Origin: a virus | Reading direction: 5' to 3' (one strand) | Length of the DNA stretch: 64,000 nt | Virus record (IMG/VR): IMGVR_UViG_3300035664_000006 | Location: 31,884 to 95,883 of that record | Shown here: positions 1-64,000 of the stretch, in pieces | Position numbering within the stretch: position 1 is the stretch's first letter | Layout of the letters: each line of letters opens with the position of its first letter | The notes under the pieces: generated by a model | What the model saw: the letters and a program-made list of their open reading frames with translations, nothing else | What the model was told of the DNA's origin: nothing | Database searches by the model: none | Translations under genes and position numbers: made by a program

Positions 1-185
1 TTTATAGATCCTTTTGTATGACTAGAATCGGGTCTTTCACGAGTTGACCATTTTACATTACACTCTACGTGATCTACGTAATAAGAAGTACCCTTTGTTG
101 TTATTATCCACATCGGTATACTACTATCTTCTAAATGTTTTTTATTAAAATGAAATAATAAATCATCACACGCTAATTCTATCAT
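1..185 (-). CDS. hypothetical protein, runs off window edge
   Basis: Read by hand: AAGGA RBS, ATG at 185, open frame MIELACDDLLFHFNKKHLED... Confidence 0.65.
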   Translation of the reverse strand, partial: MIELACDDLLFHFNKKHLEDSSIPMWIITTKGTSYYVDHVECNVKWSTRERPDSSHTKGSI

Positions 186-309
186 AATTTTTCCTTGATT
201 AATTTTTGGCATAAAAAAACCCAAGCTATCTTGATTTCTCAAGACAGTACTTGGGTAAAAAAAGGAGTTTTTTAAATTTTTAAAAAATCTTGTAATCTAC
301 AACATGGTA

Positions 310-696
310 TTAGATCAAAGATTTATATAATGAACCAGACAATTGGAAGTTTGATTTCCAATTCCATTCATCCAACACTAATTGATTAAAAGTAGTGTCA
401 TCTAACTCGATAACATCTTCGATACTCAATTCGAGCATTCTGATAGCACGGGTATAGCTTTGTTCATACGAATTGGGAACTGCTGGCAAGTTTTTAACTT
501 TTGCAATGCTATCTAATTCACCGGTATTAACCAGTTTCAAGTTATTTTTAGTGATAACTACCACTGCTTTTTTAAAATCTTCGACAGATTCGATATATTC
601 AGCAATGTGTTTTTCTTTGTTTTCACGAACTACTGCTAGTAATTCTTCTCTTTTGATTTTTACTGTTTTCATAACGTTATTTTCGATGTTTCTCAT
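310..696 (-). CDS. hypothetical phage protein
   Basis: 128-aa ORF followed by a terminator-like hairpin with U-tract at about 213-256. Confidence 0.7.
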   Translation of the reverse strand: MRNIENNVMKTVKIKREELLAVVRENKEKHIAEYIESVEDFKKAVVVITKNNLKLVNTGELDSIAKVKNLPAVPNSYEQSYTRAIRMLELSIEDVIELDDTTFNQLVLDEWNWKSNFQLSGSLYKSLI

Positions 697-711
697 AATA
701 AACTGTATTAT

Positions 712-786
712 TGGTGCGCTTGATGGGATTCGAACCCATTATCGTAAGTTTTAGAGGCTTTTGCTATACCGAGCAGCTTCAAGCGC
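712..786 (-). tRNA. tRNA with CUA anticodon (amber-suppressor type)
   Basis: Cloverleaf: acceptor GCGCTTG/CAAGCGC + ACCA, T arm ATGGG-TTCGAAT-CCCAT, anticodon loop CT-CTA-AA; anticodon stem has two mismatches; TTGACA-N17-TATACT promoter upstream. Confidence 0.8.
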
Positions 787-980
787 GTAATTATAAAGAT
801 AGTAGGGATTTCTCCCTACTAGGTATAGTATATCATTCAGATCGTTGTCTGTCAAGTATTACTTTATTATTCACCTTACATCACGCCATCCAGTGCGAGA
901 TTTTGCGGTTCAATCGGATAAATTAATACTTGAAAACATTCTAAAGGTTACAAAGTATATAAAAACTAATAAATAAAAGT

Positions 981-1643
981 ATGATAAACATAATTTATAA
1001 ACTTGTAAATAGACGTAAAGCGAACAACAATGAATACCCATGTTATTATATAGGAAGTAAAATGGGGTATATTCCTGGTAAATATTGGGGTTCATCAAGG
1101 AACCCAATATTATTGCAAGAGTTAAAAGACAACATTTCTGATTTTGAAATAGAAATATTAGAATATGTTGACGACCCCCAAAAGTTAACTACAAGAGAAT
1201 TACATTATCATCAAACATATAATGTGGTATATGATGATGCATATTATAATTTACAATTAGCTGGTATAAAATTTTCAAGTGTTGGGTTTGTATGGTGTCA
1301 TGACCCAATATCATTGGTTAAAGCATATATGCCAAAACATAAAATCCCAAATGGATGGGAAATAGGTAAAACACCACAAGCAAAAATAAAAGCTGAATCA
1401 CGCACAGGGTATAAACGTGGTGATGCACAATTAAAAACACACCTTTCAAATGCAGTGACGAGATTAGAATGGATATTAAAAGATCCTGATGGGAATATAC
1501 ACATTGTTGATAAATTGCATAAATTTTGTGAAGAAAATAATGTATCATCAAGACTTCGACTTGTTAATCATATTGGAAAACCAATTAAGAAAGGAAAAAG
1601 TAAAGGATGGTGTGTTATTGAAGTAAGAGATACCAAGGGGTGA
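981..1643 (+). CDS. GIY-YIG (Seg-like) homing endonuclease
   Basis: IIYKL...YYIGSK...YWGSS N-terminus; TAAATA late promoter just upstream. Confidence 0.8.
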   Translation: MINIIYKLVNRRKANNNEYPCYYIGSKMGYIPGKYWGSSRNPILLQELKDNISDFEIEILEYVDDPQKLTTRELHYHQTYNVVYDDAYYNLQLAGIKFSSVGFVWCHDPISLVKAYMPKHKIPNGWEIGKTPQAKIKAESRTGYKRGDAQLKTHLSNAVTRLEWILKDPDGNIHIVDKLHKFCEENNVSSRLRLVNHIGKPIKKGKSKGWCVIEVRDTKG

Positions 1644-1649
1644 CCCCCT

Positions 1650-1990
1650 TGGTAGGCGATTTTGTAACAAGGAGCCACCCCCGGAACTCGCTGGATATTA
1701 AGCAGCGATAGCATCAAAGATGCCATCTACAGTGTAGAATTCAAATTTTGTATTTGCTTTTGCATTTACTTTAAATGCTTGATTTACGGTCATCGCCTAC
1801 CGATTCTCCAATGTTCTTTTATCCAGCAATCGAATCTAAGTCAGGCCCATTATAAAACATATTAGCACTTCCCTTTTAAGGGGCAGGAAGTTTATGGCTA
1901 TGGCCCCACTCTGATACCTCTAATATGTTTTATGGTGGACCTGGCGATGTTCTGCCCATCGCGTCTTACCAAACTATTACAACATCTTCA
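1650..1990 (-). ncRNA. ssrA: circularly permuted two-piece tmRNA
   Basis: Acceptor piece ends CAGGTCCACCA (1933); intervening hairpin; coding piece starts GGGCCTG..GATTCGA (1848); G3-U70 pair; tag AKANTKFEFYTVDGIFDAIAA* at 1763-1698; sigma70 promoter at 2013-2040. Confidence 0.9.
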
Positions 1991-2049
1991 ACGAATTCTT
2001 TAATTAATGTGTATTATAGCACATAAAAACTGTTTGTCAATAATAAAAG

Positions 2050-2128
2050 ATAAATAAAGATGTAGTTCGCGGAACGGGAATTCCCAACTACTTTAATACT
2101 TTCAAGGAGTATCAACATGAATATTTAT
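2050..2128 (+). promoter_or_regulatory. conserved endonuclease leader element, copy 1
   Basis: ATAAATA..GTAGTTCGCGGAA-N6-TTCCCAACTAC..ATACT-N7-AGTATCAAC-ATG..TATTTAT. Confidence 0.85.
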
Positions 2129-2791
2129 ACAATCTATAAATCTACAAATACATTTAATAATAAAACATATATAGGATTCACAACGGATTTCAATAAACGT
2201 AAATCCGAACATAGGTATAGATTCAAAACTGGTTCTACTAAATTTTATAACGCCATAAAAAAGTACGGCTGGCAGTCATTTGCATGGGAAATTATATATC
2301 AATCATCAGAGTATGAATACACAAAAAATGTAATGGAAACATATTTTATTAATGAATACGATTCATATGTAAATGGGTATAACTCAACTAAAGGCGGTGA
2401 CGGTATAGACTCGGAATCTGCACGGTTATTTCAACAAGATATGATTAAAAATAACACTCATATTTTTCAAGGTGACAAAAACCCAACGTACTCAAGAATA
2501 CTAAATGGAACTCATAATTTTTTAAATAATAATTTTCAACGGAATATTTCTAATAATAGAGTTAAAAATAATACACATAATTTTCAAGGAGCCCGTAATC
2601 CATCCCATCAGAGATTAATTGATGGAACACATAATTTATTAGGAGGTGAAATACAACGTAAATCATCTATAAAAAGATTACAAGATGGAACACATAATTT
2701 TATAATTCAATATACTTGCCCGTACTGTGGTAAAATTGGAAAAGGTCCTAACATGAAACGATATCACTTTGATAAGTGTAAACTGAAATAG
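2117..2791 (+). CDS. GIY-YIG homing endonuclease with C-terminal CxxC..HxxxC motif
   Basis: TIYKS..TYIGFT, GYNSTKGG, HNF repeats, CPYC..YHFDKC. Confidence 0.85.
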   Translation: MNIYTIYKSTNTFNNKTYIGFTTDFNKRKSEHRYRFKTGSTKFYNAIKKYGWQSFAWEIIYQSSEYEYTKNVMETYFINEYDSYVNGYNSTKGGDGIDSESARLFQQDMIKNNTHIFQGDKNPTYSRILNGTHNFLNNNFQRNISNNRVKNNTHNFQGARNPSHQRLIDGTHNLLGGEIQRKSSIKRLQDGTHNFIIQYTCPYCGKIGKGPNMKRYHFDKCKLK

Positions 2792-2799
2792 TTATCATA

Positions 2800-2990
2800 T
2801 GTGACCTGTATTTAATTTTGTCTATACCGCACACCCTTGCGACTTCAGCCTGTTAAGGTAGAGCTACTAAATAGAACTCTATGACTTCTATACTTTCACA
2901 TAGATAAATTAAATATCTAACTATGGTTCAATAATGGCGTACCACTCCTAATCGTTTGTACTATGTACCGGATTTAAGTTAGAATATTTA
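2800..2990 (-). ncRNA. candidate structured non-coding RNA
   Basis: TTGACA-N16-TATAAT promoter (3021-2994) with no ORF downstream; nested stems including a UACG tetraloop. Confidence 0.4.
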
Positions 2991-3024
2991 CTTATTATAG
3001 CATATTTATATGAGATGTCAAGAA

Positions 3025-3093
3025 CTATTTTCTTTTTACACGTGGTTTAATTCTTGGTTTACCGGTTAATGAGTTGTTTCTGCTTCTAGCCAT
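3025..3093 (-). CDS. 22-aa basic peptide MARSRNNSLTGKPRIKPRVKRK
   Basis: GAGGT RBS and a TTGACA..TATAAT promoter upstream. Confidence 0.55.
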   Translation of the reverse strand: MARSRNNSLTGKPRIKPRVKRK

Positions 3094-3182
3094 TGTAAAT
3101 ACCTCGTTTGTTAGTGATGGGGCTATTATACCTCAATTTCAGATGTTGTCAAGAACTTCTAAAAGAATAAATACTACTATTA

Positions 3183-3632
3183 ATGGAGAAGTTTGTGGAT
3201 ATAGGAATACCAAATTTTGATTTTTTTAGTCTTGTGCAACAATGTGGGTTTCCTATTGCATTAGCTGTGGTATGTGGATGGTTTGTTATGCAAGCAATCC
3301 AGTTAGTACTTGGGTCTGTTGTAAAATCCATTAAGAAGATGACATTTTTAATTAAATCAATGGATGGACGTGTGAAACAGATGAATGTTGATATTATTGA
3401 GATTGATAAATTGATTTCACAAGCATTGAATGTTCAATCATTGCCAGAAAAAATACATCATGAAGTAGCTGCAGTTATGAATAGTCATGATGTGAAACAA
3501 CCGATACCAACTAAACCAGTGCCTGATAATCCTAAAAAATCAATCCGTGAGAAATTTAAAAATGCGGTTGATAATGTGATTGATAAAAATGTTGATTCAA
3601 TCGTAGAAAAAGTAGAAGGAATTACAAAATGA
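3183..3632 (+). CDS. small membrane protein (GFPI motif, YvrJ/holin-like), paralogue 1
   Basis: One TM helix plus coiled coil; similar to the next two ORFs. Confidence 0.6.
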   Translation: MEKFVDIGIPNFDFFSLVQQCGFPIALAVVCGWFVMQAIQLVLGSVVKSIKKMTFLIKSMDGRVKQMNVDIIEIDKLISQALNVQSLPEKIHHEVAAVMNSHDVKQPIPTKPVPDNPKKSIREKFKNAVDNVIDKNVDSIVEKVEGITK

Positions 3633-3910
3633 GCCCAGAATATATAAAATTTTTTTCTGATACAATAACCCCGATTCTTGGTAGTTGTGTGTTAGGTGCG
3701 TTTATATTCACTGCATTAAAATTTGTACTTGGTGATGTAATTACATCTGTTAGGACATTTGCTAGTATAGTTACTGCATTGGAGAACAGAGTAAGAATAA
3801 CATCTAATGAATTGATTAAAATTGATGTTACAGTTTCTGCAAAACTGGGATTACGCCCTGATTTGGACAGAATTGCGAGATCAGTTAGAGATGATTGTAG
3901 GAGAGATTAA
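3629..3910 (+). CDS. small membrane protein, paralogue 2
   Basis: TM helix plus coiled coil; ATGA overlap. Confidence 0.6.
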   Translation: MSPEYIKFFSDTITPILGSCVLGAFIFTALKFVLGDVITSVRTFASIVTALENRVRITSNELIKIDVTVSAKLGLRPDLDRIARSVRDDCRRD

Positions 3911-4168
3911 ATGGATATAACACAAATAGCAGATATTATAAATCGTTATGGATTTCCAATAATTGCCGCAGGATATATGTTGAAAATGGTGAAATATGTT
4001 TGGGATTTTACAATAAATGAGATTAATCCGGTACTGGTAGATGCAAATAAAGAATTAATTTCACTAATTGATAAAATTCGTCTAGTTGATGCGGATTGCC
4101 TTCGAATTACTGCAAAATTGAATACAGTTCTTCAAATGCGAGAAAGTGAACAAAAAAATGATAAATAA
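3911..4168 (+). CDS. small membrane protein (GFPI motif), paralogue 3
   Basis: YGFPIIAAG motif. Confidence 0.6.
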   Translation: MDITQIADIINRYGFPIIAAGYMLKMVKYVWDFTINEINPVLVDANKELISLIDKIRLVDADCLRITAKLNTVLQMRESEQKNDK

Positions 4169-4239
4169 GAATGTAGTTCGCGGAATGGGGATTCCCAACT
4201 ACTTTAATACTTTCAAGGAGTATCAACATGAATATTTAT
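4161..4239 (+). promoter_or_regulatory. conserved endonuclease leader element, copy 2
   Basis: Near-identical to 2050-2128. Confidence 0.85.
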
Positions 4240-5211
4240 CAACATCAATGTGTGTTTGCTGATAATTTAGCAACACAACACTATTATTCTATAATAGAAA
4301 ATGCAATTCAACAACCTCGTAAAAAATATAGAAAAACAAACCCTCTATATCAATATTACGAAGAGCATCACGTACTGCCAAAATCAATATTTCCAGAATA
4401 TAAAAAATCATTATGGAACAAAGTTTTATTGACAGCAGAAGAACATTATAATTGTCATAAATTATTACTAGAAATGACAGATGGTAAAAATAGATCAAAA
4501 ATGGTTTGTGCATTATGGTATATGACATCTGCAAGAACACTAGACATGCATAGAAAAATACAGTCTGGTGAAGAATTTGAACAAGCAAAAATAAATTGGT
4601 CTGAATATATGTCAGAATTAAAATTAGGTAAAAAATGTTCTCAGGAAACAAAAGATAAAATATCCGCTTCTAATAAAGGTCGAAAACCATCTGCAGCTGC
4701 AATAGAAGCAGTAATAAAATATAATACTGGAAGAAAGAGATGCCCGATTTCTGTTGAGAAATCAAGATTGGCACAACTTGGTAATACTAATGTAAAAGGA
4801 AGAAAATGTTGGACGAACGGTATAGAAGATACATTTTCAAACGACTGCCCTGGTGAAGGATGGCATATAGGAAAAACGTATAAGCACTCTGAACTCACCA
4901 AACGAAAAATTGGAGAAGCCGGTAAAGGTAGAGTGATATCTGATGAAACAAGAAAGAAGATGAGTGAAAAAAGTAAAGGTATTAAAAAGGCTGATGATTT
5001 TGGTGCTAAAATAAGTATAGCCAAAAAAGGAAAGAAAACAAACCAACAAGAAATAATGGGGAGAAAATATGCTTCAATGAATGATGAAGAATTTAATTCT
5101 TATATTTCTAAAATGAAATCATTATTAGCAAAAAACAGAGCAACTAATCTTCGTACAAAATGGATAAATATTGTAGAAGACCTTAATAGGGACAGTAATG
5201 AGAGTAAGTGA
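4228..5211 (+). CDS. HNH homing endonuclease with NUMOD3-like repeats
   Basis: EEHHVLPKS..LTAEEHYNCHKLL; SxETKxKIS repeats. Confidence 0.8.
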   Translation: MNIYQHQCVFADNLATQHYYSIIENAIQQPRKKYRKTNPLYQYYEEHHVLPKSIFPEYKKSLWNKVLLTAEEHYNCHKLLLEMTDGKNRSKMVCALWYMTSARTLDMHRKIQSGEEFEQAKINWSEYMSELKLGKKCSQETKDKISASNKGRKPSAAAIEAVIKYNTGRKRCPISVEKSRLAQLGNTNVKGRKCWTNGIEDTFSNDCPGEGWHIGKTYKHSELTKRKIGEAGKGRVISDETRKKMSEKSKGIKKADDFGAKISIAKKGKKTNQQEIMGRKYASMNDEEFNSYISKMKSLLAKNRATNLRTKWINIVEDLNRDSNESK

Positions 5212-5494
5212 ATTTATAAATGAAGATTGGCAAAAAGTAAATAAAAAAGATAAAACTGACGGCATGAGTAAAAAGGCAGTTAGCACATATCGTAATGAAC
5301 ATCCAGGTTCAAAATTACAAACAGCGGTTACTACAAAACCTAGTAAGTTGAAGAAAGATAGTAAAGATGCTAACAGGCGTAAAAGTTTTTGTGCAAGAAT
5401 GGGTGGAATGAAAAAAGCAAATGCCAGTGCTGAAACAAAGAGAGACCCTGATAGTCCAATCAATAAAGCATTGCGTAGATGGAATTGTGAATAA
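5198..5494 (+). CDS. conserved phage protein, putative internal head protein
   Basis: RRKSFCARMGG..ALRRWNC; N-terminus MRVSEFINE. Confidence 0.65.
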   Translation: MRVSEFINEDWQKVNKKDKTDGMSKKAVSTYRNEHPGSKLQTAVTTKPSKLKKDSKDANRRKSFCARMGGMKKANASAETKRDPDSPINKALRRWNCE

Positions 5495-5883
5495 TGAAAG
5501 TGAGTGAAGTAATTTCTGATAAAACCTCAGATATGGCTATAAATGAATTAGTAAGATATGTTAATGAAAAGTGGAATAAAGTTGGCTTACAGGTTGATTT
5601 TGGCACACATTTTGGTCAACGGATAAATGACGAACGTAATAATCCACCGATTGACGTTAATGAAGTTGCTAAATTATTTGACAAATTATTTGTCAATGCG
5701 GGTAAAGCAATTTCAAAATTGCCGATTGGATTTAAATCAGTGATGAATGACCCAGATACACATATCAATGTTATGTTTAAGATAGTAGAAGCAGGTGGAC
5801 ATAAAGTAGTTATGTTAACTTCTATTATTAGAAAATCTAAATTTAGATCAGATACAAAAGTATTTAGAGAAGAATTGCCGTAG
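5494..5883 (+). CDS. hypothetical protein, putative internal head protein
   Basis: N-terminus MKVSEVISD; coupled to the previous gene. Confidence 0.6.
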   Translation: MKVSEVISDKTSDMAINELVRYVNEKWNKVGLQVDFGTHFGQRINDERNNPPIDVNEVAKLFDKLFVNAGKAISKLPIGFKSVMNDPDTHINVMFKIVEAGGHKVVMLTSIIRKSKFRSDTKVFREELP

Positions 5884-5966
5884 GACCGTGACTTTGTTAC
5901 GAAGGCGATAGGTAGCTACTACCTTTGGAACGCTGAATCGCTACCAGCGTTCCATAAAGTGTAGTG

Positions 5967-6125
5967 TTATATTTTCAAATGTGTTTTACATTTAGCTGCT
6001 AGTGCATCCCAAACGTATATTATACATATTTCTACAAAGCTTATGATGGATACACCTAAAATTATTAATAAAAGGAATATTGAACATAGTATTGATAATG
6101 GGGTAAAGCTTCTTCTGGTTCTCAT
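5967..6125 (-). CDS. small membrane protein
   Basis: AGGA RBS after the cyclase stop; hydrophobic helix. Confidence 0.4.
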   Translation of the reverse strand: MRTRRSFTPLSILCSIFLLLIILGVSIISFVEICIIYVWDALAAKCKTHLKI

Positions 6126-6133
6126 AATGTATC

Positions 6134-8191
6134 CTACTTGGTTGTAGCTCTGTAAATTCCATCCCATGAAAGTGGTAATTTAGTTTTTTTCATTTGTTCA
6201 CATCTTTCAATCCATAACTCGTAGCTATGTTCCATTTGGCCATCAAATTCACTCATTAATTCTTTAGACATTTTAATAGCTTGGTCAAACTGTTGAGAAC
6301 GATATGCTAATAACATGAAGTTATGTTTTGTTCTTGCTTCTTCGTATGAATCCAAATTTACATTATCGGTTAACAGTGGTGTATAAATTTGTAATCCAAC
6401 TGTTTTACCTTTCACTGCAATATTATCAAGTTCTAATGTAAAAATTTCATCTTTAACTAACGCATTTGTATTAGGTCCAATAATAAGTAATACACCATAA
6501 GATTTAGTTTGACCTTCTAATCTAGCAGCAGTGCTAACTGAATCACCTAACACATCGTATCCAAATTTATCTTTAGAACCAATATTACCAATTAGTGTTT
6601 CACCGGTATTAACCCCAGCCCCCATACCAACTGGTGGACGGCCACTAGCAGTAAGTTCAATATTGAAATCTTCGATTGCTTTAATCATTTGTTGAGCAGT
6701 TTTAACTGCAGTTACGGCATGATTAGGATCATCTAATGGCGCACCGTGAACATGTAAACTTGCATCGCCGATGAATTTAATCAATGTACCGTCATTCTTT
6801 AATACTGGTACACTCAACGCAGTCATATAATCATTCATGATTTGTGTAAGACCTTCTACATCATCACCGAACGATTCTCCTAGGGTTGTAAATCCACGTA
6901 AATCTGTCATGACAATTGAAAGTTCTTTACGTTCTCCACCTAGTTTAATAAGTTCTGGGTTCTTTTGTAATTTTTCTACGATAGTAGGGTTAACATATGA
7001 GCCAAATTGTTTTTTAATCTGCATTTTTTGTAAGAACTCACTTACAAATTTCACACCATATGCATGTAATGCAACTAGTATAATACCACTTACAAATGCA
7101 GTAATATCAAACAAGTACAAGTATTCGCTAAACACATATTGGCTACCAAACACTGATCCAACGGTTAATACAACAACGGCACCTAACCCAACATAAATCC
7201 ATCTAGTTAAGAATAATAGCAGAATGCCGATGACTAGTAAAGATAAGATTTCAACGCCATCTGCATAATCTGGACGTTGTATTACTACGTTATTCATTAT
7301 AGTACCAATAACTGCTGCTTGTGCTTCATGTGGGAATACCGAACCTTTTGCAGTTGGAATAGGATTACCGATACCTGCAGCAGTCGGGCCAACGATAACT
7401 ATTGAACCGTTGAGATCATCAGGTATATTAGATAAACTTATACTGGTTGACGATTGGCTCCAATCTATCCAAACACGACCTAGTGGATCAGTCGTAATTG
7501 GACCGAACTTTGGAATTCTCATTTTCTCAACACCAAATTCATTTAGTTTTACTTGAAAAGTTGAATCACCACTCGATGCTAACGCAACTGTTTCTAAACT
7601 TAATGATGGATATAGTTTATCACCAACTGAAACTACTAATGGCATCCTGCGATTAACACCATCAATTTCGGGTAGTGTATTAACTGTACCAACCCCGGCT
7701 ACAGATTCTTCTATGACTGGAATATTAGCAATAATACCTGGATATTGAATGACACGATCAATAAATTCTGGTCCTAATACTACTGACCCTGTGATTTTAG
7801 GTGTATTTTTAGAAAGATCAGCCGGGATATTAGGGAGAATAACAGGATAACTTGATAAGGCATTCGCGAATGCCTTATCACCACCTTGGCGATCAGTTTC
7901 TGGCATTAGGACATTGAATACCACTAATCCGGCATTATGCTCATACAGGTTTTGGATTATATCTGCATAGATGGTTCTCTTGAATGGCCATTGACCATAC
8001 TTGTCTAACGATGACTCGTCTATATTAATTGTATAGATTGAATTTTCAGTGGTTGGCTTTGATGTAATTAACGTATCAAAATATCGTAATCTTATACTTT
8101 CTATAAATGATGGATCGGATACCCGTACACCAACAATTAAAAATAACGTTAATAATGCAGTCCATGGACTTAAAAGAATTTTTTTAATCAT
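6134..8191 (-). CDS. CHASE2-domain class III adenylate/guanylate cyclase
   Basis: GQWPFKR CHASE2 motif, three TM helices, TDLRGFT..KFIGDA..GDSVSTAARLEG catalytic motifs. Confidence 0.92.
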   Translation of the reverse strand: MIKKILLSPWTALLTLFLIVGVRVSDPSFIESIRLRYFDTLITSKPTTENSIYTINIDESSLDKYGQWPFKRTIYADIIQNLYEHNAGLVVFNVLMPETDRQGGDKAFANALSSYPVILPNIPADLSKNTPKITGSVVLGPEFIDRVIQYPGIIANIPVIEESVAGVGTVNTLPEIDGVNRRMPLVVSVGDKLYPSLSLETVALASSGDSTFQVKLNEFGVEKMRIPKFGPITTDPLGRVWIDWSQSSTSISLSNIPDDLNGSIVIVGPTAAGIGNPIPTAKGSVFPHEAQAAVIGTIMNNVVIQRPDYADGVEILSLLVIGILLLFLTRWIYVGLGAVVVLTVGSVFGSQYVFSEYLYLFDITAFVSGIILVALHAYGVKFVSEFLQKMQIKKQFGSYVNPTIVEKLQKNPELIKLGGERKELSIVMTDLRGFTTLGESFGDDVEGLTQIMNDYMTALSVPVLKNDGTLIKFIGDASLHVHGAPLDDPNHAVTAVKTAQQMIKAIEDFNIELTASGRPPVGMGAGVNTGETLIGNIGSKDKFGYDVLGDSVSTAARLEGQTKSYGVLLIIGPNTNALVKDEIFTLELDNIAVKGKTVGLQIYTPLLTDNVNLDSYEEARTKHNFMLLAYRSQQFDQAIKMSKELMSEFDGQMEHSYELWIERCEQMKKTKLPLSWDGIYRATTK

Positions 8192-9063
8192 GATATTTTA
8201 TCTATAATAAATGATGATATTGCATCAGCAACATTGGTATTGCAATACTTGTCAAACCCACTAAATCCTGGATTTGAATTAGCTTCACATACTCTAAACC
8301 CTCGATCATCAAAAAGCAGATCAATCCCTGCAATCGTAAGATTTAATACTTCAGCCGTTTTAAGTGCTATTTCTTCAATTTCAGATGATACGGGAAATGA
8401 TTCACCAGTACCACCATTGGTTATATTAGCTCTGAAGTCATCTTCCGGTGCAGTTCGTTTCATTGCACCTAATACTTTACCACCTACTACAAATACTCTT
8501 AAATCTTCACCGGGTCTATGTGCTAGATATTCTTGGGCAATAAGAGTTTTTTCATTATGTACAGCATCTACAAATTCAATAAATTTTATATATTCTTGTT
8601 TAGTTTTACAAAGATAAACACCTTCGCCGAAGCTACCAACTACTACCTTTACTACACATGGAAATCCGATAGTTTTTTCAACTAAATCTGATCTTGAGGT
8701 AGATTTAACTATCATGGTATGTGGAACTGCGATGCCAGCATTCGCTAATATTTCACTTGATTGGAATTTATCTTGTACTAAGTTAATACTTTCACTACCA
8801 TTATAACACGGAATTCCTTCTAATTCAAAGTATCTAATTACAGATAATTCAGCACGTGATATTCCTGCACCAAGTCGTACTAATACTGCTCTTGGTCTAG
8901 CTAATCGTTCCCCATCATAAAATATTCCATGATTTAGAATAACATCGAATTTATTGAAGTAGCACACTCTGATATGAACATCCTTATCTGCAAAACTTTG
9001 TATAAGTTTTGAGGTTTCATAGTCAAATTCTTTTCTTTGTTTGGTTAAAATTAAAACGGTCAT
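8188..9063 (-). CDS. rimK: RimK-family ATP-grasp alpha-L-glutamate ligase
   Basis: DKF, GSFGEGV, QEY, DLRVFVVGG, FRANITNGG, EANSNPG. Confidence 0.88.
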   Translation of the reverse strand: MTVLILTKQRKEFDYETSKLIQSFADKDVHIRVCYFNKFDVILNHGIFYDGERLARPRAVLVRLGAGISRAELSVIRYFELEGIPCYNGSESINLVQDKFQSSEILANAGIAVPHTMIVKSTSRSDLVEKTIGFPCVVKVVVGSFGEGVYLCKTKQEYIKFIEFVDAVHNEKTLIAQEYLAHRPGEDLRVFVVGGKVLGAMKRTAPEDDFRANITNGGTGESFPVSSEIEEIALKTAEVLNLTIAGIDLLFDDRGFRVCEANSNPGFSGFDKYCNTNVADAISSFIIDKIS

Positions 9064-9095
9064 AATACCTTAAATATGTTTCAATTATTTATCGG

Positions 9096-10211
9096 TTATT
9101 GACCTTGCTGTATAGTAATCTTGGGACATCCACCCGTAGTAGCACAATTAAAATTAATTGAATATGATTGTTGAGAACTACCACTTTGAGATAAGCTTAA
9201 ATCAGTTGGTTGACCAGATAATGAAATCTTGCCCATATGATTACCAGATCCTTGTTGTAAAGTGTCAATGTGCTTATTATCACCACTTATATCGAGTTCT
9301 AAATATTGATTGCCGGAATCTTTTTGTTGTAGTGATAATGTATTGTTGTTTCCGTTTACATGTGTGAAAATACCTTTAGAACCACCGGTATTCTGTTGTA
9401 ATAGTGAAGCAGTATTATTATTTCCTAAAATACTTAATTCCGTATAATTTACTGAAGCATTCGACGTTGATGTTTCACTTATTGAAATTGTATTATTAGA
9501 ACCGTTGCCATAATATTCTATATAATTGTTTTTAGACCCTGATTGAGTTATTGTTATAGTATTAGAATTACCAAGTTGTTCTATATAAACTTGACTATCG
9601 GACGTTGCTCTATTGATAAATGATTGAACATTCGCAACATTAAATGAATTTGCATTAAAATTAGCAGATGAACCGCCACAGCACAATGTTGGTACAAAAA
9701 AACTTGAAGAAGTAGCTAGGTTGTTAGATGGTACTACGACTATTCCATTACCAATATTCCAATCTAACTGTAGTACCGCACCACCACCGTTTTCATACCA
9801 CCATACATCTATGGCATAAACTTGTCCAGCAGTCAATGTAATGGTACCAGAACCATTAAAGTTATTAGGTCCCTGTTCTACCCAGTTATTAATTACAACT
9901 GTGTTATCAATGGACATATAAAATCCATCGTCACTTCGATCATAAAAAGTTATGGTTTTACTACCAGATGAACCAGGCCACAAAATACTTCCAGTGAAAT
10001 GAATTATTACACCATCAGCTCTTCCCGAACCCATAACAACTCCTCCTCCCCAGTCATAATTTAATGAGGTAGATACACCAGACGATAAAATTGCGCCATT
10101 TGTATTCCTGGATGGAGTTGCGCCACCGGCAGCATATACAATATAATCTAAACCAGCCACTCCATCGGCATATACGTTTATACAAAATAATAACAACAGA
10201 ATAAATTTCAT
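9096..10211 (-). CDS. secreted PA14-domain protein with curlin-like repeats
   Basis: Signal peptide, SDDG..YENGGGA PA14 motifs, QxGxxN repeats. Confidence 0.8.
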   Translation of the reverse strand: MKFILLLLFCINVYADGVAGLDYIVYAAGGATPSRNTNGAILSSGVSTSLNYDWGGGVVMGSGRADGVIIHFTGSILWPGSSGSKTITFYDRSDDGFYMSIDNTVVINNWVEQGPNNFNGSGTITLTAGQVYAIDVWWYENGGGAVLQLDWNIGNGIVVVPSNNLATSSSFFVPTLCCGGSSANFNANSFNVANVQSFINRATSDSQVYIEQLGNSNTITITQSGSKNNYIEYYGNGSNNTISISETSTSNASVNYTELSILGNNNTASLLQQNTGGSKGIFTHVNGNNNTLSLQQKDSGNQYLELDISGDNKHIDTLQQGSGNHMGKISLSGQPTDLSLSQSGSSQQSYSINFNCATTGGCPKITIQQGQ

Positions 10212-11302
10212 TTTAATTGTAATACTCCTGATGATTGAATTATATTCACAATATTACCACCAGGGCTACCATCGCCGATGAGTGTAGATGCGGCAACGCT
10301 ATTTTGTGTAATATTAATTGATGTATTTGAGCTGTATCCTTGTGTTTTTATTTCTGAATAATGCTCAAATGGTGCTACTCGAAATGCAACACCTTTTCCT
10401 TTATCTCGGTCATCATTGCCGTTTTTATCCCATAATACACAAACGTTATTAACTGCATTACACCCCAATTTTCCTGCAGCTGATAACATCGCTAACATAC
10501 GTGCTTGTTCTATTTCTTCACCACTTTTTGCCACTTGACTGGCCAATCTTCTAGTAGCCTCTGCTTCTATTTCTTCTAATTCTTTATCTCGTGGTGATTT
10601 CATAGCTTCTTTCATGACTCGTTGTACTTCTACTGGTTTCACTATTATAAGGTTGTTGGATATTTTTGATTCAATAATATTAATTGATGTAGGTGGCGTT
10701 GGACTCATTGTTGCACTTTGAACATAAGTTGCTTGGAATGCTTCTTCTAATGAAACTTTACCTGCTAGGGTTTCTACATCAATTTTACCAACTTTGCATT
10801 TGTTTTCTTCTAATTCATACTTTTTAATGTCTTTTTCATCTTTACAACTTGGTACTAGAACAATTAAACTCTGTCCAGATTCATCAACCGTCATTGTAAA
10901 ATCAGTGCCTCTAACTGCAATAGCAGCAGTTGGTGTTTTTATATTCACTTGTTGTGGATTATTTTTAGCTATTTGACCAGATGCATACCTAACAGTACCC
11001 ATACCTACCTTGAGTGCTAATTTACCTGCATCACTTGATTTTGGGTCGAATACAAAGTCGTCTATTAATAGACGACTATTTTCTGTTATCTTTACTTTTG
11101 TATCATCTTTAAAAATTATGTTGCTAATACAACCACCAGTTATATAAATATCCATACTTTCAATTGCAGCACCTTTATCACCTGGTAAATTTTGTTTATT
11201 TCGTTCTATTTTACAATTGGTACTAGATACATCGGCAACTGTACCTATTCCGGCTGAAACATTAACAGATAATAAACAAAGTATTACTGCAATAATTGGC
11301 AT
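10208..11302 (-). CDS. FecR-domain protein
   Basis: Signal peptide; IKTPTAAIAVRGTDF. Confidence 0.85.
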   Translation of the reverse strand: MPIIAVILCLLSVNVSAGIGTVADVSSTNCKIERNKQNLPGDKGAAIESMDIYITGGCISNIIFKDDTKVKITENSRLLIDDFVFDPKSSDAGKLALKVGMGTVRYASGQIAKNNPQQVNIKTPTAAIAVRGTDFTMTVDESGQSLIVLVPSCKDEKDIKKYELEENKCKVGKIDVETLAGKVSLEEAFQATYVQSATMSPTPPTSINIIESKISNNLIIVKPVEVQRVMKEAMKSPRDKELEEIEAEATRRLASQVAKSGEEIEQARMLAMLSAAGKLGCNAVNNVCVLWDKNGNDDRDKGKGVAFRVAPFEHYSEIKTQGYSSNTSINITQNSVAASTLIGDGSPGGNIVNIIQSSGVLQLK

Positions 11303-11304
11303 AA

Positions 11305-12099
11305 TTATCTTGCAATTGCGGATTGTGCATTCACTATTGTGCTTGAACTTGATCTAACTGTAATGGTATTGTTATCACCAGTTGTTTTCAAATCAATTGT
11401 AGTATCATTTGACCCTTGTTGTTGGGTAGTAATCGCATTATAATTACCAGCGATGACTTCTTTTAAATAATGTCCAGTTGCACCGGCTACATCACTTTGT
11501 TCAACATTTAATAAGTTATTATTACCTGTAATGCTTAAGAGAGAAGTACCATTTGTACTAGATAAATTTTCAGTAACTTGGTTGGTTCCTCCGGTAATGG
11601 TGAGTGTACTAGTAATATAGTTTCCAATTATATTTTGCATCACGATGTTAGTATTGCCGGTGATAGTTTCAGTTACTTCAACATGTTGATTATCTGTGGA
11701 ATTTGTATCACCAATAACTAATCTATTTTTATTATCATTACCAGATATGGTGTTAGTATATTTATTGTTCCCACCTTTAATACTATATTGCGCCCAGTTA
11801 TTATTACCATGATGTGTCATTGATAAAATATTATTACTACCATTAATAGTTGCATAATTTGATGCACTGGCTGGATCTGGTGTATTAGTAGTTATGTTAG
11901 TGGTTTGATCCGTTGTGATAGTACCAGAAATACCACCGACTGTATTGGTTCCACCTACTTGTTCTATTGTAATAGTATTTGAATTTCCTATTTGTTCTAT
12001 GAAGACACTGTTAGGACCGGTAGCAGTTCCAACAGCCATGGTTAAATTAGAAAACAATATCACTGATGATATTAATAAATAATTCAATAATTGTTTCAT
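11305..12099 (-). CDS. curlin-like repeat protein (CsgA/CsgB-like)
   Basis: Signal peptide; IEQIGNSN and ITGxxN repeats; next to csgG. Confidence 0.75.
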   Translation of the reverse strand: MKQLLNYLLISSVILFSNLTMAVGTATGPNSVFIEQIGNSNTITIEQVGGTNTVGGISGTITTDQTTNITTNTPDPASASNYATINGSNNILSMTHHGNNNWAQYSIKGGNNKYTNTISGNDNKNRLVIGDTNSTDNQHVEVTETITGNTNIVMQNIIGNYITSTLTITGGTNQVTENLSSTNGTSLLSITGNNNLLNVEQSDVAGATGHYLKEVIAGNYNAITTQQQGSNDTTIDLKTTGDNNTITVRSSSSTIVNAQSAIAR

Positions 12100-12113
12100 T
12101 TCAATATGCTCCT

Positions 12114-12914
12114 TTATTGTTTAAACGCCCAATGCCCTTTACGAGCCCCTTCACGAATTGTATCGACAACTGCTGCTTGGACTGCTTTATTAGTTGCTCT
12201 ATTGATACTCTCGTTTATACTACCGCCTATTTCAGCCTCTAATGCTTTAGTATCAGCAGCTATAAATCTTAAAACACCGAATTTATCCATATAACTTAGG
12301 ACAGTCTTGGTCACTGTTACCGAAGTTAAAATCTCACCGGATGTTACTGAAACTGTTCGTAGACTGACAGTTACGGTATCACTTTGGTATTGTGTTTCAC
12401 CACCAATTCCAAAAATTCTTACACCTGCACCACCAGTCAATGTATTTGAATCATACCCGACAATCGCTCCTTCTGCCAATATTCCAGCAAATAACATCGC
12501 TGGTAATGGTTGTGCATCTTTGCCCTGAAATTGCTCACGAGCTTGTCGAATCATCTGCCGTTCTTTAATCAAGTTTTCTAGGCCGACACGTTCAACAACA
12601 GTAAACCATCTCGCATCACCTACATCTTGTAATGCTTTAATTAAGTAATTTTCAGCCCCTTGTGTAACTGCAGAACTTAAACTAGCTATATTTGGCATAG
12701 ATTTACGTTGCCCAGTTTTATCAGTAAATCCATATACTGCAATTGGAATAGGTCCTGATGATGGCGGATCCAATTTATTTTCATCTTTATATAAAAATAA
12801 ACTTTTTTCAATAACTGGATCATCAAATTGTTCACCAGTAATTAATTTATTGATAGCACTACTTGTAGCACACCCTTGCAACAATATCATTGACAGTATA
12901 ATAATTTTTTTCAT
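12114..12914 (-). CDS. csgG: curli secretion channel CsgG
   Basis: Lipobox LQGC; FTDKTGQRK, SAVTQGA, VVERVGLENLIKERQMIR. Confidence 0.92.
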   Translation of the reverse strand: MKKIIILSMILLQGCATSSAINKLITGEQFDDPVIEKSLFLYKDENKLDPPSSGPIPIAVYGFTDKTGQRKSMPNIASLSSAVTQGAENYLIKALQDVGDARWFTVVERVGLENLIKERQMIRQAREQFQGKDAQPLPAMLFAGILAEGAIVGYDSNTLTGGAGVRIFGIGGETQYQSDTVTVSLRTVSVTSGEILTSVTVTKTVLSYMDKFGVLRFIAADTKALEAEIGGSINESINRATNKAVQAAVVDTIREGARKGHWAFKQ

Positions 12915-12916
12915 AA

Positions 12917-13396
12917 TTAGAAATAAAATGTCCCAGCTGGTACTTTCATTGTTGTGGTCTGTAAAGGATTTGAATTATTAGTAATATTGATAATTATCAA
13001 TCCTTGATCAGAACCTGCTCCTAAACTCCAAGTGACATTATTCCCACCAAGATCTGGCATATTTCCACATACCGTACCTGGTGATGTACATGTTGTCCCT
13101 TCGCTAAACATTGAGTCAGTTAATTGTTTAGCCAACTGTGAGTATATTCTAGATTCTAAATTAGCTAAGAATTTAGCTTGCGGGGTATTTTGTGCATCAG
13201 ATAACGCTTTTGCTTGTAATGCATCAGCAGCTGCTTTATTTTTATCTGCTGCTTGTGTTTCTAGCTGATTAATCGTTAATACATGTGAACTATATCCAAC
13301 ACCACTAAATGCTGGACTATTGAATGTATGCTGCAACTCGGCAGATTGTACAACATATGGCCCGATTAAAAATAAAAAACCTAGTATTTTTCTCAT
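12917..13396 (-). CDS. csgF: curli assembly protein CsgF-like
   Basis: AELQHTFNSPAFSG..FLANLESRIYSQL; start refined to MRKIL. Confidence 0.8.
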   Translation of the reverse strand: MRKILGFLFLIGPYVVQSAELQHTFNSPAFSGVGYSSHVLTINQLETQAADKNKAAADALQAKALSDAQNTPQAKFLANLESRIYSQLAKQLTDSMFSEGTTCTSPGTVCGNMPDLGGNNVTWSLGAGSDQGLIIINITNNSNPLQTTTMKVPAGTFYF

Positions 13397-13452
13397 GAAT
13401 ATCCCCCCCCTTAAGTTATTTAAAAAGAGGGGTATTATTATAATACTAGTAG

Positions 13453-14127
13453 TTAATTGACTGGGAATAAGCAATGGTTAACGTATAAATGAGATTGCTC
13501 TTCTGATAAGCCTAATGACATTAGGACTCGTGGGTTATGGGGGTTAAGACGTTGATTTTCAATGTAATATTGATGTTTACTTGAAATATCGTCTATGGTA
13601 TGGTTTGTATCTATTAAGGATACCATATATGCAGTTAACGTTGATGAAACCGTATTTAAAATCTGATCTAATTCTTCATCTGATTGAACATTGCCTGCTG
13701 CAATGATGGAATCTGAAAATATTCGTTTACCCCAATCTGGTAGTTCACGTTTCTTATTCCATTCTAGTTTTTCTGATTCTTCTTTAAACCAATCGGACAA
13801 TGAATGGTTAGCTATTACTGGACTAAAATCATGAAAACATCCAGTTATTTTATTTTTACCTGCAAATACATCAAACCCAAATATAGGAGCAGGATTGTGA
13901 TAATGCGGGTAAATACAACAATGCATCATCCACAATCCACGGGCATCTAGCACATCAATGATATTGACATGTGCTTTTCGATATAATGAAGAACTCCAGG
14001 TTTGATTAGACCAACCTGGGTTGTTAAACTGTCCAGCAATCGGATCAGAAACTTCTTCACCTGATTGCTGGAAAGTATTTAAAAATAACTGTTGTATATC
14101 TGTAAGAGTACACAACAATTTATTCAT
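13453..14127 (-). CDS. pcyX: ferredoxin-dependent bilin reductase (PcyA/PcyX type)
   Basis: MHCCIYP..PIFGFD..DFSP, RELPDWGKRIFS, QRLNPH; adjacent to heme oxygenase. Confidence 0.8.
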   Translation of the reverse strand: MNKLLCTLTDIQQLFLNTFQQSGEEVSDPIAGQFNNPGWSNQTWSSSLYRKAHVNIIDVLDARGLWMMHCCIYPHYHNPAPIFGFDVFAGKNKITGCFHDFSPVIANHSLSDWFKEESEKLEWNKKRELPDWGKRIFSDSIIAAGNVQSDEELDQILNTVSSTLTAYMVSLIDTNHTIDDISSKHQYYIENQRLNPHNPRVLMSLGLSEEQSHLYVNHCLFPVN

Positions 14128-14656
14128 GTAATTCCTTCATAATTTTAATAGCCCATTTAAATGCAACTCTTGCTTCATCACCTAAATCATCAGTAAGTTC
14201 TTCACGAATTGCATTTCTAAGCCCTTCAACATCATCGAATTGGTAAAACTTACCAGAACCTGGTACTGTTTTAGCGATATATTGTCCACCATATAAATCG
14301 CCCATATGACGAACATAAAGATGAGCTTTAATTAAATGTTTAGTTGATGGTTCATTTAATAATCCTAACACATAATTGTTATATGCCAGTGTTGCTGGTA
14401 AAAATGTATAATGTGTGTTAGGATCTCTTAATTCGATAAAATCTTGATAAATTCCAGGTAGTCTTTCAACGCCTGGTAAGTTATCAAAATATCCTAACAC
14501 TTTGCAACCAAATTCAACTGGTCCATATGCTGCAATCATCTGATACAGGTAATTAGTATATAGTTCAGTTGAAATCTTACCAGTTAATAATAATTTTGCA
14601 AAGTTAGTTTTCTCTGCTTCCGTATGTAAATCTTTTGTAATTTCACGTAATGACAT
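14120..14656 (-). CDS. hemO: heme oxygenase
   Basis: LREITKDLHTEAE, HLYVRHMGDLYGGQ; TTGACA-N17-TATAAT at 14708-14680. Confidence 0.9.
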   Translation of the reverse strand: MSLREITKDLHTEAEKTNFAKLLLTGKISTELYTNYLYQMIAAYGPVEFGCKVLGYFDNLPGVERLPGIYQDFIELRDPNTHYTFLPATLAYNNYVLGLLNEPSTKHLIKAHLYVRHMGDLYGGQYIAKTVPGSGKFYQFDDVEGLRNAIREELTDDLGDEARVAFKWAIKIMKELHE

Positions 14657-14716
14657 ATTTTTCCTTATAATAATCATATATTATATCACTGTGCTGGAAT
14701 AGTGTCAAGAAAAAAT

Positions 14717-14795
14717 ATAAATAAAGATGTAGTTCACGGAATTGGCGTTCCTAACTACTTTAATACTGTAAAGGAGTATCAACAATGATATTTAT
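14717..14795 (+). promoter_or_regulatory. conserved endonuclease leader element, copy 3
   Basis: GTAGTTCACGGAA-TTGGCG-TTCCTAACTAC, with a compensatory A-T pair. Confidence 0.85.
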
Positions 14796-15576
14796 AGAAA
14801 ATAAGTATACCATATGGTATAATAAAATTATTAATTCCTCAAAAACTCGTAAATTATCAAATAATGTATATACAGAAAGACATCACATTATACCAAGAAG
14901 TGTTGGAGGGTCTAATGATGACAGTAATATAGCAATTCTTACTGCCCGTGAGCATTTTTTATGCCATTTATTATTAGTTAAAATGACTTCTAATAAAGAA
15001 CGGGTTAAGATGATATATGCTTCTTGGAGAATGGTTTGCACATCTAACAGATATCAAGTAAGACATAAAACAACATCACGGATTTATCAAAAAATTAGAG
15101 AAGATTATATCAATGTTGTTAAAAATAGAAAAATGACTGATGAAACAAAACAAAAATTAAGAGAAGCTAACCTAGGTAAAAAGCATAGTGATGAAAGTAA
15201 AGCAAAAATGTCCAAATCTAGAGCTGGTATACTATTAAATGAAATACACGGGATAGAAAAAGCAAATAAGATTAGGGAAAAACGTTCTGCTTCATTAAAA
15301 GGTAAAAATGCTGGAAAAACTCCTAGATTAGGTGCAAAATTAACAGAAGAATCCAAGCAGAAAATATCCGATAAAGCAAAACTCCGTAAAAAAGAATGCG
15401 AATATTGTAAAAATCAGTATTCTCTTTTAACTTACAATCGTTATCATGGTAAAAATTGTAAATTATCTGGGAATACTGATATTAGATTAATGAAAACTTG
15501 TGTATATTGTGATAAAACTATGGACCCAGCAAATTATGCAAGATATCATGGTGATAAGTGTAAATTAAAACATTAA
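14785..15576 (+). CDS. HNH homing endonuclease with NUMOD3 repeats and two C-terminal Zn-finger-like motifs
   Basis: ERHHIIPRSVGGSN..LTAREHFLCH; CxYC..RYHGxxC twice. Confidence 0.85.
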   Translation: MIFIENKYTIWYNKIINSSKTRKLSNNVYTERHHIIPRSVGGSNDDSNIAILTAREHFLCHLLLVKMTSNKERVKMIYASWRMVCTSNRYQVRHKTTSRIYQKIREDYINVVKNRKMTDETKQKLREANLGKKHSDESKAKMSKSRAGILLNEIHGIEKANKIREKRSASLKGKNAGKTPRLGAKLTEESKQKISDKAKLRKKECEYCKNQYSLLTYNRYHGKNCKLSGNTDIRLMKTCVYCDKTMDPANYARYHGDKCKLKH

Positions 15577-15875
15577 TCTTCACATTCAATTTTTATCTGG
15601 AGTGGAAACCCATTTTCTCTGGCTAGTTTAGTAGCATCAACGGCTTTAATTTCAGCGATTTCAAAATCATATACACCTGCGATACCTGAACCAGTTTCAT
15701 GCACTTGCATAGTAACATCATAAGCAGTTGATTCTGAATGTCTGAATACATCTACGAGCATCATGATTACGAAATCAATTGGTGTATGGTCATCATTTAG
15801 CACGATGACTTTCCAACGTTTTGGTTCTTCTACGCGGATTTTTACTTTTTCTTCAATTTTAACGTCTGTTGACAT
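15573..15875 (-). CDS. clpS: Clp protease adaptor ClpS
   Basis: WKVIVLNDDHTPIDFV..VHETGSG..FPL. Confidence 0.92.
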   Translation of the reverse strand: MSTDVKIEEKVKIRVEEPKRWKVIVLNDDHTPIDFVIMMLVDVFRHSESTAYDVTMQVHETGSGIAGVYDFEIAEIKAVDATKLARENGFPLQIKIECED

Positions 15876-15897
15876 AATGGATTTCCTGTGTAAGTGA

Positions 15898-16326
15898 TTA
15901 TTTAATTTCAATTTGGCGAGGTTTTAATGCCTCTGGTACAACATATTCTAATTCGATTCGTAACAACCCATCTTTAACCTCTGCACCAATAACCTCGATA
16001 TATTCAGCTAATGGAAATTGCACTAAAAAGTTTCGTGAAGCCAATCCACGATGTAAATATTCCCAGTCTGATGAATCATTGGTATCGATATGTTCACCTG
16101 TGATAGTAAGAATATTTTGGTCAACTTCGACATGAATTTCTTCTTTACTAAATCCTGCTACGGCTAATTCGATACTGTAATTAGTTTCATTGTATTTTAA
16201 AATATTATGTGGTGGATAATTGGATTGTGTTGTACTAACTTTGTTGTTAAGCATCCGATCAAATCCCACCAATGCTCTATTTAAATTTGCTAATGTTGCT
16301 GTACCAATTGTTCTAATTGTTGCCAT
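15898..16326 (-). CDS. ibpA: small heat-shock protein Hsp20 (IbpA-like)
   Basis: NYPPHNI, IELAVAGF, YLHRGLASRNF, DGLLRI. Confidence 0.9.
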   Translation of the reverse strand: MATIRTIGTATLANLNRALVGFDRMLNNKVSTTQSNYPPHNILKYNETNYSIELAVAGFSKEEIHVEVDQNILTITGEHIDTNDSSDWEYLHRGLASRNFLVQFPLAEYIEVIGAEVKDGLLRIELEYVVPEALKPRQIEIK

Positions 16327-16413
16327 TTTATATCTCCTTATATAAGCAAGAACAATCGTGAACCCATTGTAGGCATTTCACGATTGTTATTATAACATAC
16401 TACTTTAAATAAA

Positions 16414-18303
16414 TCAAACTTCTTTAAACTCAGCTTGTACAACGTCTTCATCATTAGATGGTGATGATTCAGATGGTTGATCGGCTGCCTGTTTTTTCAT
16501 GAAAACTGGACTTGCTGCTTCAAATAATTTCTGGACTGATTCATTGATTTTTTCAATATCATCGCCCTTTGAAACATCGTCAATATATTGAACTGCAGTT
16601 TCAAAAGCAGATTTTTCTTCATCTGATAATTGATCTTTTACTTCATCAAAGTCTTTCTGTAAGGTATGACGTTGTGATTCAGCTTGATTACGAGCTTCGA
16701 TCAACTCTTTTTGTTTTTTATCTGCTTCAGCATTTTCTTCAGCATCTTTTACCATACGTTGAATTTCTTCTTCAGTTAAACCTGAATCAGATTTAATGGT
16801 AATATTATTTTTCTTACCTGTTGATTTATCTTGTGCTGAAATATGCATGATACCATTGGCATCGATATCGAATGTTACTTCGATTTGTGGAGTACCACGT
16901 CGAGCTGGTTCAATACCGTCTAAGTTGAATTCACCCAATTGTTTATTATAAGCATACAGTTCACGTTCACCTTGTCCCACCTTGATTGTTACTGCGGGTT
17001 GATTATCCTCAGCGGTTGAGAATGTTTGACTCGCTTTCGTAGGGATTGTGGTATTTTTCTGAATCAATTTAGTCATCACACCACCCATGGTTTCGATACC
17101 CAATGACAATGGTGTTACGTCTAATAACAAGATATCAGTTTTGTCGCCTGATAAAACTGCACCTTGAACCGCTGCACCAGCAGCCACTGCTTCGTCTGGA
17201 TTAACATCTTTACGTGGTGCCTTGCCAAACAATTTTTCAACTGCTTCTTGGACTTTTGGCATACGGGTTTGCCCACCGACTAAGATAACTTCATCAATTT
17301 CAGATAAATCGACTTTAGCATCTTTAATTGCAACTTTACATGGTGCAATACTACGTTCGATCAAGTCATCTACTAATGCTTCGAATTTAGCCCGAGTTAA
17401 TTTTACGTTTAGGTGTTTTGGACCAGTTGCATCAGCGGTGATATATGGTAAATTGACATCTGTTTGTTCAGATGATGATAACTCGATTTTAGCTTTTTCT
17501 GCTGCTTCTTTCAAGCGTTGTAAAGCCATGGTATCATTTTTTAGATTCACGCCGGTGTCTTTTTCGAATTCACTTACTAGGTGATCCATTAAACGTTGGT
17601 CGAAATCTTCACCACCTAAAAATGTATCACCATTTGTTGATAATACTTCGATTTGTTTTTCGCCATCAATGTTAGCGATTTCGATGATTGAAATATCAAA
17701 TGTACCACCACCTAGATCATATACAGCAACTTTACGATCCTTGCTGTCAGCTTTATCAACACCGTATGCAAGTGCAGCAGCAGTTGGTTCATTGATAATA
17801 CGAAGAACTTCAAGTCCAGCGATACGACCAGCATCTTTAGTTGCTTGACGTTGTGAGTCATTGAAATAAGCAGGAACAGTGATAACAGCTTGTGATACTT
17901 CATATCCTAAGTAGTCTTCAGCAGTTTTTTTCATTTTACGTAAAACTTCTGCTGAAATTTGTGGGGGTGCTAATTTGTCACCATTTGCTTCAACCCATGC
18001 ATCACCATTTTCAGCTTTAATAATTGAATATGGCATCAGGTCGATATCTTTTTGAACTGCATCTTCGTCAAATTTACGACCGATAAGACGTTTCGCAGCG
18101 TAGATTGTATTTTTTGGATTTGTAACAGATTGCCGTTTAGCGGCTGCACCTACTAATACTTCTGCATCAGTATATGCAATGATTGATGGGGTAGTGCGTG
18201 TACCCTCTGAATTTTCGATTACTTTTGTTGAGCCATTCTCTAAAATAGCTACGCAAGAATTTGTGGTACCTAAATCGATACCGATTACTGTATTTTTACT
18301 CAT
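16414..18303 (-). CDS. dnaK: chaperone DnaK
   Basis: [32 protein letters not shown]. Confidence 0.97.
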
Positions 18304-18376
18304 AATGTTCTCCTTTATTAAGCGAGTTATAATTTGGCACTATGCCTATGTTAAACCCATATGGCGTTTAACGTAA

Positions 18377-18667
18377 TTATTTATCATCTTCTAAAGAAAT
18401 GTGAGACCATTCCTTTAATTTTTTTAATTTATTTTCAGCAGATATTTCAATACCTTCTTTACTTATGATATTATTACAAGCTAGAAGATAAATCATTGCT
18501 TGTAAATCTCCAATTTCTTCTTCAAGATGTTGACGATTTGTTTCACCTTTCCATTCGGTATCTAACCCAAACCTGAAAATTTTGGATATTGCCTGAATAA
18601 CTTCGGCACATTCTTCTTGAGTAATACTAAGTATTTCTCTATGTTGTTCTTCCATAAAAAATCCCAT
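18377..18667 (-). CDS. MazG-like NTP pyrophosphohydrolase
   Basis: EECAEVIQAISK..LEEEIGD. Confidence 0.75.
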   Translation of the reverse strand: MGFFMEEQHREILSITQEECAEVIQAISKIFRFGLDTEWKGETNRQHLEEEIGDLQAMIYLLACNNIISKEGIEISAENKLKKLKEWSHISLEDDK

Positions 18668-18706
18668 GATTTAAAGATTGAATTATACCATGGGGATTCT
18701 ATAATG

Positions 18707-19771
18707 TCAACTAGAATGTCTAGTTTTCTTTAAAGCTTTATCTTTTTTATCTTGCTCTTTCTTTAAAGCTTTATCTTTTTTATCTTGCTCTGCTTTCAAG
18801 ACTTCTTCTAATAATCCTGGATTTTGCTTACACAGTGCATGTTCAATTATATATCTAGCAGTTTCAAAATCTAATCGCCGTCTCCTAACCCCGGATTTTG
18901 TATTTCCTTTAAATGGTGCTAAAAAAACATCATGTGTATTGGTTCTATAATATTCTAATAAGATATTACAATCATCGATTAACATGTTTATATCTACTGG
19001 TGTATTAATTAATATTTTCGATGATGATCTACTACTAACTTTAACTGGACTGGTAATTTTGTCCGGTGTAGTGAAACATATTCTATCAGCGTTGGTACTA
19101 TCAAAACAGATAACACCGAAATTCCCATCATGATTATTAAACTTGATTAAATTTTTACCTAGGTTTAAAGAAGTCAAAGCAAATTTATTTAATGATTTAA
19201 ATGAGCCGATCAACTGATCATTTTTGTAGATATCATAATCATCAGATAATTCAGGACCCCATGTAATAACTATAACTGGGTGTTCAGTGTCTTCAAATGG
19301 ATTTTCTTCTAGTATGTTGATACTACGGATTCTCTTAGATTTATTTGAACTTATCTGATATGTTTCTGGGATTATAGCAACCCCATAATCAAAACTATTC
19401 AAACATTGATTTAACCCTATAACATATAAATCTTCGCATGATGGAAATAGTTCAAAGTATTCCTTGACATTATTTAACTTGTTTCTAGCTGCTGACACTT
19501 TGGCCAAATATGGTGGATTAGTAATGCATAAATCAGTATGGTGTGGCGGGATACTCTTTAAACTATCGTTAATAGGCCAGTTAAATGAATGATCTATGTC
19601 GTAGCCTTTTACTGCATAGTTATCAGCAAATGGGGAAAGTAAATCTCCGCCACCGGCAAATGGGTCAACTATCTGTACAAAATTTAAAGAATCAATAAAT
19701 AATTGAATATTTGACTTAATCCATAAATCCTTTTTTGTAAAAAACTGTCCTAGTTCAACCTTTTTTGTCAT
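18707..19771 (-). CDS. DNA amino-methyltransferase
   Basis: LGQFFT, VDPFAGGG, ITNPPY. Confidence 0.85.
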   Translation of the reverse strand: MTKKVELGQFFTKKDLWIKSNIQLFIDSLNFVQIVDPFAGGGDLLSPFADNYAVKGYDIDHSFNWPINDSLKSIPPHHTDLCITNPPYLAKVSAARNKLNNVKEYFELFPSCEDLYVIGLNQCLNSFDYGVAIIPETYQISSNKSKRIRSINILEENPFEDTEHPVIVITWGPELSDDYDIYKNDQLIGSFKSLNKFALTSLNLGKNLIKFNNHDGNFGVICFDSTNADRICFTTPDKITSPVKVSSRSSSKILINTPVDINMLIDDCNILLEYYRTNTHDVFLAPFKGNTKSGVRRRRLDFETARYIIEHALCKQNPGLLEEVLKAEQDKKDKALKKEQDKKDKALKKTRHSS

Positions 19772-19779
19772 ATATGTCC

Positions 19780-20595
19780 TTATAATGAGTTAACAAAATC
19801 AATCAGTGATTCACAATTTCCACAATTTATATTTACATATTGTTGGCATAATGTATTAAGCTCTGGGATATGGCTTTCACCCCATTTACCATCTATTAAT
19901 ACATAAAAATGCATGTTATCGGTGTTATGTTTATTAACATACGCAATTGCTTCATTGATAAAATTTTTAGATTCTTTTACTTGATGCGATTGAGAAGACC
20001 CAGCTGCTTCTGTATATTTCGCAAAAACGTGAATAGTGATATCACCTCCATTACAAATAAAATCTATACTGCGAGCATTTGCTTCTTTTACATCTTTCTT
20101 TTTCTTTATTGTATTGGCTATGATAATATCGCCGTTGCATAGAGTATATAACCCATTTACAGGTTTATTCCATGTAAAGGTATTATTAACATATTTTTGT
20201 AAAGTTGCAAACTGTGTTAACTCATCAACTGTTTGTCTACATGCATTTCTGCTAAATGGAATGGTTATTCTTGGATCAGATATTAATAACAATTGTGCAA
20301 TCTCAGAAATCATTTCTTTTGAAACATTAGTGATGTCATCAACATTGTATATATGACTCAAATCCCTAACAATATAATTAGATATTTTATCACCAATTTC
20401 GTTATAATCAGTATCTTTACTATTTCTGCCAGTTTTAGTTTTTTTAAACTTGGGAAAAATTGAACTACACGGATTTGCGGCAATATATTCCCATACTAGC
20501 CTATCTTCTATGTAATTAGATTGATTGGTTTCAGATCTGCTTTCCTTAATATTTTTAGCACCATTTTTATATTCTGTTTTAATTACGACTGACAT
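19780..20595 (-). CDS. hypothetical protein, possible restriction endonuclease partner of the methyltransferase
   Basis: SIDF..FAKYT..GSSQ resembles a PD-(D/E)xK core; adjacent to MTase. Confidence 0.45.
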   Translation of the reverse strand: MSVVIKTEYKNGAKNIKESRSETNQSNYIEDRLVWEYIAANPCSSIFPKFKKTKTGRNSKDTDYNEIGDKISNYIVRDLSHIYNVDDITNVSKEMISEIAQLLLISDPRITIPFSRNACRQTVDELTQFATLQKYVNNTFTWNKPVNGLYTLCNGDIIIANTIKKKKDVKEANARSIDFICNGGDITIHVFAKYTEAAGSSQSHQVKESKNFINEAIAYVNKHNTDNMHFYVLIDGKWGESHIPELNTLCQQYVNINCGNCESLIDFVNSL

Positions 20596-20707
20596 ATATC
20601 TTCCATGATAAAATCAAGGAAGCATGAAATTATAGTAAACTATCAATGAACATCATGTTCATTTACTTCCTTGTGTAAATTAATTATAGCATCGTTGATT
20701 GTGAATG

Positions 20708-20938
20708 TCAACGTTTTTTTGGTAGTGCTTCTTTTTGTAATTTTTTCTTTAGACGAGATTTTGCTGCACCTTTTGCTTTCTTTCTTGTAGTAGTTGGTTT
20801 TTCATAAGATTCTTTAGCACGTAAATCATCTAACTTACCACTTTCTTCTACTTTCTTTTTAAATTTTCTTAACGCTTGATTAATATTATCGCTTTCTTTT
20901 ACTGTAATGCCAGTTCTAGTCTTCTGGTTGATTATCAT
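20708..20938 (-). CDS. rpsU: ribosomal protein bS21
   Basis: NINQALRKFKKKVEESG..ESYEKPT. Confidence 0.88.
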   Translation of the reverse strand: MIINQKTRTGITVKESDNINQALRKFKKKVEESGKLDDLRAKESYEKPTTTRKKAKGAAKSRLKKKLQKEALPKKR

Positions 20939-21335
20939 CTTCATCCTCATCGATTTCATTTTGCAGTTGATCTGCTATCCAATCTAAATTAAAAATCCTA
21001 TTTTTAGAAATTAGATTGTATGGTGTTATTTCATTATTAGTAATGTAGTGAACATTTGGTTGTGCTAATAAAAAAGTAACGAATTCTCGTGTAATAGTAT
21101 TACAATTATCAATATCAATAATTACAACATCTACCATATGTGATACACTCAACAACCAATCAATATCGGTCTCATCGTTTTCATAAATGAAAACATTAAG
21201 ATCATCAATGCTTTTACTTAAAATTGATTGGAATTGTTGTTTAACGTGTAACGATGGACTTACCAAAAGGTAGCTTACACTTAGATTAAAAATTTTATCA
21301 GGTGGGGTTATTACAGTAATACGACCTAGTTGCAT
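20916..21335 (-). CDS. hypothetical phage protein
   Basis: 139-aa ORF with RBS. Confidence 0.65.
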   Translation of the reverse strand: MQLGRITVITPPDKIFNLSVSYLLVSPSLHVKQQFQSILSKSIDDLNVFIYENDETDIDWLLSVSHMVDVVIIDIDNCNTITREFVTFLLAQPNVHYITNNEITPYNLISKNRIFNLDWIADQLQNEIDEDEDDNQPED

Positions 21336-21402
21336 ATATCCTTCTTATATAAGTTATCACCTAATAAACGTTTATTAGGTGATTTAGTTGTATATGTATT
21401 TA

Positions 21403-21882
21403 TTACCCAACGACATCTAATGATACTCTTTGTATACCATCGATTCCAATTGCTTTTGCTGCACCTTTTGACAAATCCATAATCCTATTTTTAACCCACG
21501 GGCCTCTGTCATTGATTTTAACAATCACAGATTTGTTGTTCTTCAAATTAGTAACTTTCACTTTACTATGAAGTGGGATAGTTCTATGTGCTGCTGTCAT
21601 TGCGTTCTTGTTGAATACTTCACCAGATGCAGTTTTACGACCATGGAATTGAGAACCATAAAATGATGCGATTCCTACCATATTATTTCTTTTTACTGGT
21701 TTGGTTTTTTTATATATTACTTTTTTATCATTCTTGTTAGAATGTGTTTCATGTTTTTGAACAGCCTTTTTTACTACTGCATGATGAACATGTTTATGCT
21801 CTTTTGCTGAAGTAAGTGAAGGCATTAGACTAACTAATAAAGTTAGAATTATAAGTGAATTTTTCATTTTTTCTCCTTTCAC
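21403..21882 (-). CDS. rlpA: RlpA-family lytic transglycosylase
   Basis: GIASFYG..TASGE..TAAHRTIP..INDRGPW..MDLS. Confidence 0.9.
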   Translation of the reverse strand: MKGEKMKNSLIILTLLVSLMPSLTSAKEHKHVHHAVVKKAVQKHETHSNKNDKKVIYKKTKPVKRNNMVGIASFYGSQFHGRKTASGEVFNKNAMTAAHRTIPLHSKVKVTNLKNNKSVIVKINDRGPWVKNRIMDLSKGAAKAIGIDGIQRVSLDVVG

Positions 21883-21884
21883 TT

Positions 21885-22140
21885 GGTGTATCCTTTAATA
21901 GCGATACATTACATTAAGGGAGATAACTGCCAAGGATTGTTAACCCTTATGTCACTGGCGTTTTCTCCATCCGCTATTCAACTGTCACTTGTAATAGCTT
22001 AGGCGAGTATGGCTTCCCGACCTTCGGGTTTCTTCATTGGCCAAGACTCGCGGGATCATTAAATAACTCATGATCCAACTATCTCAGTTTCTTTACGAAA
22101 CGTATTGTATATATCATTTTCCCTAATGCTTCGGTATAAA
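21885..22140 (-). ncRNA. candidate structured 5' leader or ncRNA upstream of rlpA
   Basis: ORF-free, GC-richer segment with at least five hairpins inside a closing stem. Confidence 0.5.
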
Positions 22141-22205
22141 AATGATATATCACTAAGTATTTACTACTTAATGTACAACAATTATACTACTATATAATTA
22201 AATTG

Positions 22206-22424
22206 TCAACCCCACGATAGGGTTATTTCATCAATTTTAGTAATATTGGAACGATTAAAGTCGAATGAACTAAAGTTCAGATATGATAATAATTTAGTCA
22301 TCTCTTGTTCATCTACTTCTATTGATTGATCAGTTACCCAATTATTTGCTATTTTCAAATAATCAGGCATCTGATCAACAAGTTCTACATCTATTTCAAA
22401 CGGTGTTTTTATTAGAAGTTTCAT
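22206..22424 (-). CDS. hypothetical protein
   Basis: 72-aa ORF. Confidence 0.55.
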   Translation of the reverse strand: MKLLIKTPFEIDVELVDQMPDYLKIANNWVTDQSIEVDEQEMTKLLSYLNFSSFDFNRSNITKIDEITLSWG

Positions 22425-22478
22425 ATTTTTCCAAATCTATGTAAAGTATTTACCTTACCTATAGAAATGTAAAAACTA

Positions 22479-22850
22479 CTACATTTTATGTACAATGAAT
22501 GCAGTCTTAATACCGTTGAACTGCAACGTTCTTGGATCAAATGCCAATTTGAGAACATGATAATTTGCTCTTAATCGCTGTTTAATTGTATCGAAGATTT
22601 CTTTAGATGTTTTTGATTTACCTGATAATTGATCAGCTAATCGTTTTACATCTTCTTTATACAAAAGAACAGACGAGTTGTCATTTATATGGTTTTCAAG
22701 TTGTGCAAACAATTCATTGATTTTTTCAGAACGCTTATCAGCTTCTAAAATGAATTCGTTATCTGAATATTGAATACCTGAACTTTTGCCTTTATTAAGG
22801 TTTAGTGGTGTTACGAATACAACTGGTAATGATGCTAATTGCTTGGACAT
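22479..22850 (-). CDS. hypothetical protein
   Basis: 123-aa ORF with RBS and sigma70-like promoter. Confidence 0.6.
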   Translation of the reverse strand: MSKQLASLPVVFVTPLNLNKGKSSGIQYSDNEFILEADKRSEKINELFAQLENHINDNSSVLLYKEDVKRLADQLSGKSKTSKEIFDTIKQRLRANYHVLKLAFDPRTLQFNGIKTAFIVHKM

Positions 22851-22912
22851 ATTGGTTCCTAAAAATTGAAAGAGACTTTATTATAAAATAATGGTTGATG
22901 TTTGTCAACAAC

Positions 22913-23200
22913 TCATACAATAATACTAGTAGTAGCTTTAGTATAAGAACTTGCAAATTCTTTTTCAGTTGGTTCTGCTACAACAACAGTGGACCGAAAG
23001 ATTTTCAAATCCCTACTAGGATCAACTGTGAATACAAATGGAACCATTCCGATCCCACCATCTGCACTTGTTAATGCTCTTGGTTTTGAAACTTTTAAAT
23101 AATCAGATCTTTCTTCTACCAATGTTCCTAAGATTTCTTCACCTGATGTTAATTTAATGGTGATTACTTCACCAATTGATAATCCTTTATCGATAATCAT
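22913..23200 (-). CDS. conserved phage protein (possible Sm-like fold)
   Basis: ITIKLTSGEEILG motif. Confidence 0.6.
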   Translation of the reverse strand: MIIDKGLSIGEVITIKLTSGEEILGTLVEERSDYLKVSKPRALTSADGGIGMVPFVFTVDPSRDLKIFRSTVVVAEPTEKEFASSYTKATTSIIV

Positions 23201-23499
23201 ACTGCCTCTTGTAAGTATTGTCTTAATTCTGTAAATCCGCCAATGTAATTACCATCAACAAAAATTTGTGGAACTGCTCTTGCAGTTGGAACTGCTTCTA
23301 ATAAATCTTCACGAGACCACTTGTCGCCTGAAATATTTCTTTCTTCGTATTCATATCCTTTCATTCGTAACAAAGCTTTGGCTTGATCACAGAAAGTACA
23401 CAGATCCTTGGACCATACAATAGCTACATTGGTAGTTGATGGTTTGGTGAGAAATCCTTCTGCATTTACAATATAATCTTCTGGAACTTTCCCTGTCAT
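23197..23499 (-). CDS. glutaredoxin
   Basis: CTFC, AVPQIFVDGNYIGGF. Confidence 0.9.
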   Translation of the reverse strand: MTGKVPEDYIVNAEGFLTKPSTTNVAIVWSKDLCTFCDQAKALLRMKGYEYEERNISGDKWSREDLLEAVPTARAVPQIFVDGNYIGGFTELRQYLQEAV

Positions 23500-23500
23500 A

Positions 23501-23662
23501 TTATGCTTTCTCGACTTCTACAATTACAGTACTGCCAACTAATTCTTGAACAATTGATTCTACTGTTGCTTCGAACTCGTCGCCTACTAATGGTGCAACT
23601 GCATCACCTTTGATTAATTTGCTTAATTTAATTACTACTACTTCTTCTTGAATTTGTGCCAT
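23501..23662 (-). CDS. small hypothetical protein (53 aa)
   Basis: Read by hand: MAQIQEEVVVIKLSKLIKG...; fills the gap exactly. Confidence 0.65.
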   Translation of the reverse strand: MAQIQEEVVVIKLSKLIKGDAVAPLVGDEFEATVESIVQELVGSTVIVEVEKA

Positions 23663-23663
23663 T

Positions 23664-24107
23664 TTATTTTCCTATACTATATGTTTGTTGGAATATGTCT
23701 TTTTTGACAACTCCGTAATCATTCTCACCATGTCTAACGATTACATCTTCTTTTGCTTTATAATGCAACGGTTCACCCCATGATGTGTCTACAACTCCAT
23801 CATGATCGGCTAACTTTGCAATTTTAATGATTTTCTTTGGAACACATGTGCCATCACCATTATCATCTTTCAATTCATTGAATTTTTCAGGAGGCATACT
23901 ATATTGTTCACCTTTCGGTCCAGTGAGAATATACCATCCTTTTTTATAATGTTGTGGTTTTCCATTACTTTCTAAGGTATCAATGGTTCCAGGTTTATCG
24001 GCAATTTCATAGTGTTCTGGATTGCCTTTTTTATAAGTTTCAAATGCACCGGTTTTAAACCAATTATCGGTGATACCTTCTGAAACTATATTAATTAAAT
24101 CTCTCAT
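23664..24107 (-). CDS. PGDYG-like phage protein
   Basis: Duplicated motif WYILTGPKGEQY / VIVRHGENDYG..FQQTY. Confidence 0.55.
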   Translation of the reverse strand: MRDLINIVSEGITDNWFKTGAFETYKKGNPEHYEIADKPGTIDTLESNGKPQHYKKGWYILTGPKGEQYSMPPEKFNELKDDNGDGTCVPKKIIKIAKLADHDGVVDTSWGEPLHYKAKEDVIVRHGENDYGVVKKDIFQQTYSIGK

Positions 24108-24228
24108 AATTATCCTTATCAACTGATTGGAATATGATTATACACCATATTCCAACTGTTGTCAATTACTTATGCATTTTTAACTGCATTAATCTTTGCT
24201 TTTTCTAACAAATAACTCATAATTTACC

Positions 24229-25341
24229 TCATATGGTTGGTAGTGCATCGTAGTCAAGTTCATCACTCATCGCTCCGATGATATAATTTGTGCTTTCTGA
24301 CTCTTGCAAAGCGGTTTGTTTTTTACTGCTGTCGCTATGCTTATTAAACCATGGGATCGGTGTAGTTTTAGGTGCAGTGCCTTGATACTTAATACCAATT
24401 TCTTTTAGTGCACCAACTGCGGTATAATCAACAAAATCTTTTAAAATATTGGCATTTAACCCGATGACTGGTCCTTTCATAAACAAGTAATCAGCCCACG
24501 CCTTTTCTTCTCTAATAACTGACTCATAAATCCCATATACTTCACGTTCTAATCTTACCTTGGCTGCCGCAAATCTTGGATCATCTTTAACTACTTGGTT
24601 GATCAAGTAAGCAGTCCAATCTTTATGCAACAACTCGTCTTGTAAAATTAATGCAATGATATTGCCATTACCGATGAATAGTTTATTTTCAACCATTGCT
24701 AAACTGGTGGCAAATGAAACCATAAACCTAAATGCTTCTAGTGCATAACTGGCATGTAAAGCCAACCAAATATGATCTATATGAGTATCTTCATTATAGA
24801 TGAAACTGATAGTATCTTTAACTTCTGTTAGACAGTTATATACATGTAATCTATTATAATATTTACCAACACTCGATGCCATATCGATAATTTCTTTTGT
24901 ATCATGAATGGTATTAAATACTTCTTTTGGTACATTATAGATATTACGAATGATATGACTATAACTACGGCTATGAATATTTGTTTCAAACATAGACCAT
25001 ATAGACATAAGTGCTTCTACTTCTGGTAAGCTAGAAACTGGACCAAAAATTTGAATCGGTGCTCTTCCTTGCAAACTATCTAAAGCAGTTTGTCTTAACA
25101 AATTACTAGTGAATATATGTTTAACCGCATCACTAGCATCTTTAAAATCATTTGCATCTTTACTCAATGAAATTTCTTCTGGAATCCAGTAAAACCCCCG
25201 TTGAGTTTGTTCAAATTTTGCTATTTTATTATATTTTGTTTCTTCAAACCGTTGAATAGTTACTGGCCCTGCTGGGTCAAGGAACATTTTACGATTTAAA
25301 TAATCCGTTTGTGTTTTTAAGTTATATTGCTGTTCTGACAT
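24229..25341 (-). CDS. nrdB: ribonucleotide reductase class Ia beta subunit
   Basis: WIPEEI, QTALDSLQ, ETNIHSRSY, ALEAFRF, DELLH. Confidence 0.95.
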   Translation of the reverse strand: MSEQQYNLKTQTDYLNRKMFLDPAGPVTIQRFEETKYNKIAKFEQTQRGFYWIPEEISLSKDANDFKDASDAVKHIFTSNLLRQTALDSLQGRAPIQIFGPVSSLPEVEALMSIWSMFETNIHSRSYSHIIRNIYNVPKEVFNTIHDTKEIIDMASSVGKYYNRLHVYNCLTEVKDTISFIYNEDTHIDHIWLALHASYALEAFRFMVSFATSLAMVENKLFIGNGNIIALILQDELLHKDWTAYLINQVVKDDPRFAAAKVRLEREVYGIYESVIREEKAWADYLFMKGPVIGLNANILKDFVDYTAVGALKEIGIKYQGTAPKTTPIPWFNKHSDSSKKQTALQESESTNYIIGAMSDELDYDALPTI

Positions 25342-25350
25342 TCCTTGTCC

Positions 25351-25491
25351 TTATTCGTCTGGTAATCTTCTTTCGTGATAAATTACTAATGCATCTTCTA
25401 GTAATTCGATTTGTTTTTCGATCCTCCATTTTACTAGAGGATCGGTTTCTGTTTCTAATTTTTGTTTTAAGTGTTCGATATTGGCATCCAT
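25351..25491 (-). CDS. small hypothetical protein (46 aa)
   Basis: Read by hand: MDANIEHLKQKLETETDPLVKWRIEKQ... Confidence 0.5.
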   Translation of the reverse strand: MDANIEHLKQKLETETDPLVKWRIEKQIELLEDALVIYHERRLPDE

Positions 25492-25739
25492 GCATTTACC
25501 TTTATCAATTTTTTAATACCTGGAACACGTCTAATTAAGAATACTTTTCTACATGGTCCTTCTTTCTTAATGAAATCGTGTGCATCAACATAATTCACAG
25601 TTTTCGTAAAAGGTGACTCTAATCTGATATACCAACCCCATGGTTCCATATTAAATTTGATATTTTTTCCAATACTTAATAATGTATTAGAGCTATATGG
25701 ATCGCCATCGATATGTGTTTCTATTTTAAATATTTTCAT
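25467..25739 (-). CDS. hypothetical protein
   Basis: 90-aa ORF with RBS. Confidence 0.6.
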   Translation of the reverse strand: MKIFKIETHIDGDPYSSNTLLSIGKNIKFNMEPWGWYIRLESPFTKTVNYVDAHDFIKKEGPCRKVFLIRRVPGIKKLIKVNAWMPISNT

Positions 25740-25751
25740 TATTTCCTTCTT

Positions 25752-26726
25752 TTATAATTTGCAAGATTCGCAATAACTTTCATCATCTTCATTGATACCA
25801 CTTGGTAATTCAACTTCATCTTCTGATTTTGAACCAGCTTTATCTATAAGTGAGTAATAAAAACCTTTTAATCCCCACTTATGTCCTAACATCAAATTCT
25901 TCGCAATTAATGTTCCTGGTACTTTTCTATCTGGAAAGTGTTTAGGCGAATAAAATGAATTTACACTGATTGATTGGTCAACATATGCTGCTAATACCGC
26001 TGCAGTTTTTAAATACCCGATGCAATCAGTTTGTTCCCACATTAACTGATATTTGTTTTTCAGTTTATGGTATTCTGGAACAACTTGTGTTAATGATGCG
26101 GCTTTTGATTCTTTAGTTTGAATTAACTGCATTGGCATTTCAATACCATTGGTGCTATTAATAACAACCGAACTAGATTCAACAGGAGCAATTGCCATTT
26201 GTGTAGCATTACGAACACCGCTAACTTTCATTCTTTCACGTAATTGTTCCCAAGGCAGTTCTGGCGTAAAATCGGTTAATTCATTTACACCTTCTGCACG
26301 TAGTTCCCACGGGAATATACCTTGACCATATCGGGTTTTTGCACTATCTAAACATGGTCCACGTTCTTCTGCTAATTCAACACTAGATTCAGTTAAGTAG
26401 AATGCCTGGTGTTCCATAAAAGATTTAACTTCGGCTAACATTTCAGGCTCACCGTATTTCAACCCGCGTTTAGCAGCCCAGTATGCTAAATTAGTAACGC
26501 CAATCCCAATAGGACGAATTTCATCGTTTGATAGTTTAGAGTGGATTGACAAGAAGTCTTGATAATCTAAGATATTGTTCAGGCTACGATGAAGGATACG
26601 GCAAGCTCTACGCATATCTTCTGGATTTCTGCAATTACCCCAATTGATTGAACCTAAGGTACACAGTGCTATTTTTGGAACTTTTCTAGTGCATTCTTTT
26701 TTAATTATTCTCATTTCTATTTCCAT
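25752..26726 (-). CDS. nrdA: NrdA C-terminal piece (3 of 3)
   Basis: IALCTLGSIN, RPIGIGV, AIAPVESSS, GLKGFYY, C-terminal CESCKL. Confidence 0.92.
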   Translation of the reverse strand: MEIEMRIIKKECTRKVPKIALCTLGSINWGNCRNPEDMRRACRILHRSLNNILDYQDFLSIHSKLSNDEIRPIGIGVTNLAYWAAKRGLKYGEPEMLAEVKSFMEHQAFYLTESSVELAEERGPCLDSAKTRYGQGIFPWELRAEGVNELTDFTPELPWEQLRERMKVSGVRNATQMAIAPVESSSVVINSTNGIEMPMQLIQTKESKAASLTQVVPEYHKLKNKYQLMWEQTDCIGYLKTAAVLAAYVDQSISVNSFYSPKHFPDRKVPGTLIAKNLMLGHKWGLKGFYYSLIDKAGSKSEDEVELPSGINEDDESYCESCKL

Positions 26727-27408
26727 ATAATTTACAATTATCAAAATGATATTGAGTCATTTTACTGATCCCACCTGTTTTATTACAATGTGGGCATGTT
26801 ACTTTTTTCATCGGCTTGCCTGTTTTAGAATTAGACATATTGATATTATTTTTTAATCTTAATTCAGGCGATTGTTCGTGTTTAAGCCATTTTTTAAAAT
26901 TTGATATACTTATTTCTTTTCTATCTATAATTCTGCATACTGTTGGTTGTTTTCTTCCTTTAAGAGAAATACTAGTTTTAATGTTTGGAATACCTTTACG
27001 TGGACTAGGTTTTCCTTTATTATATGGTGATTTTCCTTTTCTAGCGATAGACACACCTAGGTTTGGAATACCTTTACGTGGACTAGGTTTTCCTTTATTG
27101 TGAGAAATAAAACTTATCCCTAATGTTGTAAACTTACCGTCACCATTATGCATGTTATAACTTCGTATATCATTTTTGGCATCTAAAAGCGTTAAAAGCT
27201 CTGTTTCTAAATTAACCATATCGATAGGTTCACCAATTGCTAAAATCGTTCTCCCCCATTCATCATAATTTTTCTTAATCAATGGTTTTACAATTTTACT
27301 AGAACATATATAACCATAATGTGGGTGACAATTTTTTCTAGTGCGTGACCCTAAGTACCATCTTAGGGATACTTTATTCTTCCAAATATATACAAATGCT
27401 TGGCTCAT
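26701..27408 (-). CDS. GIY-YIG-like homing endonuclease inside nrdA
   Basis: FVYIW..WYLGSR..YICSS; NKGKPSPRKG repeats; CPHC..YHFDNC. Confidence 0.82.
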   Translation of the reverse strand: MSQAFVYIWKNKVSLRWYLGSRTRKNCHPHYGYICSSKIVKPLIKKNYDEWGRTILAIGEPIDMVNLETELLTLLDAKNDIRSYNMHNGDGKFTTLGISFISHNKGKPSPRKGIPNLGVSIARKGKSPYNKGKPSPRKGIPNIKTSISLKGRKQPTVCRIIDRKEISISNFKKWLKHEQSPELRLKNNINMSNSKTGKPMKKVTCPHCNKTGGISKMTQYHFDNCKLYGNRNENN

Positions 27409-28439
27409 AATAATAAATCTGTAATATCATCATCTTCTGTCAATTCCCTAACTTTCTTCATATCACCGTTAGACAATAAAACCTTGTGTTGCCCTGGAAT
27501 TAATACTTCAGTACCATCGTCTAAACTAAGTTTAAACTCTCCTTCATCATCTAATGATTTTAATGGAACTGTTGGCAAATTTATCTCTAAACATAAATTT
27601 GATTGGTATATTGTGTGATGTTCTGGATCAAATGGTCCTTGCTTCATTACATTATCAATGAACACTAAGTAGATTCTACCGGTATCAGTTCTTTCTTTTA
27701 GAATACCACCTTTGAATACTTCTTCAGCACTCATTGTTTTTTTACGTAAGTCTTTACGTTTTTCGTATTTTACGTAGAGTTCTTCAAATTTTGTGGTATT
27801 TTGATAGAATGCTTCGTATAAATCTGGTACTTCATTCGGATCAAAGAAAGTAATGTTTCCTTTATCCTTAAAACGTCTCCAAAAGAATGCTGATAATACA
27901 ACACCATAATCCATATGGCGAACACGAGTTTCTTCAGTTCCTTGATTGTTTTTAAGTACAATCAGGTCATCGAATTGATAATGCCAAATTGGGTAAAATA
28001 CTGTTGCCGATGCATTTCTAACACCACCTTGCGAGTTATGTGTTAATACCATTTGACTTTCTTTACTGGCAGATGCAAAGAAAGTATGAGTATCCTCTAC
28101 TGTGATATCGATATAATTCTCGTCATTGTTTTGGTCAAAATCAGCTACTAATAATCTAGTGAACCCAACTTCAGTGAGAATACGGTCATCATTAGTAAGG
28201 TCTTTCGGTTTCTTCTGTAGGAATTCTCCAGAGTCACTCCACACCATAATTGGATGATTTACCGAACAGTTTAATACCACGCCGTTTTCGAACTCTAACC
28301 GAACTTGGTCTTCGGATTGCACAACTGTATTCCATTTATCGGTTACTGTCTTAAAGACGATATCGCCTTGCTCGTTTTTAGTTTTAATTTTCATACCTAC
28401 TGTCAGGTCTTTAATTTGAATTTTTTTAGTTTTTACCAT
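27405..28439 (-). CDS. nrdA: split-intein C-fragment (135 aa) fused to NrdA middle piece (2 of 3)
   Basis: CSVNHPI block B, DITVEDTHTF..LTHN then SQGGVR; later QSNLCLEI active site. Confidence 0.9.
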   Translation of the reverse strand: MVKTKKIQIKDLTVGMKIKTKNEQGDIVFKTVTDKWNTVVQSEDQVRLEFENGVVLNCSVNHPIMVWSDSGEFLQKKPKDLTNDDRILTEVGFTRLLVADFDQNNDENYIDITVEDTHTFFASASKESQMVLTHNSQGGVRNASATVFYPIWHYQFDDLIVLKNNQGTEETRVRHMDYGVVLSAFFWRRFKDKGNITFFDPNEVPDLYEAFYQNTTKFEELYVKYEKRKDLRKKTMSAEEVFKGGILKERTDTGRIYLVFIDNVMKQGPFDPEHHTIYQSNLCLEINLPTVPLKSLDDEGEFKLSLDDGTEVLIPGQHKVLLSNGDMKKVRELTEDDDITDLLL

Positions 28440-29520
28440 TTTTGTGTTCTTCTTTTGTAATTATTTCAATGTCGTTAAATTTTGAGGACATATTATATTG
28501 ACTAACTTTTAATACTGTTCTTCCTCTAGTTTCTCTGTAGTATTTGTCCAATAAATCTTTTGACTTAAAAAAAATACCATCTACTTTATAAAAAACTTTG
28601 GTTGATGGGTTGGCATAGTTAGCAAAATTGGTTTGATATTCTTCTTTGCTTATAGTTATGACCTTTCGGTCAATAAGAGAATAGACTACAACATTTCCAG
28701 TATTATGATGCTTATGCAAATCCTTATTATACGTTTCTTTTTTGATAAGTTTTTTCTCACCAGTAACTCTGTCTATTACTGAAATTTCGCCAAACGTATG
28801 TCCAACGTATCTACCATTTGAATTATGAAACTCATGATGGGGTACTGTAACTCGCCTACCAGTAATAGTATCGTAGGCTACTATTTTACCTTTAGTAATA
28901 CCAACATATTTTGGATTAGAATAAAAAATAGTTTTTGATATTCTGCAAGTATTTCCGGTAGACGTATCTAGTGCCAGTACATAGTCTTTAAATTCAGTAG
29001 TATGTGTATTAGGATTACAATCTTTAACATAAATCTTTTTAATTCCAGTGTCGGTCCTGATATTCATCATGCCTTTTGACACATGTAGATGTCTTCCAGT
29101 AGCAAATTCTTCTACGGTTACTCGATAAGTATTTCCATTAGAATCTTTACACAAGACAGTACCTGCACCGCAATTGGTTCCACCTGCGCTGATAGAATTT
29201 ATAAAAAGCGGATTCTTCCCAACTTGATGCTTTTTGTGAAAAAGTTTTTCTGCTTCAAATGCCAATACTCTTGTATTAAAATATTCTATCTTATATTTAA
29301 ACAACTCAGGATGTTCTTTTAATTTTTGGACAAAATCAATTGTAGTTGAGCTAGTAAAATATTTTATTAGTAAGTCATGTTCGTTACTTCCCTCAACTCC
29401 ACGAGAACCAGAATAAAACTTTCCAGTTTCGATGTCATTAAGTGTATAACAGTAATAAGTTGAATTTGTTAGCATATTTGTTAAAGATCCGTTATATGAT
29501 TCTTGTAGATAATTTAGCAT
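28426..29520 (-). CDS. GIY-YIG-like homing endonuclease between the split-intein halves
   Basis: YCYTL..FYSGSR..YFTSS; repeated YVGxTxG modules. Confidence 0.75.
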   Translation of the reverse strand: MLNYLQESYNGSLTNMLTNSTYYCYTLNDIETGKFYSGSRGVEGSNEHDLLIKYFTSSTTIDFVQKLKEHPELFKYKIEYFNTRVLAFEAEKLFHKKHQVGKNPLFINSISAGGTNCGAGTVLCKDSNGNTYRVTVEEFATGRHLHVSKGMMNIRTDTGIKKIYVKDCNPNTHTTEFKDYVLALDTSTGNTCRISKTIFYSNPKYVGITKGKIVAYDTITGRRVTVPHHEFHNSNGRYVGHTFGEISVIDRVTGEKKLIKKETYNKDLHKHHNTGNVVVYSLIDRKVITISKEEYQTNFANYANPSTKVFYKVDGIFFKSKDLLDKYYRETRGRTVLKVSQYNMSSKFNDIEIITKEEHKNGKN

Positions 29521-29558
29521 TTCTCATACCTCCATTATTATTTATGCTGGTATGAGAA
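29521..29558 (-). promoter_or_regulatory. RBS-sequestering hairpin with late promoter in the loop
   Basis: TTCTCATACC/GGTATGAGAA 10-bp stem overlapping GGAGG; ATAAATA in the loop. Confidence 0.7.
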
Positions 29559-29564
29559 AAACTG

Positions 29565-30524
29565 TTATTTATTGTTGGAATCGTACTCGTCTAAAACTTC
29601 AACCCAAGTTTCTGGAGTAACACAACAGGATCTAAGATCACCAAACCATTTTTTAAGGAATGGAATGAATCCGGTATGCATAATTTCACCATTTCTAATA
29701 GGTGAACCTAGTGGGCGCAATCTACCAACTTCTAAGCCTATGCCAGCACGTTTACTGGCATATTTTGCCATCATTTCGCCAGAAGCAAATATAGAGTCAA
29801 GATCGTCATCGCTCCGTATAAGGACGCAGCTAGAAAATTGTTTTGTTGGAGTTCCAAGCCCAGCAAGAACAGGAGTAGCAAGAGTGAATAGACCATCGGA
29901 CGCAGCATTATAATATTCCTTTATGTATTTCATTCTAGCAGAATTTGGTTCTTCTTTATGAAAGACCGTAGCTGCCGCAACCATATATCTAACTTGTGGA
30001 GTTTCGTATACTTCTTTGGTAGCACGATTTCTTAATAGATATTTTTCTATTAATTGTTCAATTGCTGCATAGGAATATTGTTCGTCTTTATCATGGTCAA
30101 TGAACGAGTCCATTTTATTCCATTCATCTTCTGCATACCAATCTAGAAGTTCTGGAGTATAAAGTCCTATTTCTATGTTTTTCTTTACGATGTCATAAAG
30201 TTTTGGTGGTTGATATTGTCCATATACATCTTTACGAAGCATTGACAACCGTTGTTTACCAGCCACATATTGATAATTTGTATGTCCGATATCAGGATTG
30301 GCTTCTATGTCAATAAGATTAACTATTGCACGTAATGTAATTTCATCGATTTCTTTGGTCGTAATGCCATCATAATAATGCGGTTGACTTTCGATTTCAA
30401 TCATTGACTGGCTAACATCAGCGATACCGCTACATACTTTAGCGATTTGATGCTGCCATTTTTCTAGGTTTAATGGTTCTTTAGTACCATTTCTTTTGAT
30501 TACTGTTATTTTATTCATATCCAT
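29565..30524 (-). CDS. nrdA: NrdA N-terminal piece (1 of 3, ATP cone) plus 19-aa split-intein N-fragment
   Basis: VIKRNG ATP cone, TPVLAG, QFSSCVL, DLRSC then CVTPETWVEV. Confidence 0.92.
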   Translation of the reverse strand: MDMNKITVIKRNGTKEPLNLEKWQHQIAKVCSGIADVSQSMIEIESQPHYYDGITTKEIDEITLRAIVNLIDIEANPDIGHTNYQYVAGKQRLSMLRKDVYGQYQPPKLYDIVKKNIEIGLYTPELLDWYAEDEWNKMDSFIDHDKDEQYSYAAIEQLIEKYLLRNRATKEVYETPQVRYMVAAATVFHKEEPNSARMKYIKEYYNAASDGLFTLATPVLAGLGTPTKQFSSCVLIRSDDDLDSIFASGEMMAKYASKRAGIGLEVGRLRPLGSPIRNGEIMHTGFIPFLKKWFGDLRSCCVTPETWVEVLDEYDSNNK

Positions 30525-30710
30525 ATGATGTGTACTCTCAATCCGTATTACTATATTAATTCTGTTTAGGTAGTATTTAGTGGGTTGGATTGATGTGTGA
30601 AAAATTTTGTAAGTCATTGAAATAGAACAGAATCTTATAAAAAGACGCTGTACTATTCAATGAATTATAGATATTATACACTGCATAACAAGAAATGTCT
30701 AGTGAAATTT

Positions 30711-32426
30711 TTAACTAATTGCTGTGTAGGTATAATGTAGATACCCAGCATCATTTGTAAGAAGGTTGGTATACGCAATGCTTAACGAATAGGGATCCTC
30801 ACCATTATCAAGTATCCCACCATTGATATCTAAGAAAGACACTTGGAAATCTAGTAATAGTGAGTTATCCATTGTGCCTGTACAGTTATATTCATCAGTT
30901 AATTGAATATGTTTAGCATCAATATCTACTACTATTGATAAAACCCCAGATCTAGTTTCGTTGTTTAAATTTTTATAATAATATTTGATATTATAGGTAA
31001 TAGAACCATCTGGCACCCCATCCACTGAACCTGCTAATGGTAATCTAAATAAAGCAGTACTATAAGTATTATATCCTAAAGAAACTCTGGTGGTTCCAAA
31101 TGAACTATATTCACAATGACCACTAACTTCTGGAATATATGCATAGGTAAGTGATGGATGTGATGATATTGCGGTGCGGTCTGATTTAATATTGTTAATA
31201 ACATTTCCGTAATATCTAGAATAAATTTGTGGGAATTCTTGATTATTTACATTCCCAAAATTGTTTCCTACATTGTATAATTCTATATTAGAAACATTAT
31301 TACCTGTACCTAAATCTATGAATATGGCATTTTGTTGCACACTATAGAACTTGTAATTATTGATTATAGTATCTCTTGAACCAAATTGTTGACCAATATT
31401 TACACCATCTGAATTAAAACCTAACACAAACCCTTGCTTTACATTAGTGACATATCCTTCATCAAACAAATTATTTATAATATCATTATCTGAATATACT
31501 CCGTAGTTGAAACCTGAAATATATATATTTTTAAAAATGTTACGTTCACATGTTACAAGTGAGGTAAAACCATATAATGCAATGCCTTTACTTAATTTGG
31601 TAATATCACCGACCCATCCTCCTTGTAGATTTAAATCTTCGAACGTACTATCCCTAACTGACTCTAATTGCAATGCAACTTGATCAATTGATGAAGTTAT
31701 AATTGATAATCCTTTAAATAATATGTATCGTGGTTGATTTGTATATTGGACATCGTTGGAATCGTTTGTAAAGTTACCATCTAGATTTGTATCTATTAAT
31801 CTACTACCCATTCCTGCTGGATTGCCAGGTGTAGATAAATCATTGACAAATCTAACTACTGGAGTGGCTGATGTATGACTGATTATAGTTTTACTAGAAC
31901 CTTCCCCTATGATCGTAGCGTAGCTTGGAATGAATAATGTCCCAGTAATTTTATATGTACCTGCTGGTATTTTTAATGTAATTCTTTTATATGAATTATT
32001 ATATGCTGTCCCTGCTGTATTCAAAAATAATTGATCAATTGCTCGTTGTAATGAGATAGTATCATCTACGATGCCGTCACCAATTACCCCAAAATCTTTT
32101 GTTGAAACATAATCATCTAAACGGTCTTGTACAGTACGATATACTGGATGATTAGAATCAATCCCAGTATGAATATTGGTATTATTGTCTTTATAAACTC
32201 GTTGGAAAATATTAAGAAGATCTGGATTGTTATCCAAATCTTTATATGTTAATAGTTTTGTATTACCAACTGATGGAGCTCCTTCAGAAACTGAACCATT
32301 TCCAATATATAACTCTTGACTATCAACACACCATGCTAATTCACCACTAGCTAATTGTGGAAGTCCTGTCCCTTCTAGTTTTTTACCACGTCTTTGTTGG
32401 ATTCTTGAGATTTGTACAACTGCCAT
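30711..32426 (-). CDS. virion protein with pectate-lyase-3-like beta-helix
   Basis: MAVVQISRIQQRRG; KDFGVIGDGIVDDT..IPAGTY. Confidence 0.7.
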   Translation of the reverse strand: MAVVQISRIQQRRGKKLEGTGLPQLASGELAWCVDSQELYIGNGSVSEGAPSVGNTKLLTYKDLDNNPDLLNIFQRVYKDNNTNIHTGIDSNHPVYRTVQDRLDDYVSTKDFGVIGDGIVDDTISLQRAIDQLFLNTAGTAYNNSYKRITLKIPAGTYKITGTLFIPSYATIIGEGSSKTIISHTSATPVVRFVNDLSTPGNPAGMGSRLIDTNLDGNFTNDSNDVQYTNQPRYILFKGLSIITSSIDQVALQLESVRDSTFEDLNLQGGWVGDITKLSKGIALYGFTSLVTCERNIFKNIYISGFNYGVYSDNDIINNLFDEGYVTNVKQGFVLGFNSDGVNIGQQFGSRDTIINNYKFYSVQQNAIFIDLGTGNNVSNIELYNVGNNFGNVNNQEFPQIYSRYYGNVINNIKSDRTAISSHPSLTYAYIPEVSGHCEYSSFGTTRVSLGYNTYSTALFRLPLAGSVDGVPDGSITYNIKYYYKNLNNETRSGVLSIVVDIDAKHIQLTDEYNCTGTMDNSLLLDFQVSFLDINGGILDNGEDPYSLSIAYTNLLTNDAGYLHYTYTAIS

Positions 32427-32465
32427 AAAATATCCTCTTTGATATATTTATAACATTTTGAACAT

Positions 32466-32490
32466 AAAAAAGCCCTAGAAGACTAGGGCT
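32466..32490 (-). terminator. intrinsic terminator
   Basis: AGCCCTAG stem followed by a U-tract. Confidence 0.7.
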
Positions 32491-32500
32491 ATGTGAAAAA

Positions 32501-33061
32501 TTAAGCTACTGTGAAAGAAGTTGCATCAGTTACGGTTGTTCCAGATAAATCGAACCCGATGGTAAATTCACCACCTGTGACTGATGTACTTGCTGCTTGA
32601 TTAAGTGTTAAACTAGTCCCAGCTGATACTGATGAAACAGTAGTTCCTGGTAATATACCAGGCCCAGTTACTGTTGCCCCAACCATTGTTGCTAGTGCTG
32701 AAGATGTTGCTAACGTAACAGTTCCATTAGTAGTACCGGTAATCGTTCTAACACCAGACACTCTGCGAATACGAGTTCTTAGTTCAGCTGCATCATTAAT
32801 TGCTTTATCCATTACCACATGGATTTTACCTGAATTATCAGCTGGTGACCAGTATGCTAGTGGACTGATTTCTTTGACGATTGCTTCTAATACGCCATCT
32901 GCCAATTGAGTTGATGAATCAATATAACTATCTTCATTTTGTAAATCAATTGCAGTTCCACCTGCAATTTTTACTGTAATTAAATATAAATTAGAATTTA
33001 CATTGTATAATGTTCCAACTTTTGTAGCTGAACCATTAATTCTTGATACCATTAAAGTCAT
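32501..33061 (-). CDS. putative virion structural protein
   Basis: Late promoter; T/S/G-rich. Confidence 0.6.
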   Translation of the reverse strand: MTLMVSRINGSATKVGTLYNVNSNLYLITVKIAGGTAIDLQNEDSYIDSSTQLADGVLEAIVKEISPLAYWSPADNSGKIHVVMDKAINDAAELRTRIRRVSGVRTITGTTNGTVTLATSSALATMVGATVTGPGILPGTTVSSVSAGTSLTLNQAASTSVTGGEFTIGFDLSGTTVTDATSFTVA

Positions 33062-33088
33062 TTTAAAAATCTCCGTTTTAAGTATTTA

Positions 33089-33805
33089 TCAGTTATTCTT
33101 GTAATATAATTCCACACGATCCCACCATTTATTCTCCCAATGACTAAAATTTTCTGGTTTTAGAATAAATTCTTGATATTGTGGAATACCCCATATACCA
33201 GGGGATGTTTCCGGTGGTTTTACACACATTAAAATTACACCTTTCCGTACATTGGTACCATGTACCTTATTATGGGCTAGTGCATATGCAGTTAATTGAA
33301 GATAATAATCCTCAATCCATTCTTCTTTTTTAGGTTTATTGGATTGTTTATAGTCAAATATTGCTTCATCATTTGTATGAATACCCAATGCATCAGCAGT
33401 TCCTGCATATAGCCCTGGATAATATAATCCAACCTCAGACCCCCATATTTCATTTATATTTAAAAATCCATTAGATATAATAGTATCAGCCATTAGATGG
33501 CTTTGTTTACTATATGGATTTGTACCAGCTGGAGTCAATTGGCCATTTGCAATAAAGTCTTCTAAAAACTTATGCATTCGTGTTCCACGGCCAGCAGCTT
33601 CAGTTGTTATTTCTTGTGCTTTTGTTTCGCCGACCGACTTCCTCCATTTCATAATGGATTCCATCTTTTCTTTTGATTTTGTCTTGTCAAGAATTGTTGT
33701 TACTGAGGGAACCTTAGAACCATCTGGGCAAAGATATAATCGTTTGCCCTGTTCTTCGTTTCTATTGATTGGTGTGTAATTATAGCGTTCTGTTAGTAAA
33801 GTCAT
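33089..33805 (-). CDS. PD-(D/E)xK exonuclease (Cas4/lambda-exo-like)
   Basis: PSVTTIL, RGTRMH, YAGTAD, FDYKQS, QLTAYA. Confidence 0.85.
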   Translation of the reverse strand: MTLLTERYNYTPINRNEEQGKRLYLCPDGSKVPSVTTILDKTKSKEKMESIMKWRKSVGETKAQEITTEAAGRGTRMHKFLEDFIANGQLTPAGTNPYSKQSHLMADTIISNGFLNINEIWGSEVGLYYPGLYAGTADALGIHTNDEAIFDYKQSNKPKKEEWIEDYYLQLTAYALAHNKVHGTNVRKGVILMCVKPPETSPGIWGIPQYQEFILKPENFSHWENKWWDRVELYYKNN

Positions 33806-33842
33806 AAGGTATTATATAACATTTACTAACAGAGGTCAATTA

Positions 33843-34202
33843 CTATTTTGATTTTAAAGCATGTTTAGCCATACTAGATACTTGTGAATGTGTTGGGTCT
33901 ACTTCTTGATTGTTAACCATATCAGGTTGTTGACTATCAGGCACTAATCTAATACCATTATCATCAAAACTATCTCTATTACCATTTACAATGTTGTGTA
34001 ATGGACCACTTGGATCTTCTGAATCGTATCGTAAAGCAAATGAATTGTAATCTATACTTGGACCACCAAAGTTTGATAATGCTGTATTAATAGTATCCCA
34101 ATCTACTGGTGTTTCTTGTTTCTCCGGATGGAAATTTAAATCCGCTTGCAGTAATTTTAAAACTTTAACAAGCGGATCATCTGCTTCAGCAGCTTCAATT
34201 AC
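33843..34202 (-). CDS. start-less 119-codon frame, probable -1 frameshift extension of the upstream gene
   Basis: Open frame VIEAAEADDPLV...ALKSK*, preceded by A AAA AAG; no initiator after the upstream TAG. Confidence 0.6.
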   Translation of the reverse strand, partial: VIEAAEADDPLVKVLKLLQADLNFHPEKQETPVDWDTINTALSNFGGPSIDYNSFALRYDSEDPSGPLHNIVNGNRDSFDDNGIRLVPDSQQPDMVNNQEVDPTHSQVSSMAKHALKSK

Positions 34203-35146
34203 TTTTTTTTTGAGCTTAAAAGCATTCCTAGTCTACGACTATAATCAATACTTTCGCGTTTCATTCTACCAGCTTCTGTGGCTGGGGGCATTTCACCACC
34301 TTCTTCACCACCAATATCTCCACCTAATTCTGGAGTACCGGTTTCACCACCCATTGGAGAACCACCCATTGGAGAACCACCCATTGGAGCACCCATTGTT
34401 TCACCTTGCTCACCTGACACAATCGCCAAACCATTTGAAAGACCTTCACGACCAGCAACCAATGCTGTGTAGATCCCTTCTAATGCTTGGGATACAACTT
34501 GATTAAATTGCCCTGATACCTCACTACCTTGTTCTGCTCTGATTGAGTCTAACAATTCTAATAATTGATCTGCTTTCATCGCTGCAGTATCTTCAATCCA
34601 GTTAGTGATCTTACCAACCATATCTTTTGTAGCTAAGATATTTTCTGCTTTTTGTTCTTCACCTTCTAATAGCATCCAACTTGCCTGTGATTCAGACAAA
34701 TCGTATCTTAATGTCAATTCAGCAGCTAATTCTTGTCTATCAGATTCACCCAATTGAATTCGTTTAATTGCATTTTTAATCCAACTTTCTGGTACTGACA
34801 TTTTTTCTGCGCGGTGACGAATTGCCGATACCATGGCCTCATTGCTTATTTGCTTACGAGGTTTTTCAGAATTTTCTGCCAATTCAGCAGCTTCTTCTCT
34901 TTCGAAGATTGCTTGATTAACTACGTCTAATAAAGCACGAGTTTTTTGATATTTTGAATTTTCTAAAATATTATCATAACTTTCGTTCATTTCTAGTTGG
35001 CTTAATTCAGTGCGTAATTTATTACGTACATCTTCTAGTTGAACGTCTGAAAACTGTTCTAATTTTAATTTGTAACCGAAAGTCTTAGCCATGCTTTCGT
35101 TTAGTTTTTTACTTGTTACTTTTTGTGATAAATCTTTAATTTGCAT
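34199..35146 (-). CDS. putative prohead core/scaffold-like protein
   Basis: Acidic helical protein with LxE sites and G/P/M-rich tail; late promoter. Confidence 0.55.
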   Translation of the reverse strand: MQIKDLSQKVTSKKLNESMAKTFGYKLKLEQFSDVQLEDVRNKLRTELSQLEMNESYDNILENSKYQKTRALLDVVNQAIFEREEAAELAENSEKPRKQISNEAMVSAIRHRAEKMSVPESWIKNAIKRIQLGESDRQELAAELTLRYDLSESQASWMLLEGEEQKAENILATKDMVGKITNWIEDTAAMKADQLLELLDSIRAEQGSEVSGQFNQVVSQALEGIYTALVAGREGLSNGLAIVSGEQGETMGAPMGGSPMGGSPMGGETGTPELGGDIGGEEGGEMPPATEAGRMKRESIDYSRRLGMLLSSKKK

Positions 35147-35181
35147 GTTAGTGTTCCTTATAACATTTCTCTATCATGTAT

Positions 35182-35616
35182 TTATACAAAAGTATGTTTA
35201 AACATTCTAGAAATAATTTTTTTATAGTATTCAGATTGGTTGGTACTTTCCTCCAATTTTGTTAATACTATGAGGTATTTTTCATCTGGTAATTTATCAA
35301 TCATGTTTTTAAATATTAAAGTATCACTATAATTAAACCAATAGCTATTATCTAATTCTTTTATTTCATGGCATCTATTATATTGCCTATGGTTATAAAA
35401 TTTAGCGGCCATTAACGCACAACTTTTCAAATAGTATTGATTGATCAAATCTTTATTTAAAATGTTAAAAACACCCCAATTACCATTAGGCAATTTTTTA
35501 ACTAAAAAATCTTTATAACCAAGTGCCCCATTAGGTAGAATTTTTATTGGTAAATTTGCTTGAAGTTCTTGGTCAAAATAATTTGCTAATTCTTTAATTA
35601 CTGTCTTTGTTTTCAT
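35182..35616 (-). CDS. hypothetical protein
   Basis: 144-aa ORF. Confidence 0.65.
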   Translation of the reverse strand: MKTKTVIKELANYFDQELQANLPIKILPNGALGYKDFLVKKLPNGNWGVFNILNKDLINQYYLKSCALMAAKFYNHRQYNRCHEIKELDNSYWFNYSDTLIFKNMIDKLPDEKYLIVLTKLEESTNQSEYYKKIISRMFKHTFV

Positions 35617-35806
35617 TAGCCACCACCGATGGGTTGTTAAATCCTATCTTAGAAACCAGATTCTTACGAATCATCGATTGAATTCTAAATTGTTCATGTT
35701 CACTAAGACTACTTAATTTTACTGGTGATTGTAATTTTTCTAATAACTTGGACTCCTCATTAGTCATCCAAATTTCCATAGTAGTAAATAATTCTTTTAG
35801 TTTCAT
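35594..35806 (-). CDS. hypothetical protein
   Basis: 70 aa, N-terminus MKLKEL. Confidence 0.6.
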   Translation of the reverse strand: MKLKELFTTMEIWMTNEESKLLEKLQSPVKLSSLSEHEQFRIQSMIRKNLVSKIGFNNPSVVANENKDSN

Positions 35807-36294
35807 CTTAGGTTAGCTATTGTAAGCCATCTATTCAATTCATCATTTTCAGGTAATACATCACGGGAATTGCCTCCGGTTGAACTTATATTACTACCTC
35901 TGGCTGCTCGTTCGTATGCTCTATCAACTATTTTATTGATTAAGTTATCTGTTCGATCTCCACCAACATCATTATTTCCATTGTCAACTAGGTCTGCTTG
36001 TTCTTCTTCACTGGTTTCACCCATTGTAGTAGATAATTGTGAAGATAAATCAGATGGTAATTCAACTTCTGCACCAACCTTTGGTCCAACTTGTTGTTGA
36101 TCAGTTGAAGAAGTTTGAGTCATTGCATTTGGGTCTAATGAAAGCTTGTTAGGATCATTCGGGTCCATTTGATGAATCGCTGTCATTTTTTCTGGAGGAA
36201 GTGTTAATTTAACACCATCTTGGGCGGTTAGTTCAATTCCTTGAGGACTTGATTGTGTTACCTTGTAATTTTCCATTATTTCTTTAATTTTCAT
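35803..36294 (-). CDS. hypothetical protein, putative head protein
   Basis: N-terminus MKIKEIME. Confidence 0.6.
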   Translation of the reverse strand: MKIKEIMENYKVTQSSPQGIELTAQDGVKLTLPPEKMTAIHQMDPNDPNKLSLDPNAMTQTSSTDQQQVGPKVGAEVELPSDLSSQLSTTMGETSEEEQADLVDNGNNDVGGDRTDNLINKIVDRAYERAARGSNISSTGGNSRDVLPENDELNRWLTIANLR

Positions 36295-36305
36295 TCTTGT
36301 TCCTA

Positions 36306-36545
36306 TTAGAATTTCATAATGATAGTAACAATAGTTGAAAGCATACCAGCTACAATAGTTGCAGTAGCACCAATAATAACTTTACTCATACTTGCTTTAC
36401 TTTCTTCAATTTTTCCAGAAAGTGTTTCTACCTTTGTTTCAATTGTATGTAATCTGGTTTCTAGATTTTGGTATCTCAATGCACATAACTCTACGTGACT
36501 TTCTAGGTTTTCTTTTTCAATATCGGTTGGTTTCAACGTTGTCAT
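36306..36545 (-). CDS. coiled-coil protein with C-terminal TM helix
   Basis: LESHVELCALRY motif; hydrophobic tail. Confidence 0.65.
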   Translation of the reverse strand: MTTLKPTDIEKENLESHVELCALRYQNLETRLHTIETKVETLSGKIEESKASMSKVIIGATATIVAGMLSTIVTIIMKF

Positions 36546-36586
36546 TATTATCTCCAGGTATCCTGTTCAAGGGGTGTATGTTATAT

Positions 36587-37009
36587 TTATTGCTTTTTAT
36601 GGAAAACAATATTCTTATTTTTACCTTCTGTAACAAATACCGCGAAATTTTGCTCTAATAATTCATCAAGACCATCAATATATGGTACTAACTCGAAATC
36701 TTCTTTTAAGAACCCAACCGGATCGTTATCATTAAAGTATACATCTTCCCTTTCAGTTCCAAAATCAAATCGCCATACTCTAATTATCTCATTGGTATCA
36801 AATCCTATCAGACTACCTTTTACTTCAGTCATAATAGGATTTTCAAAATATGATAAATTAGCTCTTATACCTAATGATTGCAGAACGGTATTGAAATTCT
36901 GTTCTTTCCATCGAGCAGCTTCTTTTCCTAATTCAGCTCTATATTGTCCGGTATGTGTAATATCTACGAGTGTATATAATTTATAATTCATAACGTATTT
37001 AATAGACAT
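36587..37009 (-). CDS. hypothetical phage protein
   Basis: LYTLVDITHTG..QNFNTVLQ. Confidence 0.65.
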   Translation of the reverse strand: MSIKYVMNYKLYTLVDITHTGQYRAELGKEAARWKEQNFNTVLQSLGIRANLSYFENPIMTEVKGSLIGFDTNEIIRVWRFDFGTEREDVYFNDNDPVGFLKEDFELVPYIDGLDELLEQNFAVFVTEGKNKNIVFHKKQ

Positions 37010-37043
37010 AAAAAAAAGGAGTTACATTTCTGTAACTCCTTTT
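37010..37043 (-). terminator. intrinsic terminator
   Basis: AAAGGAGTTACA/TGTAACTCCTTT stem plus U-tract. Confidence 0.75.
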
Positions 37044-37066
37044 AATTACTTAATGGTAATTAGTAA

Positions 37067-37591
37067 TTAAACTAATGAACCAATTGACGCACCAACGAAG
37101 TTTTTTGCACCAGCTGCAACATCAATTGCAGTTACTGCAATAGTACCATTGTAAACGAAACCAGCACTACCAACAGGAGTTTTGTTTCCTAAACGACCTG
37201 ATAATGCATCAGTAATAGCTGATTCTAAATCGGTCCAAGTTTTGTCTTGAACATTTGCGTTTGAACCAGTACCGCTATCATTGGCAGTGTCATACGCGAT
37301 AACTGCAACGAAATCAGTAGCAGTTGGTTGACCGATTGCATAAATTTCTGCAACTGTTTGGATTGCACGAACTGCAGCTGAATAGTAGCTATCGCTATCA
37401 GTATATGCACCAGTATATGCACCCGATGTTGCACCAGTAACAACATATGCTTGTTTTGTTAAGTCGATATCGCTATCGCCGCCTGTACCAGCGTTGATGT
37501 TGATAATACGTAATTGACGTGTGCCAAAGTTTGTGCTTGGGCTAGTTTTTAAATAGTTAGTGGTAACTGTAGTACCGATTAATGATGGCAT
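37067..37591 (-). CDS. putative virion structural protein
   Basis: Late promoter, GGAG RBS, own terminator. Confidence 0.6.
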   Translation of the reverse strand: MPSLIGTTVTTNYLKTSPSTNFGTRQLRIININAGTGGDSDIDLTKQAYVVTGATSGAYTGAYTDSDSYYSAAVRAIQTVAEIYAIGQPTATDFVAVIAYDTANDSGTGSNANVQDKTWTDLESAITDALSGRLGNKTPVGSAGFVYNGTIAVTAIDVAAGAKNFVGASIGSLV

Positions 37592-37672
37592 AATATTTTC
37601 TCCTATATGCTTTTCAACTCACTACTCTGTGAGCTTGTAATATTATTTAGTGTTTTTTTAGAAAATGGCTTG

Positions 37673-37933
37673 TTAAGTCTTGTTTTCTTTACTTTCTTGA
37701 ATTTTCTTAATACCTCGTTTGAATTTAGAACCATCTCCAGCTTTAATGCTATTGATAAATCGTCTTTCTAATTCACCTGCAGTTTCTTCATCGTATATTT
37801 CTCTGATGGATTCCAATAAATTAATTGCACTTTGAATGATGTTAGAACCACGACTTTCGATAATTAAATCGCTATCCCGGTTCATCCCAATGTTGCTTAA
37901 TTCTTGTAAAATGCTTCTAGTACTCTTACGCAT
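37673..37933 (-). CDS. conserved hypothetical phage protein
   Basis: MRKSTRSILQEL..ELERRFINSI. Confidence 0.65.
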   Translation of the reverse strand: MRKSTRSILQELSNIGMNRDSDLIIESRGSNIIQSAINLLESIREIYDEETAGELERRFINSIKAGDGSKFKRGIKKIQESKENKT

Positions 37934-38043
37934 AGTATTATTCCCTATACTGTATTTATAGTAATATGAAAAATGTGCTTGATTTTTAAAGTTTCTATGG
38001 TATAATTTACTTTCACAACAACAGACATACACAGGAGAATATT

Positions 38044-38277
38044 ATGTCAACACAACAAAGGGAAGTACTTAAAACTCAACCACAAGGTAAAACAGGCTAT
38101 GACATCAGATCTGATATCTTAATGATGGCTAAAGATCTAGCAATAAAAGAATTTGAGTCGGAATTTGAATACTGGAAGATTTTAAACCAAGGTATAGAAA
38201 GCAAACCAGAATTCCCATCAATTGATAAAGTTCTTGAGATTGCTAATAGAATGAATGATTTTGTTGGTAAGAAGTAA
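38044..38277 (+). CDS. hypothetical protein
   Basis: AGGAG RBS; GYDIRSDILMMAK..FPS; terminator at 38281-38306. Confidence 0.7.
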   Translation: MSTQQREVLKTQPQGKTGYDIRSDILMMAKDLAIKEFESEFEYWKILNQGIESKPEFPSIDKVLEIANRMNDFVGKK

Positions 38278-38304
38278 CTAAAAAGGCCCTTCGGGGCCTT
38301 TCTT

Positions 38305-38962
38305 TTATGATTTACGTTGAATTGCTCTAGCTTTTTTTGTGGATTCAGATAATTTTTGCCTCGTTTCTTCAGACATTGGTGGCCTGTTCTTAGCAGCATT
38401 GCTCATTTTTATACGAGTTTCGTCTGATATGCCTTTAACACCTTTGTTCCAAGGTTCTCTTCCTATATTACTTTTTGACAAATTTGAAATATTATTTGCA
38501 ACTCGTGGATCCGATTTGGTCAATCCTTTATTCCAAGGTGTTTGAACTCCTTTTAATCCTTTATTCCAAGGTGGAATTCCTTTAGAGGAAATACTCTTTT
38601 TTTGTATTGCTTCTGCTGATATTTTTTTGCCTTTATGAGCCATACCAATTTTTTTTCCTAGTTTCTTCTGATAAATTTGCAGTCCCATCTCCCCCATCTG
38701 TTTTATTAAGTAGAATACCGGTTCCAATATCTTTTCGTCCATACCATCTAATTAAACGGCGTTCTAATGCGAATGCTCCGAGTTCTGTTAAATTTGATTC
38801 ACATATAATAATATAAGAATGATCTGATGGAACTGGAATGCGGGTAGCATGTTTATTCCATGCTCGATTGCCTTTACCTTTTCCGATATAATACGGGGTT
38901 CCTGCAGATGCAGTTGATGATGAAATTTTACGCATATACGCATAAACATAATAAATACACAT
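38305..38962 (-). pseudogene. GIY-YIG/NUMOD3 homing endonuclease split by one extra A in an A8 run
   Basis: YVYAY..YYIGKG in one frame, PWNKG repeats in the next; removing one A at 38649-38656 joins them. Confidence 0.75.
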
Positions 38963-39029
38963 GTTGATACTCCTTTACAGTATTAAAGTAGTTGGGAACT
39001 CCAATTCCGCGAACTACATATTATTCTAT
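38951..39029 (-). promoter_or_regulatory. conserved endonuclease leader element, copy 4
   Basis: Reverse strand GTAGTTCGCGGAA-TTGGAG-TTCCCAACTAC..AGGAGTATCAACATG. Confidence 0.85.
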
Positions 39030-39422
39030 CGATTCTTTACCAAATAAATCTGGGTTTAATTTACCCCATTTACGCATAATTATACCAGCTATGTAATTTG
39101 CCTCATTTTCATGCGGACTTCCATCTTTTCCACTGTCAGCATTTAATTCATTATTCAAATCTTGCCGATAGTGGACTAATTCATGTGCTAATGTTCTACA
39201 ACAATCCATGATATGACGATTCTTGATGGTTAAATTGATATTATGTCCACCATAACCACCAAAAGAACGATATTCTACACTATGAGAATTATCTTTTTGA
39301 AGATTAATATTGGGTAAACTATCTAATTGTAATTCTTTTTTGGCAAACTTAATAAAAGCATGAAGAATATCTTCTGCTTTATCTCGATTCAATCCTTCTG
39401 ATAGTATTTCTCGTATTTTCAT
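39021..39422 (-). CDS. HExxH metallopeptidase-like protein, putative internal head protein
   Basis: TLAHELVH..ENEAN; N-terminus MKIREILSE. Confidence 0.7.
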   Translation of the reverse strand: MKIREILSEGLNRDKAEDILHAFIKFAKKELQLDSLPNINLQKDNSHSVEYRSFGGYGGHNINLTIKNRHIMDCCRTLAHELVHYRQDLNNELNADSGKDGSPHENEANYIAGIIMRKWGKLNPDLFGKESIE

Positions 39423-39454
39423 AGTAGTATTTATCAACTGAACTAAAAGACTAT

Positions 39455-39679
39455 TTACTTTGGGTTCGACAACATGTTTTTTAAATATTCATTAAACTCG
39501 TCAATATTACCTATGAAACGGTCATTGGTTTCTTTATGCTGCCATACCCAGTCAGTATTATTGACCGGATCAACTGTGTAATTATTAGTAATTCTAATAT
39601 CAGAAACTGGAAAATTAGTATAAAATTCCTCCATTTCTGGACTTATTTGTGATTCTTCTGCTGATTTAATATCTTCCAT
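39455..39679 (-). CDS. hypothetical protein
   Basis: 74-aa ORF. Confidence 0.55.
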   Translation of the reverse strand: MEDIKSAEESQISPEMEEFYTNFPVSDIRITNNYTVDPVNNTDWVWQHKETNDRFIGNIDEFNEYLKNMLSNPK

Positions 39680-39680
39680 G

Positions 39681-39983
39681 TTAACTCCAATATATATAAT
39701 TATTTAATCTTCTAAATGTTTCATTCGGTAATGCTAATGTATCGGCAACTACTGAAAATCCGATATTTAATGGGTAAAAGATTTTCTTGACAACATTATC
39801 ATCTAAAATTGCTGTATAGGTAGATGATGGCACATAACTAGTTGCACTTGCATCTAATGCTACTGAAAATCCGATATTTAATGGGTAAAAGATTTTCTTG
39901 ACAACATTATCATCTAAAATTGCTGTATAGGTTGTTGAACTACTTCGAGTTGCGGTAATACTACCGATATCTACTAATGCCAT
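39681..39983 (-). CDS. hypothetical protein with internal duplication
   Basis: TYTAILDDNVVKKIFYPLNIGFSV occurs twice. Confidence 0.55.
   Translation of the reverse strand: MALVDIGSITATRSSSTTYTAILDDNVVKKIFYPLNIGFSVALDASATSYVPSSTYTAILDDNVVKKIFYPLNIGFSVVADTLALPNETFRRLNNYIYWS
39749..39932. repeat. perfect 73-bp direct repeat, 111-bp period
   Basis: 39749-39821 equals 39860-39932. Confidence 0.85.
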
Positions 39984-39987
39984 AATA

Positions 39988-42900
39988 TTATCCTTTTAGT
40001 ATTAATCTACCACATGCAGTACCATCTGTTTTATTCATATTATATAAATTATTCAAGTAATAGATATTACCATTTATGTTTCTTAATGCCACTGTTCCAT
40101 TTGTATACATACTGCGATATTGATAATTATTGAATAAAGTATTGGCTGCTACTTGCATCGAATAATTTCCAGATAATACTTGAGTATTCGTTACATAACT
40201 ATTTACGAGTGGGTTATTAGTAACGCCATATATGATATCAGCAAGAGTATATGTTGAATAGGCAGGATAAGACGATCCGTTGTTTAAATATGTTTCCACA
40301 CTCAGCACTAATGTTCCTTTGTATGGAAATATTGATTGAAGAATCCCATAAGAAAGGGTACTACTACTACTATTGCCTTGAAAACCAGTCAACCCTGCAA
40401 CGGTATCAGAAGTTGGTGTTGAGCCATTCGCGGCAGTATATGTAGTTAATGTAGTATAACTCAATGTTTTATTAGAATATGAATGAAAATATATATTATG
40501 ATATAAAACATAATTGCTATATTTTGCTGCTGATATATTATTGTTTGTATGCGAAATTATAGACATTAAATAATTTGATATAGGATCATAATAAAATGCA
40601 ATAGCATGTACAGGGTAACTCTGGATGGTTAATGGTGGTAATGAATATGAGGTGCCCAATCTTCCCCCGGTAGGAATACCTGCAACTGAAACTTTATCAA
40701 TCCCTATTGAACCGCCATTGGTGTTAGCAGAAAGAGTTAAATTAAATGTAGAATTATATGTATATGTTATGTATATACATCCACGATAATCTGGGAATAT
40801 ATTTGCAATATATGAACTATTTGCTAAATTTGAAGGTGTATACGTGAATGCAAGTGTAAATCCAGATCCAGTTGAACCATCAGTAGTAGTCCACCGGTTA
40901 ATAATTGCAACTCGTGGAGAAGTAGTTGCACCATTAATCCCAACATAAACATATTGTCCGTCAATCGCTATTTGATGAGCAGCATATGCAAGAGTTATGG
41001 TTGCGGAATTGTATGTTTCGGTATCTATTCTAGCTAACGTAGTTCCACCAGAACCAGCATTAACATAAATGGCATAAATTGTTCTAAAACCATCGAAAAT
41101 TAATTTATCGTAATTGCCCGCTAATCGTTGAACTAATGTGCCACTCGAAACAGTTTGGGTTGTGTCATATGTTTTAATACCACCAGAACCACAAGCACAC
41201 CAGGCATTAACACCGATTAATAACATATCAACAACGCCAGCTGCTGAATATCCGTTATTTTGTGGTCTACCAGAAGCATTGACTGTATTTAATGAACTAT
41301 ATACCCCACTTTCTGCACCGCCATTTAATGGTAATATTAAACAAGTTGAATTAGTGCCACTAGCATCTGCCCATCCTCCAGGTGCTAATGGAACGGTTGT
41401 GGTATCTAATCCAGCACCAAATGGTTTAGTGATTGAGCAATTATACGCTCTACCTTGTGGTTGTAAGTTAGTAGCATGATCAATAGAAAAAGAAGTTATA
41501 ACAGATTTGGTTATATCCCATCCATAAGTATAATTATAAGAATCACCTAATGTAGTTGTTATACCTTTATTGGTCACTGCTCGCATATCTTTATTAAGTG
41601 AGCTATTTGGTAATCTAGGGAATACAAATTGATAAGAAGAATTATCAGATGTATAACCTAAAATAACAGAGTTAGTCCATGCAAAATTTGGCATACCAGC
41701 TGCTGCTGTATCCTCTACAGCTACCCGTTCAAATTCAAAAATAGCAGTCCATAATCCCATGGATTGTCTAACCCAAGGCCAAATCATAAAATGTGAGGAA
41801 GTAGCTGATACTAATATTTGGCAATCTTTTAAATCATATCCCTGCCCAAATGTTCCATTAAATCCATATGTTTCATTAAGTGGTTGTTTAGTTGACGTAT
41901 CCCATCCCTCGGCTGCTGCTGTAAAAAACTGTTGTTTAGTAGGATCCCATCTAATAATTAAATATTTGTAATTAGTATTATCTGCACATATTGCTCGATA
42001 AACATAAGTGTATAAAGGTGACCAAGTATTTAAGTTTGATTGTACTATATTTGCAACAGTTCCAGATGTTGGCGGAGTCCCGTTATTTATTGTATATGTT
42101 ATCGATGATGAGCTAACGATATTATTTACCACAATTGAATTAGGTGTCCCACCATACAATGTACCAGTACCAGCTGTTGCAGCAATTAATGACCCTGCTC
42201 CAAACCCGGTAGTTGAACTCATGCCGGTGATAACTGCGGTATTTTGATAATTTGATTTTACAGCACCAACTGTTATTGTTAAATTATTAGTTGGAGTTGT
42301 ACCACCTAAATTTGCTCCCGCTATTACAATGGTATCACCAACTGCATACCCAGTACCTGATGATAAAACACCTATTGTAGTAAATCCGCTGTATGCAGTT
42401 CCCGCACCAGTTTTGGAGATCTGAAATACAGCACCTGTTCCAGAACCACTAGTAGATAGTGGAGTTACGTTATAGTTGTTAGCTGCGGTAACACTAGTTC
42501 CACTCACAGCCGAACTACTGACATATCCTTTAATAGTATTTGTAAGTACTGAACCACCGATGGTCAATGTTAAATTATTAGTTGGAGTTGTACCACCTAA
42601 ACTTGCTCCAGCTATTACAATGGTATCACCAACTACATACCCAGTACCGGAAGAATACATAGTTGCGGTTGTTACTCCAGAATATGTTGTGCCGGTGCCC
42701 GCCTTTGTGACAGTAATATATCCCCCTGAACCTACACCGCTTGTTGATGCAATTGCTACACCAATATATGTGCCTATAGTGGATGTACTACTAGTCCCAG
42801 TTGGGGTTCCGAATGTTGTTAACGAACTAAACCCACCAGTAGGAGTAATGGTCCCAGTAGTGCTAGTAGCGGTGGTGAATACCGTTGATGAATTTGGTGC

Positions 42901-43035
42901 AATATAATCATATTGAGACCAACCCAATGATGTAATAGCGGTATCAACCGCTGAAATGATATTAGCTGGGGTTGTTTCATTTGAAACTGTAATTTTTATA
43001 CTGTTAGTAGTATAACTTGCTGAAGAAACTGTCAT
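39988..43035 (-). CDS. large tail fibre/adhesin-like protein
   Basis: 1015 aa, T/S/G-rich, repeated GTGYxVGDTIVIAGAxLGGTTPTNNL. Confidence 0.7.
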   Translation of the reverse strand: MTVSSASYTTNSIKITVSNETTPANIISAVDTAITSLGWSQYDYIAPNSSTVFTTATSTTGTITPTGGFSSLTTFGTPTGTSSTSTIGTYIGVAIASTSGVGSGGYITVTKAGTGTTYSGVTTATMYSSGTGYVVGDTIVIAGASLGGTTPTNNLTLTIGGSVLTNTIKGYVSSSAVSGTSVTAANNYNVTPLSTSGSGTGAVFQISKTGAGTAYSGFTTIGVLSSGTGYAVGDTIVIAGANLGGTTPTNNLTITVGAVKSNYQNTAVITGMSSTTGFGAGSLIAATAGTGTLYGGTPNSIVVNNIVSSSSITYTINNGTPPTSGTVANIVQSNLNTWSPLYTYVYRAICADNTNYKYLIIRWDPTKQQFFTAAAEGWDTSTKQPLNETYGFNGTFGQGYDLKDCQILVSATSSHFMIWPWVRQSMGLWTAIFEFERVAVEDTAAAGMPNFAWTNSVILGYTSDNSSYQFVFPRLPNSSLNKDMRAVTNKGITTTLGDSYNYTYGWDITKSVITSFSIDHATNLQPQGRAYNCSITKPFGAGLDTTTVPLAPGGWADASGTNSTCLILPLNGGAESGVYSSLNTVNASGRPQNNGYSAAGVVDMLLIGVNAWCACGSGGIKTYDTTQTVSSGTLVQRLAGNYDKLIFDGFRTIYAIYVNAGSGGTTLARIDTETYNSATITLAYAAHQIAIDGQYVYVGINGATTSPRVAIINRWTTTDGSTGSGFTLAFTYTPSNLANSSYIANIFPDYRGCIYITYTYNSTFNLTLSANTNGGSIGIDKVSVAGIPTGGRLGTSYSLPPLTIQSYPVHAIAFYYDPISNYLMSIISHTNNNISAAKYSNYVLYHNIYFHSYSNKTLSYTTLTTYTAANGSTPTSDTVAGLTGFQGNSSSSTLSYGILQSIFPYKGTLVLSVETYLNNGSSYPAYSTYTLADIIYGVTNNPLVNSYVTNTQVLSGNYSMQVAANTLFNNYQYRSMYTNGTVALRNINGNIYYLNNLYNMNKTDGTACGRLILKG

Positions 43036-43038
43036 AAT

Positions 43039-43524
43039 TTAATTCCTTGTATAGGTAAATGATAAAATAGCATCAAATGTATAATTTGTAGCAGTAACGT
43101 CTACTGTAATATAATCCGTTGTTAAAACTATGGTATTCAATGTAGTTGTTAATGAAATATTTTGTCCCGCTGATAATGATACCGTAGCAATAGTAGAATC
43201 TGATTTTTTAATTACTAATGTTAATGGTCCACCAGATGGCGGGGTTCCAGCAGAAATAAAAACTGATGTAATATTTATAGATGTATCAGGATACCATCTT
43301 AAAGTTCCAGTTCCAATATTAACTGGACCAACAAAATTAAGTTGTTTTGTATAGGTTGGTGTAGTTCCACCGCCACCGCCTAATGATTTGATTTGATCTG
43401 ATGTATTTTTAAAATACAATTTTTCATCGGCATAATTCAACGCGATCTCGCCATAATCTAAATCAGTAGCGAGTGGGATTTTGCCGATTACTGATGATTT
43501 TTTCAGTAATACTTTGTTTGCCAT
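43039..43524 (-). CDS. tail-fibre-associated protein
   Basis: LKKSS..P..LDYGEIALNYAD N-terminal module. Confidence 0.65.
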   Translation of the reverse strand: MANKVLLKKSSVIGKIPLATDLDYGEIALNYADEKLYFKNTSDQIKSLGGGGGTTPTYTKQLNFVGPVNIGTGTLRWYPDTSINITSVFISAGTPPSGGPLTLVIKKSDSTIATVSLSAGQNISLTTTLNTIVLTTDYITVDVTATNYTFDAILSFTYTRN

Positions 43525-43594
43525 TTTAAATCCTATAGAGGAAGGTTCTGCAAGAATGCAAGGATAGAATAGAAATTCTACCCATTTTATCTAT

Positions 43595-44866
43595 TTAGTA
43601 GGTACCACCATCAATATCACCAACCGATAACACACCTGATGAATATAATAGCCCACTGCCAGCAATGGTTGATTTTAATTGTAGGTTATCAGCTGCAATT
43701 TCAATACCACCATCAGTTGCAACATTAACACTAAATGTTGAGCCGGATAATGTCAACCCATCACCACCTGAATAAGCACCACCACCATTGAATTGTACCC
43801 ATTGCTGACCTGAAAAACTGGTCAAATAATGATTACCTTGTACCCAACCAGATTTACCATAATTGGTACCTTCTAATATGAATATTGAAGCACCTTTTAA
43901 TTCAGCATAAGTATCTGCGTCAGCGGATCTAGATAATGTATAATTAGAACCATTATCGCTATATGTATATATACCAATTTCTGATGCAGTTGATTGATTT
44001 TTTAATAAAATTCTATAACCATCGCCGTGTGCTTGGGTTAATGCACCATGACCATCAATAACCAAAGTACCAGTTGTTCCAGTTAATGCTACATTAGAAT
44101 CTGCTAATAAATTAGCAGCATCTTTCCATGTTAACCCAGTAACTGCATTATCAACATAATCTTTATTAGCAGCATCACTACCAACTTCTGGTGTACCAAC
44201 ATTAGTTATTTTCGCACCATTGACATCAACATTCCCTAACCCATTTGGGTCTAATGAAATATCGCCATTTGTATTTGTGGATGAAATAATATTGCCATTG
44301 AAGTTTAAATTATCAATTGTTAGTTCGGTTAATCCAGCTAATGAAGTGGAGGTTGCGCCTAATGATATAGATGTTGAGCCAATGGTTATTGAGCCACTAA
44401 CTGGTATTGCAGCCCAAGATACAACACCAGCTCCATTAGTGGTTAAAACATAATTGGCAGTACCATCTACTCTAGGTAATGTATAAGCACCAGCAATAGA
44501 AACTTTTCCAGTACCATTAGGTGATAATAATAAATTTCCATTAGTATCAGTAGTGCTAATAGTGTTGCCATTTAATTCAATGTTATCAACTAATAAATCA
44601 TCGATTTTTTTATTAGAATCAACAACAATAGCAGAAGATGCAGTTAATGTGCCAGCAGTATGATCTAATCTATCTGTGAAAAATTTGCCACCAATTACTA
44701 CATGCGAAGCAGCGTTGCCATTTGTTTCGGTACCCATGCCAATGTATAATCGATCACCACCATTACTACCATTATCTGTTAATCCAGAATATGCTAATTC
44801 ACCATTACCTAATGTTGATGGATTGCCTGATGTTTCTGAACGTTTTATTCTAATAATGTTACTCAT
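43595..44866 (-). CDS. tail fibre protein
   Basis: IRIKRS..LGNGELAY; DAANKDYVD; C-terminal IDGGTY. Confidence 0.7.
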   Translation of the reverse strand: MSNIIRIKRSETSGNPSTLGNGELAYSGLTDNGSNGGDRLYIGMGTETNGNAASHVVIGGKFFTDRLDHTAGTLTASSAIVVDSNKKIDDLLVDNIELNGNTISTTDTNGNLLLSPNGTGKVSIAGAYTLPRVDGTANYVLTTNGAGVVSWAAIPVSGSITIGSTSISLGATSTSLAGLTELTIDNLNFNGNIISSTNTNGDISLDPNGLGNVDVNGAKITNVGTPEVGSDAANKDYVDNAVTGLTWKDAANLLADSNVALTGTTGTLVIDGHGALTQAHGDGYRILLKNQSTASEIGIYTYSDNGSNYTLSRSADADTYAELKGASIFILEGTNYGKSGWVQGNHYLTSFSGQQWVQFNGGGAYSGGDGLTLSGSTFSVNVATDGGIEIAADNLQLKSTIAGSGLLYSSGVLSVGDIDGGTY

Positions 44867-44875
44867 TTAAATTCC

Positions 44876-45226
44876 TTAATAATGACCGCCATCTAAATTT
44901 TGATTGCTGCCAAGCGATAATAACACATTTGTGTTATCTGTTAATTGACTAATATCGGTAGGTGGTGCAACTGTGCTAATAACACCATTTGTTATTGTAA
45001 TATTGTTTCCAATTTTAACACCACCTAGTCTAGATGCAGTTGCAATGGGTAAAGTATATGATCCAGAGCCAGAACCGGTAGATAATGGTATTCCACCTTT
45101 TGTTTCACCGTCCCCTAAACGTAAATCTCCCAGTTCTTGGTTATAAAAGATCATGCCATTATCACCGATATAATCATCAGCGGTAACTGAGTTAACTCTA
45201 CTTGAACGTATCTTTTGAATAGTCAT
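44876..45226 (-). CDS. tail-fibre-associated protein
   Basis: LRLGDGETKGG; LPIATASRLGGVKIG. Confidence 0.65.
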   Translation of the reverse strand: MTIQKIRSSRVNSVTADDYIGDNGMIFYNQELGDLRLGDGETKGGIPLSTGSGSGSYTLPIATASRLGGVKIGNNITITNGVISTVAPPTDISQLTDNTNVLLSLGSNQNLDGGHY

Positions 45227-45237
45227 TATTTAAATCC

Positions 45238-45528
45238 TTATAGCAATCTTAATAAATGTGCCAATTCATCTTCATGCATTTGGATTACTTTGATTTCATC
45301 TTCATCAGATATTTCATTCTGAGTTAAATCATCAATTATATCACTTTCTTTACCATTAGCCGCTTTTTTCATTTCTAATTCTTGTTGTAATGGTGAAACA
45401 AATACTGGATTTTGATCTAATTCACTTGGATCGGTTTTATCCTGTGATGGCATATCAATCTCTGGATCACCGTCCCCGTTTATTCTTATGTTAATTGGTA
45501 CATTAATTGTAAATTCTTTAGCTCTCAT
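45238..45528 (-). CDS. hypothetical protein
   Basis: MRAKEF..VSPLQQELE. Confidence 0.6.
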   Translation of the reverse strand: MRAKEFTINVPINIRINGDGDPEIDMPSQDKTDPSELDQNPVFVSPLQQELEMKKAANGKESDIIDDLTQNEISDEDEIKVIQMHEDELAHLLRLL

Positions 45529-45563
45529 AATCTTATTTATCCATTATTGACATGTAGAATTTA

Positions 45564-47165
45564 CTAATATATTTCACGCCATTGCATACTAACACCAACA
45601 TTCGTTGATTGTGCACCTAAATTTGTGGCAACTACCAGGAATATCTCAGAATCCGTACTGTCAAAGTTTTGCACAATATAATTCTTTTTTGCAGATGATG
45701 GGATGTTACTAGCCGGTGCGCCTCCTGCTTTTTGACTACCTTGGGTAGATGCACCAACAAATCCACTATCCATTTCTTGCCCATCTGTCCATGCGGTAGC
45801 AGTTACGTTGTATTGAATACCTGATTCATTATGCACATCTACCCATGAATTACCTGTTAGAAATGCTTGTGCTGGTAATTTTATCAATTGCCATTTAATA
45901 TTGGCACCATCGCTGAATACATTTAAGTTACCCATGCGAACAATCATTCTATTTGAATATGTATGAAACGTATTTTTTAATCTAATTGCCATAACTGGAG
46001 AAGTTACACCAGCTGCTATTGTTTTTAAGGTCGGTGTAGTTGTAGACCAATCTTGACCTGCTTCAACATAGCCACCTTCACTGAATACTGTTGAACATAT
46101 TTGATCCATTGAACCGCCTGTGGTAGTACCAATATTTCTTATTTCGCATCTAACGGGAAGATTTGGATTACTCATGTAAACAGTTGGTAACATATTGCTA
46201 TGTAAGAATTCGTGTACATAAACTGCATTGCCATTATGTGCAAACCCAACACGAACCCTACCAACGCCCAGCCACTGGAAATCAATCACTACTAATTGTG
46301 TATTAAGTATGTTCAACCATGAAACAGTGTCTAAATTCCATTGTGATTGAGTTTTTCTGACTTCAATGGGAGCGCCAGAAACAAAACTTCTTATTACCCA
46401 TGATAAAGTCCCATCGCCTGCTTGCTCAAAGTAAATTCCATCATTATCATCAAAATACCCAGTTCGTTTAACTACGTTCGGTGTAGCAGCTCCAAAATTT
46501 ATACTACTAAAAATTACTTGAGATTTACCAGGCATATAATGATGATAAAATTTTGTTTGATGGATAATAAAACTAGATGGATTAGAAGTTGTAGATAATG
46601 TACAACATGCTTTATTTTTTACAAATTGAATAGCACCACCATTTCCAGCATAGTCGATAAATGCAGGATCTATACCATATAAGTGTTTATAATCACCTAA
46701 AGTAAAAGGTTCGGAAACTCGTTGTCTACCAAACGCATCAATTGCGCCAAACCCCATTGAAACTGGAATAGGATTTCCACTATCATTTTTTATTTCAACT
46801 TCTGGTAAACTGCTAATTGAAACACTGCCATCCACTGTAATAGAACCACCATTATCACTAATTGCCCATGGGGTAGTACCTTGTTTAACAGTCCAATCAC
46901 CATCTTGCTGAACTTTTCCTATAACTGCAGAACTCGTTTTTAATGTTACTTGCCCATTAGTACCGATTGATACTGGTGCAGAATGATTTTCATCCCATAC
47001 ATTCCCTAATGTATCGATTTGAATTCTAACCTTATCAACCAGAACATCGCCTTGTAATGATATTCCATCAACATGTGTGCGAATAACTGGTTCACCAGAC
47101 TCATTATATTGCATAGCTTTATGCAGATTTTTTAAATTATTATCATTTGGATGTATATATGTCAT
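45564..47165 (-). CDS. putative virion structural protein
   Basis: DAFGRQRVSEP, YMPGKSQ, IDFQWLGVGRVRVGF. Confidence 0.65.
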   Translation of the reverse strand: MTYIHPNDNNLKNLHKAMQYNESGEPVIRTHVDGISLQGDVLVDKVRIQIDTLGNVWDENHSAPVSIGTNGQVTLKTSSAVIGKVQQDGDWTVKQGTTPWAISDNGGSITVDGSVSISSLPEVEIKNDSGNPIPVSMGFGAIDAFGRQRVSEPFTLGDYKHLYGIDPAFIDYAGNGGAIQFVKNKACCTLSTTSNPSSFIIHQTKFYHHYMPGKSQVIFSSINFGAATPNVVKRTGYFDDNDGIYFEQAGDGTLSWVIRSFVSGAPIEVRKTQSQWNLDTVSWLNILNTQLVVIDFQWLGVGRVRVGFAHNGNAVYVHEFLHSNMLPTVYMSNPNLPVRCEIRNIGTTTGGSMDQICSTVFSEGGYVEAGQDWSTTTPTLKTIAAGVTSPVMAIRLKNTFHTYSNRMIVRMGNLNVFSDGANIKWQLIKLPAQAFLTGNSWVDVHNESGIQYNVTATAWTDGQEMDSGFVGASTQGSQKAGGAPASNIPSSAKKNYIVQNFDSTDSEIFLVVATNLGAQSTNVGVSMQWREIY

Positions 47166-47166
47166 C

Positions 47167-47379
47167 TTAAACCTCTGGACCTAATTCCCATGGATGTCCT
47201 GTAGCTGGACTAACTGTTCCTGGGCTATTATAAACATTATATGGTCTATAACCAATTTTAGTAATATCAACTGGATCAGTATTAATAAGTTTTCCTTGAC
47301 GTTTTAATTCAGCCAATTCTAATTTTAAATCTCTACGTTCGGATTTTGGGATATGTGTTGAAATACCATTTTCTGCCAT
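47167..47379 (-). CDS. hypothetical protein
   Basis: MAENGIST..GHPW; late promoter. Confidence 0.6.
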   Translation of the reverse strand: MAENGISTHIPKSERRDLKLELAELKRQGKLINTDPVDITKIGYRPYNVYNSPGTVSPATGHPWELGPEV

Positions 47380-47416
47380 AATTTTTTTCCTTTTGTATAT
47401 TTAGTTAAATATCGGT

Positions 47417-48616
47417 ATGATTAACAAAGAACCATTCAATAAACTTATTAATGATTTAAAAGAAACTGGAAAATACAGAGTTTTCAATGACATACTACGT
47501 GAGCAAGGTAAATTCCCAAATGCAATTTGGTATGGCCCATATGCCATCAAGAATATTGTCAATTGGTGTAGTAATGATTATCTTGGGATGGGGCAGCATA
47601 AAGTAGTATTAGATGCAATGAGGACAGCATTAGATATGACAGGTGCTGGTTCTGGTGGTACTAGAAATATTTCAGGAACTAGTCATTATCATGTCGCATT
47701 GGAACATGAATTAGCATCATTACATAAAAAAGAAAAAGCACTATTGTTCTCATCTGCATATGTAGCAAATGAATGGAGTTTAATTGCATTAAGTAAGATT
47801 ATTCCAAATATCGAGTTTATTAGTGATAGCAAGAACCATAATAGTTTAATAGTTGGTATGAGCCATAGCAGAGCACCTAAACAAATATTCAAGCATAATG
47901 ATTTAATTGAGTTAGAAAACTGTTTAAAACAGGCAGTTAAAAATGAAACTATTCCTTGTATTGTATTTGAAAGTGTATACAGTATGGAAGGTGATGTCAG
48001 TCCAATTAAAGAAATATGTGATTTAGCTGACAAATATAATGCCATCACATACTGTGATGAAGTTCATGCGGTAGGAGTTCGAGGATTTACAGGTGCGGGT
48101 GTGTTAGAAGAACTAGGTTTACAAGAACGAGTTGATATTGTTAATGGTACTCTTGGCAAAGCATTTGGTGTACAAGGTGGTTATATCGCAGGGGATTCTA
48201 TAGTAATTGATGCTATTCGAAGCATTGCGAATGGATTCATCTTTAGTACATCATTAAGTCCAGTGATTGTCGCCGGGGCATTAGCTGCAGTTAAATTTTC
48301 AAAAGCTCATAATGAATTAAGAGAAAAACACCAAGAACGAGCTAGAAAATTAAAAAAACGGATGAAGGAATCGGGAATACCAGTAATGGACTCAACTACA
48401 CATATCGTACCGGTGTTGATCGGGAATGCACAGAAAGCCCGAGAAATTAGTGATAGATTATTAAATGATTATAGTATTTACGTACAAGCAATTAATTCTC
48501 CAACAGTAGATGTTGGCACTGAACGATTGCGATTTGCACCTACCCCAAATCATACGGATGCTATGATAGCTGATTTAGTAACAGCGTTGTCTATCATATT
48601 AAAAAGTTATAATTAG
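47417..48616 (+). CDS. hemA: 5-aminolevulinate synthase
   Basis: [43 protein letters not shown]. Confidence 0.95.
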
Positions 48617-48617
48617 A

Positions 48618-48696
48618 ATAAATAAAGGCGTAGTTCGCGGAATGGGGATTCCCAACTACACTAATGTCAACGGAGGACATCAGCATGAGTATTTAT
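48618..48696 (+). promoter_or_regulatory. conserved endonuclease leader element, copy 5
   Basis: Hairpin 1 same as copy 2; hairpin 2 covaried to ATGTC/GACAT. Confidence 0.85.
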
Positions 48697-49428
48697 GATA
48701 ATACCATCACACCAACTTATCTTTATATTAAACAACATTCAATTACTGGCTTAAAATATTTTGGTAAAACTACAAATTCAAACCCATTAAAATACTTAGG
48801 ATCTGGAACATATTGGAAAAAACATATCAGAAAACATGGTGAAGAATATGTAGAAACCATCTGGATGTCAGAACCATATACTAATAAAGAAATATTAACT
48901 GAAGTTGCATTAAAATTCTCAATTGAAAATAATATTGTAGAATCTAACGAATGGGCTAATTTAATATTAGAAAATGGATTAGATGGTGGAACTCACGGGG
49001 CTATAGTGTCATCGGAAACTAGAAATAAAATTTCTGCATCAAATAGTCGTAGACGATTATCTGATGCAACCAAGCAAAAGATTAAAAATTCTAAACTAAA
49101 TATTTCAGATGAAACACGAGCAAAGATCGGTGCTGCCAGTAAAAATAGAATAGCAAGTGCTGAAACAAGAAAAAAGCTTTCAATTACTAGCACGGGGAGA
49201 ATGCATACTGATGAAACAAAAGAAAAAATAAGACAGATTAATTTAGGAAGAAAGCATACCGCTGAGACTATTCATAAGTTAAAAAACAGAGTAGTTACAA
49301 CTGAAACAAAGCAAAAAATGTCATTGATCCGAAAAAACCATCCGATTGTTAAATGTCCGCACTGTGATGTATCTGGAAAGGGTGGAAATATGACACGATA
49401 TCATTTTAATAATTGTAAAAATAAATAG
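48685..49428 (+). CDS. GIY-YIG (Seg-like) homing endonuclease with NUMOD3 repeats and Zn-finger-like tail
   Basis: YLYIKQH..KYFGKT..YLGSG; CPHC..RYHFNNC; start refined by GGAGG RBS. Confidence 0.85.
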   Translation: MSIYDNTITPTYLYIKQHSITGLKYFGKTTNSNPLKYLGSGTYWKKHIRKHGEEYVETIWMSEPYTNKEILTEVALKFSIENNIVESNEWANLILENGLDGGTHGAIVSSETRNKISASNSRRRLSDATKQKIKNSKLNISDETRAKIGAASKNRIASAETRKKLSITSTGRMHTDETKEKIRQINLGRKHTAETIHKLKNRVVTTETKQKMSLIRKNHPIVKCPHCDVSGKGGNMTRYHFNNCKNK

Positions 49429-49429
49429 T

Positions 49430-49555
49430 TTCCCAACAGTTGAGGTAGGAGCAGAACGATTAAGATTTGCTCCTACACCATTGCATGATGATGGTATGAT
49501 TGAAGATTTGATTAATGCATTAAAAACAATTATTGTACCGCATTCTGTTGTTTAG
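49430..49555 (+). pseudogene. displaced second copy of the hemA 3' end
   Basis: [31 protein letters not shown] versus hem[32 protein letters not shown]. Confidence 0.85.
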
Positions 49556-49763
49556 TTAATTGTTCAATTTTCTGTTGAAGTTGTTGTATTTCATCATCTT
49601 GACGATGATCATCTGCTTCAGCATGTTGTAATGATCTAGCAAACAAAAGTAACAGTGCTTCAATTTCATCTTCGGTGTCCGAGTAATGAGATTTTGCAAA
49701 TTTTTTAAGTTTATCAAGTAATAACGATGATTCATTAAGCTGTGTAATTTCATGCATTTTCAT
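49530..49763 (-). CDS. hypothetical coiled-coil protein
   Basis: N-terminus MKMHEITQLNE. Confidence 0.55.
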   Translation of the reverse strand: MKMHEITQLNESSLLLDKLKKFAKSHYSDTEDEIEALLLLFARSLQHAEADDHRQDDEIQQLQQKIEQLTKQQNAVQ

Positions 49764-49840
49764 AAATAATTCCCTCAAGACCGCATCCAAATTTTGCTAA
49801 TACGTAATAAATGTAGTATAATATTTTCATAGTAATATTT

Positions 49841-49919
49841 ATAAATAATTATGTAGATCGCGGAATTGGCGTTCCCATCTACTTTAATACTGTAAAGGAG
49901 TATCAACATGGATATTTAT
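49841..49919 (+). promoter_or_regulatory. conserved endonuclease leader element, copy 6
   Basis: Compensatory stem GTAGAT/ATCTAC. Confidence 0.85.
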
Positions 49920-50837
49920 TCCATTTATAAAATTACAAATACAAATAATGAGAAAGTTTATATAGGTTTTACAAATAATTTTGAAAGAAGAATTGTAGAA
50001 CATGCTAGAAACTCAAGAAAAATAAATTCGCATTTATACTACGCTATTAAAAAATATGGGATAGATACATTCACATTTGAAATAATCTATCAATCTTTAG
50101 ATGGAGCCCATTCAAAAAATGTAATGGAGTCTTATTTTATTAATTTATATGATAGTTATCATTCTGGATACAATATGACACTTGGTGGTGATGGTACACT
50201 CGGACGATTGTGGACAGATGAACAAAAACATAAGGCAAGTATACGAAATAAAGGGCAACTATCTAACAATAAAGGTAAATCATATATTGAGCTGTATGGG
50301 GAAGAAAAAGCACTCGAAAAAATCAATAAATTAAAAAATACATGGCTTTATAAAAAATCATTAAAACCAGTTATTCAAAAAATATCTAGATTCGGTCGAA
50401 GTTACAATGAAATATTTGGTGAGGAAAAAGCTAAAGAAATATCTGAGAAAAAACGTATAAAAATGTTAGGTGATAAAAATCCTAGATATGGAAAACCTGG
50501 TACTTTTACTGGTAGGAAGCATTCCGTTGAAACTATTGCTAAAATAAAAGGAAAAACATTTGAAGAACGCTTCGGGGAAGAAAAAGCAATCATAATCAAA
50601 GAGAAATTAAGTCTCGCCAATTTGGGTGAAAATAATCCAATGTATGGGAAGGTTGGCGCGATGAAAGGAAAACATCATTCTACTGATACGAAAATCAAAA
50701 TGAAAATAGCTCATCAAAATAGAGAAAAACCTACTTATCTACAAGAACTAAAAACGTGTCCACACTGTCAAAAAACCAGCACGATTGGTAATGCAACCCG
50801 CTGGCATTTTGACAATTGTAAATTTAAAACTAATTAG
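49908..50837 (+). CDS. GIY-YIG homing endonuclease with Zn-finger-like tail
   Basis: SIYKITN..VYIGFT, GYNMTLGGDG, NPMYGK, CPHC..WHFDNC. Confidence 0.88.
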   Translation: MDIYSIYKITNTNNEKVYIGFTNNFERRIVEHARNSRKINSHLYYAIKKYGIDTFTFEIIYQSLDGAHSKNVMESYFINLYDSYHSGYNMTLGGDGTLGRLWTDEQKHKASIRNKGQLSNNKGKSYIELYGEEKALEKINKLKNTWLYKKSLKPVIQKISRFGRSYNEIFGEEKAKEISEKKRIKMLGDKNPRYGKPGTFTGRKHSVETIAKIKGKTFEERFGEEKAIIIKEKLSLANLGENNPMYGKVGAMKGKHHSTDTKIKMKIAHQNREKPTYLQELKTCPHCQKTSTIGNATRWHFDNCKFKTN

Positions 50838-51646
50838 TTTTTACCTTTGCATTCCGTTTGTTTCGATTTAGTTAATGCACCAAAATCAACCGGCCATAAT
50901 TGGTCAAGTGGTAATTCCGATGCATTAGCAGGGTATGCAAATGTAATGCCAGTCAGTTGTTGTATTTGTGTAATTGGTGCTCTAACTTTTGTTAAATCAT
51001 TTCCTAATCCTGCTTGATGCGGGAAAATGAAACCAGCTACTTCATTAGTAGTTGTATCTATTGCAATTTTATAAAACGCATGCGGTACAACTACTTTGTT
51101 AGGTCCAATAGTTTTATCTGATTGGTTATAAATTGGCCCTGCATAAATTACATATGGATGATTTCTTTGAACAACCCATCCGCGAACGCTTGTTTCAAGT
51201 AATTTATAAATTCCTCTATTTAAGTTTGGGAGCTGGGCTGCCATATTTGTCAATAAAAAGCTTTCCTTCTCCAATTGATCGAATCTTGATTGGTCAGCAT
51301 TTGGTACAATATGCCCAATATCATATCCAGAACCCTTGAAATCCACCAGTTCTGCTCTACTGCCTTTTGGTAAACTTTGATCAGGTGCGAATCCATTAGA
51401 ACGTGGTACACATCCTAATGCATATTCAGGATAAAGTGTATAAGAAACCCACACTGGCAATTTAGCAGTTGTATCATTTAATGTAACATAACCGGCACGA
51501 CAAATTGCTACACCTTGTTTAGCAGTTTGTGGAAAGCCATATGGTGATTGAACTTGACATTTTTCAATTGGGTAAGGTGCATATTGTTCCCAAGCATGTA
51601 CAGGAACTGTAAAAAATGCAGTGATTAAAAATAAAATATATTTCAT
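50834..51646 (-). CDS. secreted DNA/RNA non-specific endonuclease (NucA/EndA type)
   Basis: Signal peptide, SGYDIGHIVP, TNMAAQ..LNRG, VPHAFYK. Confidence 0.88.
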   Translation of the reverse strand: MKYILFLITAFFTVPVHAWEQYAPYPIEKCQVQSPYGFPQTAKQGVAICRAGYVTLNDTTAKLPVWVSYTLYPEYALGCVPRSNGFAPDQSLPKGSRAELVDFKGSGYDIGHIVPNADQSRFDQLEKESFLLTNMAAQLPNLNRGIYKLLETSVRGWVVQRNHPYVIYAGPIYNQSDKTIGPNKVVVPHAFYKIAIDTTTNEVAGFIFPHQAGLGNDLTKVRAPITQIQQLTGITFAYPANASELPLDQLWPVDFGALTKSKQTECKGKN

Positions 51647-51679
51647 AGTAGTCCTTTAATTAAGTACTACTATTTAACT

Positions 51680-52090
51680 TTATTTAAACCAGCCCATCTT
51701 TTTTCCTAATGTATCACGTCTGTAATATTCTTGTAAACTACCTGGAAATCGCCAAGCCCAAATAGCAACTAGTAGCATAAAGCCACCTGACCAGCAAGTA
51801 GCTTTGATGTTATAAGTAGTAAACCATAGAATAGCTAACGAACTAGCCATAACTAGTAACATCATATATTTCATTTTAGTTGGAAATATTTTGTTATCAA
51901 TCCAATTAGTTAAGAATGGTCCAAAATGTTTATGATTATATAACCATTTATTCATTACAGGACTACCTTTACTAAAACAAATAGCAGCTCCTACGAGAAA
52001 CGGGCTGAATGGCAACCCAGGTAATATAATACCCAGGTATGTAATTCCTAACAATATAAATCCAGCTATTTTCCATAACCAATTTTTCAT
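51680..52090 (-). CDS. ybaN: YbaN/DUF454 inner-membrane protein
   Basis: GIILPGLPFSPF..CFSKGS..WLYNHKHFGP. Confidence 0.8.
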   Translation of the reverse strand: MKNWLWKIAGFILLGITYLGIILPGLPFSPFLVGAAICFSKGSPVMNKWLYNHKHFGPFLTNWIDNKIFPTKMKYMMLLVMASSLAILWFTTYNIKATCWSGGFMLLVAIWAWRFPGSLQEYYRRDTLGKKMGWFK

Positions 52091-52599
52091 ACGATAAATT
52101 CCAACCATTCCTTATGTTTAACATTGAACTCAAATTTTTTACGTTTATTAACTAATTCGAAATAATCTGGTTTATATGGTTTAATGCGCGGTTTGTACCC
52201 ATGTTGTTTATCGCCTTTAGCGGAATTACATGGACCACATGCAATAACGGTATTATCCCAAGAAGTTTTACCACCTTTAGACGATGGAACAACGTGATCT
52301 AATGTCGCGGTATTTTTAGTTAGTTTAGACCCACAATATTGACATTCTCCATTATCACGGATGAAAATACTAGAGCGACTAAATCTGACCGTTGCTTTTG
52401 GTTTCATATATTCGCGTAGAATTAAAACTGATGGAACATTAGTTTCCCAGTTTGCGGAGCGGATAGTCCAATTATTGTGCCATAATACTACATCGGCTTT
52501 TTCAAGCACAATGTATTTTATAGCATCTTGCCAATTTATAGTGCTAAGTGGTAAAACACTTACTGGCATTCCTGATGCGTTCAGCAGTAAGCAGTCCAT
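52087..52599 (-). CDS. HNH endonuclease (McrA-like)
   Basis: RDNGECQYCG..TLDHVVPSSKGG..WDN..CGPCN. Confidence 0.88.
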   Translation of the reverse strand: MDCLLLNASGMPVSVLPLSTINWQDAIKYIVLEKADVVLWHNNWTIRSANWETNVPSVLILREYMKPKATVRFSRSSIFIRDNGECQYCGSKLTKNTATLDHVVPSSKGGKTSWDNTVIACGPCNSAKGDKQHGYKPRIKPYKPDYFELVNKRKKFEFNVKHKEWLEFIV

Positions 52600-52644
52600 A
52601 ATAATTTCTCTCTGTTAAATGTGTATTATATCACAATAAAGTGA

Positions 52645-53193
52645 TTATGCCAAGATACTTTGTGCAAACTCCATACCAGATTTATCTAGTGCATTTGCCC
52701 ATTGTTCTTTATTATCGGTGTCAAACACTAATTCTGGATCACTTGAAGCAATGCACCAGCTATTTTCGTGTTTATACGGTGATATTCCGTTTATTTCATT
52801 CATTAATTGATGTTCAGCCCATCCACACATACCGGCAATCATCCTCCATTCTTTTGGAGTATCGCCTCTTGATAATCTGGTAAGCATATCTTCTGATGAG
52901 CTTAATGAAAATTGATTATTGATTCGTAAGGTGTTACTAGTACGCCATTCATTAGAATGGATTATACTAAGACTTTTTGGACTTATTGGACCACCAATAT
53001 AAACGAATCCAGGTAGGTCAATTTCTAATCCCAATCGTTCGCCCAGTTCATTTACGGTCACTGGGCTACGTTTATTGATTATCAAACCTATACTACCGTC
53101 TCTATGGTGTTCAGTTACCATTATAACTGTTTTATACCATAAATTGCCTTTTACTGATGGTGGTGCGATTAATAGTTTTCCGATTAAATTCAT
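52645..53193 (-). CDS. YqgE/AlgH (DUF179) family protein
   Basis: GKLLIA, GLIINK, YIGGP, GMCGW..QL..EI. Confidence 0.85.
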   Translation of the reverse strand: MNLIGKLLIAPPSVKGNLWYKTVIMVTEHHRDGSIGLIINKRSPVTVNELGERLGLEIDLPGFVYIGGPISPKSLSIIHSNEWRTSNTLRINNQFSLSSSEDMLTRLSRGDTPKEWRMIAGMCGWAEHQLMNEINGISPYKHENSWCIASSDPELVFDTDNKEQWANALDKSGMEFAQSILA

Positions 53194-53205
53194 ATAGTTA
53201 TTTAA

Positions 53206-54006
53206 CTATACAAATCTTGATACAGAATTTTTTACGTCGGCAATAGTAATTGTTCCGTCGTTATTTCTATCTAATCCTTTATTTTGATCGTATACTGCAT
53301 GTCCACTTGAACTAATAACATGATTATCATCCTTGCCTAATGCTGCTGGGTAAAATACTGCAATATATAAATCACCAACCCCCATTCCTGGTTTAATTCC
53401 AATCATTTTAAAATATTTGTAAACATAATCAAGTTGTTCAACTGCGGTCATTCTATGCAAATCTTCAACTGATGTGCCCAATCTTCTAGCAGTACTTGGC
53501 ATAAATTGAATAAGCCCAGTTGCACCGGATGATTTATTAACTGCTTGTGGATTTACACCTGATTCTTGCTTCATAATTGCAATTAAATCATTAGATTTTA
53601 CCCCTAACTCAGACGAGACTTTTTCAAGTTTCCTATTGAAATCTGGATCTTGAATAATACTAACATCAACATCAACTGATTGCCCACTATCTTTAATATC
53701 AGCTTCAGTACTCTTAGTTAATCTACCCGCAATTTCTGGATTCTCTGCCAATGCAGAATTTAACCCAGTAATGAGTTGTTCATCTGGTTTTCCGGTAGTT
53801 GGTAATCCTAAAGCACCTTGTGCTTTAGCAACAGCAGATTTAGTATATTTCCCTAAAATCCCATCAACCCCTGGTGGTCCAACATCATAACCGAATGCTA
53901 CTAATACTTTTTGTAAATCAGCAACATCAGGGGAGATCATTCTTGTTGGAAGCGATAATGTAAATCCTTCTGCTTCTTTTAAAATTTTAAATTCATAAAA
54001 TCTCAT
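53206..54006 (-). CDS. peptidoglycan-binding domain plus lytic transglycosylase
   Basis: LQKVL..GVDGILG; QESGVNP..ATGLIQFMP. Confidence 0.85.
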   Translation of the reverse strand: MRFYEFKILKEAEGFTLSLPTRMISPDVADLQKVLVAFGYDVGPPGVDGILGKYTKSAVAKAQGALGLPTTGKPDEQLITGLNSALAENPEIAGRLTKSTEADIKDSGQSVDVDVSIIQDPDFNRKLEKVSSELGVKSNDLIAIMKQESGVNPQAVNKSSGATGLIQFMPSTARRLGTSVEDLHRMTAVEQLDYVYKYFKMIGIKPGMGVGDLYIAVFYPAALGKDDNHVISSSGHAVYDQNKGLDRNNDGTITIADVKNSVSRFV

Positions 54007-54359
54007 TAGTTACCTTTCCACTTTGGTAATGGCCCACCATAATCACTAGCTTTGACTAATTTACCTTTAATACTTTTTGGTTTTGATTCGCCACCGGTTT
54101 TGAATTTACGATTGGTATCGCGTTTTCTCAATCCTTGTGCTTTACAAGATGAAAGCTGGCTAGCACCTAGTTCTTTATCGGTTTTTTTAGATAAACACAA
54201 TTTTCTGGATGCTTTTCCTGCTTCGTCTAATTCAATTTCTTCATCAACCTTGTAAGGTGCTACTGGTTTGTGTCCACGTGGATCGCGGCTACCCTCTCTT
54301 ACTTTTCTTTTTGGTTCTACACCAATTTTTTCTTCTGATAAAATTTCACTTATACGCAT
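54006..54359 (-). CDS. basic hypothetical protein, putative internal head protein
   Basis: N-terminus MRISEILSEE. Confidence 0.6.
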   Translation of the reverse strand: MRISEILSEEKIGVEPKRKVREGSRDPRGHKPVAPYKVDEEIELDEAGKASRKLCLSKKTDKELGASQLSSCKAQGLRKRDTNRKFKTGGESKPKSIKGKLVKASDYGGPLPKWKGN

Positions 54360-54386
54360 GATTAAATCCTTAATATCATGTATTTA

Positions 54387-55199
54387 TTATATTCCTCGAT
54401 CAATCCAATCATATACCGATGCCCATTTTCTTCTACCAATCGTAGATTTCAACAAAGTTAAATCGGCCTTCGTATTATACTGTTCTGTATTTTTAGGTTC
54501 AACTAGTTCTAATGGGACATCTTCTTGGAATGCGATTTCTTCGGCAATGTCCAAATATGAGTGTGATAATCCAGTCCCAACATTCCAAATACCAGACCCA
54601 TTCACTTGTTTAATAAAATCAATATGTAATTTACATACATCACCTACCCATACCCAATCACGTTTAATACGATGTGCATTGCCCCAGACGGTTATTTTAC
54701 CCTCTGTTTTAGCTTGTTCTCTCCATCTACAAATAATATCAGTATGTGCCCCCTTTGTATGCATATATCGCCCGTATACATTAAAATATCTGAATCCTTG
54801 GACATAAATATTTTGTTGTTGTTGAAACACCCATCTATCAAATAGGTATTTTGACCAAGCATATGCAGTATGTGGATGACATGGAGCAAACTCTGAAAAA
54901 TCATTAGAGTTGCCATATACTGCACACGTACTTGCATATTGCATATGTACTTTATTCAAGTTACATTCATTAAACAACCATTGACTAAATTCATAGTTTT
55001 TATATATTATTGTATCAACATCGGTGTCACTTGTATCAGTGACTGCGCCTAAATGTATCACCCATTTATAATTTTTAACATCTGGGAAATTGTTTGGGTC
55101 CCACGTCCATGTATCAATTTCCCAGAATTCTTCTTGATTTAACCAGTCTAACATATTACGACCAATGAAACCTGTTGAACCGGTTACTAATATTCTCAT
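54387..55199 (-). CDS. hldD: ADP-L-glycero-D-manno-heptose 6-epimerase-like SDR
   Basis: VTGSTGFIG, YASTCAVYG, YAWSKYLFD, GFRYFNVYG. Confidence 0.8.
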   Translation of the reverse strand: MRILVTGSTGFIGRNMLDWLNQEEFWEIDTWTWDPNNFPDVKNYKWVIHLGAVTDTSDTDVDTIIYKNYEFSQWLFNECNLNKVHMQYASTCAVYGNSNDFSEFAPCHPHTAYAWSKYLFDRWVFQQQQNIYVQGFRYFNVYGRYMHTKGAHTDIICRWREQAKTEGKITVWGNAHRIKRDWVWVGDVCKLHIDFIKQVNGSGIWNVGTGLSHSYLDIAEEIAFQEDVPLELVEPKNTEQYNTKADLTLLKSTIGRRKWASVYDWIDRGI

Positions 55200-55205
55200 A
55201 AATAC

Positions 55206-55886
55206 CTATGTAGTTTTATCATTAAAATCAAATAATGGTGTGTCCAATGGTTCTGATTTTTTAGGTTTTGGTTCTTTTTTAGGTTTTGGTTCTTTTTTAG
55301 GTTTTGGTTCTTTTTTAGGTTTTGGTTCTTTTTTAGGTTTTGGTTCTTTTTTAGGTTTTGGTTCTTTTTTAGGTTTTGTCTCAGGAATTGGATCTGGATC
55401 AATAACTTGTTCATAGAATTTATAATTGTATTTTACACCATTTGCACAAACTATATTTGTTATAGTACTATTTACTTCGAATATAGCTGTTACAGCTTCA
55501 TGTTTCCAATCGGCAGGTATATCATCATCCATTAGTATTTTTATATCGTCTTTTGATACAAGATATAATCGTTTAATACATTCAATACAATTATCTAGCA
55601 TTATATCAACACCAAAAATTGTAGACAGTGCGATATCATGACTTATACCATTTTTCATTTTAAGAATTAAGGCAGCAACCAAAAATTGCCCATCACCACA
55701 GGTTGGATCGATAAATGTTTTAGTATCATCTGTAAACAGTTCTACTGGGAATTTGTTTAAGATTTCTTCTACCAAGTCCGATGGTGTAAAGATTTCACCA
55801 GTTTGTTTGGTTCGTTCGTCATCCCTATCCACTCCTGACATATGTTCACGGGAATGGTACTCTTCTATTAATTTATTTAATATCAT
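55206..55886 (-). CDS. SAM-binding methyltransferase-like protein with KKEPKP tail
   Basis: GEIFTP, IDPTCGDGQFL, FGVDI; no NPPY motif. Confidence 0.7.
   Translation of the reverse strand: MILNKLIEEYHSREHMSGVDRDDERTKQTGEIFTPSDLVEEILNKFPVELFTDDTKTFIDPTCGDGQFLVAALILKMKNGISHDIALSTIFGVDIMLDNCIECIKRLYLVSKDDIKILMDDDIPADWKHEAVTAIFEVNSTITNIVCANGVKYNYKFYEQVIDPDPIPETKPKKEPKPKKEPKPKKEPKPKKEPKPKKEPKPKKEPKPKKSEPLDTPLFDFNDKTT
55257..55378. repeat. 18-bp tandem repeat, six copies plus partial, encoding KKEPKP
   Basis: Unit TTTTTTAGGTTTTGGTTC. Confidence 0.9.
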
Positions 55887-56973
55887 TATATGAAATATTT
55901 TTAACCATTTGAATATTTAACCATCCACTAAATCTACATGCGGTATTTAACAGTGATTTAATGCTAATAAGTCTTTCCCTAATTGCATTCGCACCCTCTA
56001 TTGTAGATGGGTATATATATAGAAATAACCCCGCATTTTCATGTCCCCCAGTAGGTTTAGTGTCACCATCAAGAATTTGAATACTTTCAACCGTTATTTT
56101 TCTAGTCATTGGTATACATACTCTTAATTTAGGTGTATTACGTTGATCAACAATGAATGCACCTAAATTATTAGTGAAATCAATTTCATGACTGAACTCA
56201 TCAGTGTTTACCTTATTGTGTAAAAACCCCAATGAAGTATCAATGTTATTAGAAAACACCAATCCGTCGTTTTTAGATTTATCAACTATTACGTACCCAA
56301 AAGAAGAACCAACAGTTGGAAAGTATTGTTTTACCGAATCAATATTAGCATATGACGAATATTGATTAAACACATTCCATAACTTGTTTTCTTTATTAGG
56401 CCCAATACGATAAATCCCTACTAAATCTCTACTAGGACTAATCCATGTAGTGGGAGTAATCAATCCAATCACACCGTCATCTTTTGATAGATCCTTGATT
56501 GCTACTGACCAGAACTTAGACCATAGATTACTTGCTTTATCCTTTCTTTTACCATCCTTAGTTATTTCTTGAAATGGTGGGTTACCCGCTATTGCGTCAA
56601 ATTTCATAATTATATCATCCTTGATATTTTGAAGTCTTTGTCTAAACTCAATACTGTAATAGGTTAGTGAGCTTATATTTTTACCTGAGAACATCGCTAT
56701 AAAATCAGTCGAATCCAGGACTTCATATGTTCCGACTAATTTGTGTGTCTTTTTAGCATTATTCATTGCCATTGAAGTTTCAAAGAACCCAAATGTAGTA
56801 GCACGAATTTCATCATCTGACAATCCCGCTGCTCTTTTTTGCTCTTCAACTACACTTACAAATTGCCCAGTTCCGGCAACTGGGTCTAAAAAATTTCCAT
56901 GAATATGATGTCCATTAAAGCCTTTTAAAATTTCCATAACAAGAGCTTCATATTGTGTTTTATTGCGTACCAT
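55873..56973 (-). CDS. Eco57I-like N6-adenine methyltransferase
   Basis: LDPVAGTGQF, FDAIAGNPPF. Confidence 0.8.
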   Translation of the reverse strand: MVRNKTQYEALVMEILKGFNGHHIHGNFLDPVAGTGQFVSVVEEQKRAAGLSDDEIRATTFGFFETSMAMNNAKKTHKLVGTYEVLDSTDFIAMFSGKNISSLTYYSIEFRQRLQNIKDDIIMKFDAIAGNPPFQEITKDGKRKDKASNLWSKFWSVAIKDLSKDDGVIGLITPTTWISPSRDLVGIYRIGPNKENKLWNVFNQYSSYANIDSVKQYFPTVGSSFGYVIVDKSKNDGLVFSNNIDTSLGFLHNKVNTDEFSHEIDFTNNLGAFIVDQRNTPKLRVCIPMTRKITVESIQILDGDTKPTGGHENAGLFLYIYPSTIEGANAIRERLISIKSLLNTACRFSGWLNIQMVKNISYNDIK

Positions 56974-57007
56974 TTATATATCCTTATAATCATGGTATTG
57001 GTATTAT

Positions 57008-57108
57008 CGTATTTCTATCAGCCAACCATGGCTTGATAAAATTTTCCTGAATCTATCCTGATTTCAGGCATGTTTTCTATCAAGTCGTCCTGACTTGATA
57101 GAAATACG
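57008..57108. repeat. 101-bp element with 13-bp terminal inverted repeats and three internal hairpins
   Basis: CGTATTTCTATCA ... TGATAGAAATACG. Confidence 0.65.
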
Positions 57109-57120
57109 GGTTATTTCATC

Positions 57121-59421
57121 CTAAACTTTTAGGTCTAATAAATCTTTATTAATTACACCTAATGTAAATAGTTCATCAATTAACTCAAACTCTATATTGT
57201 ATTCGAGTTTAAATTCATTCCTTACTACTTCATTGTTTCTATAAAAGTCCAATGCATCATCAATATTATTGATATCACCGGTACTATCACACCCATCTAC
57301 CATGAAATCGATGTTTTCAGCAACACATGCGATCACTTCTCTTACCTTGGAGATAATGTCTTTTGGGTCAGTGCTATCATCTGGTTTATTTGAGTTGCCC
57401 TTGACCGGTTTAATTACAGGCATAGCTGTTTTACCTTTTGATACTGAAGCAGTTTTAGCAATTTTTAATGCTTCTAAGTCACGTATCGCAATTGCTGCAA
57501 GTTGATCTTCATTTAAGATATCTAAATTTGCAGTTTTTCCAATGATTCTACTTCTACGATTGAAGCTGATAAATTGTTCTAAGTATTCATCAATTTCAAT
57601 CTTGATACGGTCACCATCCTCTGATGATTTATAGATATCAATCGTTTTCAATACATTACGCAATGCATTTTTCAATCCACACCCATTATTTTTAGCTTGG
57701 CTTTTGGCTGTTTCTAATATCATCGCATCAAATTTATCATCGCGATTTGGATCAAAACTTAATGAAATAATTCTAGCTAATGTTTTATTCATACCAGCTG
57801 TCAATGCACGACTGATGCGCTGTGTAGTAGTTCCAGCATCACCGTTATCATATGCCAAGTACAATTCTGAAATTTGTGGAATTGAAAAACTACGTTGAGC
57901 CATCTGAACAGCTAATATTAATGAGTGTTTATTACTCATTACTGCCTTTTCTATTTCTTCTTTAACAAATGCCTCGGCATCGGCACCTTTCATACCATCC
58001 CCGCCATATACCATTGTGATTCTATAGCCTGGTAATGTATCTTCAGCAATTCGGGCTAATTCTTTCAAGTTTTTATTGGACGTATTGTTCGGGAAAAACA
58101 TCATTGCTACTCGCTTACCTTCATCTGCTGTACGTTCAGTGATTAAGTCAACATTTAAATTATCATAATCACCATCCATAAATAAACTTCTTAATGTTTT
58201 AACCAAGAACCGTTTAGCCTTAACTGGTTTAGCTACAGTTTTACCCCAAGATGGTAAAAATACACCACCATCATCAAATACGTCTGGTTCATTGATTTTA
58301 GTATCTTCAACTGGTCCAGCTAAATCTAATTGATAGAATTCTGCATCTACTACTGATTTTGTTCTTTCTGGATCAACTGTAAAATACTTTAATGTTGTAT
58401 CATATGAGGGACGAACTGTACGTTTTTCAATAAGTAATTCTGGGTACACAACTGTATCAACAAAATCAATTTTCCACGCACTTGCCGCTCGATCAGGATT
58501 GGTGCCAGTCATAAGAATTACAACATCATCTGGCTGTTGTGCATCAATCATAGCCATTGCTTGTCCAGACCGATGCGCCCCGAAATCAGCTTCATCAATA
58601 AATGCCAATCTATCGACATCTAACCCATACAGATAGTCAATACGATCTTGTCTTAATGAACCTGGGCACAATGAAAGAAATGCAACCACTTGCTTACCAT
58701 TACTTAATGCATCATCAATTAACGATTGATAATTCCTAACTGATGTTTCCACGAACACAATATCTTTAAATTGTTCATAACCCGCTAGTTCATTTCTGAT
58801 ACTAGTACCAGCCGTAAGAACGTAGCTGGAATATATAGTTAGTGGAATACCAGCTTCCTTAACGATAGATGCTGACCAAATTGTTTTTCCAAATCTCGCA
58901 CAGAATTCCGCCAACAATACTTGTTTACCTTGTATGATTTTACCAAGGAACAACTCGGCTTTTTCTGCTTGCAAGATATTCAATGATGCGGTTGGCAATG
59001 GTTGACCAGCCTCGTAAAGAAACTTATCTACTCTATATTTAATTTCATCGACTGGAAGATCATGCCATTCCCGAGAGTTTGGTTTAATATGTCCAATATG
59101 CGGTCTGATGTAATCATCAATGTAGATATGAGATTCTCTAAATTTACCAGACTTAATGGCTAAATCAGTTACATCCCATATACCAAAGCAACCAGCTGTA
59201 CCATTTTTCCATTTATGATGACTAGTGGTCAATTGTTCTTTAATACGATCAGATACACCCTCTAATGGATCTTCGCCTGCTGGTACATAAGTTTCACCTA
59301 CTTTACCATCTACATCCGGGTTTTCACTAAAAATGTAGATGAAAACCCGTGCGTTAACTGGATCTATACTAAATTTATAATTATTAACGCCTTTAACTAG
59401 TCCTGTAACTAATTGTGCCAT
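57121..59421 (-). CDS. SF2 helicase-like protein (restriction-modification-associated type)
   Basis: ARFGKT, FIDEADFG, LMTGT, QRISR. Confidence 0.75.
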   Translation of the reverse strand: MAQLVTGLVKGVNNYKFSIDPVNARVFIYIFSENPDVDGKVGETYVPAGEDPLEGVSDRIKEQLTTSHHKWKNGTAGCFGIWDVTDLAIKSGKFRESHIYIDDYIRPHIGHIKPNSREWHDLPVDEIKYRVDKFLYEAGQPLPTASLNILQAEKAELFLGKIIQGKQVLLAEFCARFGKTIWSASIVKEAGIPLTIYSSYVLTAGTSIRNELAGYEQFKDIVFVETSVRNYQSLIDDALSNGKQVVAFLSLCPGSLRQDRIDYLYGLDVDRLAFIDEADFGAHRSGQAMAMIDAQQPDDVVILMTGTNPDRAASAWKIDFVDTVVYPELLIEKRTVRPSYDTTLKYFTVDPERTKSVVDAEFYQLDLAGPVEDTKINEPDVFDDGGVFLPSWGKTVAKPVKAKRFLVKTLRSLFMDGDYDNLNVDLITERTADEGKRVAMMFFPNNTSNKNLKELARIAEDTLPGYRITMVYGGDGMKGADAEAFVKEEIEKAVMSNKHSLILAVQMAQRSFSIPQISELYLAYDNGDAGTTTQRISRALTAGMNKTLARIISLSFDPNRDDKFDAMILETAKSQAKNNGCGLKNALRNVLKTIDIYKSSEDGDRIKIEIDEYLEQFISFNRRSRIIGKTANLDILNEDQLAAIAIRDLEALKIAKTASVSKGKTAMPVIKPVKGNSNKPDDSTDPKDIISKVREVIACVAENIDFMVDGCDSTGDINNIDDALDFYRNNEVVRNEFKLEYNIEFELIDELFTLGVINKDLLDLKV

Positions 59422-59453
59422 AAAATTCCTTGAACTATTGTTGAGAAAGACCA

Positions 59454-59523
59454 ATTATATCGTTTTACATCGAATCTGTCAAGATTTATTTCTCTTGACA
59501 TACCTTCAGCTACCTTGTATAAT
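59454..59523. promoter_or_regulatory. back-to-back consensus sigma70 promoters
   Basis: Plus strand TTGACA(59495)-N17-TATAAT(59518); minus strand TTGACA(59482)-N17-TATAAT(59459). Confidence 0.85.
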
Positions 59524-59551
59524 GCACTCATTCTATCACACTTATTTTAAT

Positions 59552-59857
59552 ATGAAAACAACAATTACAAAACTAGACAGGCGGCATACCGGTTATCAAC
59601 ACTTTAATTATATGGCTGTTCCAAAATGGCAGCAAAACTGGAATCATGTTGATTTGACTGATACACATCGATTAATGAGACAATGGTGCTGGGAAACATT
59701 TGGTCCAAGTTGTGAATATGATGAATACCGCTCACTTTTTGGTCATCGAGATATTAATACCAGATGGTGTTGGTTAGCGAGTGCAGAACGCCGTTCTCCG
59801 CGTATTTTAATTCAATCTGAAGAAGATAAAAACTGGTTTGTGTTGAGGTGGTCATGA
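59552..59857 (+). CDS. FxLRW-family small protein 1
   Basis: Ends EEDKNWFVLRWS. Confidence 0.75.
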   Translation: MKTTITKLDRRHTGYQHFNYMAVPKWQQNWNHVDLTDTHRLMRQWCWETFGPSCEYDEYRSLFGHRDINTRWCWLASAERRSPRILIQSEEDKNWFVLRWS

Positions 59858-60129
59858 TTAAAGTCAAGTTGAAAAAATATCACATATCAGAATTCGAACT
59901 CTTTACTCCAAAATATTACGAATTATTGACAACTTATAAAGAAATGAAGCAATGGTGTCGTGATACTTATGGTAAAGGCTATGACAATGCTACTAGAAAA
60001 TGGTGTTGGCGAAGTGGAGTAAACTCCGAAGAAGTAGAAAATGATGACTATGATACCTATAGGAAGTATGTGGTATTTTTCTTCACTAGTGAGGAACACG
60101 CGAGTTGGTTTTTAATGAGATGGGGTTAA
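59854..60129 (+). CDS. FxLRW-family small protein 2
   Basis: Ends EEHASWFLMRWG. Confidence 0.75.
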   Translation: MIKVKLKKYHISEFELFTPKYYELLTTYKEMKQWCRDTYGKGYDNATRKWCWRSGVNSEEVENDDYDTYRKYVVFFFTSEEHASWFLMRWG

Positions 60130-60130
60130 T

Positions 60131-60310
60131 ATGTTATTTGACGTGACTGATTTTCCTAAATTTGTGAGTTATGCTGAAAAAAATTATCCGCCTTTTACTC
60201 ATATGACCACTATACTTATAGCTGCCGGGTATAAATCATCCCGGTTCGCGGATGCAGATTGGTATATGGATGATATCGAATATACACATTTTGTATTGAG
60301 GTGGTCATGA
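60131..60310 (+). CDS. FxLRW-family small protein 3 (59 aa, not in ORF track)
   Basis: MLFDVTDFPK...DIEYTHFVLRWS. Confidence 0.75.
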   Translation: MLFDVTDFPKFVSYAEKNYPPFTHMTTILIAAGYKSSRFADADWYMDDIEYTHFVLRWS

Positions 60311-60513
60311 GAACTCTCATAATAACTCAAGATTCATTTCTTGATAACAAATTTTTAGATATGTGGGAAAATGATAATGACCCTAGAAATTGGGCTGATT
60401 TCATTAAAAGTTTAGATAATAACATCATGACTGTGGGTTTTAGAAATCAAACAACTACAATTCAATTTATCAATGAATCACATAAAACTTGGTTCTTAAT
60501 GAGGTATGCATGA
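60307..60513 (+). CDS. FxLRW-family small protein 4
   Basis: Ends ESHKTWFLMRYA. Confidence 0.75.
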   Translation: MRTLIITQDSFLDNKFLDMWENDNDPRNWADFIKSLDNNIMTVGFRNQTTTIQFINESHKTWFLMRYA

Positions 60514-60758
60514 GTCAAAAATTAGGATGGAAGAAGAAATATCCATTTAAAGCAACAATAAAAAGTGATAATGTAGAAGCGTCAGCATGGTTAAGATCAC
60601 AGTTTGGGCATGATTATTTAACGCTATCGACCGGTAGAAGGCTAGTACTCAATAGAAAAGACCAGGTATGGGCATTTGAGAAATGGGAGTATACTGGTTC
60701 TACATATGGATTTGGTAATGAGGAACTTAGGACGTGGTTTTTAATGAGATGGGGATGA
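60510..60758 (+). CDS. FxLRW-family small protein 5
   Basis: Ends EELRTWFLMRWG. Confidence 0.75.
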   Translation: MSQKLGWKKKYPFKATIKSDNVEASAWLRSQFGHDYLTLSTGRRLVLNRKDQVWAFEKWEYTGSTYGFGNEELRTWFLMRWG

Positions 60759-60759
60759 T

Positions 60760-60966
60760 ATGAGAATAAAGAAAATGCCATTTGAAAAGAATAGCTTTAT
60801 TCTAAGTGAAAACAAAGGTGAGCGTTCGGTATCTAAGCAAGAACAACATAGCCTTGTAGAATGGATGGAACAGAAAAATATGAGATATATCTTAACTGGT
60901 AATATCTTAACTTTACCACGAGAAGAAGATCAAACCATATTTATATTACGATGGATGACTGAATAA
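60760..60966 (+). CDS. FxLRW-family small protein 6
   Basis: Ends EEDQTIFILRWMTE. Confidence 0.75.
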   Translation: MRIKKMPFEKNSFILSENKGERSVSKQEQHSLVEWMEQKNMRYILTGNILTLPREEDQTIFILRWMTE

Positions 60967-61100
60967 AAGGACAACAATGGACAAGGAAGACCGTAACAAG
61001 GATCGGGAAGATCTATTAAACACAATAAAAAGAAAATGCAGAAAAGTGGATTAGTGGTGATAAACCAGAACCCGTTGTCACTTCATTTTCATCAGTAATA

Positions 61101-61442
61101 ATGCCAATGATTAGGAAAGTTATGCCACAAATGATAGCAAGTCAACTAACAGGAGGCCCATCTGGTATGGTTTATAATATGGGTTCTATCTTTGACACAA
61201 TTTTAACCACTCATATTGAACAAGTAGCAGTTAATGGCAAAGAAATTGATTACTATGCCATTAAAATCCCATATGGATATTTTGATAAGCACGATTTATC
61301 AACTGATGATATTTATCAATGGTGTATTGACACGTATAGTAAAGATAACGATGATAGCAGATGGTATGTGCGTGGTTCGATGACTTATCTCTTCAGAACT
61401 GAAGAAGATCGCAATTGGTTTTTATTAAGGTGGAGTTCATGA
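61101..61442 (+). CDS. FxLRW-family small protein 7 with gp23/Gol-like N-terminus
   Basis: MPMIRKVMPQMIA..GPSG; ends EEDRNWFLLRWSS. Confidence 0.75.
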   Translation: MPMIRKVMPQMIASQLTGGPSGMVYNMGSIFDTILTTHIEQVAVNGKEIDYYAIKIPYGYFDKHDLSTDDIYQWCIDTYSKDNDDSRWYVRGSMTYLFRTEEDRNWFLLRWSS

Positions 61443-61660
61443 TATTAACAAGTATTCTTAAATTTGAAACAGAAGGTAAACTGATTAATTATTATTCAGT
61501 TAGAGTGCCAAACATATCACAACGAGAAGTAGATAGCTGGTGTTTAAAAACATTTGATCTCTCTGAAGACAAAGATAGATGGTTTACTGATGGATGGTTT
61601 GTTTATTATTTCAAAAACGAAGAAGATCGAAATTGGTTTTTATTAAGGTGGGGGTCATGA
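61439..61660 (+). CDS. FxLRW-family small protein 8
   Basis: Ends EEDRNWFLLRWGS. Confidence 0.75.
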   Translation: MILTSILKFETEGKLINYYSVRVPNISQREVDSWCLKTFDLSEDKDRWFTDGWFVYYFKNEEDRNWFLLRWGS

Positions 61661-61956
61661 TAACCAATTTATGTCAGGAGGTAGTTATGGATTCTGGAAT
61701 GTTTTATGCACCGTATATTCCAGTTGGCATACCAGGAATAAAACCGTATTCTTTTATCAGAAAGGTTGACGATGTTAATGAAGCATGGTATACTATAAAA
61801 ATACAGCATCCACCAGCAGTGGATTGGATGATAGAGGAATTGCCAATCGGTAGTTGGCGGTATGCTGCCAATACACCATTAGGTGGATGGGTAGATCTGT
61901 CGGTATACGATTTAAGAGAAGATGCATATAGTTGGTTTACGCTGAGGTGGTCATGA
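61657..61956 (+). CDS. FxLRW-family small protein 9 with gp23-like peptide
   Basis: DSGMFYAPYIP; ends EDAYSWFTLRWS. Confidence 0.75.
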   Translation: MITNLCQEVVMDSGMFYAPYIPVGIPGIKPYSFIRKVDDVNEAWYTIKIQHPPAVDWMIEELPIGSWRYAANTPLGGWVDLSVYDLREDAYSWFTLRWS

Positions 61957-62171
61957 AAGTCAAGATCTATAAATTAGATCCGTATGAAAATGCGATTAAG
62001 GAAGCAATCGAAGAACACAATCTTCAAGATATACGAGGATACGATAGAATTATTCGTAAGTTAGGGTTTCCTAGTTGTGAGTTTATTCCAAATCTGGGGA
62101 AGGCTGCTGATAGTCATTGGGAGATGGATGAAATTGAGTTTACTTGGTTTGCATTAAAGTTCAGTAGATAA
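61953..62171 (+). CDS. FxLRW-family small protein 10
   Basis: Ends EIEFTWFALKFSR. Confidence 0.75.
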   Translation: MKVKIYKLDPYENAIKEAIEEHNLQDIRGYDRIIRKLGFPSCEFIPNLGKAADSHWEMDEIEFTWFALKFSR

Positions 62172-62173
62172 TC

Positions 62174-62386
62174 ATGGTATCGATTAATATAACTCACAAT
62201 CAATGGAACAAATTAGTATTCTATTATGATGAGTCCGATTCTAGTATTCAGGCAATCCGTTCATCACGAGAAATGAAACAATACATCAAAGATACCTATC
62301 ATGGAAATTATGATCAATTAAAAGGTTTTGGGACCATCACATTTGAGCATGAACATCATCTAACTTGGTTTTTATTAAACATATGA
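62174..62386 (+). CDS. FxLRW-family small protein 11
   Basis: Ends EHHLTWFLLNI. Confidence 0.7.
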   Translation: MVSINITHNQWNKLVFYYDESDSSIQAIRSSREMKQYIKDTYHGNYDQLKGFGTITFEHEHHLTWFLLNI

Positions 62387-62652
62387 GATTTGAAGATATA
62401 AAACTACGATACACTGTTGTACTCGACAATTTAGATGACCTAAGAAAACATGCATCTGAGTTGCCACCCGGTATACGACCAGATGATTATGATGCAATCG
62501 CTGACATTATGTGCAAATGGTGTGAACAGCAATTTGGTGAGAAGACAGTAAAATGGGATTATTGGCTAGCTAAAGCTTATGATCCAGCTGAAGATCATTT
62601 TAGTTTTGAAGAAGAATATCAACGAACCTTGTTTGTATTGAGGTGGTCATGA
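62383..62652 (+). CDS. FxLRW-family small protein 12
   Basis: Ends EYQRTLFVLRWS. Confidence 0.75.
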   Translation: MRFEDIKLRYTVVLDNLDDLRKHASELPPGIRPDDYDAIADIMCKWCEQQFGEKTVKWDYWLAKAYDPAEDHFSFEEEYQRTLFVLRWS

Positions 62653-62870
62653 GTTTACCTATAAATGGTACATATGAGTTATTTTGTCATCTTGGGTTAA
62701 TCCATTGTTTTGATGATCCAGGATTTTGTATTCGCGATGTTGCTGAAATACACGAATGGATTAGACAACAGCCTACTGATCTTTGGAGGGGTATGGATGA
62801 ACCATATGCGTATACTGTATATTATTTGCAACCTGAATTGTATATTTGGTTTAAAATGAGATGGATATGA
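62649..62870 (+). CDS. FxLRW-family small protein 13
   Basis: Ends PELYIWFKMRWI. Confidence 0.75.
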   Translation: MSLPINGTYELFCHLGLIHCFDDPGFCIRDVAEIHEWIRQQPTDLWRGMDEPYAYTVYYLQPELYIWFKMRWI

Positions 62871-63121
62871 AACAAACATTATCAAATGCTGATTTACAGA
62901 AATTATGGGCTAATTGGCTATTAACTTTACAAGGCCAACATGTCAGTGGCTATGGGCTTAGAATGAGTTACGATACTCAATCTCGTAATTATGGTCCTGC
63001 TAGGTGCTTCGAAGATTGGTTATTTTCACAAGGCGCAATAGTTAAACAAGTTAAAGGTAAACGCCACTTGGAATTCATGACACCAGAACAAGCAACATGG
63101 TTTAAACTAAAATGGCTATGA
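62867..63121 (+). CDS. FxLRW-family small protein 14
   Basis: Ends PEQATWFKLKWL. Confidence 0.75.
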   Translation: MKQTLSNADLQKLWANWLLTLQGQHVSGYGLRMSYDTQSRNYGPARCFEDWLFSQGAIVKQVKGKRHLEFMTPEQATWFKLKWL

Positions 63122-63300
63122 CCATTGATTTAGAAATTTTTCGCGAACCAACTACTGTTTTTATATGGTTATGTAAATCGTTTGGGCCACCTGGATTAAA
63201 CCATGGTAGGTGGGAGTTGCGAGACTTGAGATATATAGATTTTCAGAATGATATGGACAAGACGTTCGTATTATTAAAATTTGATTTAAAGGGAAAATAG
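63118..63300 (+). CDS. FxLRW-family small protein 15
   Basis: WLCKSFGP..RW..DMDKTFVLLKF. Confidence 0.7.
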   Translation: MTIDLEIFREPTTVFIWLCKSFGPPGLNHGRWELRDLRYIDFQNDMDKTFVLLKFDLKGK

Positions 63301-63303
63301 AAA

Positions 63304-63639
63304 ATGATTAATGGGATACAAAGTAATAGCGCACATATATTGGCTTATTCAAATGGCAGTTCTTCAATAACATCCGGTTCATTACGAATACAAAATGGTA
63401 GGTTAGAAGCATATGCTGGTTATAGTTGGACACCAGTAGAATATGAGAATGGGATAGTTGGGTTAACAACACAAGCTGAACAGGCGATAGATTGGGCATA
63501 TAAAAAAATGATTGAAGAAAAAGAAGAACAAATTTTAATCGAAAAATATCCATCATTGGGTAGTGCTAAAGGTCAATATGAAATGATCAAGAAAATATGT
63601 CAAGCTGAGGAAGAACTTGACACCAGTAAAGGAGTATAA
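63304..63639 (+). CDS. hypothetical phage protein
   Basis: AIDWAYKKMIEE..EKYPSL. Confidence 0.65.
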   Translation: MINGIQSNSAHILAYSNGSSSITSGSLRIQNGRLEAYAGYSWTPVEYENGIVGLTTQAEQAIDWAYKKMIEEKEEQILIEKYPSLGSAKGQYEMIKKICQAEEELDTSKGV

Positions 63640-63642
63640 TAT

Positions 63643-63991
63643 AATGGAGTTCATAATTTTAATTGCACTGCAATTAAAACATTGGTACATAGATTTTGTT
63701 AATCAAACCGATGCAGAAGTTGTCAGTAAAGGCCATTATGGGGAATTAACCGGTATACTGCATAGCGCAAAACATGGTATTGGAACCGGGGTTATTTTTC
63801 TATTCATTGATCCATATCTAGCTCCAATCATGGTATTATTTGATGGGTATTTACATTACCACATCGATTGGGCTAAACGTAATTTTGGTAATCAAGATAT
63901 CCAGAATCCTAAATTTTGGGCACATCTAGGTCTTGATCAGATGGCACATCAGTTATGTTATATCGGGTATGTAGCAATGGTGGTGTTATGA
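63643..63991 (+). CDS. DUF3307-like membrane protein
   Basis: KHWYIDF..Q, HSAKHG, HYHIDWAK, GLDQMAH. Confidence 0.75.
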
Positions 63992-64000
63992 TACGGGCTG

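Follow-up and report, generated by a model that had tools for sequence, protein, structure and literature searches.

A shared leader before unrelated nuclease genes

Why should homing-endonuclease genes (HEGs) of unrelated families share one and the same leader? The first-pass annotation of the stretch of DNA analysed here (the window, 64,000 nucleotides in all), which comes from an uncultured lake phage, described an ~80-nt element with two hairpins, H1 and H2, immediately before six such genes, and proposed that it is a shared structured RNA module. We searched the window for the pattern GTAGWTCRCGGAA-N5-7-TTCCYAWCTAC. It matches at 2062, 4173, 14729, 39017 (minus strand), 48630 and 49853, and not once in 100 shuffles of the window. 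An unfiltered search with a covariance model of the cassette, R1, recovers exactly six cassettes, at 79–92 bits, and these are the six first noticed (table 1). A seventh lies outside the window in the same 96-kb viral record (G000:C1:11357–11433, covariance model). The three compensatory changes named in the annotation are real: GTAGAT/ATCTAC in copy 6, G-C to A-T in copy 3 and ATGTC/GACAT in copy 5. ATAAATA and TATTTAT flank every copy, the exception being copy 4, where the 5' box is degenerate (ATAGAAT).

Table 1. Features of the window. Cassette copies are assigned to the strand opposite their endonuclease gene, that of the predicted antisense unit; boxes are predicted late promoters.
Feature	Position	Strand	Details	Basis
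Copy 1	2050..2128	-	sense box 2050-2056; H1 2062-2091; H2 2093-2115; ATG 2117; inverted box TATTTAT 2122-2128	R1 92.5 bits, minus strand
Copy 1, predicted antisense RNA	~2116 down to ~2050-2056	-		sequence, fold
Copy 2	4161..4239	-	sense box 4161-4167; H1 4173-4202; ATG 4228; inverted box 4233-4239	R1 90.3 bits
Copy 3	14717..14795	-	sense box 14717-14723; H1 14729-14758; ATG 14785; inverted box 14789-14795	R1 85.8 bits
Copy 4	38951..39029	+	gene on minus strand; sense box ATAGAAT 39029-39023, degenerate; H1 39017-38988; ATG 38962; inverted box 38957-38951, intact	R1 79.4 bits, plus strand
Copy 5	48618..48696	-	sense box 48618-48624; H1 48630-48659; H2 of ATGTC/GACAT type; ATG 48685; inverted box 48690-48696	R1 82.1 bits
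Copy 6	49841..49919	-	sense box 49841-49847; H1 49853-49882, compensated GTAGAT/ATCTAC stem; ATG 49908; inverted box 49913-49919	R1 88.4 bits
Homing endonuclease 1	2117..2791	+	classic GIY-YIG	Pfam PF01541, 23.9 bits
Homing endonuclease 2	4228..5211	+	HNH-class N-terminus + NUMOD3	NUMOD3 by Pfam; N-terminal BLAST cluster shared with ORF3
Homing endonuclease 3	14785..15576	+	HNH + NUMOD3	Pfam; relative L018 = PHROG 655
Homing endonuclease 4	38633..38962	-	truncated to 109-aa nuclease domain, YVYAYLR..YYIGKG class	tblastn of full-length class members; class by hhalign, PHROG 314
Homing endonuclease 5	48685..49428	+	GIY-YIG-like (LYIKQHS..LKYFGKT class) + NUMOD3	NUMOD3 by Pfam; hhalign against classic GIY-YIG profile 86%, E 5e-6
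Homing endonuclease 6	49908..50837	+	classic GIY-YIG + NUMOD3	Pfam PF01541 34.6 bits, PF07460 40.4 bits
Perfect sigma70 promoter	2013..2040	-	outward, adjoining copy 1	12/12 consensus with TG
Sigma70-type promoter	14680..14708	-	TTGACA-N17-TATAAT; outward, just beyond copy 3	sequence

How widespread is the cassette? It occurs on hundreds of IMG/VR contigs; the matches listed from two scans alone comprise over 116 and over 120 stretches, respectively. Three large records, two of them at least 92% complete and one 70%, hold 13, 13 and 9 copies, and 13 is the maximum for a complete jumbo genome. No match to the cassette was found among GenBank phages. With the whole window at the gathering threshold, Rfam 15 matched only tmRNA and tRNA and no cassette; with three copies and their flanks, at E up to 10, nothing matched on the cassette. 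These searches agree with the annotation, which had not recognised a described motif.

The cargo does consist, as had been claimed, of endonucleases of unrelated families. ORF1 and ORF6 are GIY-YIG enzymes (Pfam) and ORF5 is GIY-YIG-like (hhalign); ORF3 is an HNH enzyme, at 21.0 bits against a Pfam cut-off of 21.4, and ORF2 clusters with it. Relatives in the class of ORF4 match the homing-endonuclease PHROG 314, and in ORF4 itself weak C-terminal matches carry on in another frame (tblastn). The start of ORF5 is corrected from 48664 to the ATG at 48685, after the Shine-Dalgarno. Across the family, five HEG classes account for 161 of the 176 downstream ORFs, and more than 90% of copies head GIY-YIG-like or HNH homing-endonuclease genes.

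The strand that carries the fold

If the cassette encodes a structured RNA, from which of its strands is that RNA made? We aligned 112 diverse copies on the strand opposite the HEG. Both hairpins covary heavily in this larger sample, with many more compensations: double changes occur at 15 of the 19 pairs (407 cells), and the covariation score of 0.599 compares with 0.222 for shuffled alignments and at most 0.10 for slid ones. Paired cells make up 97.3% on the opposite strand versus 86.5% on the gene strand. The non-Watson–Crick pairs of the opposite strand are 246 G·U and 17 A·C; the same 246 pairs are A·C mismatches on the gene strand. A separate parse of the outer stem of H1 counted 653 Watson–Crick pairs, 24 gene-strand A·C and 0 gene-strand G·U; its counts at the H1 bulge pair were G-C 80, A·C 20, A-T 13 and G·T 0. 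In every one of 131 copies H2 has its lower minimum free energy on the opposite strand (mean −6.8 versus −2.5 kcal/mol), the helix being a weak 5 bp on the gene strand and a continuous 8–9 bp on the other. That of H1 is lower on the opposite strand in 75 copies versus 37. Folding gives two hairpins and a free tail on the opposite strand of all six window copies. Taken by themselves, these six differ little in folding energy between the two strands; the strand assignment comes from the family-wide sample. Pointing to the gene strand instead is the fifth inner pair of H1, with U·G in 39 of 94 copies, though these bases may belong to the loop.

Might the hairpins nevertheless act in the 5'UTR of the HEG mRNA, controlling its translation or stability, with H1 stabilising the 5' end and H2 partly masking the Shine-Dalgarno? 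The gene strand also yields two hairpins in six of six window copies; gene-strand H2 shows double changes in six of seven pairs; a 5-nt spacer puts the predicted late transcript start at the first base of H1; and the Shine-Dalgarno falls within the loop, for the most part, and the 3' arm of H2. On the other hand, the gene-strand helices contain just 17 G·U pairs but 246 A·C mismatches, which break them, gene-strand H2 is the poorer in every copy, and such a leader leaves unexplained the frame-independent TATTTA box described below. We regard this reading as quite unlikely.

The proposal of a shared structured module thus survives in part. The evidence supports a portable, covarying module that is specific to HEGs, common to unrelated nuclease families and outside the described Rfam families. 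The mRNA leader as the selected RNA is not supported, since G·U pairs are kept only on the opposite strand and H2 is better there throughout. It is the strand opposite the gene that bears the conserved fold, and a small antisense RNA is therefore most likely made from it.

Two facing putative late-promoter boxes

From where would an antisense RNA start? The motif NATAAATA, which has been described as the cyanomyovirus late promoter (PMC2984593), lies 18–25 nt before many structural genes of the window, in which the virion protein at 45564–47165 is closest to Kyanoviridae. Its core is present in inverted form within codons 2–4 of all six copies (a motif-level match), and the sense and inverted boxes each lie 5 nt before a G. 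TATTTA starts at ATG+3, +4 and +5 in 17, 16 and 64 of 107 copies. It thus occupies all three reading frames (MYL, MIF, MxIY), and it stays 4–5 nt after CAGC even in a sub-family whose ATG is shifted 9 nt upstream. Because the box occurs in three frames yet keeps about 5 nt from the hairpin, we read it as an inverted NATAAATA late promoter. The base preceding the inverted TAAATA core is not restricted to A or C, as that of the sense box is, and it varies freely in MYL-type genes; the inverted promoter may therefore be weaker, or the 6-mer alone may matter.

The annotation had offered two explanations for the flanking boxes, convergent late promoters or an outer stem. A frame-independent inverted box at fixed spacing makes the former the better reading. 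The outer stem fared worse, showing no informative covariation: six of its pairs never vary, and at the seventh 36 of 94 copies fail to pair and no more than three compensations occur.

That stem would be central to a T4-type late-promoter bypass, in which read-through RNA would pair ATAAATA with UAUUUAU of codons 2–4 and close the initiation region, while late transcripts would lack the 5' arm and be translated. This is the control mode of I-TevI, I-TevII, I-TevIII, segB and Aeh1 mobE (PMC2988022). The two boxes are exact complements and box 2 is kept at the nucleotide level in three frames. Read-through RNA is likely at copies 2, 4 and 5, since stops of upstream ORFs overlap box 1 there (the TGA of ORF 3911–4168 at copy 2, the TAA of ORF 47417–48616 at copy 5). 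However, besides the lack of informative covariation, 6–7 A-U pairs closing a 70-nt multiloop would be thermodynamically marginal, and inner helices optimised for the other strand are left unexplained. A bypass of this kind could coexist with an antisense RNA, but we consider it very unlikely.

A predicted antisense RNA

What would the two facing boxes produce? On the gene strand, the late promoter N-ATAAATA would act 5 nt before the purine that opens H1, so the late HEG mRNA would begin with a 55-nt 5'UTR. On the opposite strand, TATTTA(T) in codons 2–4 would serve as the same late core inverted, with its start at the G 5 nt on. The resulting RNA of 60–67 nt would be the exact complement of the 55-nt HEG 5'UTR. 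Its predicted fold comprises hairpin H2', an 8–9-bp helix whose loop bears the anti-Shine-Dalgarno CUCCUU, and hairpin H1', of 6 bp, a G-C pair between bulged G's and then 4–5 bp. The predicted 3' end is a U-rich tail, the complement of the sense promoter; H1' followed by this tail would form a terminator-like end. In 82 of 112 copies the 10 nt that follow H1' include at least six T; the gene-strand counterpart has 3–4. H1' and its tail escaped a simple terminator scan, because bulges interrupt the helix.

We think it rather probable that one of the two late promoters serves the HEG mRNA and the other a 60–67-nt cis-antisense RNA that represses synthesis of the nuclease. That both boxes fire, where the RNAs start and end, and the repression itself are predictions from sequence. 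By base-pairing across the site of translation initiation on the HEG mRNA, the predicted RNA would keep the nuclease low, and by analogy with IS10 RNA-OUT it probably represses translation. At copy 4 the HEG is broken and the sense box decayed; the predicted antisense unit is still intact.

Insertion and outward promoters

How does the cassette affect the genes beside which it lands? The endonuclease-free relatives L220, L221 and L225 wholly lack window 14645–15592; copy 3 is thus an insertion carrying an outward promoter. Located inside the inserted segment, this promoter points at the 185-aa host gene 14120–14677. Synteny shows ORF3 to be inserted in the reverse orientation, separating a ClpS-like gene from the next gene downstream; these two host genes are translationally coupled in relatives without the ORF3 endonuclease. 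Copies 1 and 7 have the same arrangement, and the promoter adjoining copy 1 was assigned to a permuted tmRNA gene (tmRNA by Rfam). In the family, an outward TTGACA-N16-18-TATAAT lies 7–14 nt beyond box 1 in 20 of 192 unique copies, against a background of 1.5%.

Outward promoters in excess of background, one of them within an insert that separates coupled host genes and two others arranged alike, would suit a relay serving the host: an opposite-strand terminator and promoter would halt antisense transcription through the insert, restart the neighbouring gene and limit polar damage. Yet some 90% of copies have no outward promoter, and copies 2, 4 and 5 are co-oriented with their neighbours, right after a stop codon. 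Moreover, a terminator needs no H2', which has the anti-Shine-Dalgarno loop and covaries as strongly as H1'. Such a relay is unlikely to be what the cassette is mainly for.

Comparison with known systems

Does the antisense reading have precedents? RNA-OUT of IS10/Tn10 is a 69-nt cis-antisense RNA whose promoter lies inside the 5' end of the mobile-element gene and faces that gene's promoter; complementary to the translation-initiation region, it blocks ribosome binding, acts in trans and represses more strongly as copy number rises (PMC5006887). The cassette likewise has an opposite-strand promoter motif within the first codons of its target gene, and its predicted antisense RNA, like regulators of this type, has its own selected secondary structure. 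RNA-OUT differs in controlling a transposase, with a single stem-loop and sigma70 promoters, whereas the cassette has two hairpins, predicted late promoters of the gp55 type, overlap with the whole 55-nt 5'UTR and unrelated nuclease families; the two have no sequence relation. The sar RNA of phage P22, ~69 nt long, is an antisense RNA whose promoter faces the ant promoter and which covers the ant ribosome-binding site. Unlike the cassette, sar occupies a single locus, regulates an antirepressor and is not portable.

Among HEGs, I-TevI, I-TevII, I-TevIII, segB and mobE of T-even phages and Aeh1 restrain a toxic nuclease by a late promoter directly upstream and an RNA structure at the ribosome-binding site (PMC2988022). 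The cassette, too, joins a predicted late promoter to RNA structure at the HEG ribosome-binding site. In the I-TevI type each gene has a hairpin of its own that is stable on the mRNA, with the late promoter inside or after its 5' arm; in the cassette both hairpins come after the promoter, the mRNA forms but a weak hairpin over the Shine-Dalgarno, selection on the fold acts on the other strand, and at least five HEG classes share the module. Only an ATAAATA/TATTTAT outer pairing, without covariation, would fit the promoter geometry of that type, as H1 and H2 follow the promoter. Gene-strand H2, at its mean of −2.5 kcal/mol and with the Shine-Dalgarno mostly in the loop, is not the stable sequestering hairpin of the I-TevI type.

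Cyanophage S-PM2, a T4-like cyanomyovirus, has CfrI, an experimentally detected antisense RNA opposite a HEG, ~225 nt long and spanning the HEG and psbA (PMC2984593). The predicted RNA also lies opposite a HEG, and among cultured phages the T4-like cyanomyoviruses are the closest to this one. CfrI occupies a single locus, unlike the repeated cassette with its much shorter predicted RNA; in the S-PM2 genome (NC_006820) model R1 has no match at E up to 0.01. The PeSLs of T4-like phages are short, repeated, portable modules of promoter and hairpin, as the cassette is. They lie at gene boundaries in variable regions, and modular shuffling has been proposed for them (PMC2839356, PMC4122927). A PeSL pairs an early sigma70 promoter with a terminator, and the ORFs beside it are varied and not nucleases. 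The cassette instead has two predicted late promoters, extends through the start codon into the first codons and stands almost only before HEGs. With late-type promoters, HEG cargo in 161 of 176 cases and an adjacent sigma70 promoter in only 20 of 192, it is not a PeSL.

What might such a unit mean for the phage? Since 7–13 similar copies share a genome, the predicted antisense RNA of any one copy might also reach the others in trans, much like the multicopy inhibition of IS10. The best explanation of the cassette is that it is a compact, two-faced expression unit travelling with the free-standing HEGs of T4-like freshwater phages related to cyanomyoviruses.

The cassette and its copies

Direct reading and alignment give the same order for all six cassette copies in the window: the sense late-promoter box ATAAATA (box 1), a 5-nt spacer, a first hairpin (H1), one T, a second hairpin (H2), CA(A/G)C, ATG and an inverted box, TATTTAT. 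Box 1 of copy 4, which the first-pass annotation had called degenerate, indeed reads ATAGAAT. Throughout, H1 has the form GTAG(T/A)T-C(G/A)C-GGAA-N6-TTCC-(C/T)-A(A/T)CTAC, the Shine–Dalgarno sits in the loop and 3′ arm of H2, and TATTTAT falls within codons 2–4. The annotation's count of six holds: the H1 pattern matches exactly six places in the window, with no match in 100 shuffles, and an unfiltered covariance model search recovers the same six. The model also places a seventh copy, heading an HNH-type ORF, elsewhere in the 95.9-kb IMG/VR record (G000; window at bases 31884–95883; CheckV completeness 26%). The H2 regions are identical among copies 3, 4 and 6, and likewise between copies 1 and 2. 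At copies 2, 4 and 5 the stop codon of the upstream ORF lies inside box 1.

Coordinates of features in the window and of related loci
Feature	Position	Strand	Remarks
tRNA, anticodon CUA	712-786	-	amber-suppressor type; ARAGORN label tRNA-Pyl
tmRNA gene, permuted (two-piece type)	1651-2044	-	Rfam RF04321, 92.5 bits
tmRNA gene promoter	2040-2013	-	perfect TTGACA-N16-TATAAT with TG
Perfect sigma70 promoter	3021-2994	-	beyond 3′ end of endonuclease 1, opposite strand; overlaps a TATAAATA
Perfect sigma70 promoter	3152-3125	-	beyond 3′ end of endonuclease 1, opposite strand; precedes a 22-aa very basic ORF (MARSRNNSLTGKPRIKPRVKRK)
Stretch without megablast match in GenBank phages	5000-14000		
Copy 3 insert	14645-15592		
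ClpS-like adaptor	15573-15911	-	
DnaK/Hsp70 homologue	16414-18303	-	64-68% identity to bacterial DnaK (tblastn)
Ribonucleotide reductase small subunit	24229-25341	-	
Virion protein	45564-47165		nearest T4-like cyanomyoviruses; S-RIM32 50%
Site of endonuclease 5, replaced in a related contig	48541-49758		
Leader	49840-49920		
Peak of contig depth	49848-49991		
Cassette copy 7	G000:C1:11357-11433		
S-SRM01 endonuclease locus (L233)	NC_070963 51180-51300		

How widespread is the cassette? Scanning IMG/VR with the H1 pattern gave at least 116 stretches, and a second scan at least 120. The second was blind to H1, because it was anchored only on TAAATA, TCTAA, CAGC and TATTTA; H1 was non-canonical in 95 of the 151 unique matches listed. 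Two records of 360 kb and 333 kb (both at least 92% complete) hold 13 copies each, a 259-kb record (70% complete) holds nine, and a complete 524-kb record holds two. The 24 sequencing runs that contain the window stretch are all lake-water DNA metagenomes. As first supposed, this is not a described Rfam family: the cassette had no Rfam match even at E up to 10. Nor did blastn with two cassette variants match GenBank phage records, and our literature search found no description of it.

Among cultured phages, Synechococcus phage S-SRM01 has the nearest homologue of the class-0 endonuclease (the classes being N-terminal clusters), and the covariance model R1 finds no match there. The S-SRM01 gene, without a cassette, is preceded by a GC-rich hairpin between two ATAAATA boxes, perhaps a control module of another kind.

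The endonuclease cargo

Pfam assigns the endonucleases behind copies 1 and 6 (ORF1 and ORF6) to GIY-YIG and ORF3 to HNH with NUMOD3, finds NUMOD3 alone in ORF2 and ORF5, and makes no call for ORF4. ORF4 is cut to 109 aa, and its weak C-terminal matches lie in another frame. Against the classic GIY-YIG profile, the class of ORF5 matches with a probability of 86%, while that of ORF4, which matches PHROG 314, does so weakly (26%).

We examined 176 ORFs downstream of cassettes across the whole sample. Single-linkage clustering of whole proteins was abandoned, all classes having merged via common C-terminal NUMOD3 modules; for this reason the N-terminal 110 residues were clustered. Five classes take in 161 of the 176 ORFs: YVYAYLR..YYIGKG (50 members), HNH (49), LYVKTH..LKYLG (39), PYTYLI..YYGV (15) and classic GIY-YIG (8). 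Since GIY-YIG and HNH are unrelated folds, the annotation's description of a cargo drawn from unrelated families is borne out. Representatives of nearly all classes are named homing endonucleases by PHROGs and Pfam; the cassette is therefore specific to homing endonucleases. NUMOD3-type DNA-binding modules occur at the C-termini of unrelated nuclease domains (GIY-YIG-like, HNH and HNH_3). The merging of whole proteins suggests that domain shuffling may be frequent behind the common 5′ cassette.

Which strand folds

If both hairpins are conserved, on which strand do they fold? On the gene strand, 94 copies with canonical H1 show double changes in six of the seven H2 pairs; the closing pair of H2 is C-G in 82 and U-A in 12, with no mismatches. 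Among the matches listed by the H1-blind scan, the outer stem of H1 read on the gene strand comprises 653 Watson–Crick pairs, 24 A·C and no G·U, and the bulge pair is G-C in 80, A·C in 20, A-T in 13 and never G·T.

The opposite strand was assessed with an alignment (A3) of 112 diverse copies and 19 pairs. Its cells are Watson–Crick in 1821 cases, G·U in 246, A·C in 17 and other in 41, so that 97.3% are paired, as against 86.5% for the same columns on the gene strand. Double changes occur at 15 of the 19 pairs (407 cells), with all 11 pairs of H1′ (H1 on the strand opposite the endonuclease gene) compensated, and the covariation score is 0.599 compared with 0.222 when shuffled and at most 0.10 with partners slid. 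Folding of H2 favours the opposite strand in all 131 unique copies (mean −6.8 versus −2.5 kcal/mol) and that of H1 in 75 copies versus 37. Two A·C ‘internal-loop’ positions of the gene-strand H2 are G·U on the opposite strand, one of them invariant (112/112), and the interrupted stem of 2 + 5 bp thereby becomes a single helix of 8–9 bp.

The covariation first proposed is thus present, as compensated pairing in both hairpins, while its assignment to an mRNA leader is not sustained. A structured leader on the gene strand would account for the double changes in H2; given the better pairing opposite, we consider it quite improbable. Strand-biased mutation is an unlikely cause of the asymmetry, which tracks gene orientation (copy 4 is encoded on the other DNA strand) and includes the fixed G·U positions. 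K-turn and tRNA-like readings of H1 were dropped by eye because tandem G·A pairs are absent.

Boxes and predicted transcripts

What, then, is the inverted box? In 107 copies TATTTA starts at +5 relative to the ATG in 64, at +4 in 16 and at +3 in 17, and its three frames yield M-x-I-Y, M-I-F and M-Y-L. In every frame type it keeps a distance of 4–5 nt 3′ of CAGC. In one sub-family (L033, L059, L060, L099, L111, L026) the ATG is displaced 9 nt upstream, into the 3′ arm of H2; the spacing from CAGC to TATTTA is unchanged, the box not having shifted with the ATG. Proteins of this sub-family begin M-S-S-x-N-I-Y, and their H2 loop is 20–25 nt. From the three frames, the constant spacing and the unmoved box we conclude that TATTTA is a signal at the nucleotide level, linked to the fold and not to the protein.

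The reverse complement of TATTTA is the late-promoter core. The published cyanomyovirus late promoter is NATAAATA (PMC2984593), and NATAAATA lies 18–25 nt ahead of many structural-gene starts in the window. In T4 the sequence TATAAATA is read by gp55, gp33 and gp45. Each box is located 5 nt ahead of a G, which on the gene strand is the first base of H1 and on the opposite strand the base immediately before H2′; the two predicted transcripts would consequently overlap over exactly the 55-nt 5′UTR. An alternative function for the boxes, first offered as an outer stem, is to pair with one another in a bypass of the T4 style. As an RNA helix ATAAATA/TATTTAT fares badly, six of its pairs never varying informatively and the seventh being unpaired in 36 of 94 copies. 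Such a bypass might coexist with antisense control, and we think it very improbable.

On the opposite strand, H1′ is followed by sequence complementary to the spacer and sense box (consensus ACUUUUAUUUAU). This tail has six or more T among its first ten bases in 82 of 112 copies, compared with three to four at the matching gene-strand place. In the predicted RNA, H1′ and its tail are a hairpin plus U-tract, though a simple terminator scan did not flag H1′. The opposite-strand element could also be read as a terminator and promoter relay serving the host genome; we hold this relay to be unlikely.

Insertions and outward promoters

Three related sequences (L220, L221 and L225) align on both sides of the copy 3 locus without the insert, their ClpS-like gene being followed directly by a 185-aa gene. 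The insert, of about 950 bp, carries the reverse-oriented endonuclease together with the cassette and an outward promoter, and it separates this translationally coupled pair. The endonuclease stop overlaps the ClpS-like stop, and the outward promoter (TTGACA-N17-TATAAT) points at the displaced 185-aa gene. An outward promoter also adjoins copy 7, and another, with a 12/12 consensus match, adjoins copy 1 and drives the tmRNA gene. Overall, an outward sigma70 promoter stands beside 20 of 192 unique copies, compared with a background of 1.5%.

The tmRNA gene is back-to-back with copy 1. The two sigma70 promoters beyond endonuclease 1 are predicted to transcribe antisense into it; the one at 3021–2994 is followed by some 200 nt without an ORF, possibly a small RNA. 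The tRNA-CUA could indicate TAG recoding in part of the phage genes; read with code 11, the window's ORFs show nothing unusual, and about 90% is coding.

Short Logan contigs of four runs (X13, X15, X18, X22) were placed on the window. Depth peaks at the leader (table), at 5–8 times its flanks, and loose contig ends match sequence flanking copies 2, 3 and 4 on the upstream side: the leader is an assembly-breaking repeat in lake metagenomes. In a related contig (X18), 677 different letters stand at the endonuclease 5 site, which is another insert. No clean allele without endonuclease was recovered among these contigs.

Within G000 the leaders have a mean identity of 83% whatever the endonuclease class, versus 73% between genomes (G000 against G001 and G002), and five of the seven carry the TTTAATACT..AGTATCAAC type of H2, a weak sign of possible gene conversion or intragenomic spread. 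Concerted evolution of leaders was set aside, identities of 0.75 within and 0.73 between genomes (permutation p 0.016) being too weak.

Discussion

The best-supported reading, and in our judgement a probable one, is that the cassette consists of facing late promoters and a cis-antisense RNA that restrains the endonuclease. Promoter 1 would give the endonuclease mRNA and the inverted promoter a predicted antisense RNA of 60–67 nt, displaying an anti-Shine–Dalgarno in the H2′ loop and ending at H1′. This RNA would pair with the mRNA and so prevent initiation or lead to decay. Copy 4, with its endonuclease broken and its sense box decayed but its antisense unit intact, fits this picture. Action in trans is plausible, as there are 7–13 copies per genome and H2 regions are identical between copies.

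More tentatively, the cassette might be a self-contained mobility kit and a genome-wide governor. As a kit, it would equip any nuclease ORF with a late promoter, a start codon and an antisense brake; some copies would also bring an outward early promoter to mend the interrupted operon. As a governor, since the leaders of the 7–13 copies are near-identical, its antisense RNAs would work in trans, and every homing endonuclease of the phage, irrespective of nuclease family, would be subject to one common ceiling: multicopy inhibition for homing endonucleases.

Known controls of homing endonucleases are gene-specific hairpins, autorepression and coupling. Endonucleases of T-even phages and Aeh1 have gene-specific RBS hairpins that a late promoter bypasses (PMC2988022); as to two defining features of that type, the gene-strand hairpin at the Shine–Dalgarno is weak in the cassette, and the promoter precedes both hairpins, the geometry of a bypass being confined to ATAAATA/TATTTAT pairing. 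PeSLs are likewise portable promoter–hairpin modules, but with early promoters and no tie to endonucleases. In the cyanomyovirus S-PM2, an antisense RNA that runs opposite an endonuclease gene, CfrI, has been detected; it differs in its length, about 225 nt, and R1 has no match in the S-PM2 genome. The logic proposed here is that of IS10 RNA-OUT, a 69-nt trans-acting RNA that causes multicopy inhibition (PMC5006887).

We conclude that the cassette is a real, widespread and undescribed module of promoters and a predicted RNA, a putative cis-antisense control attached to homing endonucleases. It also accounts for the similar first codons (M-x-I-Y, M-I-F and M-Y-L) of unrelated nucleases. Comprising two putative promoters of 8 bp and an overlap of 55 nt, it lends itself to direct testing, and in metagenomes it can mark homing endonuclease genes and the borders of their insertions. 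In the T4 field, the means by which free-standing homing endonucleases are prevented from damaging their phage are named as an open area (PMC2988022). If our reading is true, one portable antisense module, found in hundreds of uncultured lake phages with up to 13 copies in a genome, would represent a new solution to regulation that GIY-YIG-like and HNH enzymes have in common, and also a new structured RNA family.

Follow-up and report, generated by a model that had tools for sequence, protein, structure and literature searches.

Why would a phage carry 15 small, mutually related genes head to tail on one strand, and what keeps such a series together? The locus lies at positions 59552-63300 of the window, by which we mean the entire 64,000-nucleotide stretch analyzed here (positions 31,884 to 95,883 of IMG/VR record IMGVR_UViG_3300035664_000006), in the genome of a large uncultivated freshwater phage. 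A preliminary description had listed 15 small same-strand ORFs in this interval, and all 15 were recovered. Their starts are the first coordinates in Table 1, except for member 7, whose longest intact frame (113 aa) begins at the ATG at 61101. We have high confidence in the account of the array and its protein family, both genetic and structural, that is given below.

Table 1. Members of the array and neighboring features, in window coordinates, with E-values against an external family profile
Feature	Coordinates	Strand	Length (aa)	Profile E	Remarks
Sigma70-type promoter, divergent helicase-like / split DNA methyltransferase operon	59454..59482	-			perfect, 12/12 match
Sigma70-type promoter, array head	59495..59523	+			perfect, 12/12 match
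Member 1	59552..59857	+	101	6e-16	array head; ends LRWS; AlphaFold pLDDT 92
Member 2	59854..60129	+	91	6e-17	ATGA overlap with member 1
Member 3	60131..60310	+	59	0.038	short divergent subtype; FVLRWS end kept
Member 4	60307..60513	+	68	4.5e-6	ends LMRYA
Member 5	60510..60758	+	82	1.5e-11	
Member 6	60760..60966	+	68	4e-5	ends ILRWMTE
Member 7	60977..61442	+		2.5e-20 (core)	gp23-like N-terminal piece; frameshifted
Member 8	61439..61660	+	73	7e-18	absent from G001
Member 9	61657..61956	+	99	0.018	gp23-like N-terminal motifs NLCQEV and MFYAPYIP
Member 10	61953..62171	+	72	0.44	divergent; ends ALKFSR
Member 11	62174..62386	+	70	3e-6	ends WFLLNI
Member 12	62383..62652	+	89	2.6e-15	
Member 13	62649..62870	+	73	3e-5	
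Member 14	62867..63121	+	84	1.5e-4	orthologue in G001
Member 15	63118..63300	+	60	6e-7	terminal; degenerate end (VLLKFDLKGK)
Last gene of putative operon	63304..63639	+	111		not a member of the array family
Sigma70-type promoter, new transcription unit	63617..63645	+			next perfect site

A Predicted Coupled Operon Behind a Host-Type Promoter

The promoter proposed at the array head is indeed a perfect match to the consensus (TTGACA-N17-TATAAT), and is one of nine such sites in the window, where 0.11 would be expected. It stands back to back with a second perfect promoter that serves a divergent early operon, comprising a helicase-like gene (likely ATG at 59421) and a split N6-DNA methyltransferase. 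The same promoter pair also lies 5′ of the array in two relatives, G001 and L043, and in G001 another array lies beyond the orthologous genes of this region. No plus-strand terminator is predicted between position 59523 and the 111-aa gene that follows member 15, and this gene has no match in Pfam or PHROG. We infer solely from the sigma70-type promoters that the array proteins are probably made early.

As counted previously, ATGA overlaps join the genes at 10 of the 14 junctions, and three more junctions have gaps of 1-2 nt. GAGG or GGGG sits 6-9 nt 5′ of the start codons, within the upstream gene, and this combination of stop/start overlap and internal Shine-Dalgarno sequence is that of a translationally coupled operon. 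At the level of sequence, these features establish that the 15 paralogues form one predicted polycistronic unit, translationally coupled and led by a promoter of host type (sigma70 consensus).

An Undescribed Family of Small Alpha/Beta Proteins

A profile of 126 database proteins, each less than 60% identical to every window member, matches 12 of the 15 array proteins at E <= 1.5e-4, and the remaining 584 window ORFs all score E > 0.2. The claim of 15 paralogues thus stands firmly for these 12, and members 3, 9, and 10 are divergent. Given its profile score, the membership of member 10 rests on the motif, its position, and its similarity to the member 3 type. The paralogues are only 15-35% identical to one another. 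AlphaFold confidently models a single small alpha/beta domain (pLDDT 92, pTM 0.83) with the topology beta-beta-alpha-alpha-beta-beta-alpha, and this common fold, together with the independent profile homology, marks the proteins as true paralogues.

Searches for known relatives of the domain yielded only uncharacterized phage proteins. Foldseek found nothing in the PDB at E <= 0.001, and the best VIA-align score against 48,161 chains (Z 5.7) is within the stated background of 7-8. Foldseek does match uncharacterized "uncultured Caudovirales phage" proteins in UniProt/BFVD (E 6e-9 to 1e-6, TM 0.79-0.86); A0A6J5LGE9 and A0A6J7WDI0 from such phages share the family and the predicted fold, and are unannotated. 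The core domain matched nothing in Pfam-A, PHROGs v4, NCBIfam, or PADLOC when the 15 members and 135 relatives were scanned together, or in curated families when eight of the 15 were scanned singly, so the assignment to a characterized family that had been named as a ground for refutation was not obtained. The sole curated-family matches are to major-capsid models and are confined to N-terminal extensions. No member has a homologue of known function.

The C-terminal WFxLRW motif had been read as a common docking element attached to a variable payload. This picture is not supported, because the motif forms the C-terminal helix of one compact domain that is conserved throughout, and an added N-terminal piece is found in a minority of members only. 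Conservation extends to Y20, W45, C46, F50-G51, R71-W72, and F87 rather than being restricted to the codons that overlap the Shine-Dalgarno sequence; R71, R99, and several tryptophans are near-invariant, and the aromatic residues (Y20, W45, F50, W72, F87, and W95/F96/W100) are spread over every secondary-structure element. Conservation from Y20 to F87 argues that WFxLRW is not simply a tag, although the modeled C-terminal helix may yet offer a shared binding surface. Together, these results establish the paralogues as an undescribed family of putatively single-domain, small alpha/beta proteins.

The family comprises 399 clusters among 1.84 billion representatives, all 43-160 aa in length. It was found in viral metagenome contigs only, and a search of prokaryote genomes gave no match. 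Copy numbers can be far higher than in the window: a 77-kb contig (G004) carries 40 copies, and a 94-kb contig (G007) carries 110, of which 78 are consecutive. Thus, a phage lineage devotes up to about one fifth of a 94-kb contig to one undescribed small domain.

Junction DNA With Several Predicted Roles

The repeat encoding LRWS, TGAGGTGGTCATGA, occurs at all four junctions for which it had been claimed (ending at 59857, 60310, 61956, and 62652), whereas 0.00 occurrences are expected. The further proposal that the motif DNA doubles as the Shine-Dalgarno sequence and start codon of the next gene fits two counts. First, the arginine codon of the motif is AGG in 7 of 11 members, compared to 8% genome-wide. 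Second, over 22 loci, 164 of 203 members (81%) are coupled to the next gene. The motif is also retained in 24 of 29 uncoupled members. Likewise, member 6 keeps the motif despite using CGA for its arginine, and the start that follows has its own AAGGA. We predict with confidence that the Arg-Trp-Ser/Gly codons (AGG TGG ...) also provide the ribosome-binding site of the next cistron, whose ATG overlaps. One junction would then serve as structural helix end, ribosome-binding site, start codon, and recombination site alike, so that accordion-type evolution in phages can be traced to a concrete mechanism at the sequence level.

Gain and Loss of Whole Cassettes

Comparison with relatives sustains the proposed expansion of the array. 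G001 has identical flanks and only seven members, including orthologues of member 1 (72% identical, dN/dS 0.21) and member 3. L043, which is 97.5% identical, carries one extra cassette between members 3 and 4, with a copy of GAGGTGGTCATGAG on either side. A further extra gene, between members 14 and 15, is seen in 97%-identical contigs. Shuffling, which had also been suggested, is not seen: gene order is collinear in all relatives compared, and the variation consists of presence or absence only. The copy-number differences are therefore syntenic, with breakpoints at unit boundaries, as is characteristic of tandem gain and loss. The shared 3′ sequence reported for members 7 and 8 is likewise real, with 89% nucleotide identity over the final 15 codons compared to 52% further upstream, and member 8 seems to have arisen by duplication of the member 7 core.

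These comparisons establish what we describe as a viral multigene family, predicted to grow and shrink by whole cassettes through recombination in conserved junction DNA. The orthologues nonetheless appear each to be maintained by purifying selection, a conclusion firmly indicated by dN/dS values of 0.04-0.34 in 6 of 8 scorable orthologue pairs (46-98% identity). The exceptions are member 7 versus L002 (0.63) and member 9 versus L003 (0.59); member 9 versus its L002 orthologue gives 0.04.

Capsid-Like N-Terminal Extensions

Within the array, gp23-like extensions are found in members 7 and 9. In the window, the conserved ATG of member 7 at 60977 is split from the rest of the gene by a +1 frameshift (an extra A in the run at 61027-61031), and VQPMT is missing owing to an in-frame deletion of 15 nt near 61154. 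These changes were scored relative to four relatives, with DNA aligned to L002 and L003; L002, L003, L043, and L044 all have an intact gene. An apparent 134-nt gap before member 7 was considered as intergenic DNA, but it is the frameshifted 5′ part of this gene.

The window copy retains a fragment match to PF07068 at 61080-61193 (profile positions 2-44 of 376; 17.2 bits, cut-off 24.4), and in the relatives, ORFs of 125-165 aa cover positions 3-48 with scores of 33-48 bits. Major-head PHROG matches also fall on the N-terminal extensions alone. We considered and rejected the idea that the gp23-like members are capsid proteins, because the PF07068 matches are N-terminal fragments and the HK97-like body is unmatched. 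By BLAST, the extension matches gp23 of JSE, Moon, Bellamy, and others (E 5e-5), and a 58-residue segment of a member 7 orthologue aligns with JSE gp23 residues 74-130 (pairwise E 3e-8), which cover the most conserved gp23 block (P.IRR..P.LIA.D..GVQPM..P.G). Judged by these alignments, the extension is homologous to that block. Residues 11-33 of member 9 (the YAPY block) instead resemble JSE gp23 residues 452-475 (E 2e-4). The capsid-like segment is modeled as flexible (pLDDT < 50) and is present in about 10% of family representatives.

We take the conserved gp23 block to be the 29-residue Gol peptide, located at residues about 93-122. Member 7 orthologues would thus carry a block homologous to the Gol region of T4 gp23, but here the fragment is joined to a small, unrelated domain, and the window copy is partly deleted. 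The Gol region of T4 gp23 activates the Lit protease and binds EF-Tu (PMC3014915, PMC8829019), contacting domains II/III and inhibiting the GTPase (reviewed in PMC3014915). Based on sequence resemblance, the capsid-derived peptide is most likely a mimic or decoy, or else an EF-Tu-targeting peptide. These fusions offer a testable handle on function, through either EF-Tu or capsid-protein sensors.

Possible Functions of the Array Proteins

The best overall explanation, which we favor tentatively, is that the locus is a coupled, cassette-evolving array of paralogues that supplies early binding proteins directed against the host or its defences. Each paralogue would bind its own host protein or defence component, and the set would serve counter-defence or host takeover, with its size tracking an arms race. 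The conserved member 7-type and member 9-type sub-lineages would carry, in addition, a flexible peptide at the N-terminus that was copied from the best-conserved parts of the T4-type major capsid protein. A counter-defence or host-takeover function as such is possible, if slightly more doubtful than this overall account. Its context includes the early-type promoters, the small size and variable surfaces of the proteins, and the neighboring methyltransferase operon. However, neither a functionally characterized homologue nor a structural match above background was found for any member, and selection on the orthologues is purifying rather than positive, a pattern equally compatible with fixed functions and with an arms race. 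Furthermore, at least 100 separate targets per host is much to ask, and the capsid-like heads, of which that of member 7 is damaged here, could instead indicate head assembly.

We consider it unlikely that the family is, more specifically, a carrier scaffold for counter-immunity. In that case, most paralogues would specifically inhibit host defence or toxin proteins, and the member 7 and 9 types would display Gol-type, EF-Tu-binding mimics of the most conserved capsid strands early in infection, which would pre-empt or jam Lit-type capsid-sensing abortive-infection systems. Recombination at the dual-coded junction would provide accordion-like tuning to up to about 100 genes.

A somewhat less probable alternative is that these are packaged or capsid-bound proteins (internal head, decoration, or assembly proteins), with the gp23-like pieces of members 7 and 9 co-assembling with or capping the major capsid protein. 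The gp23 segment is the only recognizable fusion partner of the family, member 7 orthologues are laid out like the first quarter of gp23 (an N-terminal helix, then the conserved motif), and T4-type phages have polymorphic internal-protein loci. However, the promoters are of host sigma70 consensus rather than late type, the capsid-like piece is limited to about 10% of representatives, no capsid genes adjoin arrays in any contig examined, and in this genome the piece is disrupted, whereas the genes around member 7 are intact.

Equally improbable is a family of expression regulators, in which a shared Arg/Trp-rich face binds RNA, DNA, the ribosome, or EF-Tu, and the paralogues tune host or phage translation or transcription with the Gol-like head as an EF-Tu-binding handle. 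The near-invariant arginines and tryptophans and the reported inhibition of EF-Tu by the Gol region (PMC3014915) are compatible with this proposal. A profile comparison also gave a weak resemblance to the forkhead recognition-helix region (E 0.28), but that match is below significance. Moreover, many members are acidic (pI 4.5-5, within a predicted range of 4.5 to 9.8), neither Foldseek nor VIA-align recovered a nucleic-acid-binding fold, and dozens to a hundred paralogues would be unexpected for a regulator.

Least likely is mostly selfish or neutral amplification, in which cassettes without distinct functions are multiplied by unequal crossing-over because each recombinogenic junction brings its own ribosome-binding site and start; whole-cassette indels between junction repeats, 3′ ends homogenized at the DNA level, and large copy-number differences between relatives would fit, but orthologue frames stay open under the dN/dS values given above, the paralogues are old, as their low mutual identity attests, and core residues are conserved over about 400 clusters from phages of 32-43% GC.

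Comparison With Known Systems

The favored reading, an array of early binding proteins, can be set beside three known types of locus. The T4-type internal-protein (IP) hyperplastic locus, which functions in anti-restriction (IPI*) and is polymorphic between T4-like phages, encodes variable small proteins with a shared capsid-targeting sequence, and thus resembles the array in joining variability to one short conserved terminal element. However, the T4 element is N-terminal and cleaved off, whereas in the array it forms the last helix of a folded domain. The two also lack sequence similarity, and the array promoters are of early type. The SPO1 gp37-60 module and the small early genes of T4 are host-takeover clusters, mostly dispensable and directed at host proteins. 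They likewise consist of small packed genes with strong host-type promoters, and are often translationally coupled, but their genes are unrelated, whereas all genes here are paralogues of one domain, in a run of 78 in G007.

Tandem multigene families with dozens to about 100 paralogues typify large eukaryotic DNA viruses, and to our knowledge no phage case of this kind has been described; our literature search for a precedent found none. About 400 protein clusters that lack an assigned function could now be annotated together. The closest parallels in organization are the "genomic accordions" of eukaryotic viruses, such as MGF110/360/505 of ASFV and K3L amplification in poxviruses, which are thought to serve host range or immune evasion. 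These also consist of tandem diverged paralogues whose copy number varies by whole genes between close strains, whereas the present array belongs to a phage, encodes an unrelated fold, and is built of units of about 220 nt chained by overlapping stop and start codons.

A family of small phage proteins outside curated collections

The 15 tandem genes encode members of a real, undescribed, and hyper-amplified family of small folded proteins. Their relatedness was assessed with an external profile built from 126 database proteins, each less than 60% identical to any member in the window. This profile matches 12 members with E ≤ 1.5e-4, followed by member 9 (E = 0.018), member 3 (E = 0.038), and member 10 (E = 0.44); the remaining 584 window ORFs all have E values above 0.2. 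Members 3 and 10 belong to a short, divergent subtype that retains chiefly the C-terminal half. These results supersede leave-one-out profiles made from only 14 members, which recovered 9 of the 15. A weak sixteenth match on the same contig, outside the window (G000:C1:12685-12759, minus strand, E = 9e-4), covers only the C-terminal part.

The core domain has no model in Pfam, PHROGs, NCBIfam, or PADLOC. The array family is outside all curated families, and our literature search found no relevant description of a phage multigene family of this type. A forkhead similarity (E = 0.28) was taken as chance. One database protein of 141 aa (P0010) has two copies of the family domain in one chain and is thus a fused neighboring pair; a search for longer fused forms of 278-2000 aa found none, although this is weak evidence.

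Given member 1 together with 150 family sequences, AlphaFold predicts a confident single domain (pLDDT 92, pTM 0.83) with the topology beta-beta-alpha-alpha-beta-beta-alpha, which bears out the common fold envisaged in the preliminary description. Conserved columns fall in every structural element (Y20, W45-C46, F50-G51, R71-W72, F87, E90/D92, W95, F96, L98, R99, and W100), and conservation reaches beyond the Shine-Dalgarno-overlapping codons. The conserved WFxLRW end is predicted to be the C-terminal helix of the domain rather than a tag added onto it. Foldseek returned no PDB match, and the best hit of an independent scan of 48,161 chains (Z 5.7) is inside background; kinase N-lobe and ACT-like structural matches were taken as chance. 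Matches in BFVD are exclusively to uncharacterised proteins from uncultured freshwater phages.

Distribution and amplification

A profile search of 1.84 billion representatives yielded 399 clusters (50% identity), all of 43-160 aa. Among 50,697 GenBank phage records, no match was obtained by megablast of the array or by tblastn of member 1 and P0096, a relative of the PDAWSRW subtype, and pattern matching across 185,579 prokaryote genomes likewise found no relative. Every IMG/VR or metagenome contig with family members is a piece of a large phage genome, and GC contents range from 32% to 43%.

Copy number can be far higher than in the window. In one related contig (G004), 40 copies are spread over three arrays within 77 kb, and the layout of its first array matches part of a 306-kb metagenome contig (L047), suggesting a common origin from one phage. 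Another (G007, IMGVR_UViG_3300044613_002694; loci L041 and L042) yields 110 profile matches over 94 kb, among them the largest array seen, a run of 78 consecutive family genes on one strand spanning 19 kb (1973-20959) with perfect sigma70 promoters inside it. The first arrays in G001, a third related contig, in G004, and in the related locus L043 lie directly behind such promoters, as in the window, and in other arrays these promoters are internal or lacking. A second lineage (L045 and L046; JACCDY010079759.1 and JACCEA010658410.1) has 43% GC, 37 members in 20 kb, and no perfect sigma70 promoters, indicating that the family is not bound to one host type or promoter style.

Promoters and operon structure

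The sequence contains the promoter and the 15 same-strand downstream ORFs that had been described (Table). The promoter, TTGACA-N17-TATAAT, matches the sigma70 consensus at 12 of 12 positions. Nine perfect sites occur in the window versus 0.11 expected, and host-type consensus promoters are therefore a genuine feature of this phage. The window shows no enrichment of the T4 late-promoter motif TATAAATA (13 observed versus 15.6 expected), so it affords no independent early/late classification. Because no plus-strand terminator is predicted upstream of the perfect promoter that follows (63617), the 15 genes and an unrelated 111-aa ORF look like one operon.

Features of the window
Feature	Window position	Strand	Remark
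tRNA, anticodon CTA ("tRNA-Pyl", amber-suppressor type)	712-786	-	ARAGORN
DnaK/Hsp70 homologue	16414-18303	-	downstream of perfect sigma70 promoter 18682-18710
Accessory gene run	50834-55199	-	
Divergent operon, putatively early	55206-59421	-	helicase-like gene and split methyltransferase
Divergent perfect promoter	59482-59454	-	opposite direction to array
Perfect sigma70 promoter of array	59495-59523	+	
Array of 15 small genes	59552-63300	+	
DUF3307-like membrane protein ORF	63617-63991	+	next after array operon; just under Pfam cut-off

On the divergent side, the helicase-like protein (~766 aa) has a FIDEAD motif and weak relatives in cyanophage S-CAM7, with no Pfam or PHROG match. Next comes an N6-adenine DNA methyltransferase split between ORFs of 366 aa (Eco57I-like) and 226 aa (N6_Mtase); the entire module is missing from the related locus L002. 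Beyond the array, the promoter of the DUF3307-like ORF overlaps the 3' end of the preceding gene. The contig ends within or just beyond this ORF, and in G001 a further array follows the gene.

Dual coding at gene junctions

The array is chained through a junction that serves at once as helix end, ribosome-binding site, start codon, and recombination site. Ten junctions are ATGA overlaps, as previously noted, and another three leave 1-2 nt between the genes. The shared sequence TGAGGTGGTCATGA occurs at exactly the four places originally listed (ending at 59857, 60310, 61956, and 62652), with 0 expected. Among 203 members from 22 loci, the next start overlaps or abuts the stop in 164. The arginine of the motif is encoded by AGG in 7 of 11 cases, compared with an AGG share of 8% among the arginine codons of 22 long window genes, and AGG, TGG, and the following codon together create GAGG/GGTGG 6-9 nt upstream of the overlapping ATG.

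The motif also persists where no such start follows, in that the [RK]W end is retained in 24 of 29 members of this kind. This argues that the motif is constrained at the protein level too. Use of AGG shows no clear difference between coupled (60%) and uncoupled (46%) members.

Cassette turnover

Gain and loss of cassettes are evident among relatives. G001 has the same flanks as the window, with a helicase-like gene that is 84% identical and both post-array ORFs present, and its array comprises only seven members, orthologues of members 1, 2, 3, 7, 9, 14, and 15 in the same order. It carries a second array past the point matching the end of the window contig. The locus L043 (97.5% DNA identity) has an additional 72-aa member between members 3 and 4, with GAGGTGGTCATGAG on both sides, and L044 (97.3% identity) has an additional 85-aa gene between members 14 and 15. 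Members 7 and 8 share 52% DNA identity over 59 codons and 89% across the last 15. This 3' similarity and the cassette indels support gain and loss through junction recombination. The expansion part of the earlier proposal of 3'-end recombination is thereby supported. The shuffling part is not supported, as no altered gene order was seen.

Capsid-like segments in members 7 and 9

What appeared to be a 134-nt gap before member 7 is the 5' end of that gene. Its orthologues in L002, L003, L043, and L044 start at an ATG matching window position 60977 and encode ~158 aa. The window copy has an extra A within the run 61027-61031, which causes a frameshift, and a 15-nt deletion that removes VQPMT; these lesions may reflect real decay or an assembly error. 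The N-terminal 77 residues of intact member 7 are homologous to residues 74-130 of gp23, the major capsid protein, of T4-like phages, and such heads in relatives match PF07068 above cut-off as well as major-head PHROGs. Judging by its position, this block probably corresponds to the 29-residue Gol peptide. About one-tenth of family representatives have a gp23-like head. In member 9, NLCQEV (compare LIAFDICGV) is joined directly to MFYAPYIP (compare gp23 residues 452-475, E = 2e-4). Both gp23 motifs are presumably neighboring strands of the P-domain of the HK97 fold.

AlphaFold models the gp23-like segment as flexible (pLDDT < 50) and undocked on the core. A tethered ligand docking on the core in cis was considered and set aside, since the peptide is disordered at this pLDDT.

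The phage

The window is the final 64 kb of a 95,883-bp IMG/VR viral contig (CheckV completeness 26%), and its GC content is 31-37%. Its DnaK shares 50-56% identity with published huge-phage DnaKs (LR7565xx) and 64-70% with database entries that bear bacterial or phage labels. The nearest relatives of one virion protein are T4-like cyanophage proteins. The contig thus derives from a large phage, as yet uncultivated, within the wider T4-like radiation. The CTA-anticodon tRNA raises the possibility of TAG read-through or recoding for some genes. The accessory run encodes a non-specific DNA/RNA endonuclease, an HNH endonuclease, an AlgH-like DUF179 protein, a lytic transglycosylase with a peptidoglycan-binding domain, and an NAD-dependent sugar epimerase.

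Possible functions

We propose that the array proteins would be expressed early and that the paralogues may act as specific binding proteins for host takeover or counter-defence. This role is suggested by small size, a stable scaffold, pI values of 4.5-9.8, and flux in copy number, and also by the neighboring, putatively early operon with its helicase-like gene and split DNA methyltransferase.

Other roles deserve consideration. The proteins may have a head-associated role. Alternatively, they may regulate gene expression by binding nucleic acids or EF-Tu. Finally, the arrays may be largely a product of selfish amplification. Six of eight scorable orthologue pairs have dN/dS values of 0.04-0.34, the exceptions being member 7 versus L002 (0.63, with the window copy damaged) and member 9 versus L003 (0.59), and the array genes are, as judged from sequence, functional and free of drift.

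We favor specific binding proteins acting in host takeover or counter-defence. The closest analogues of the array family are multigene families found in large eukaryotic DNA viruses, together with the early host-takeover modules of SPO1 and T4.
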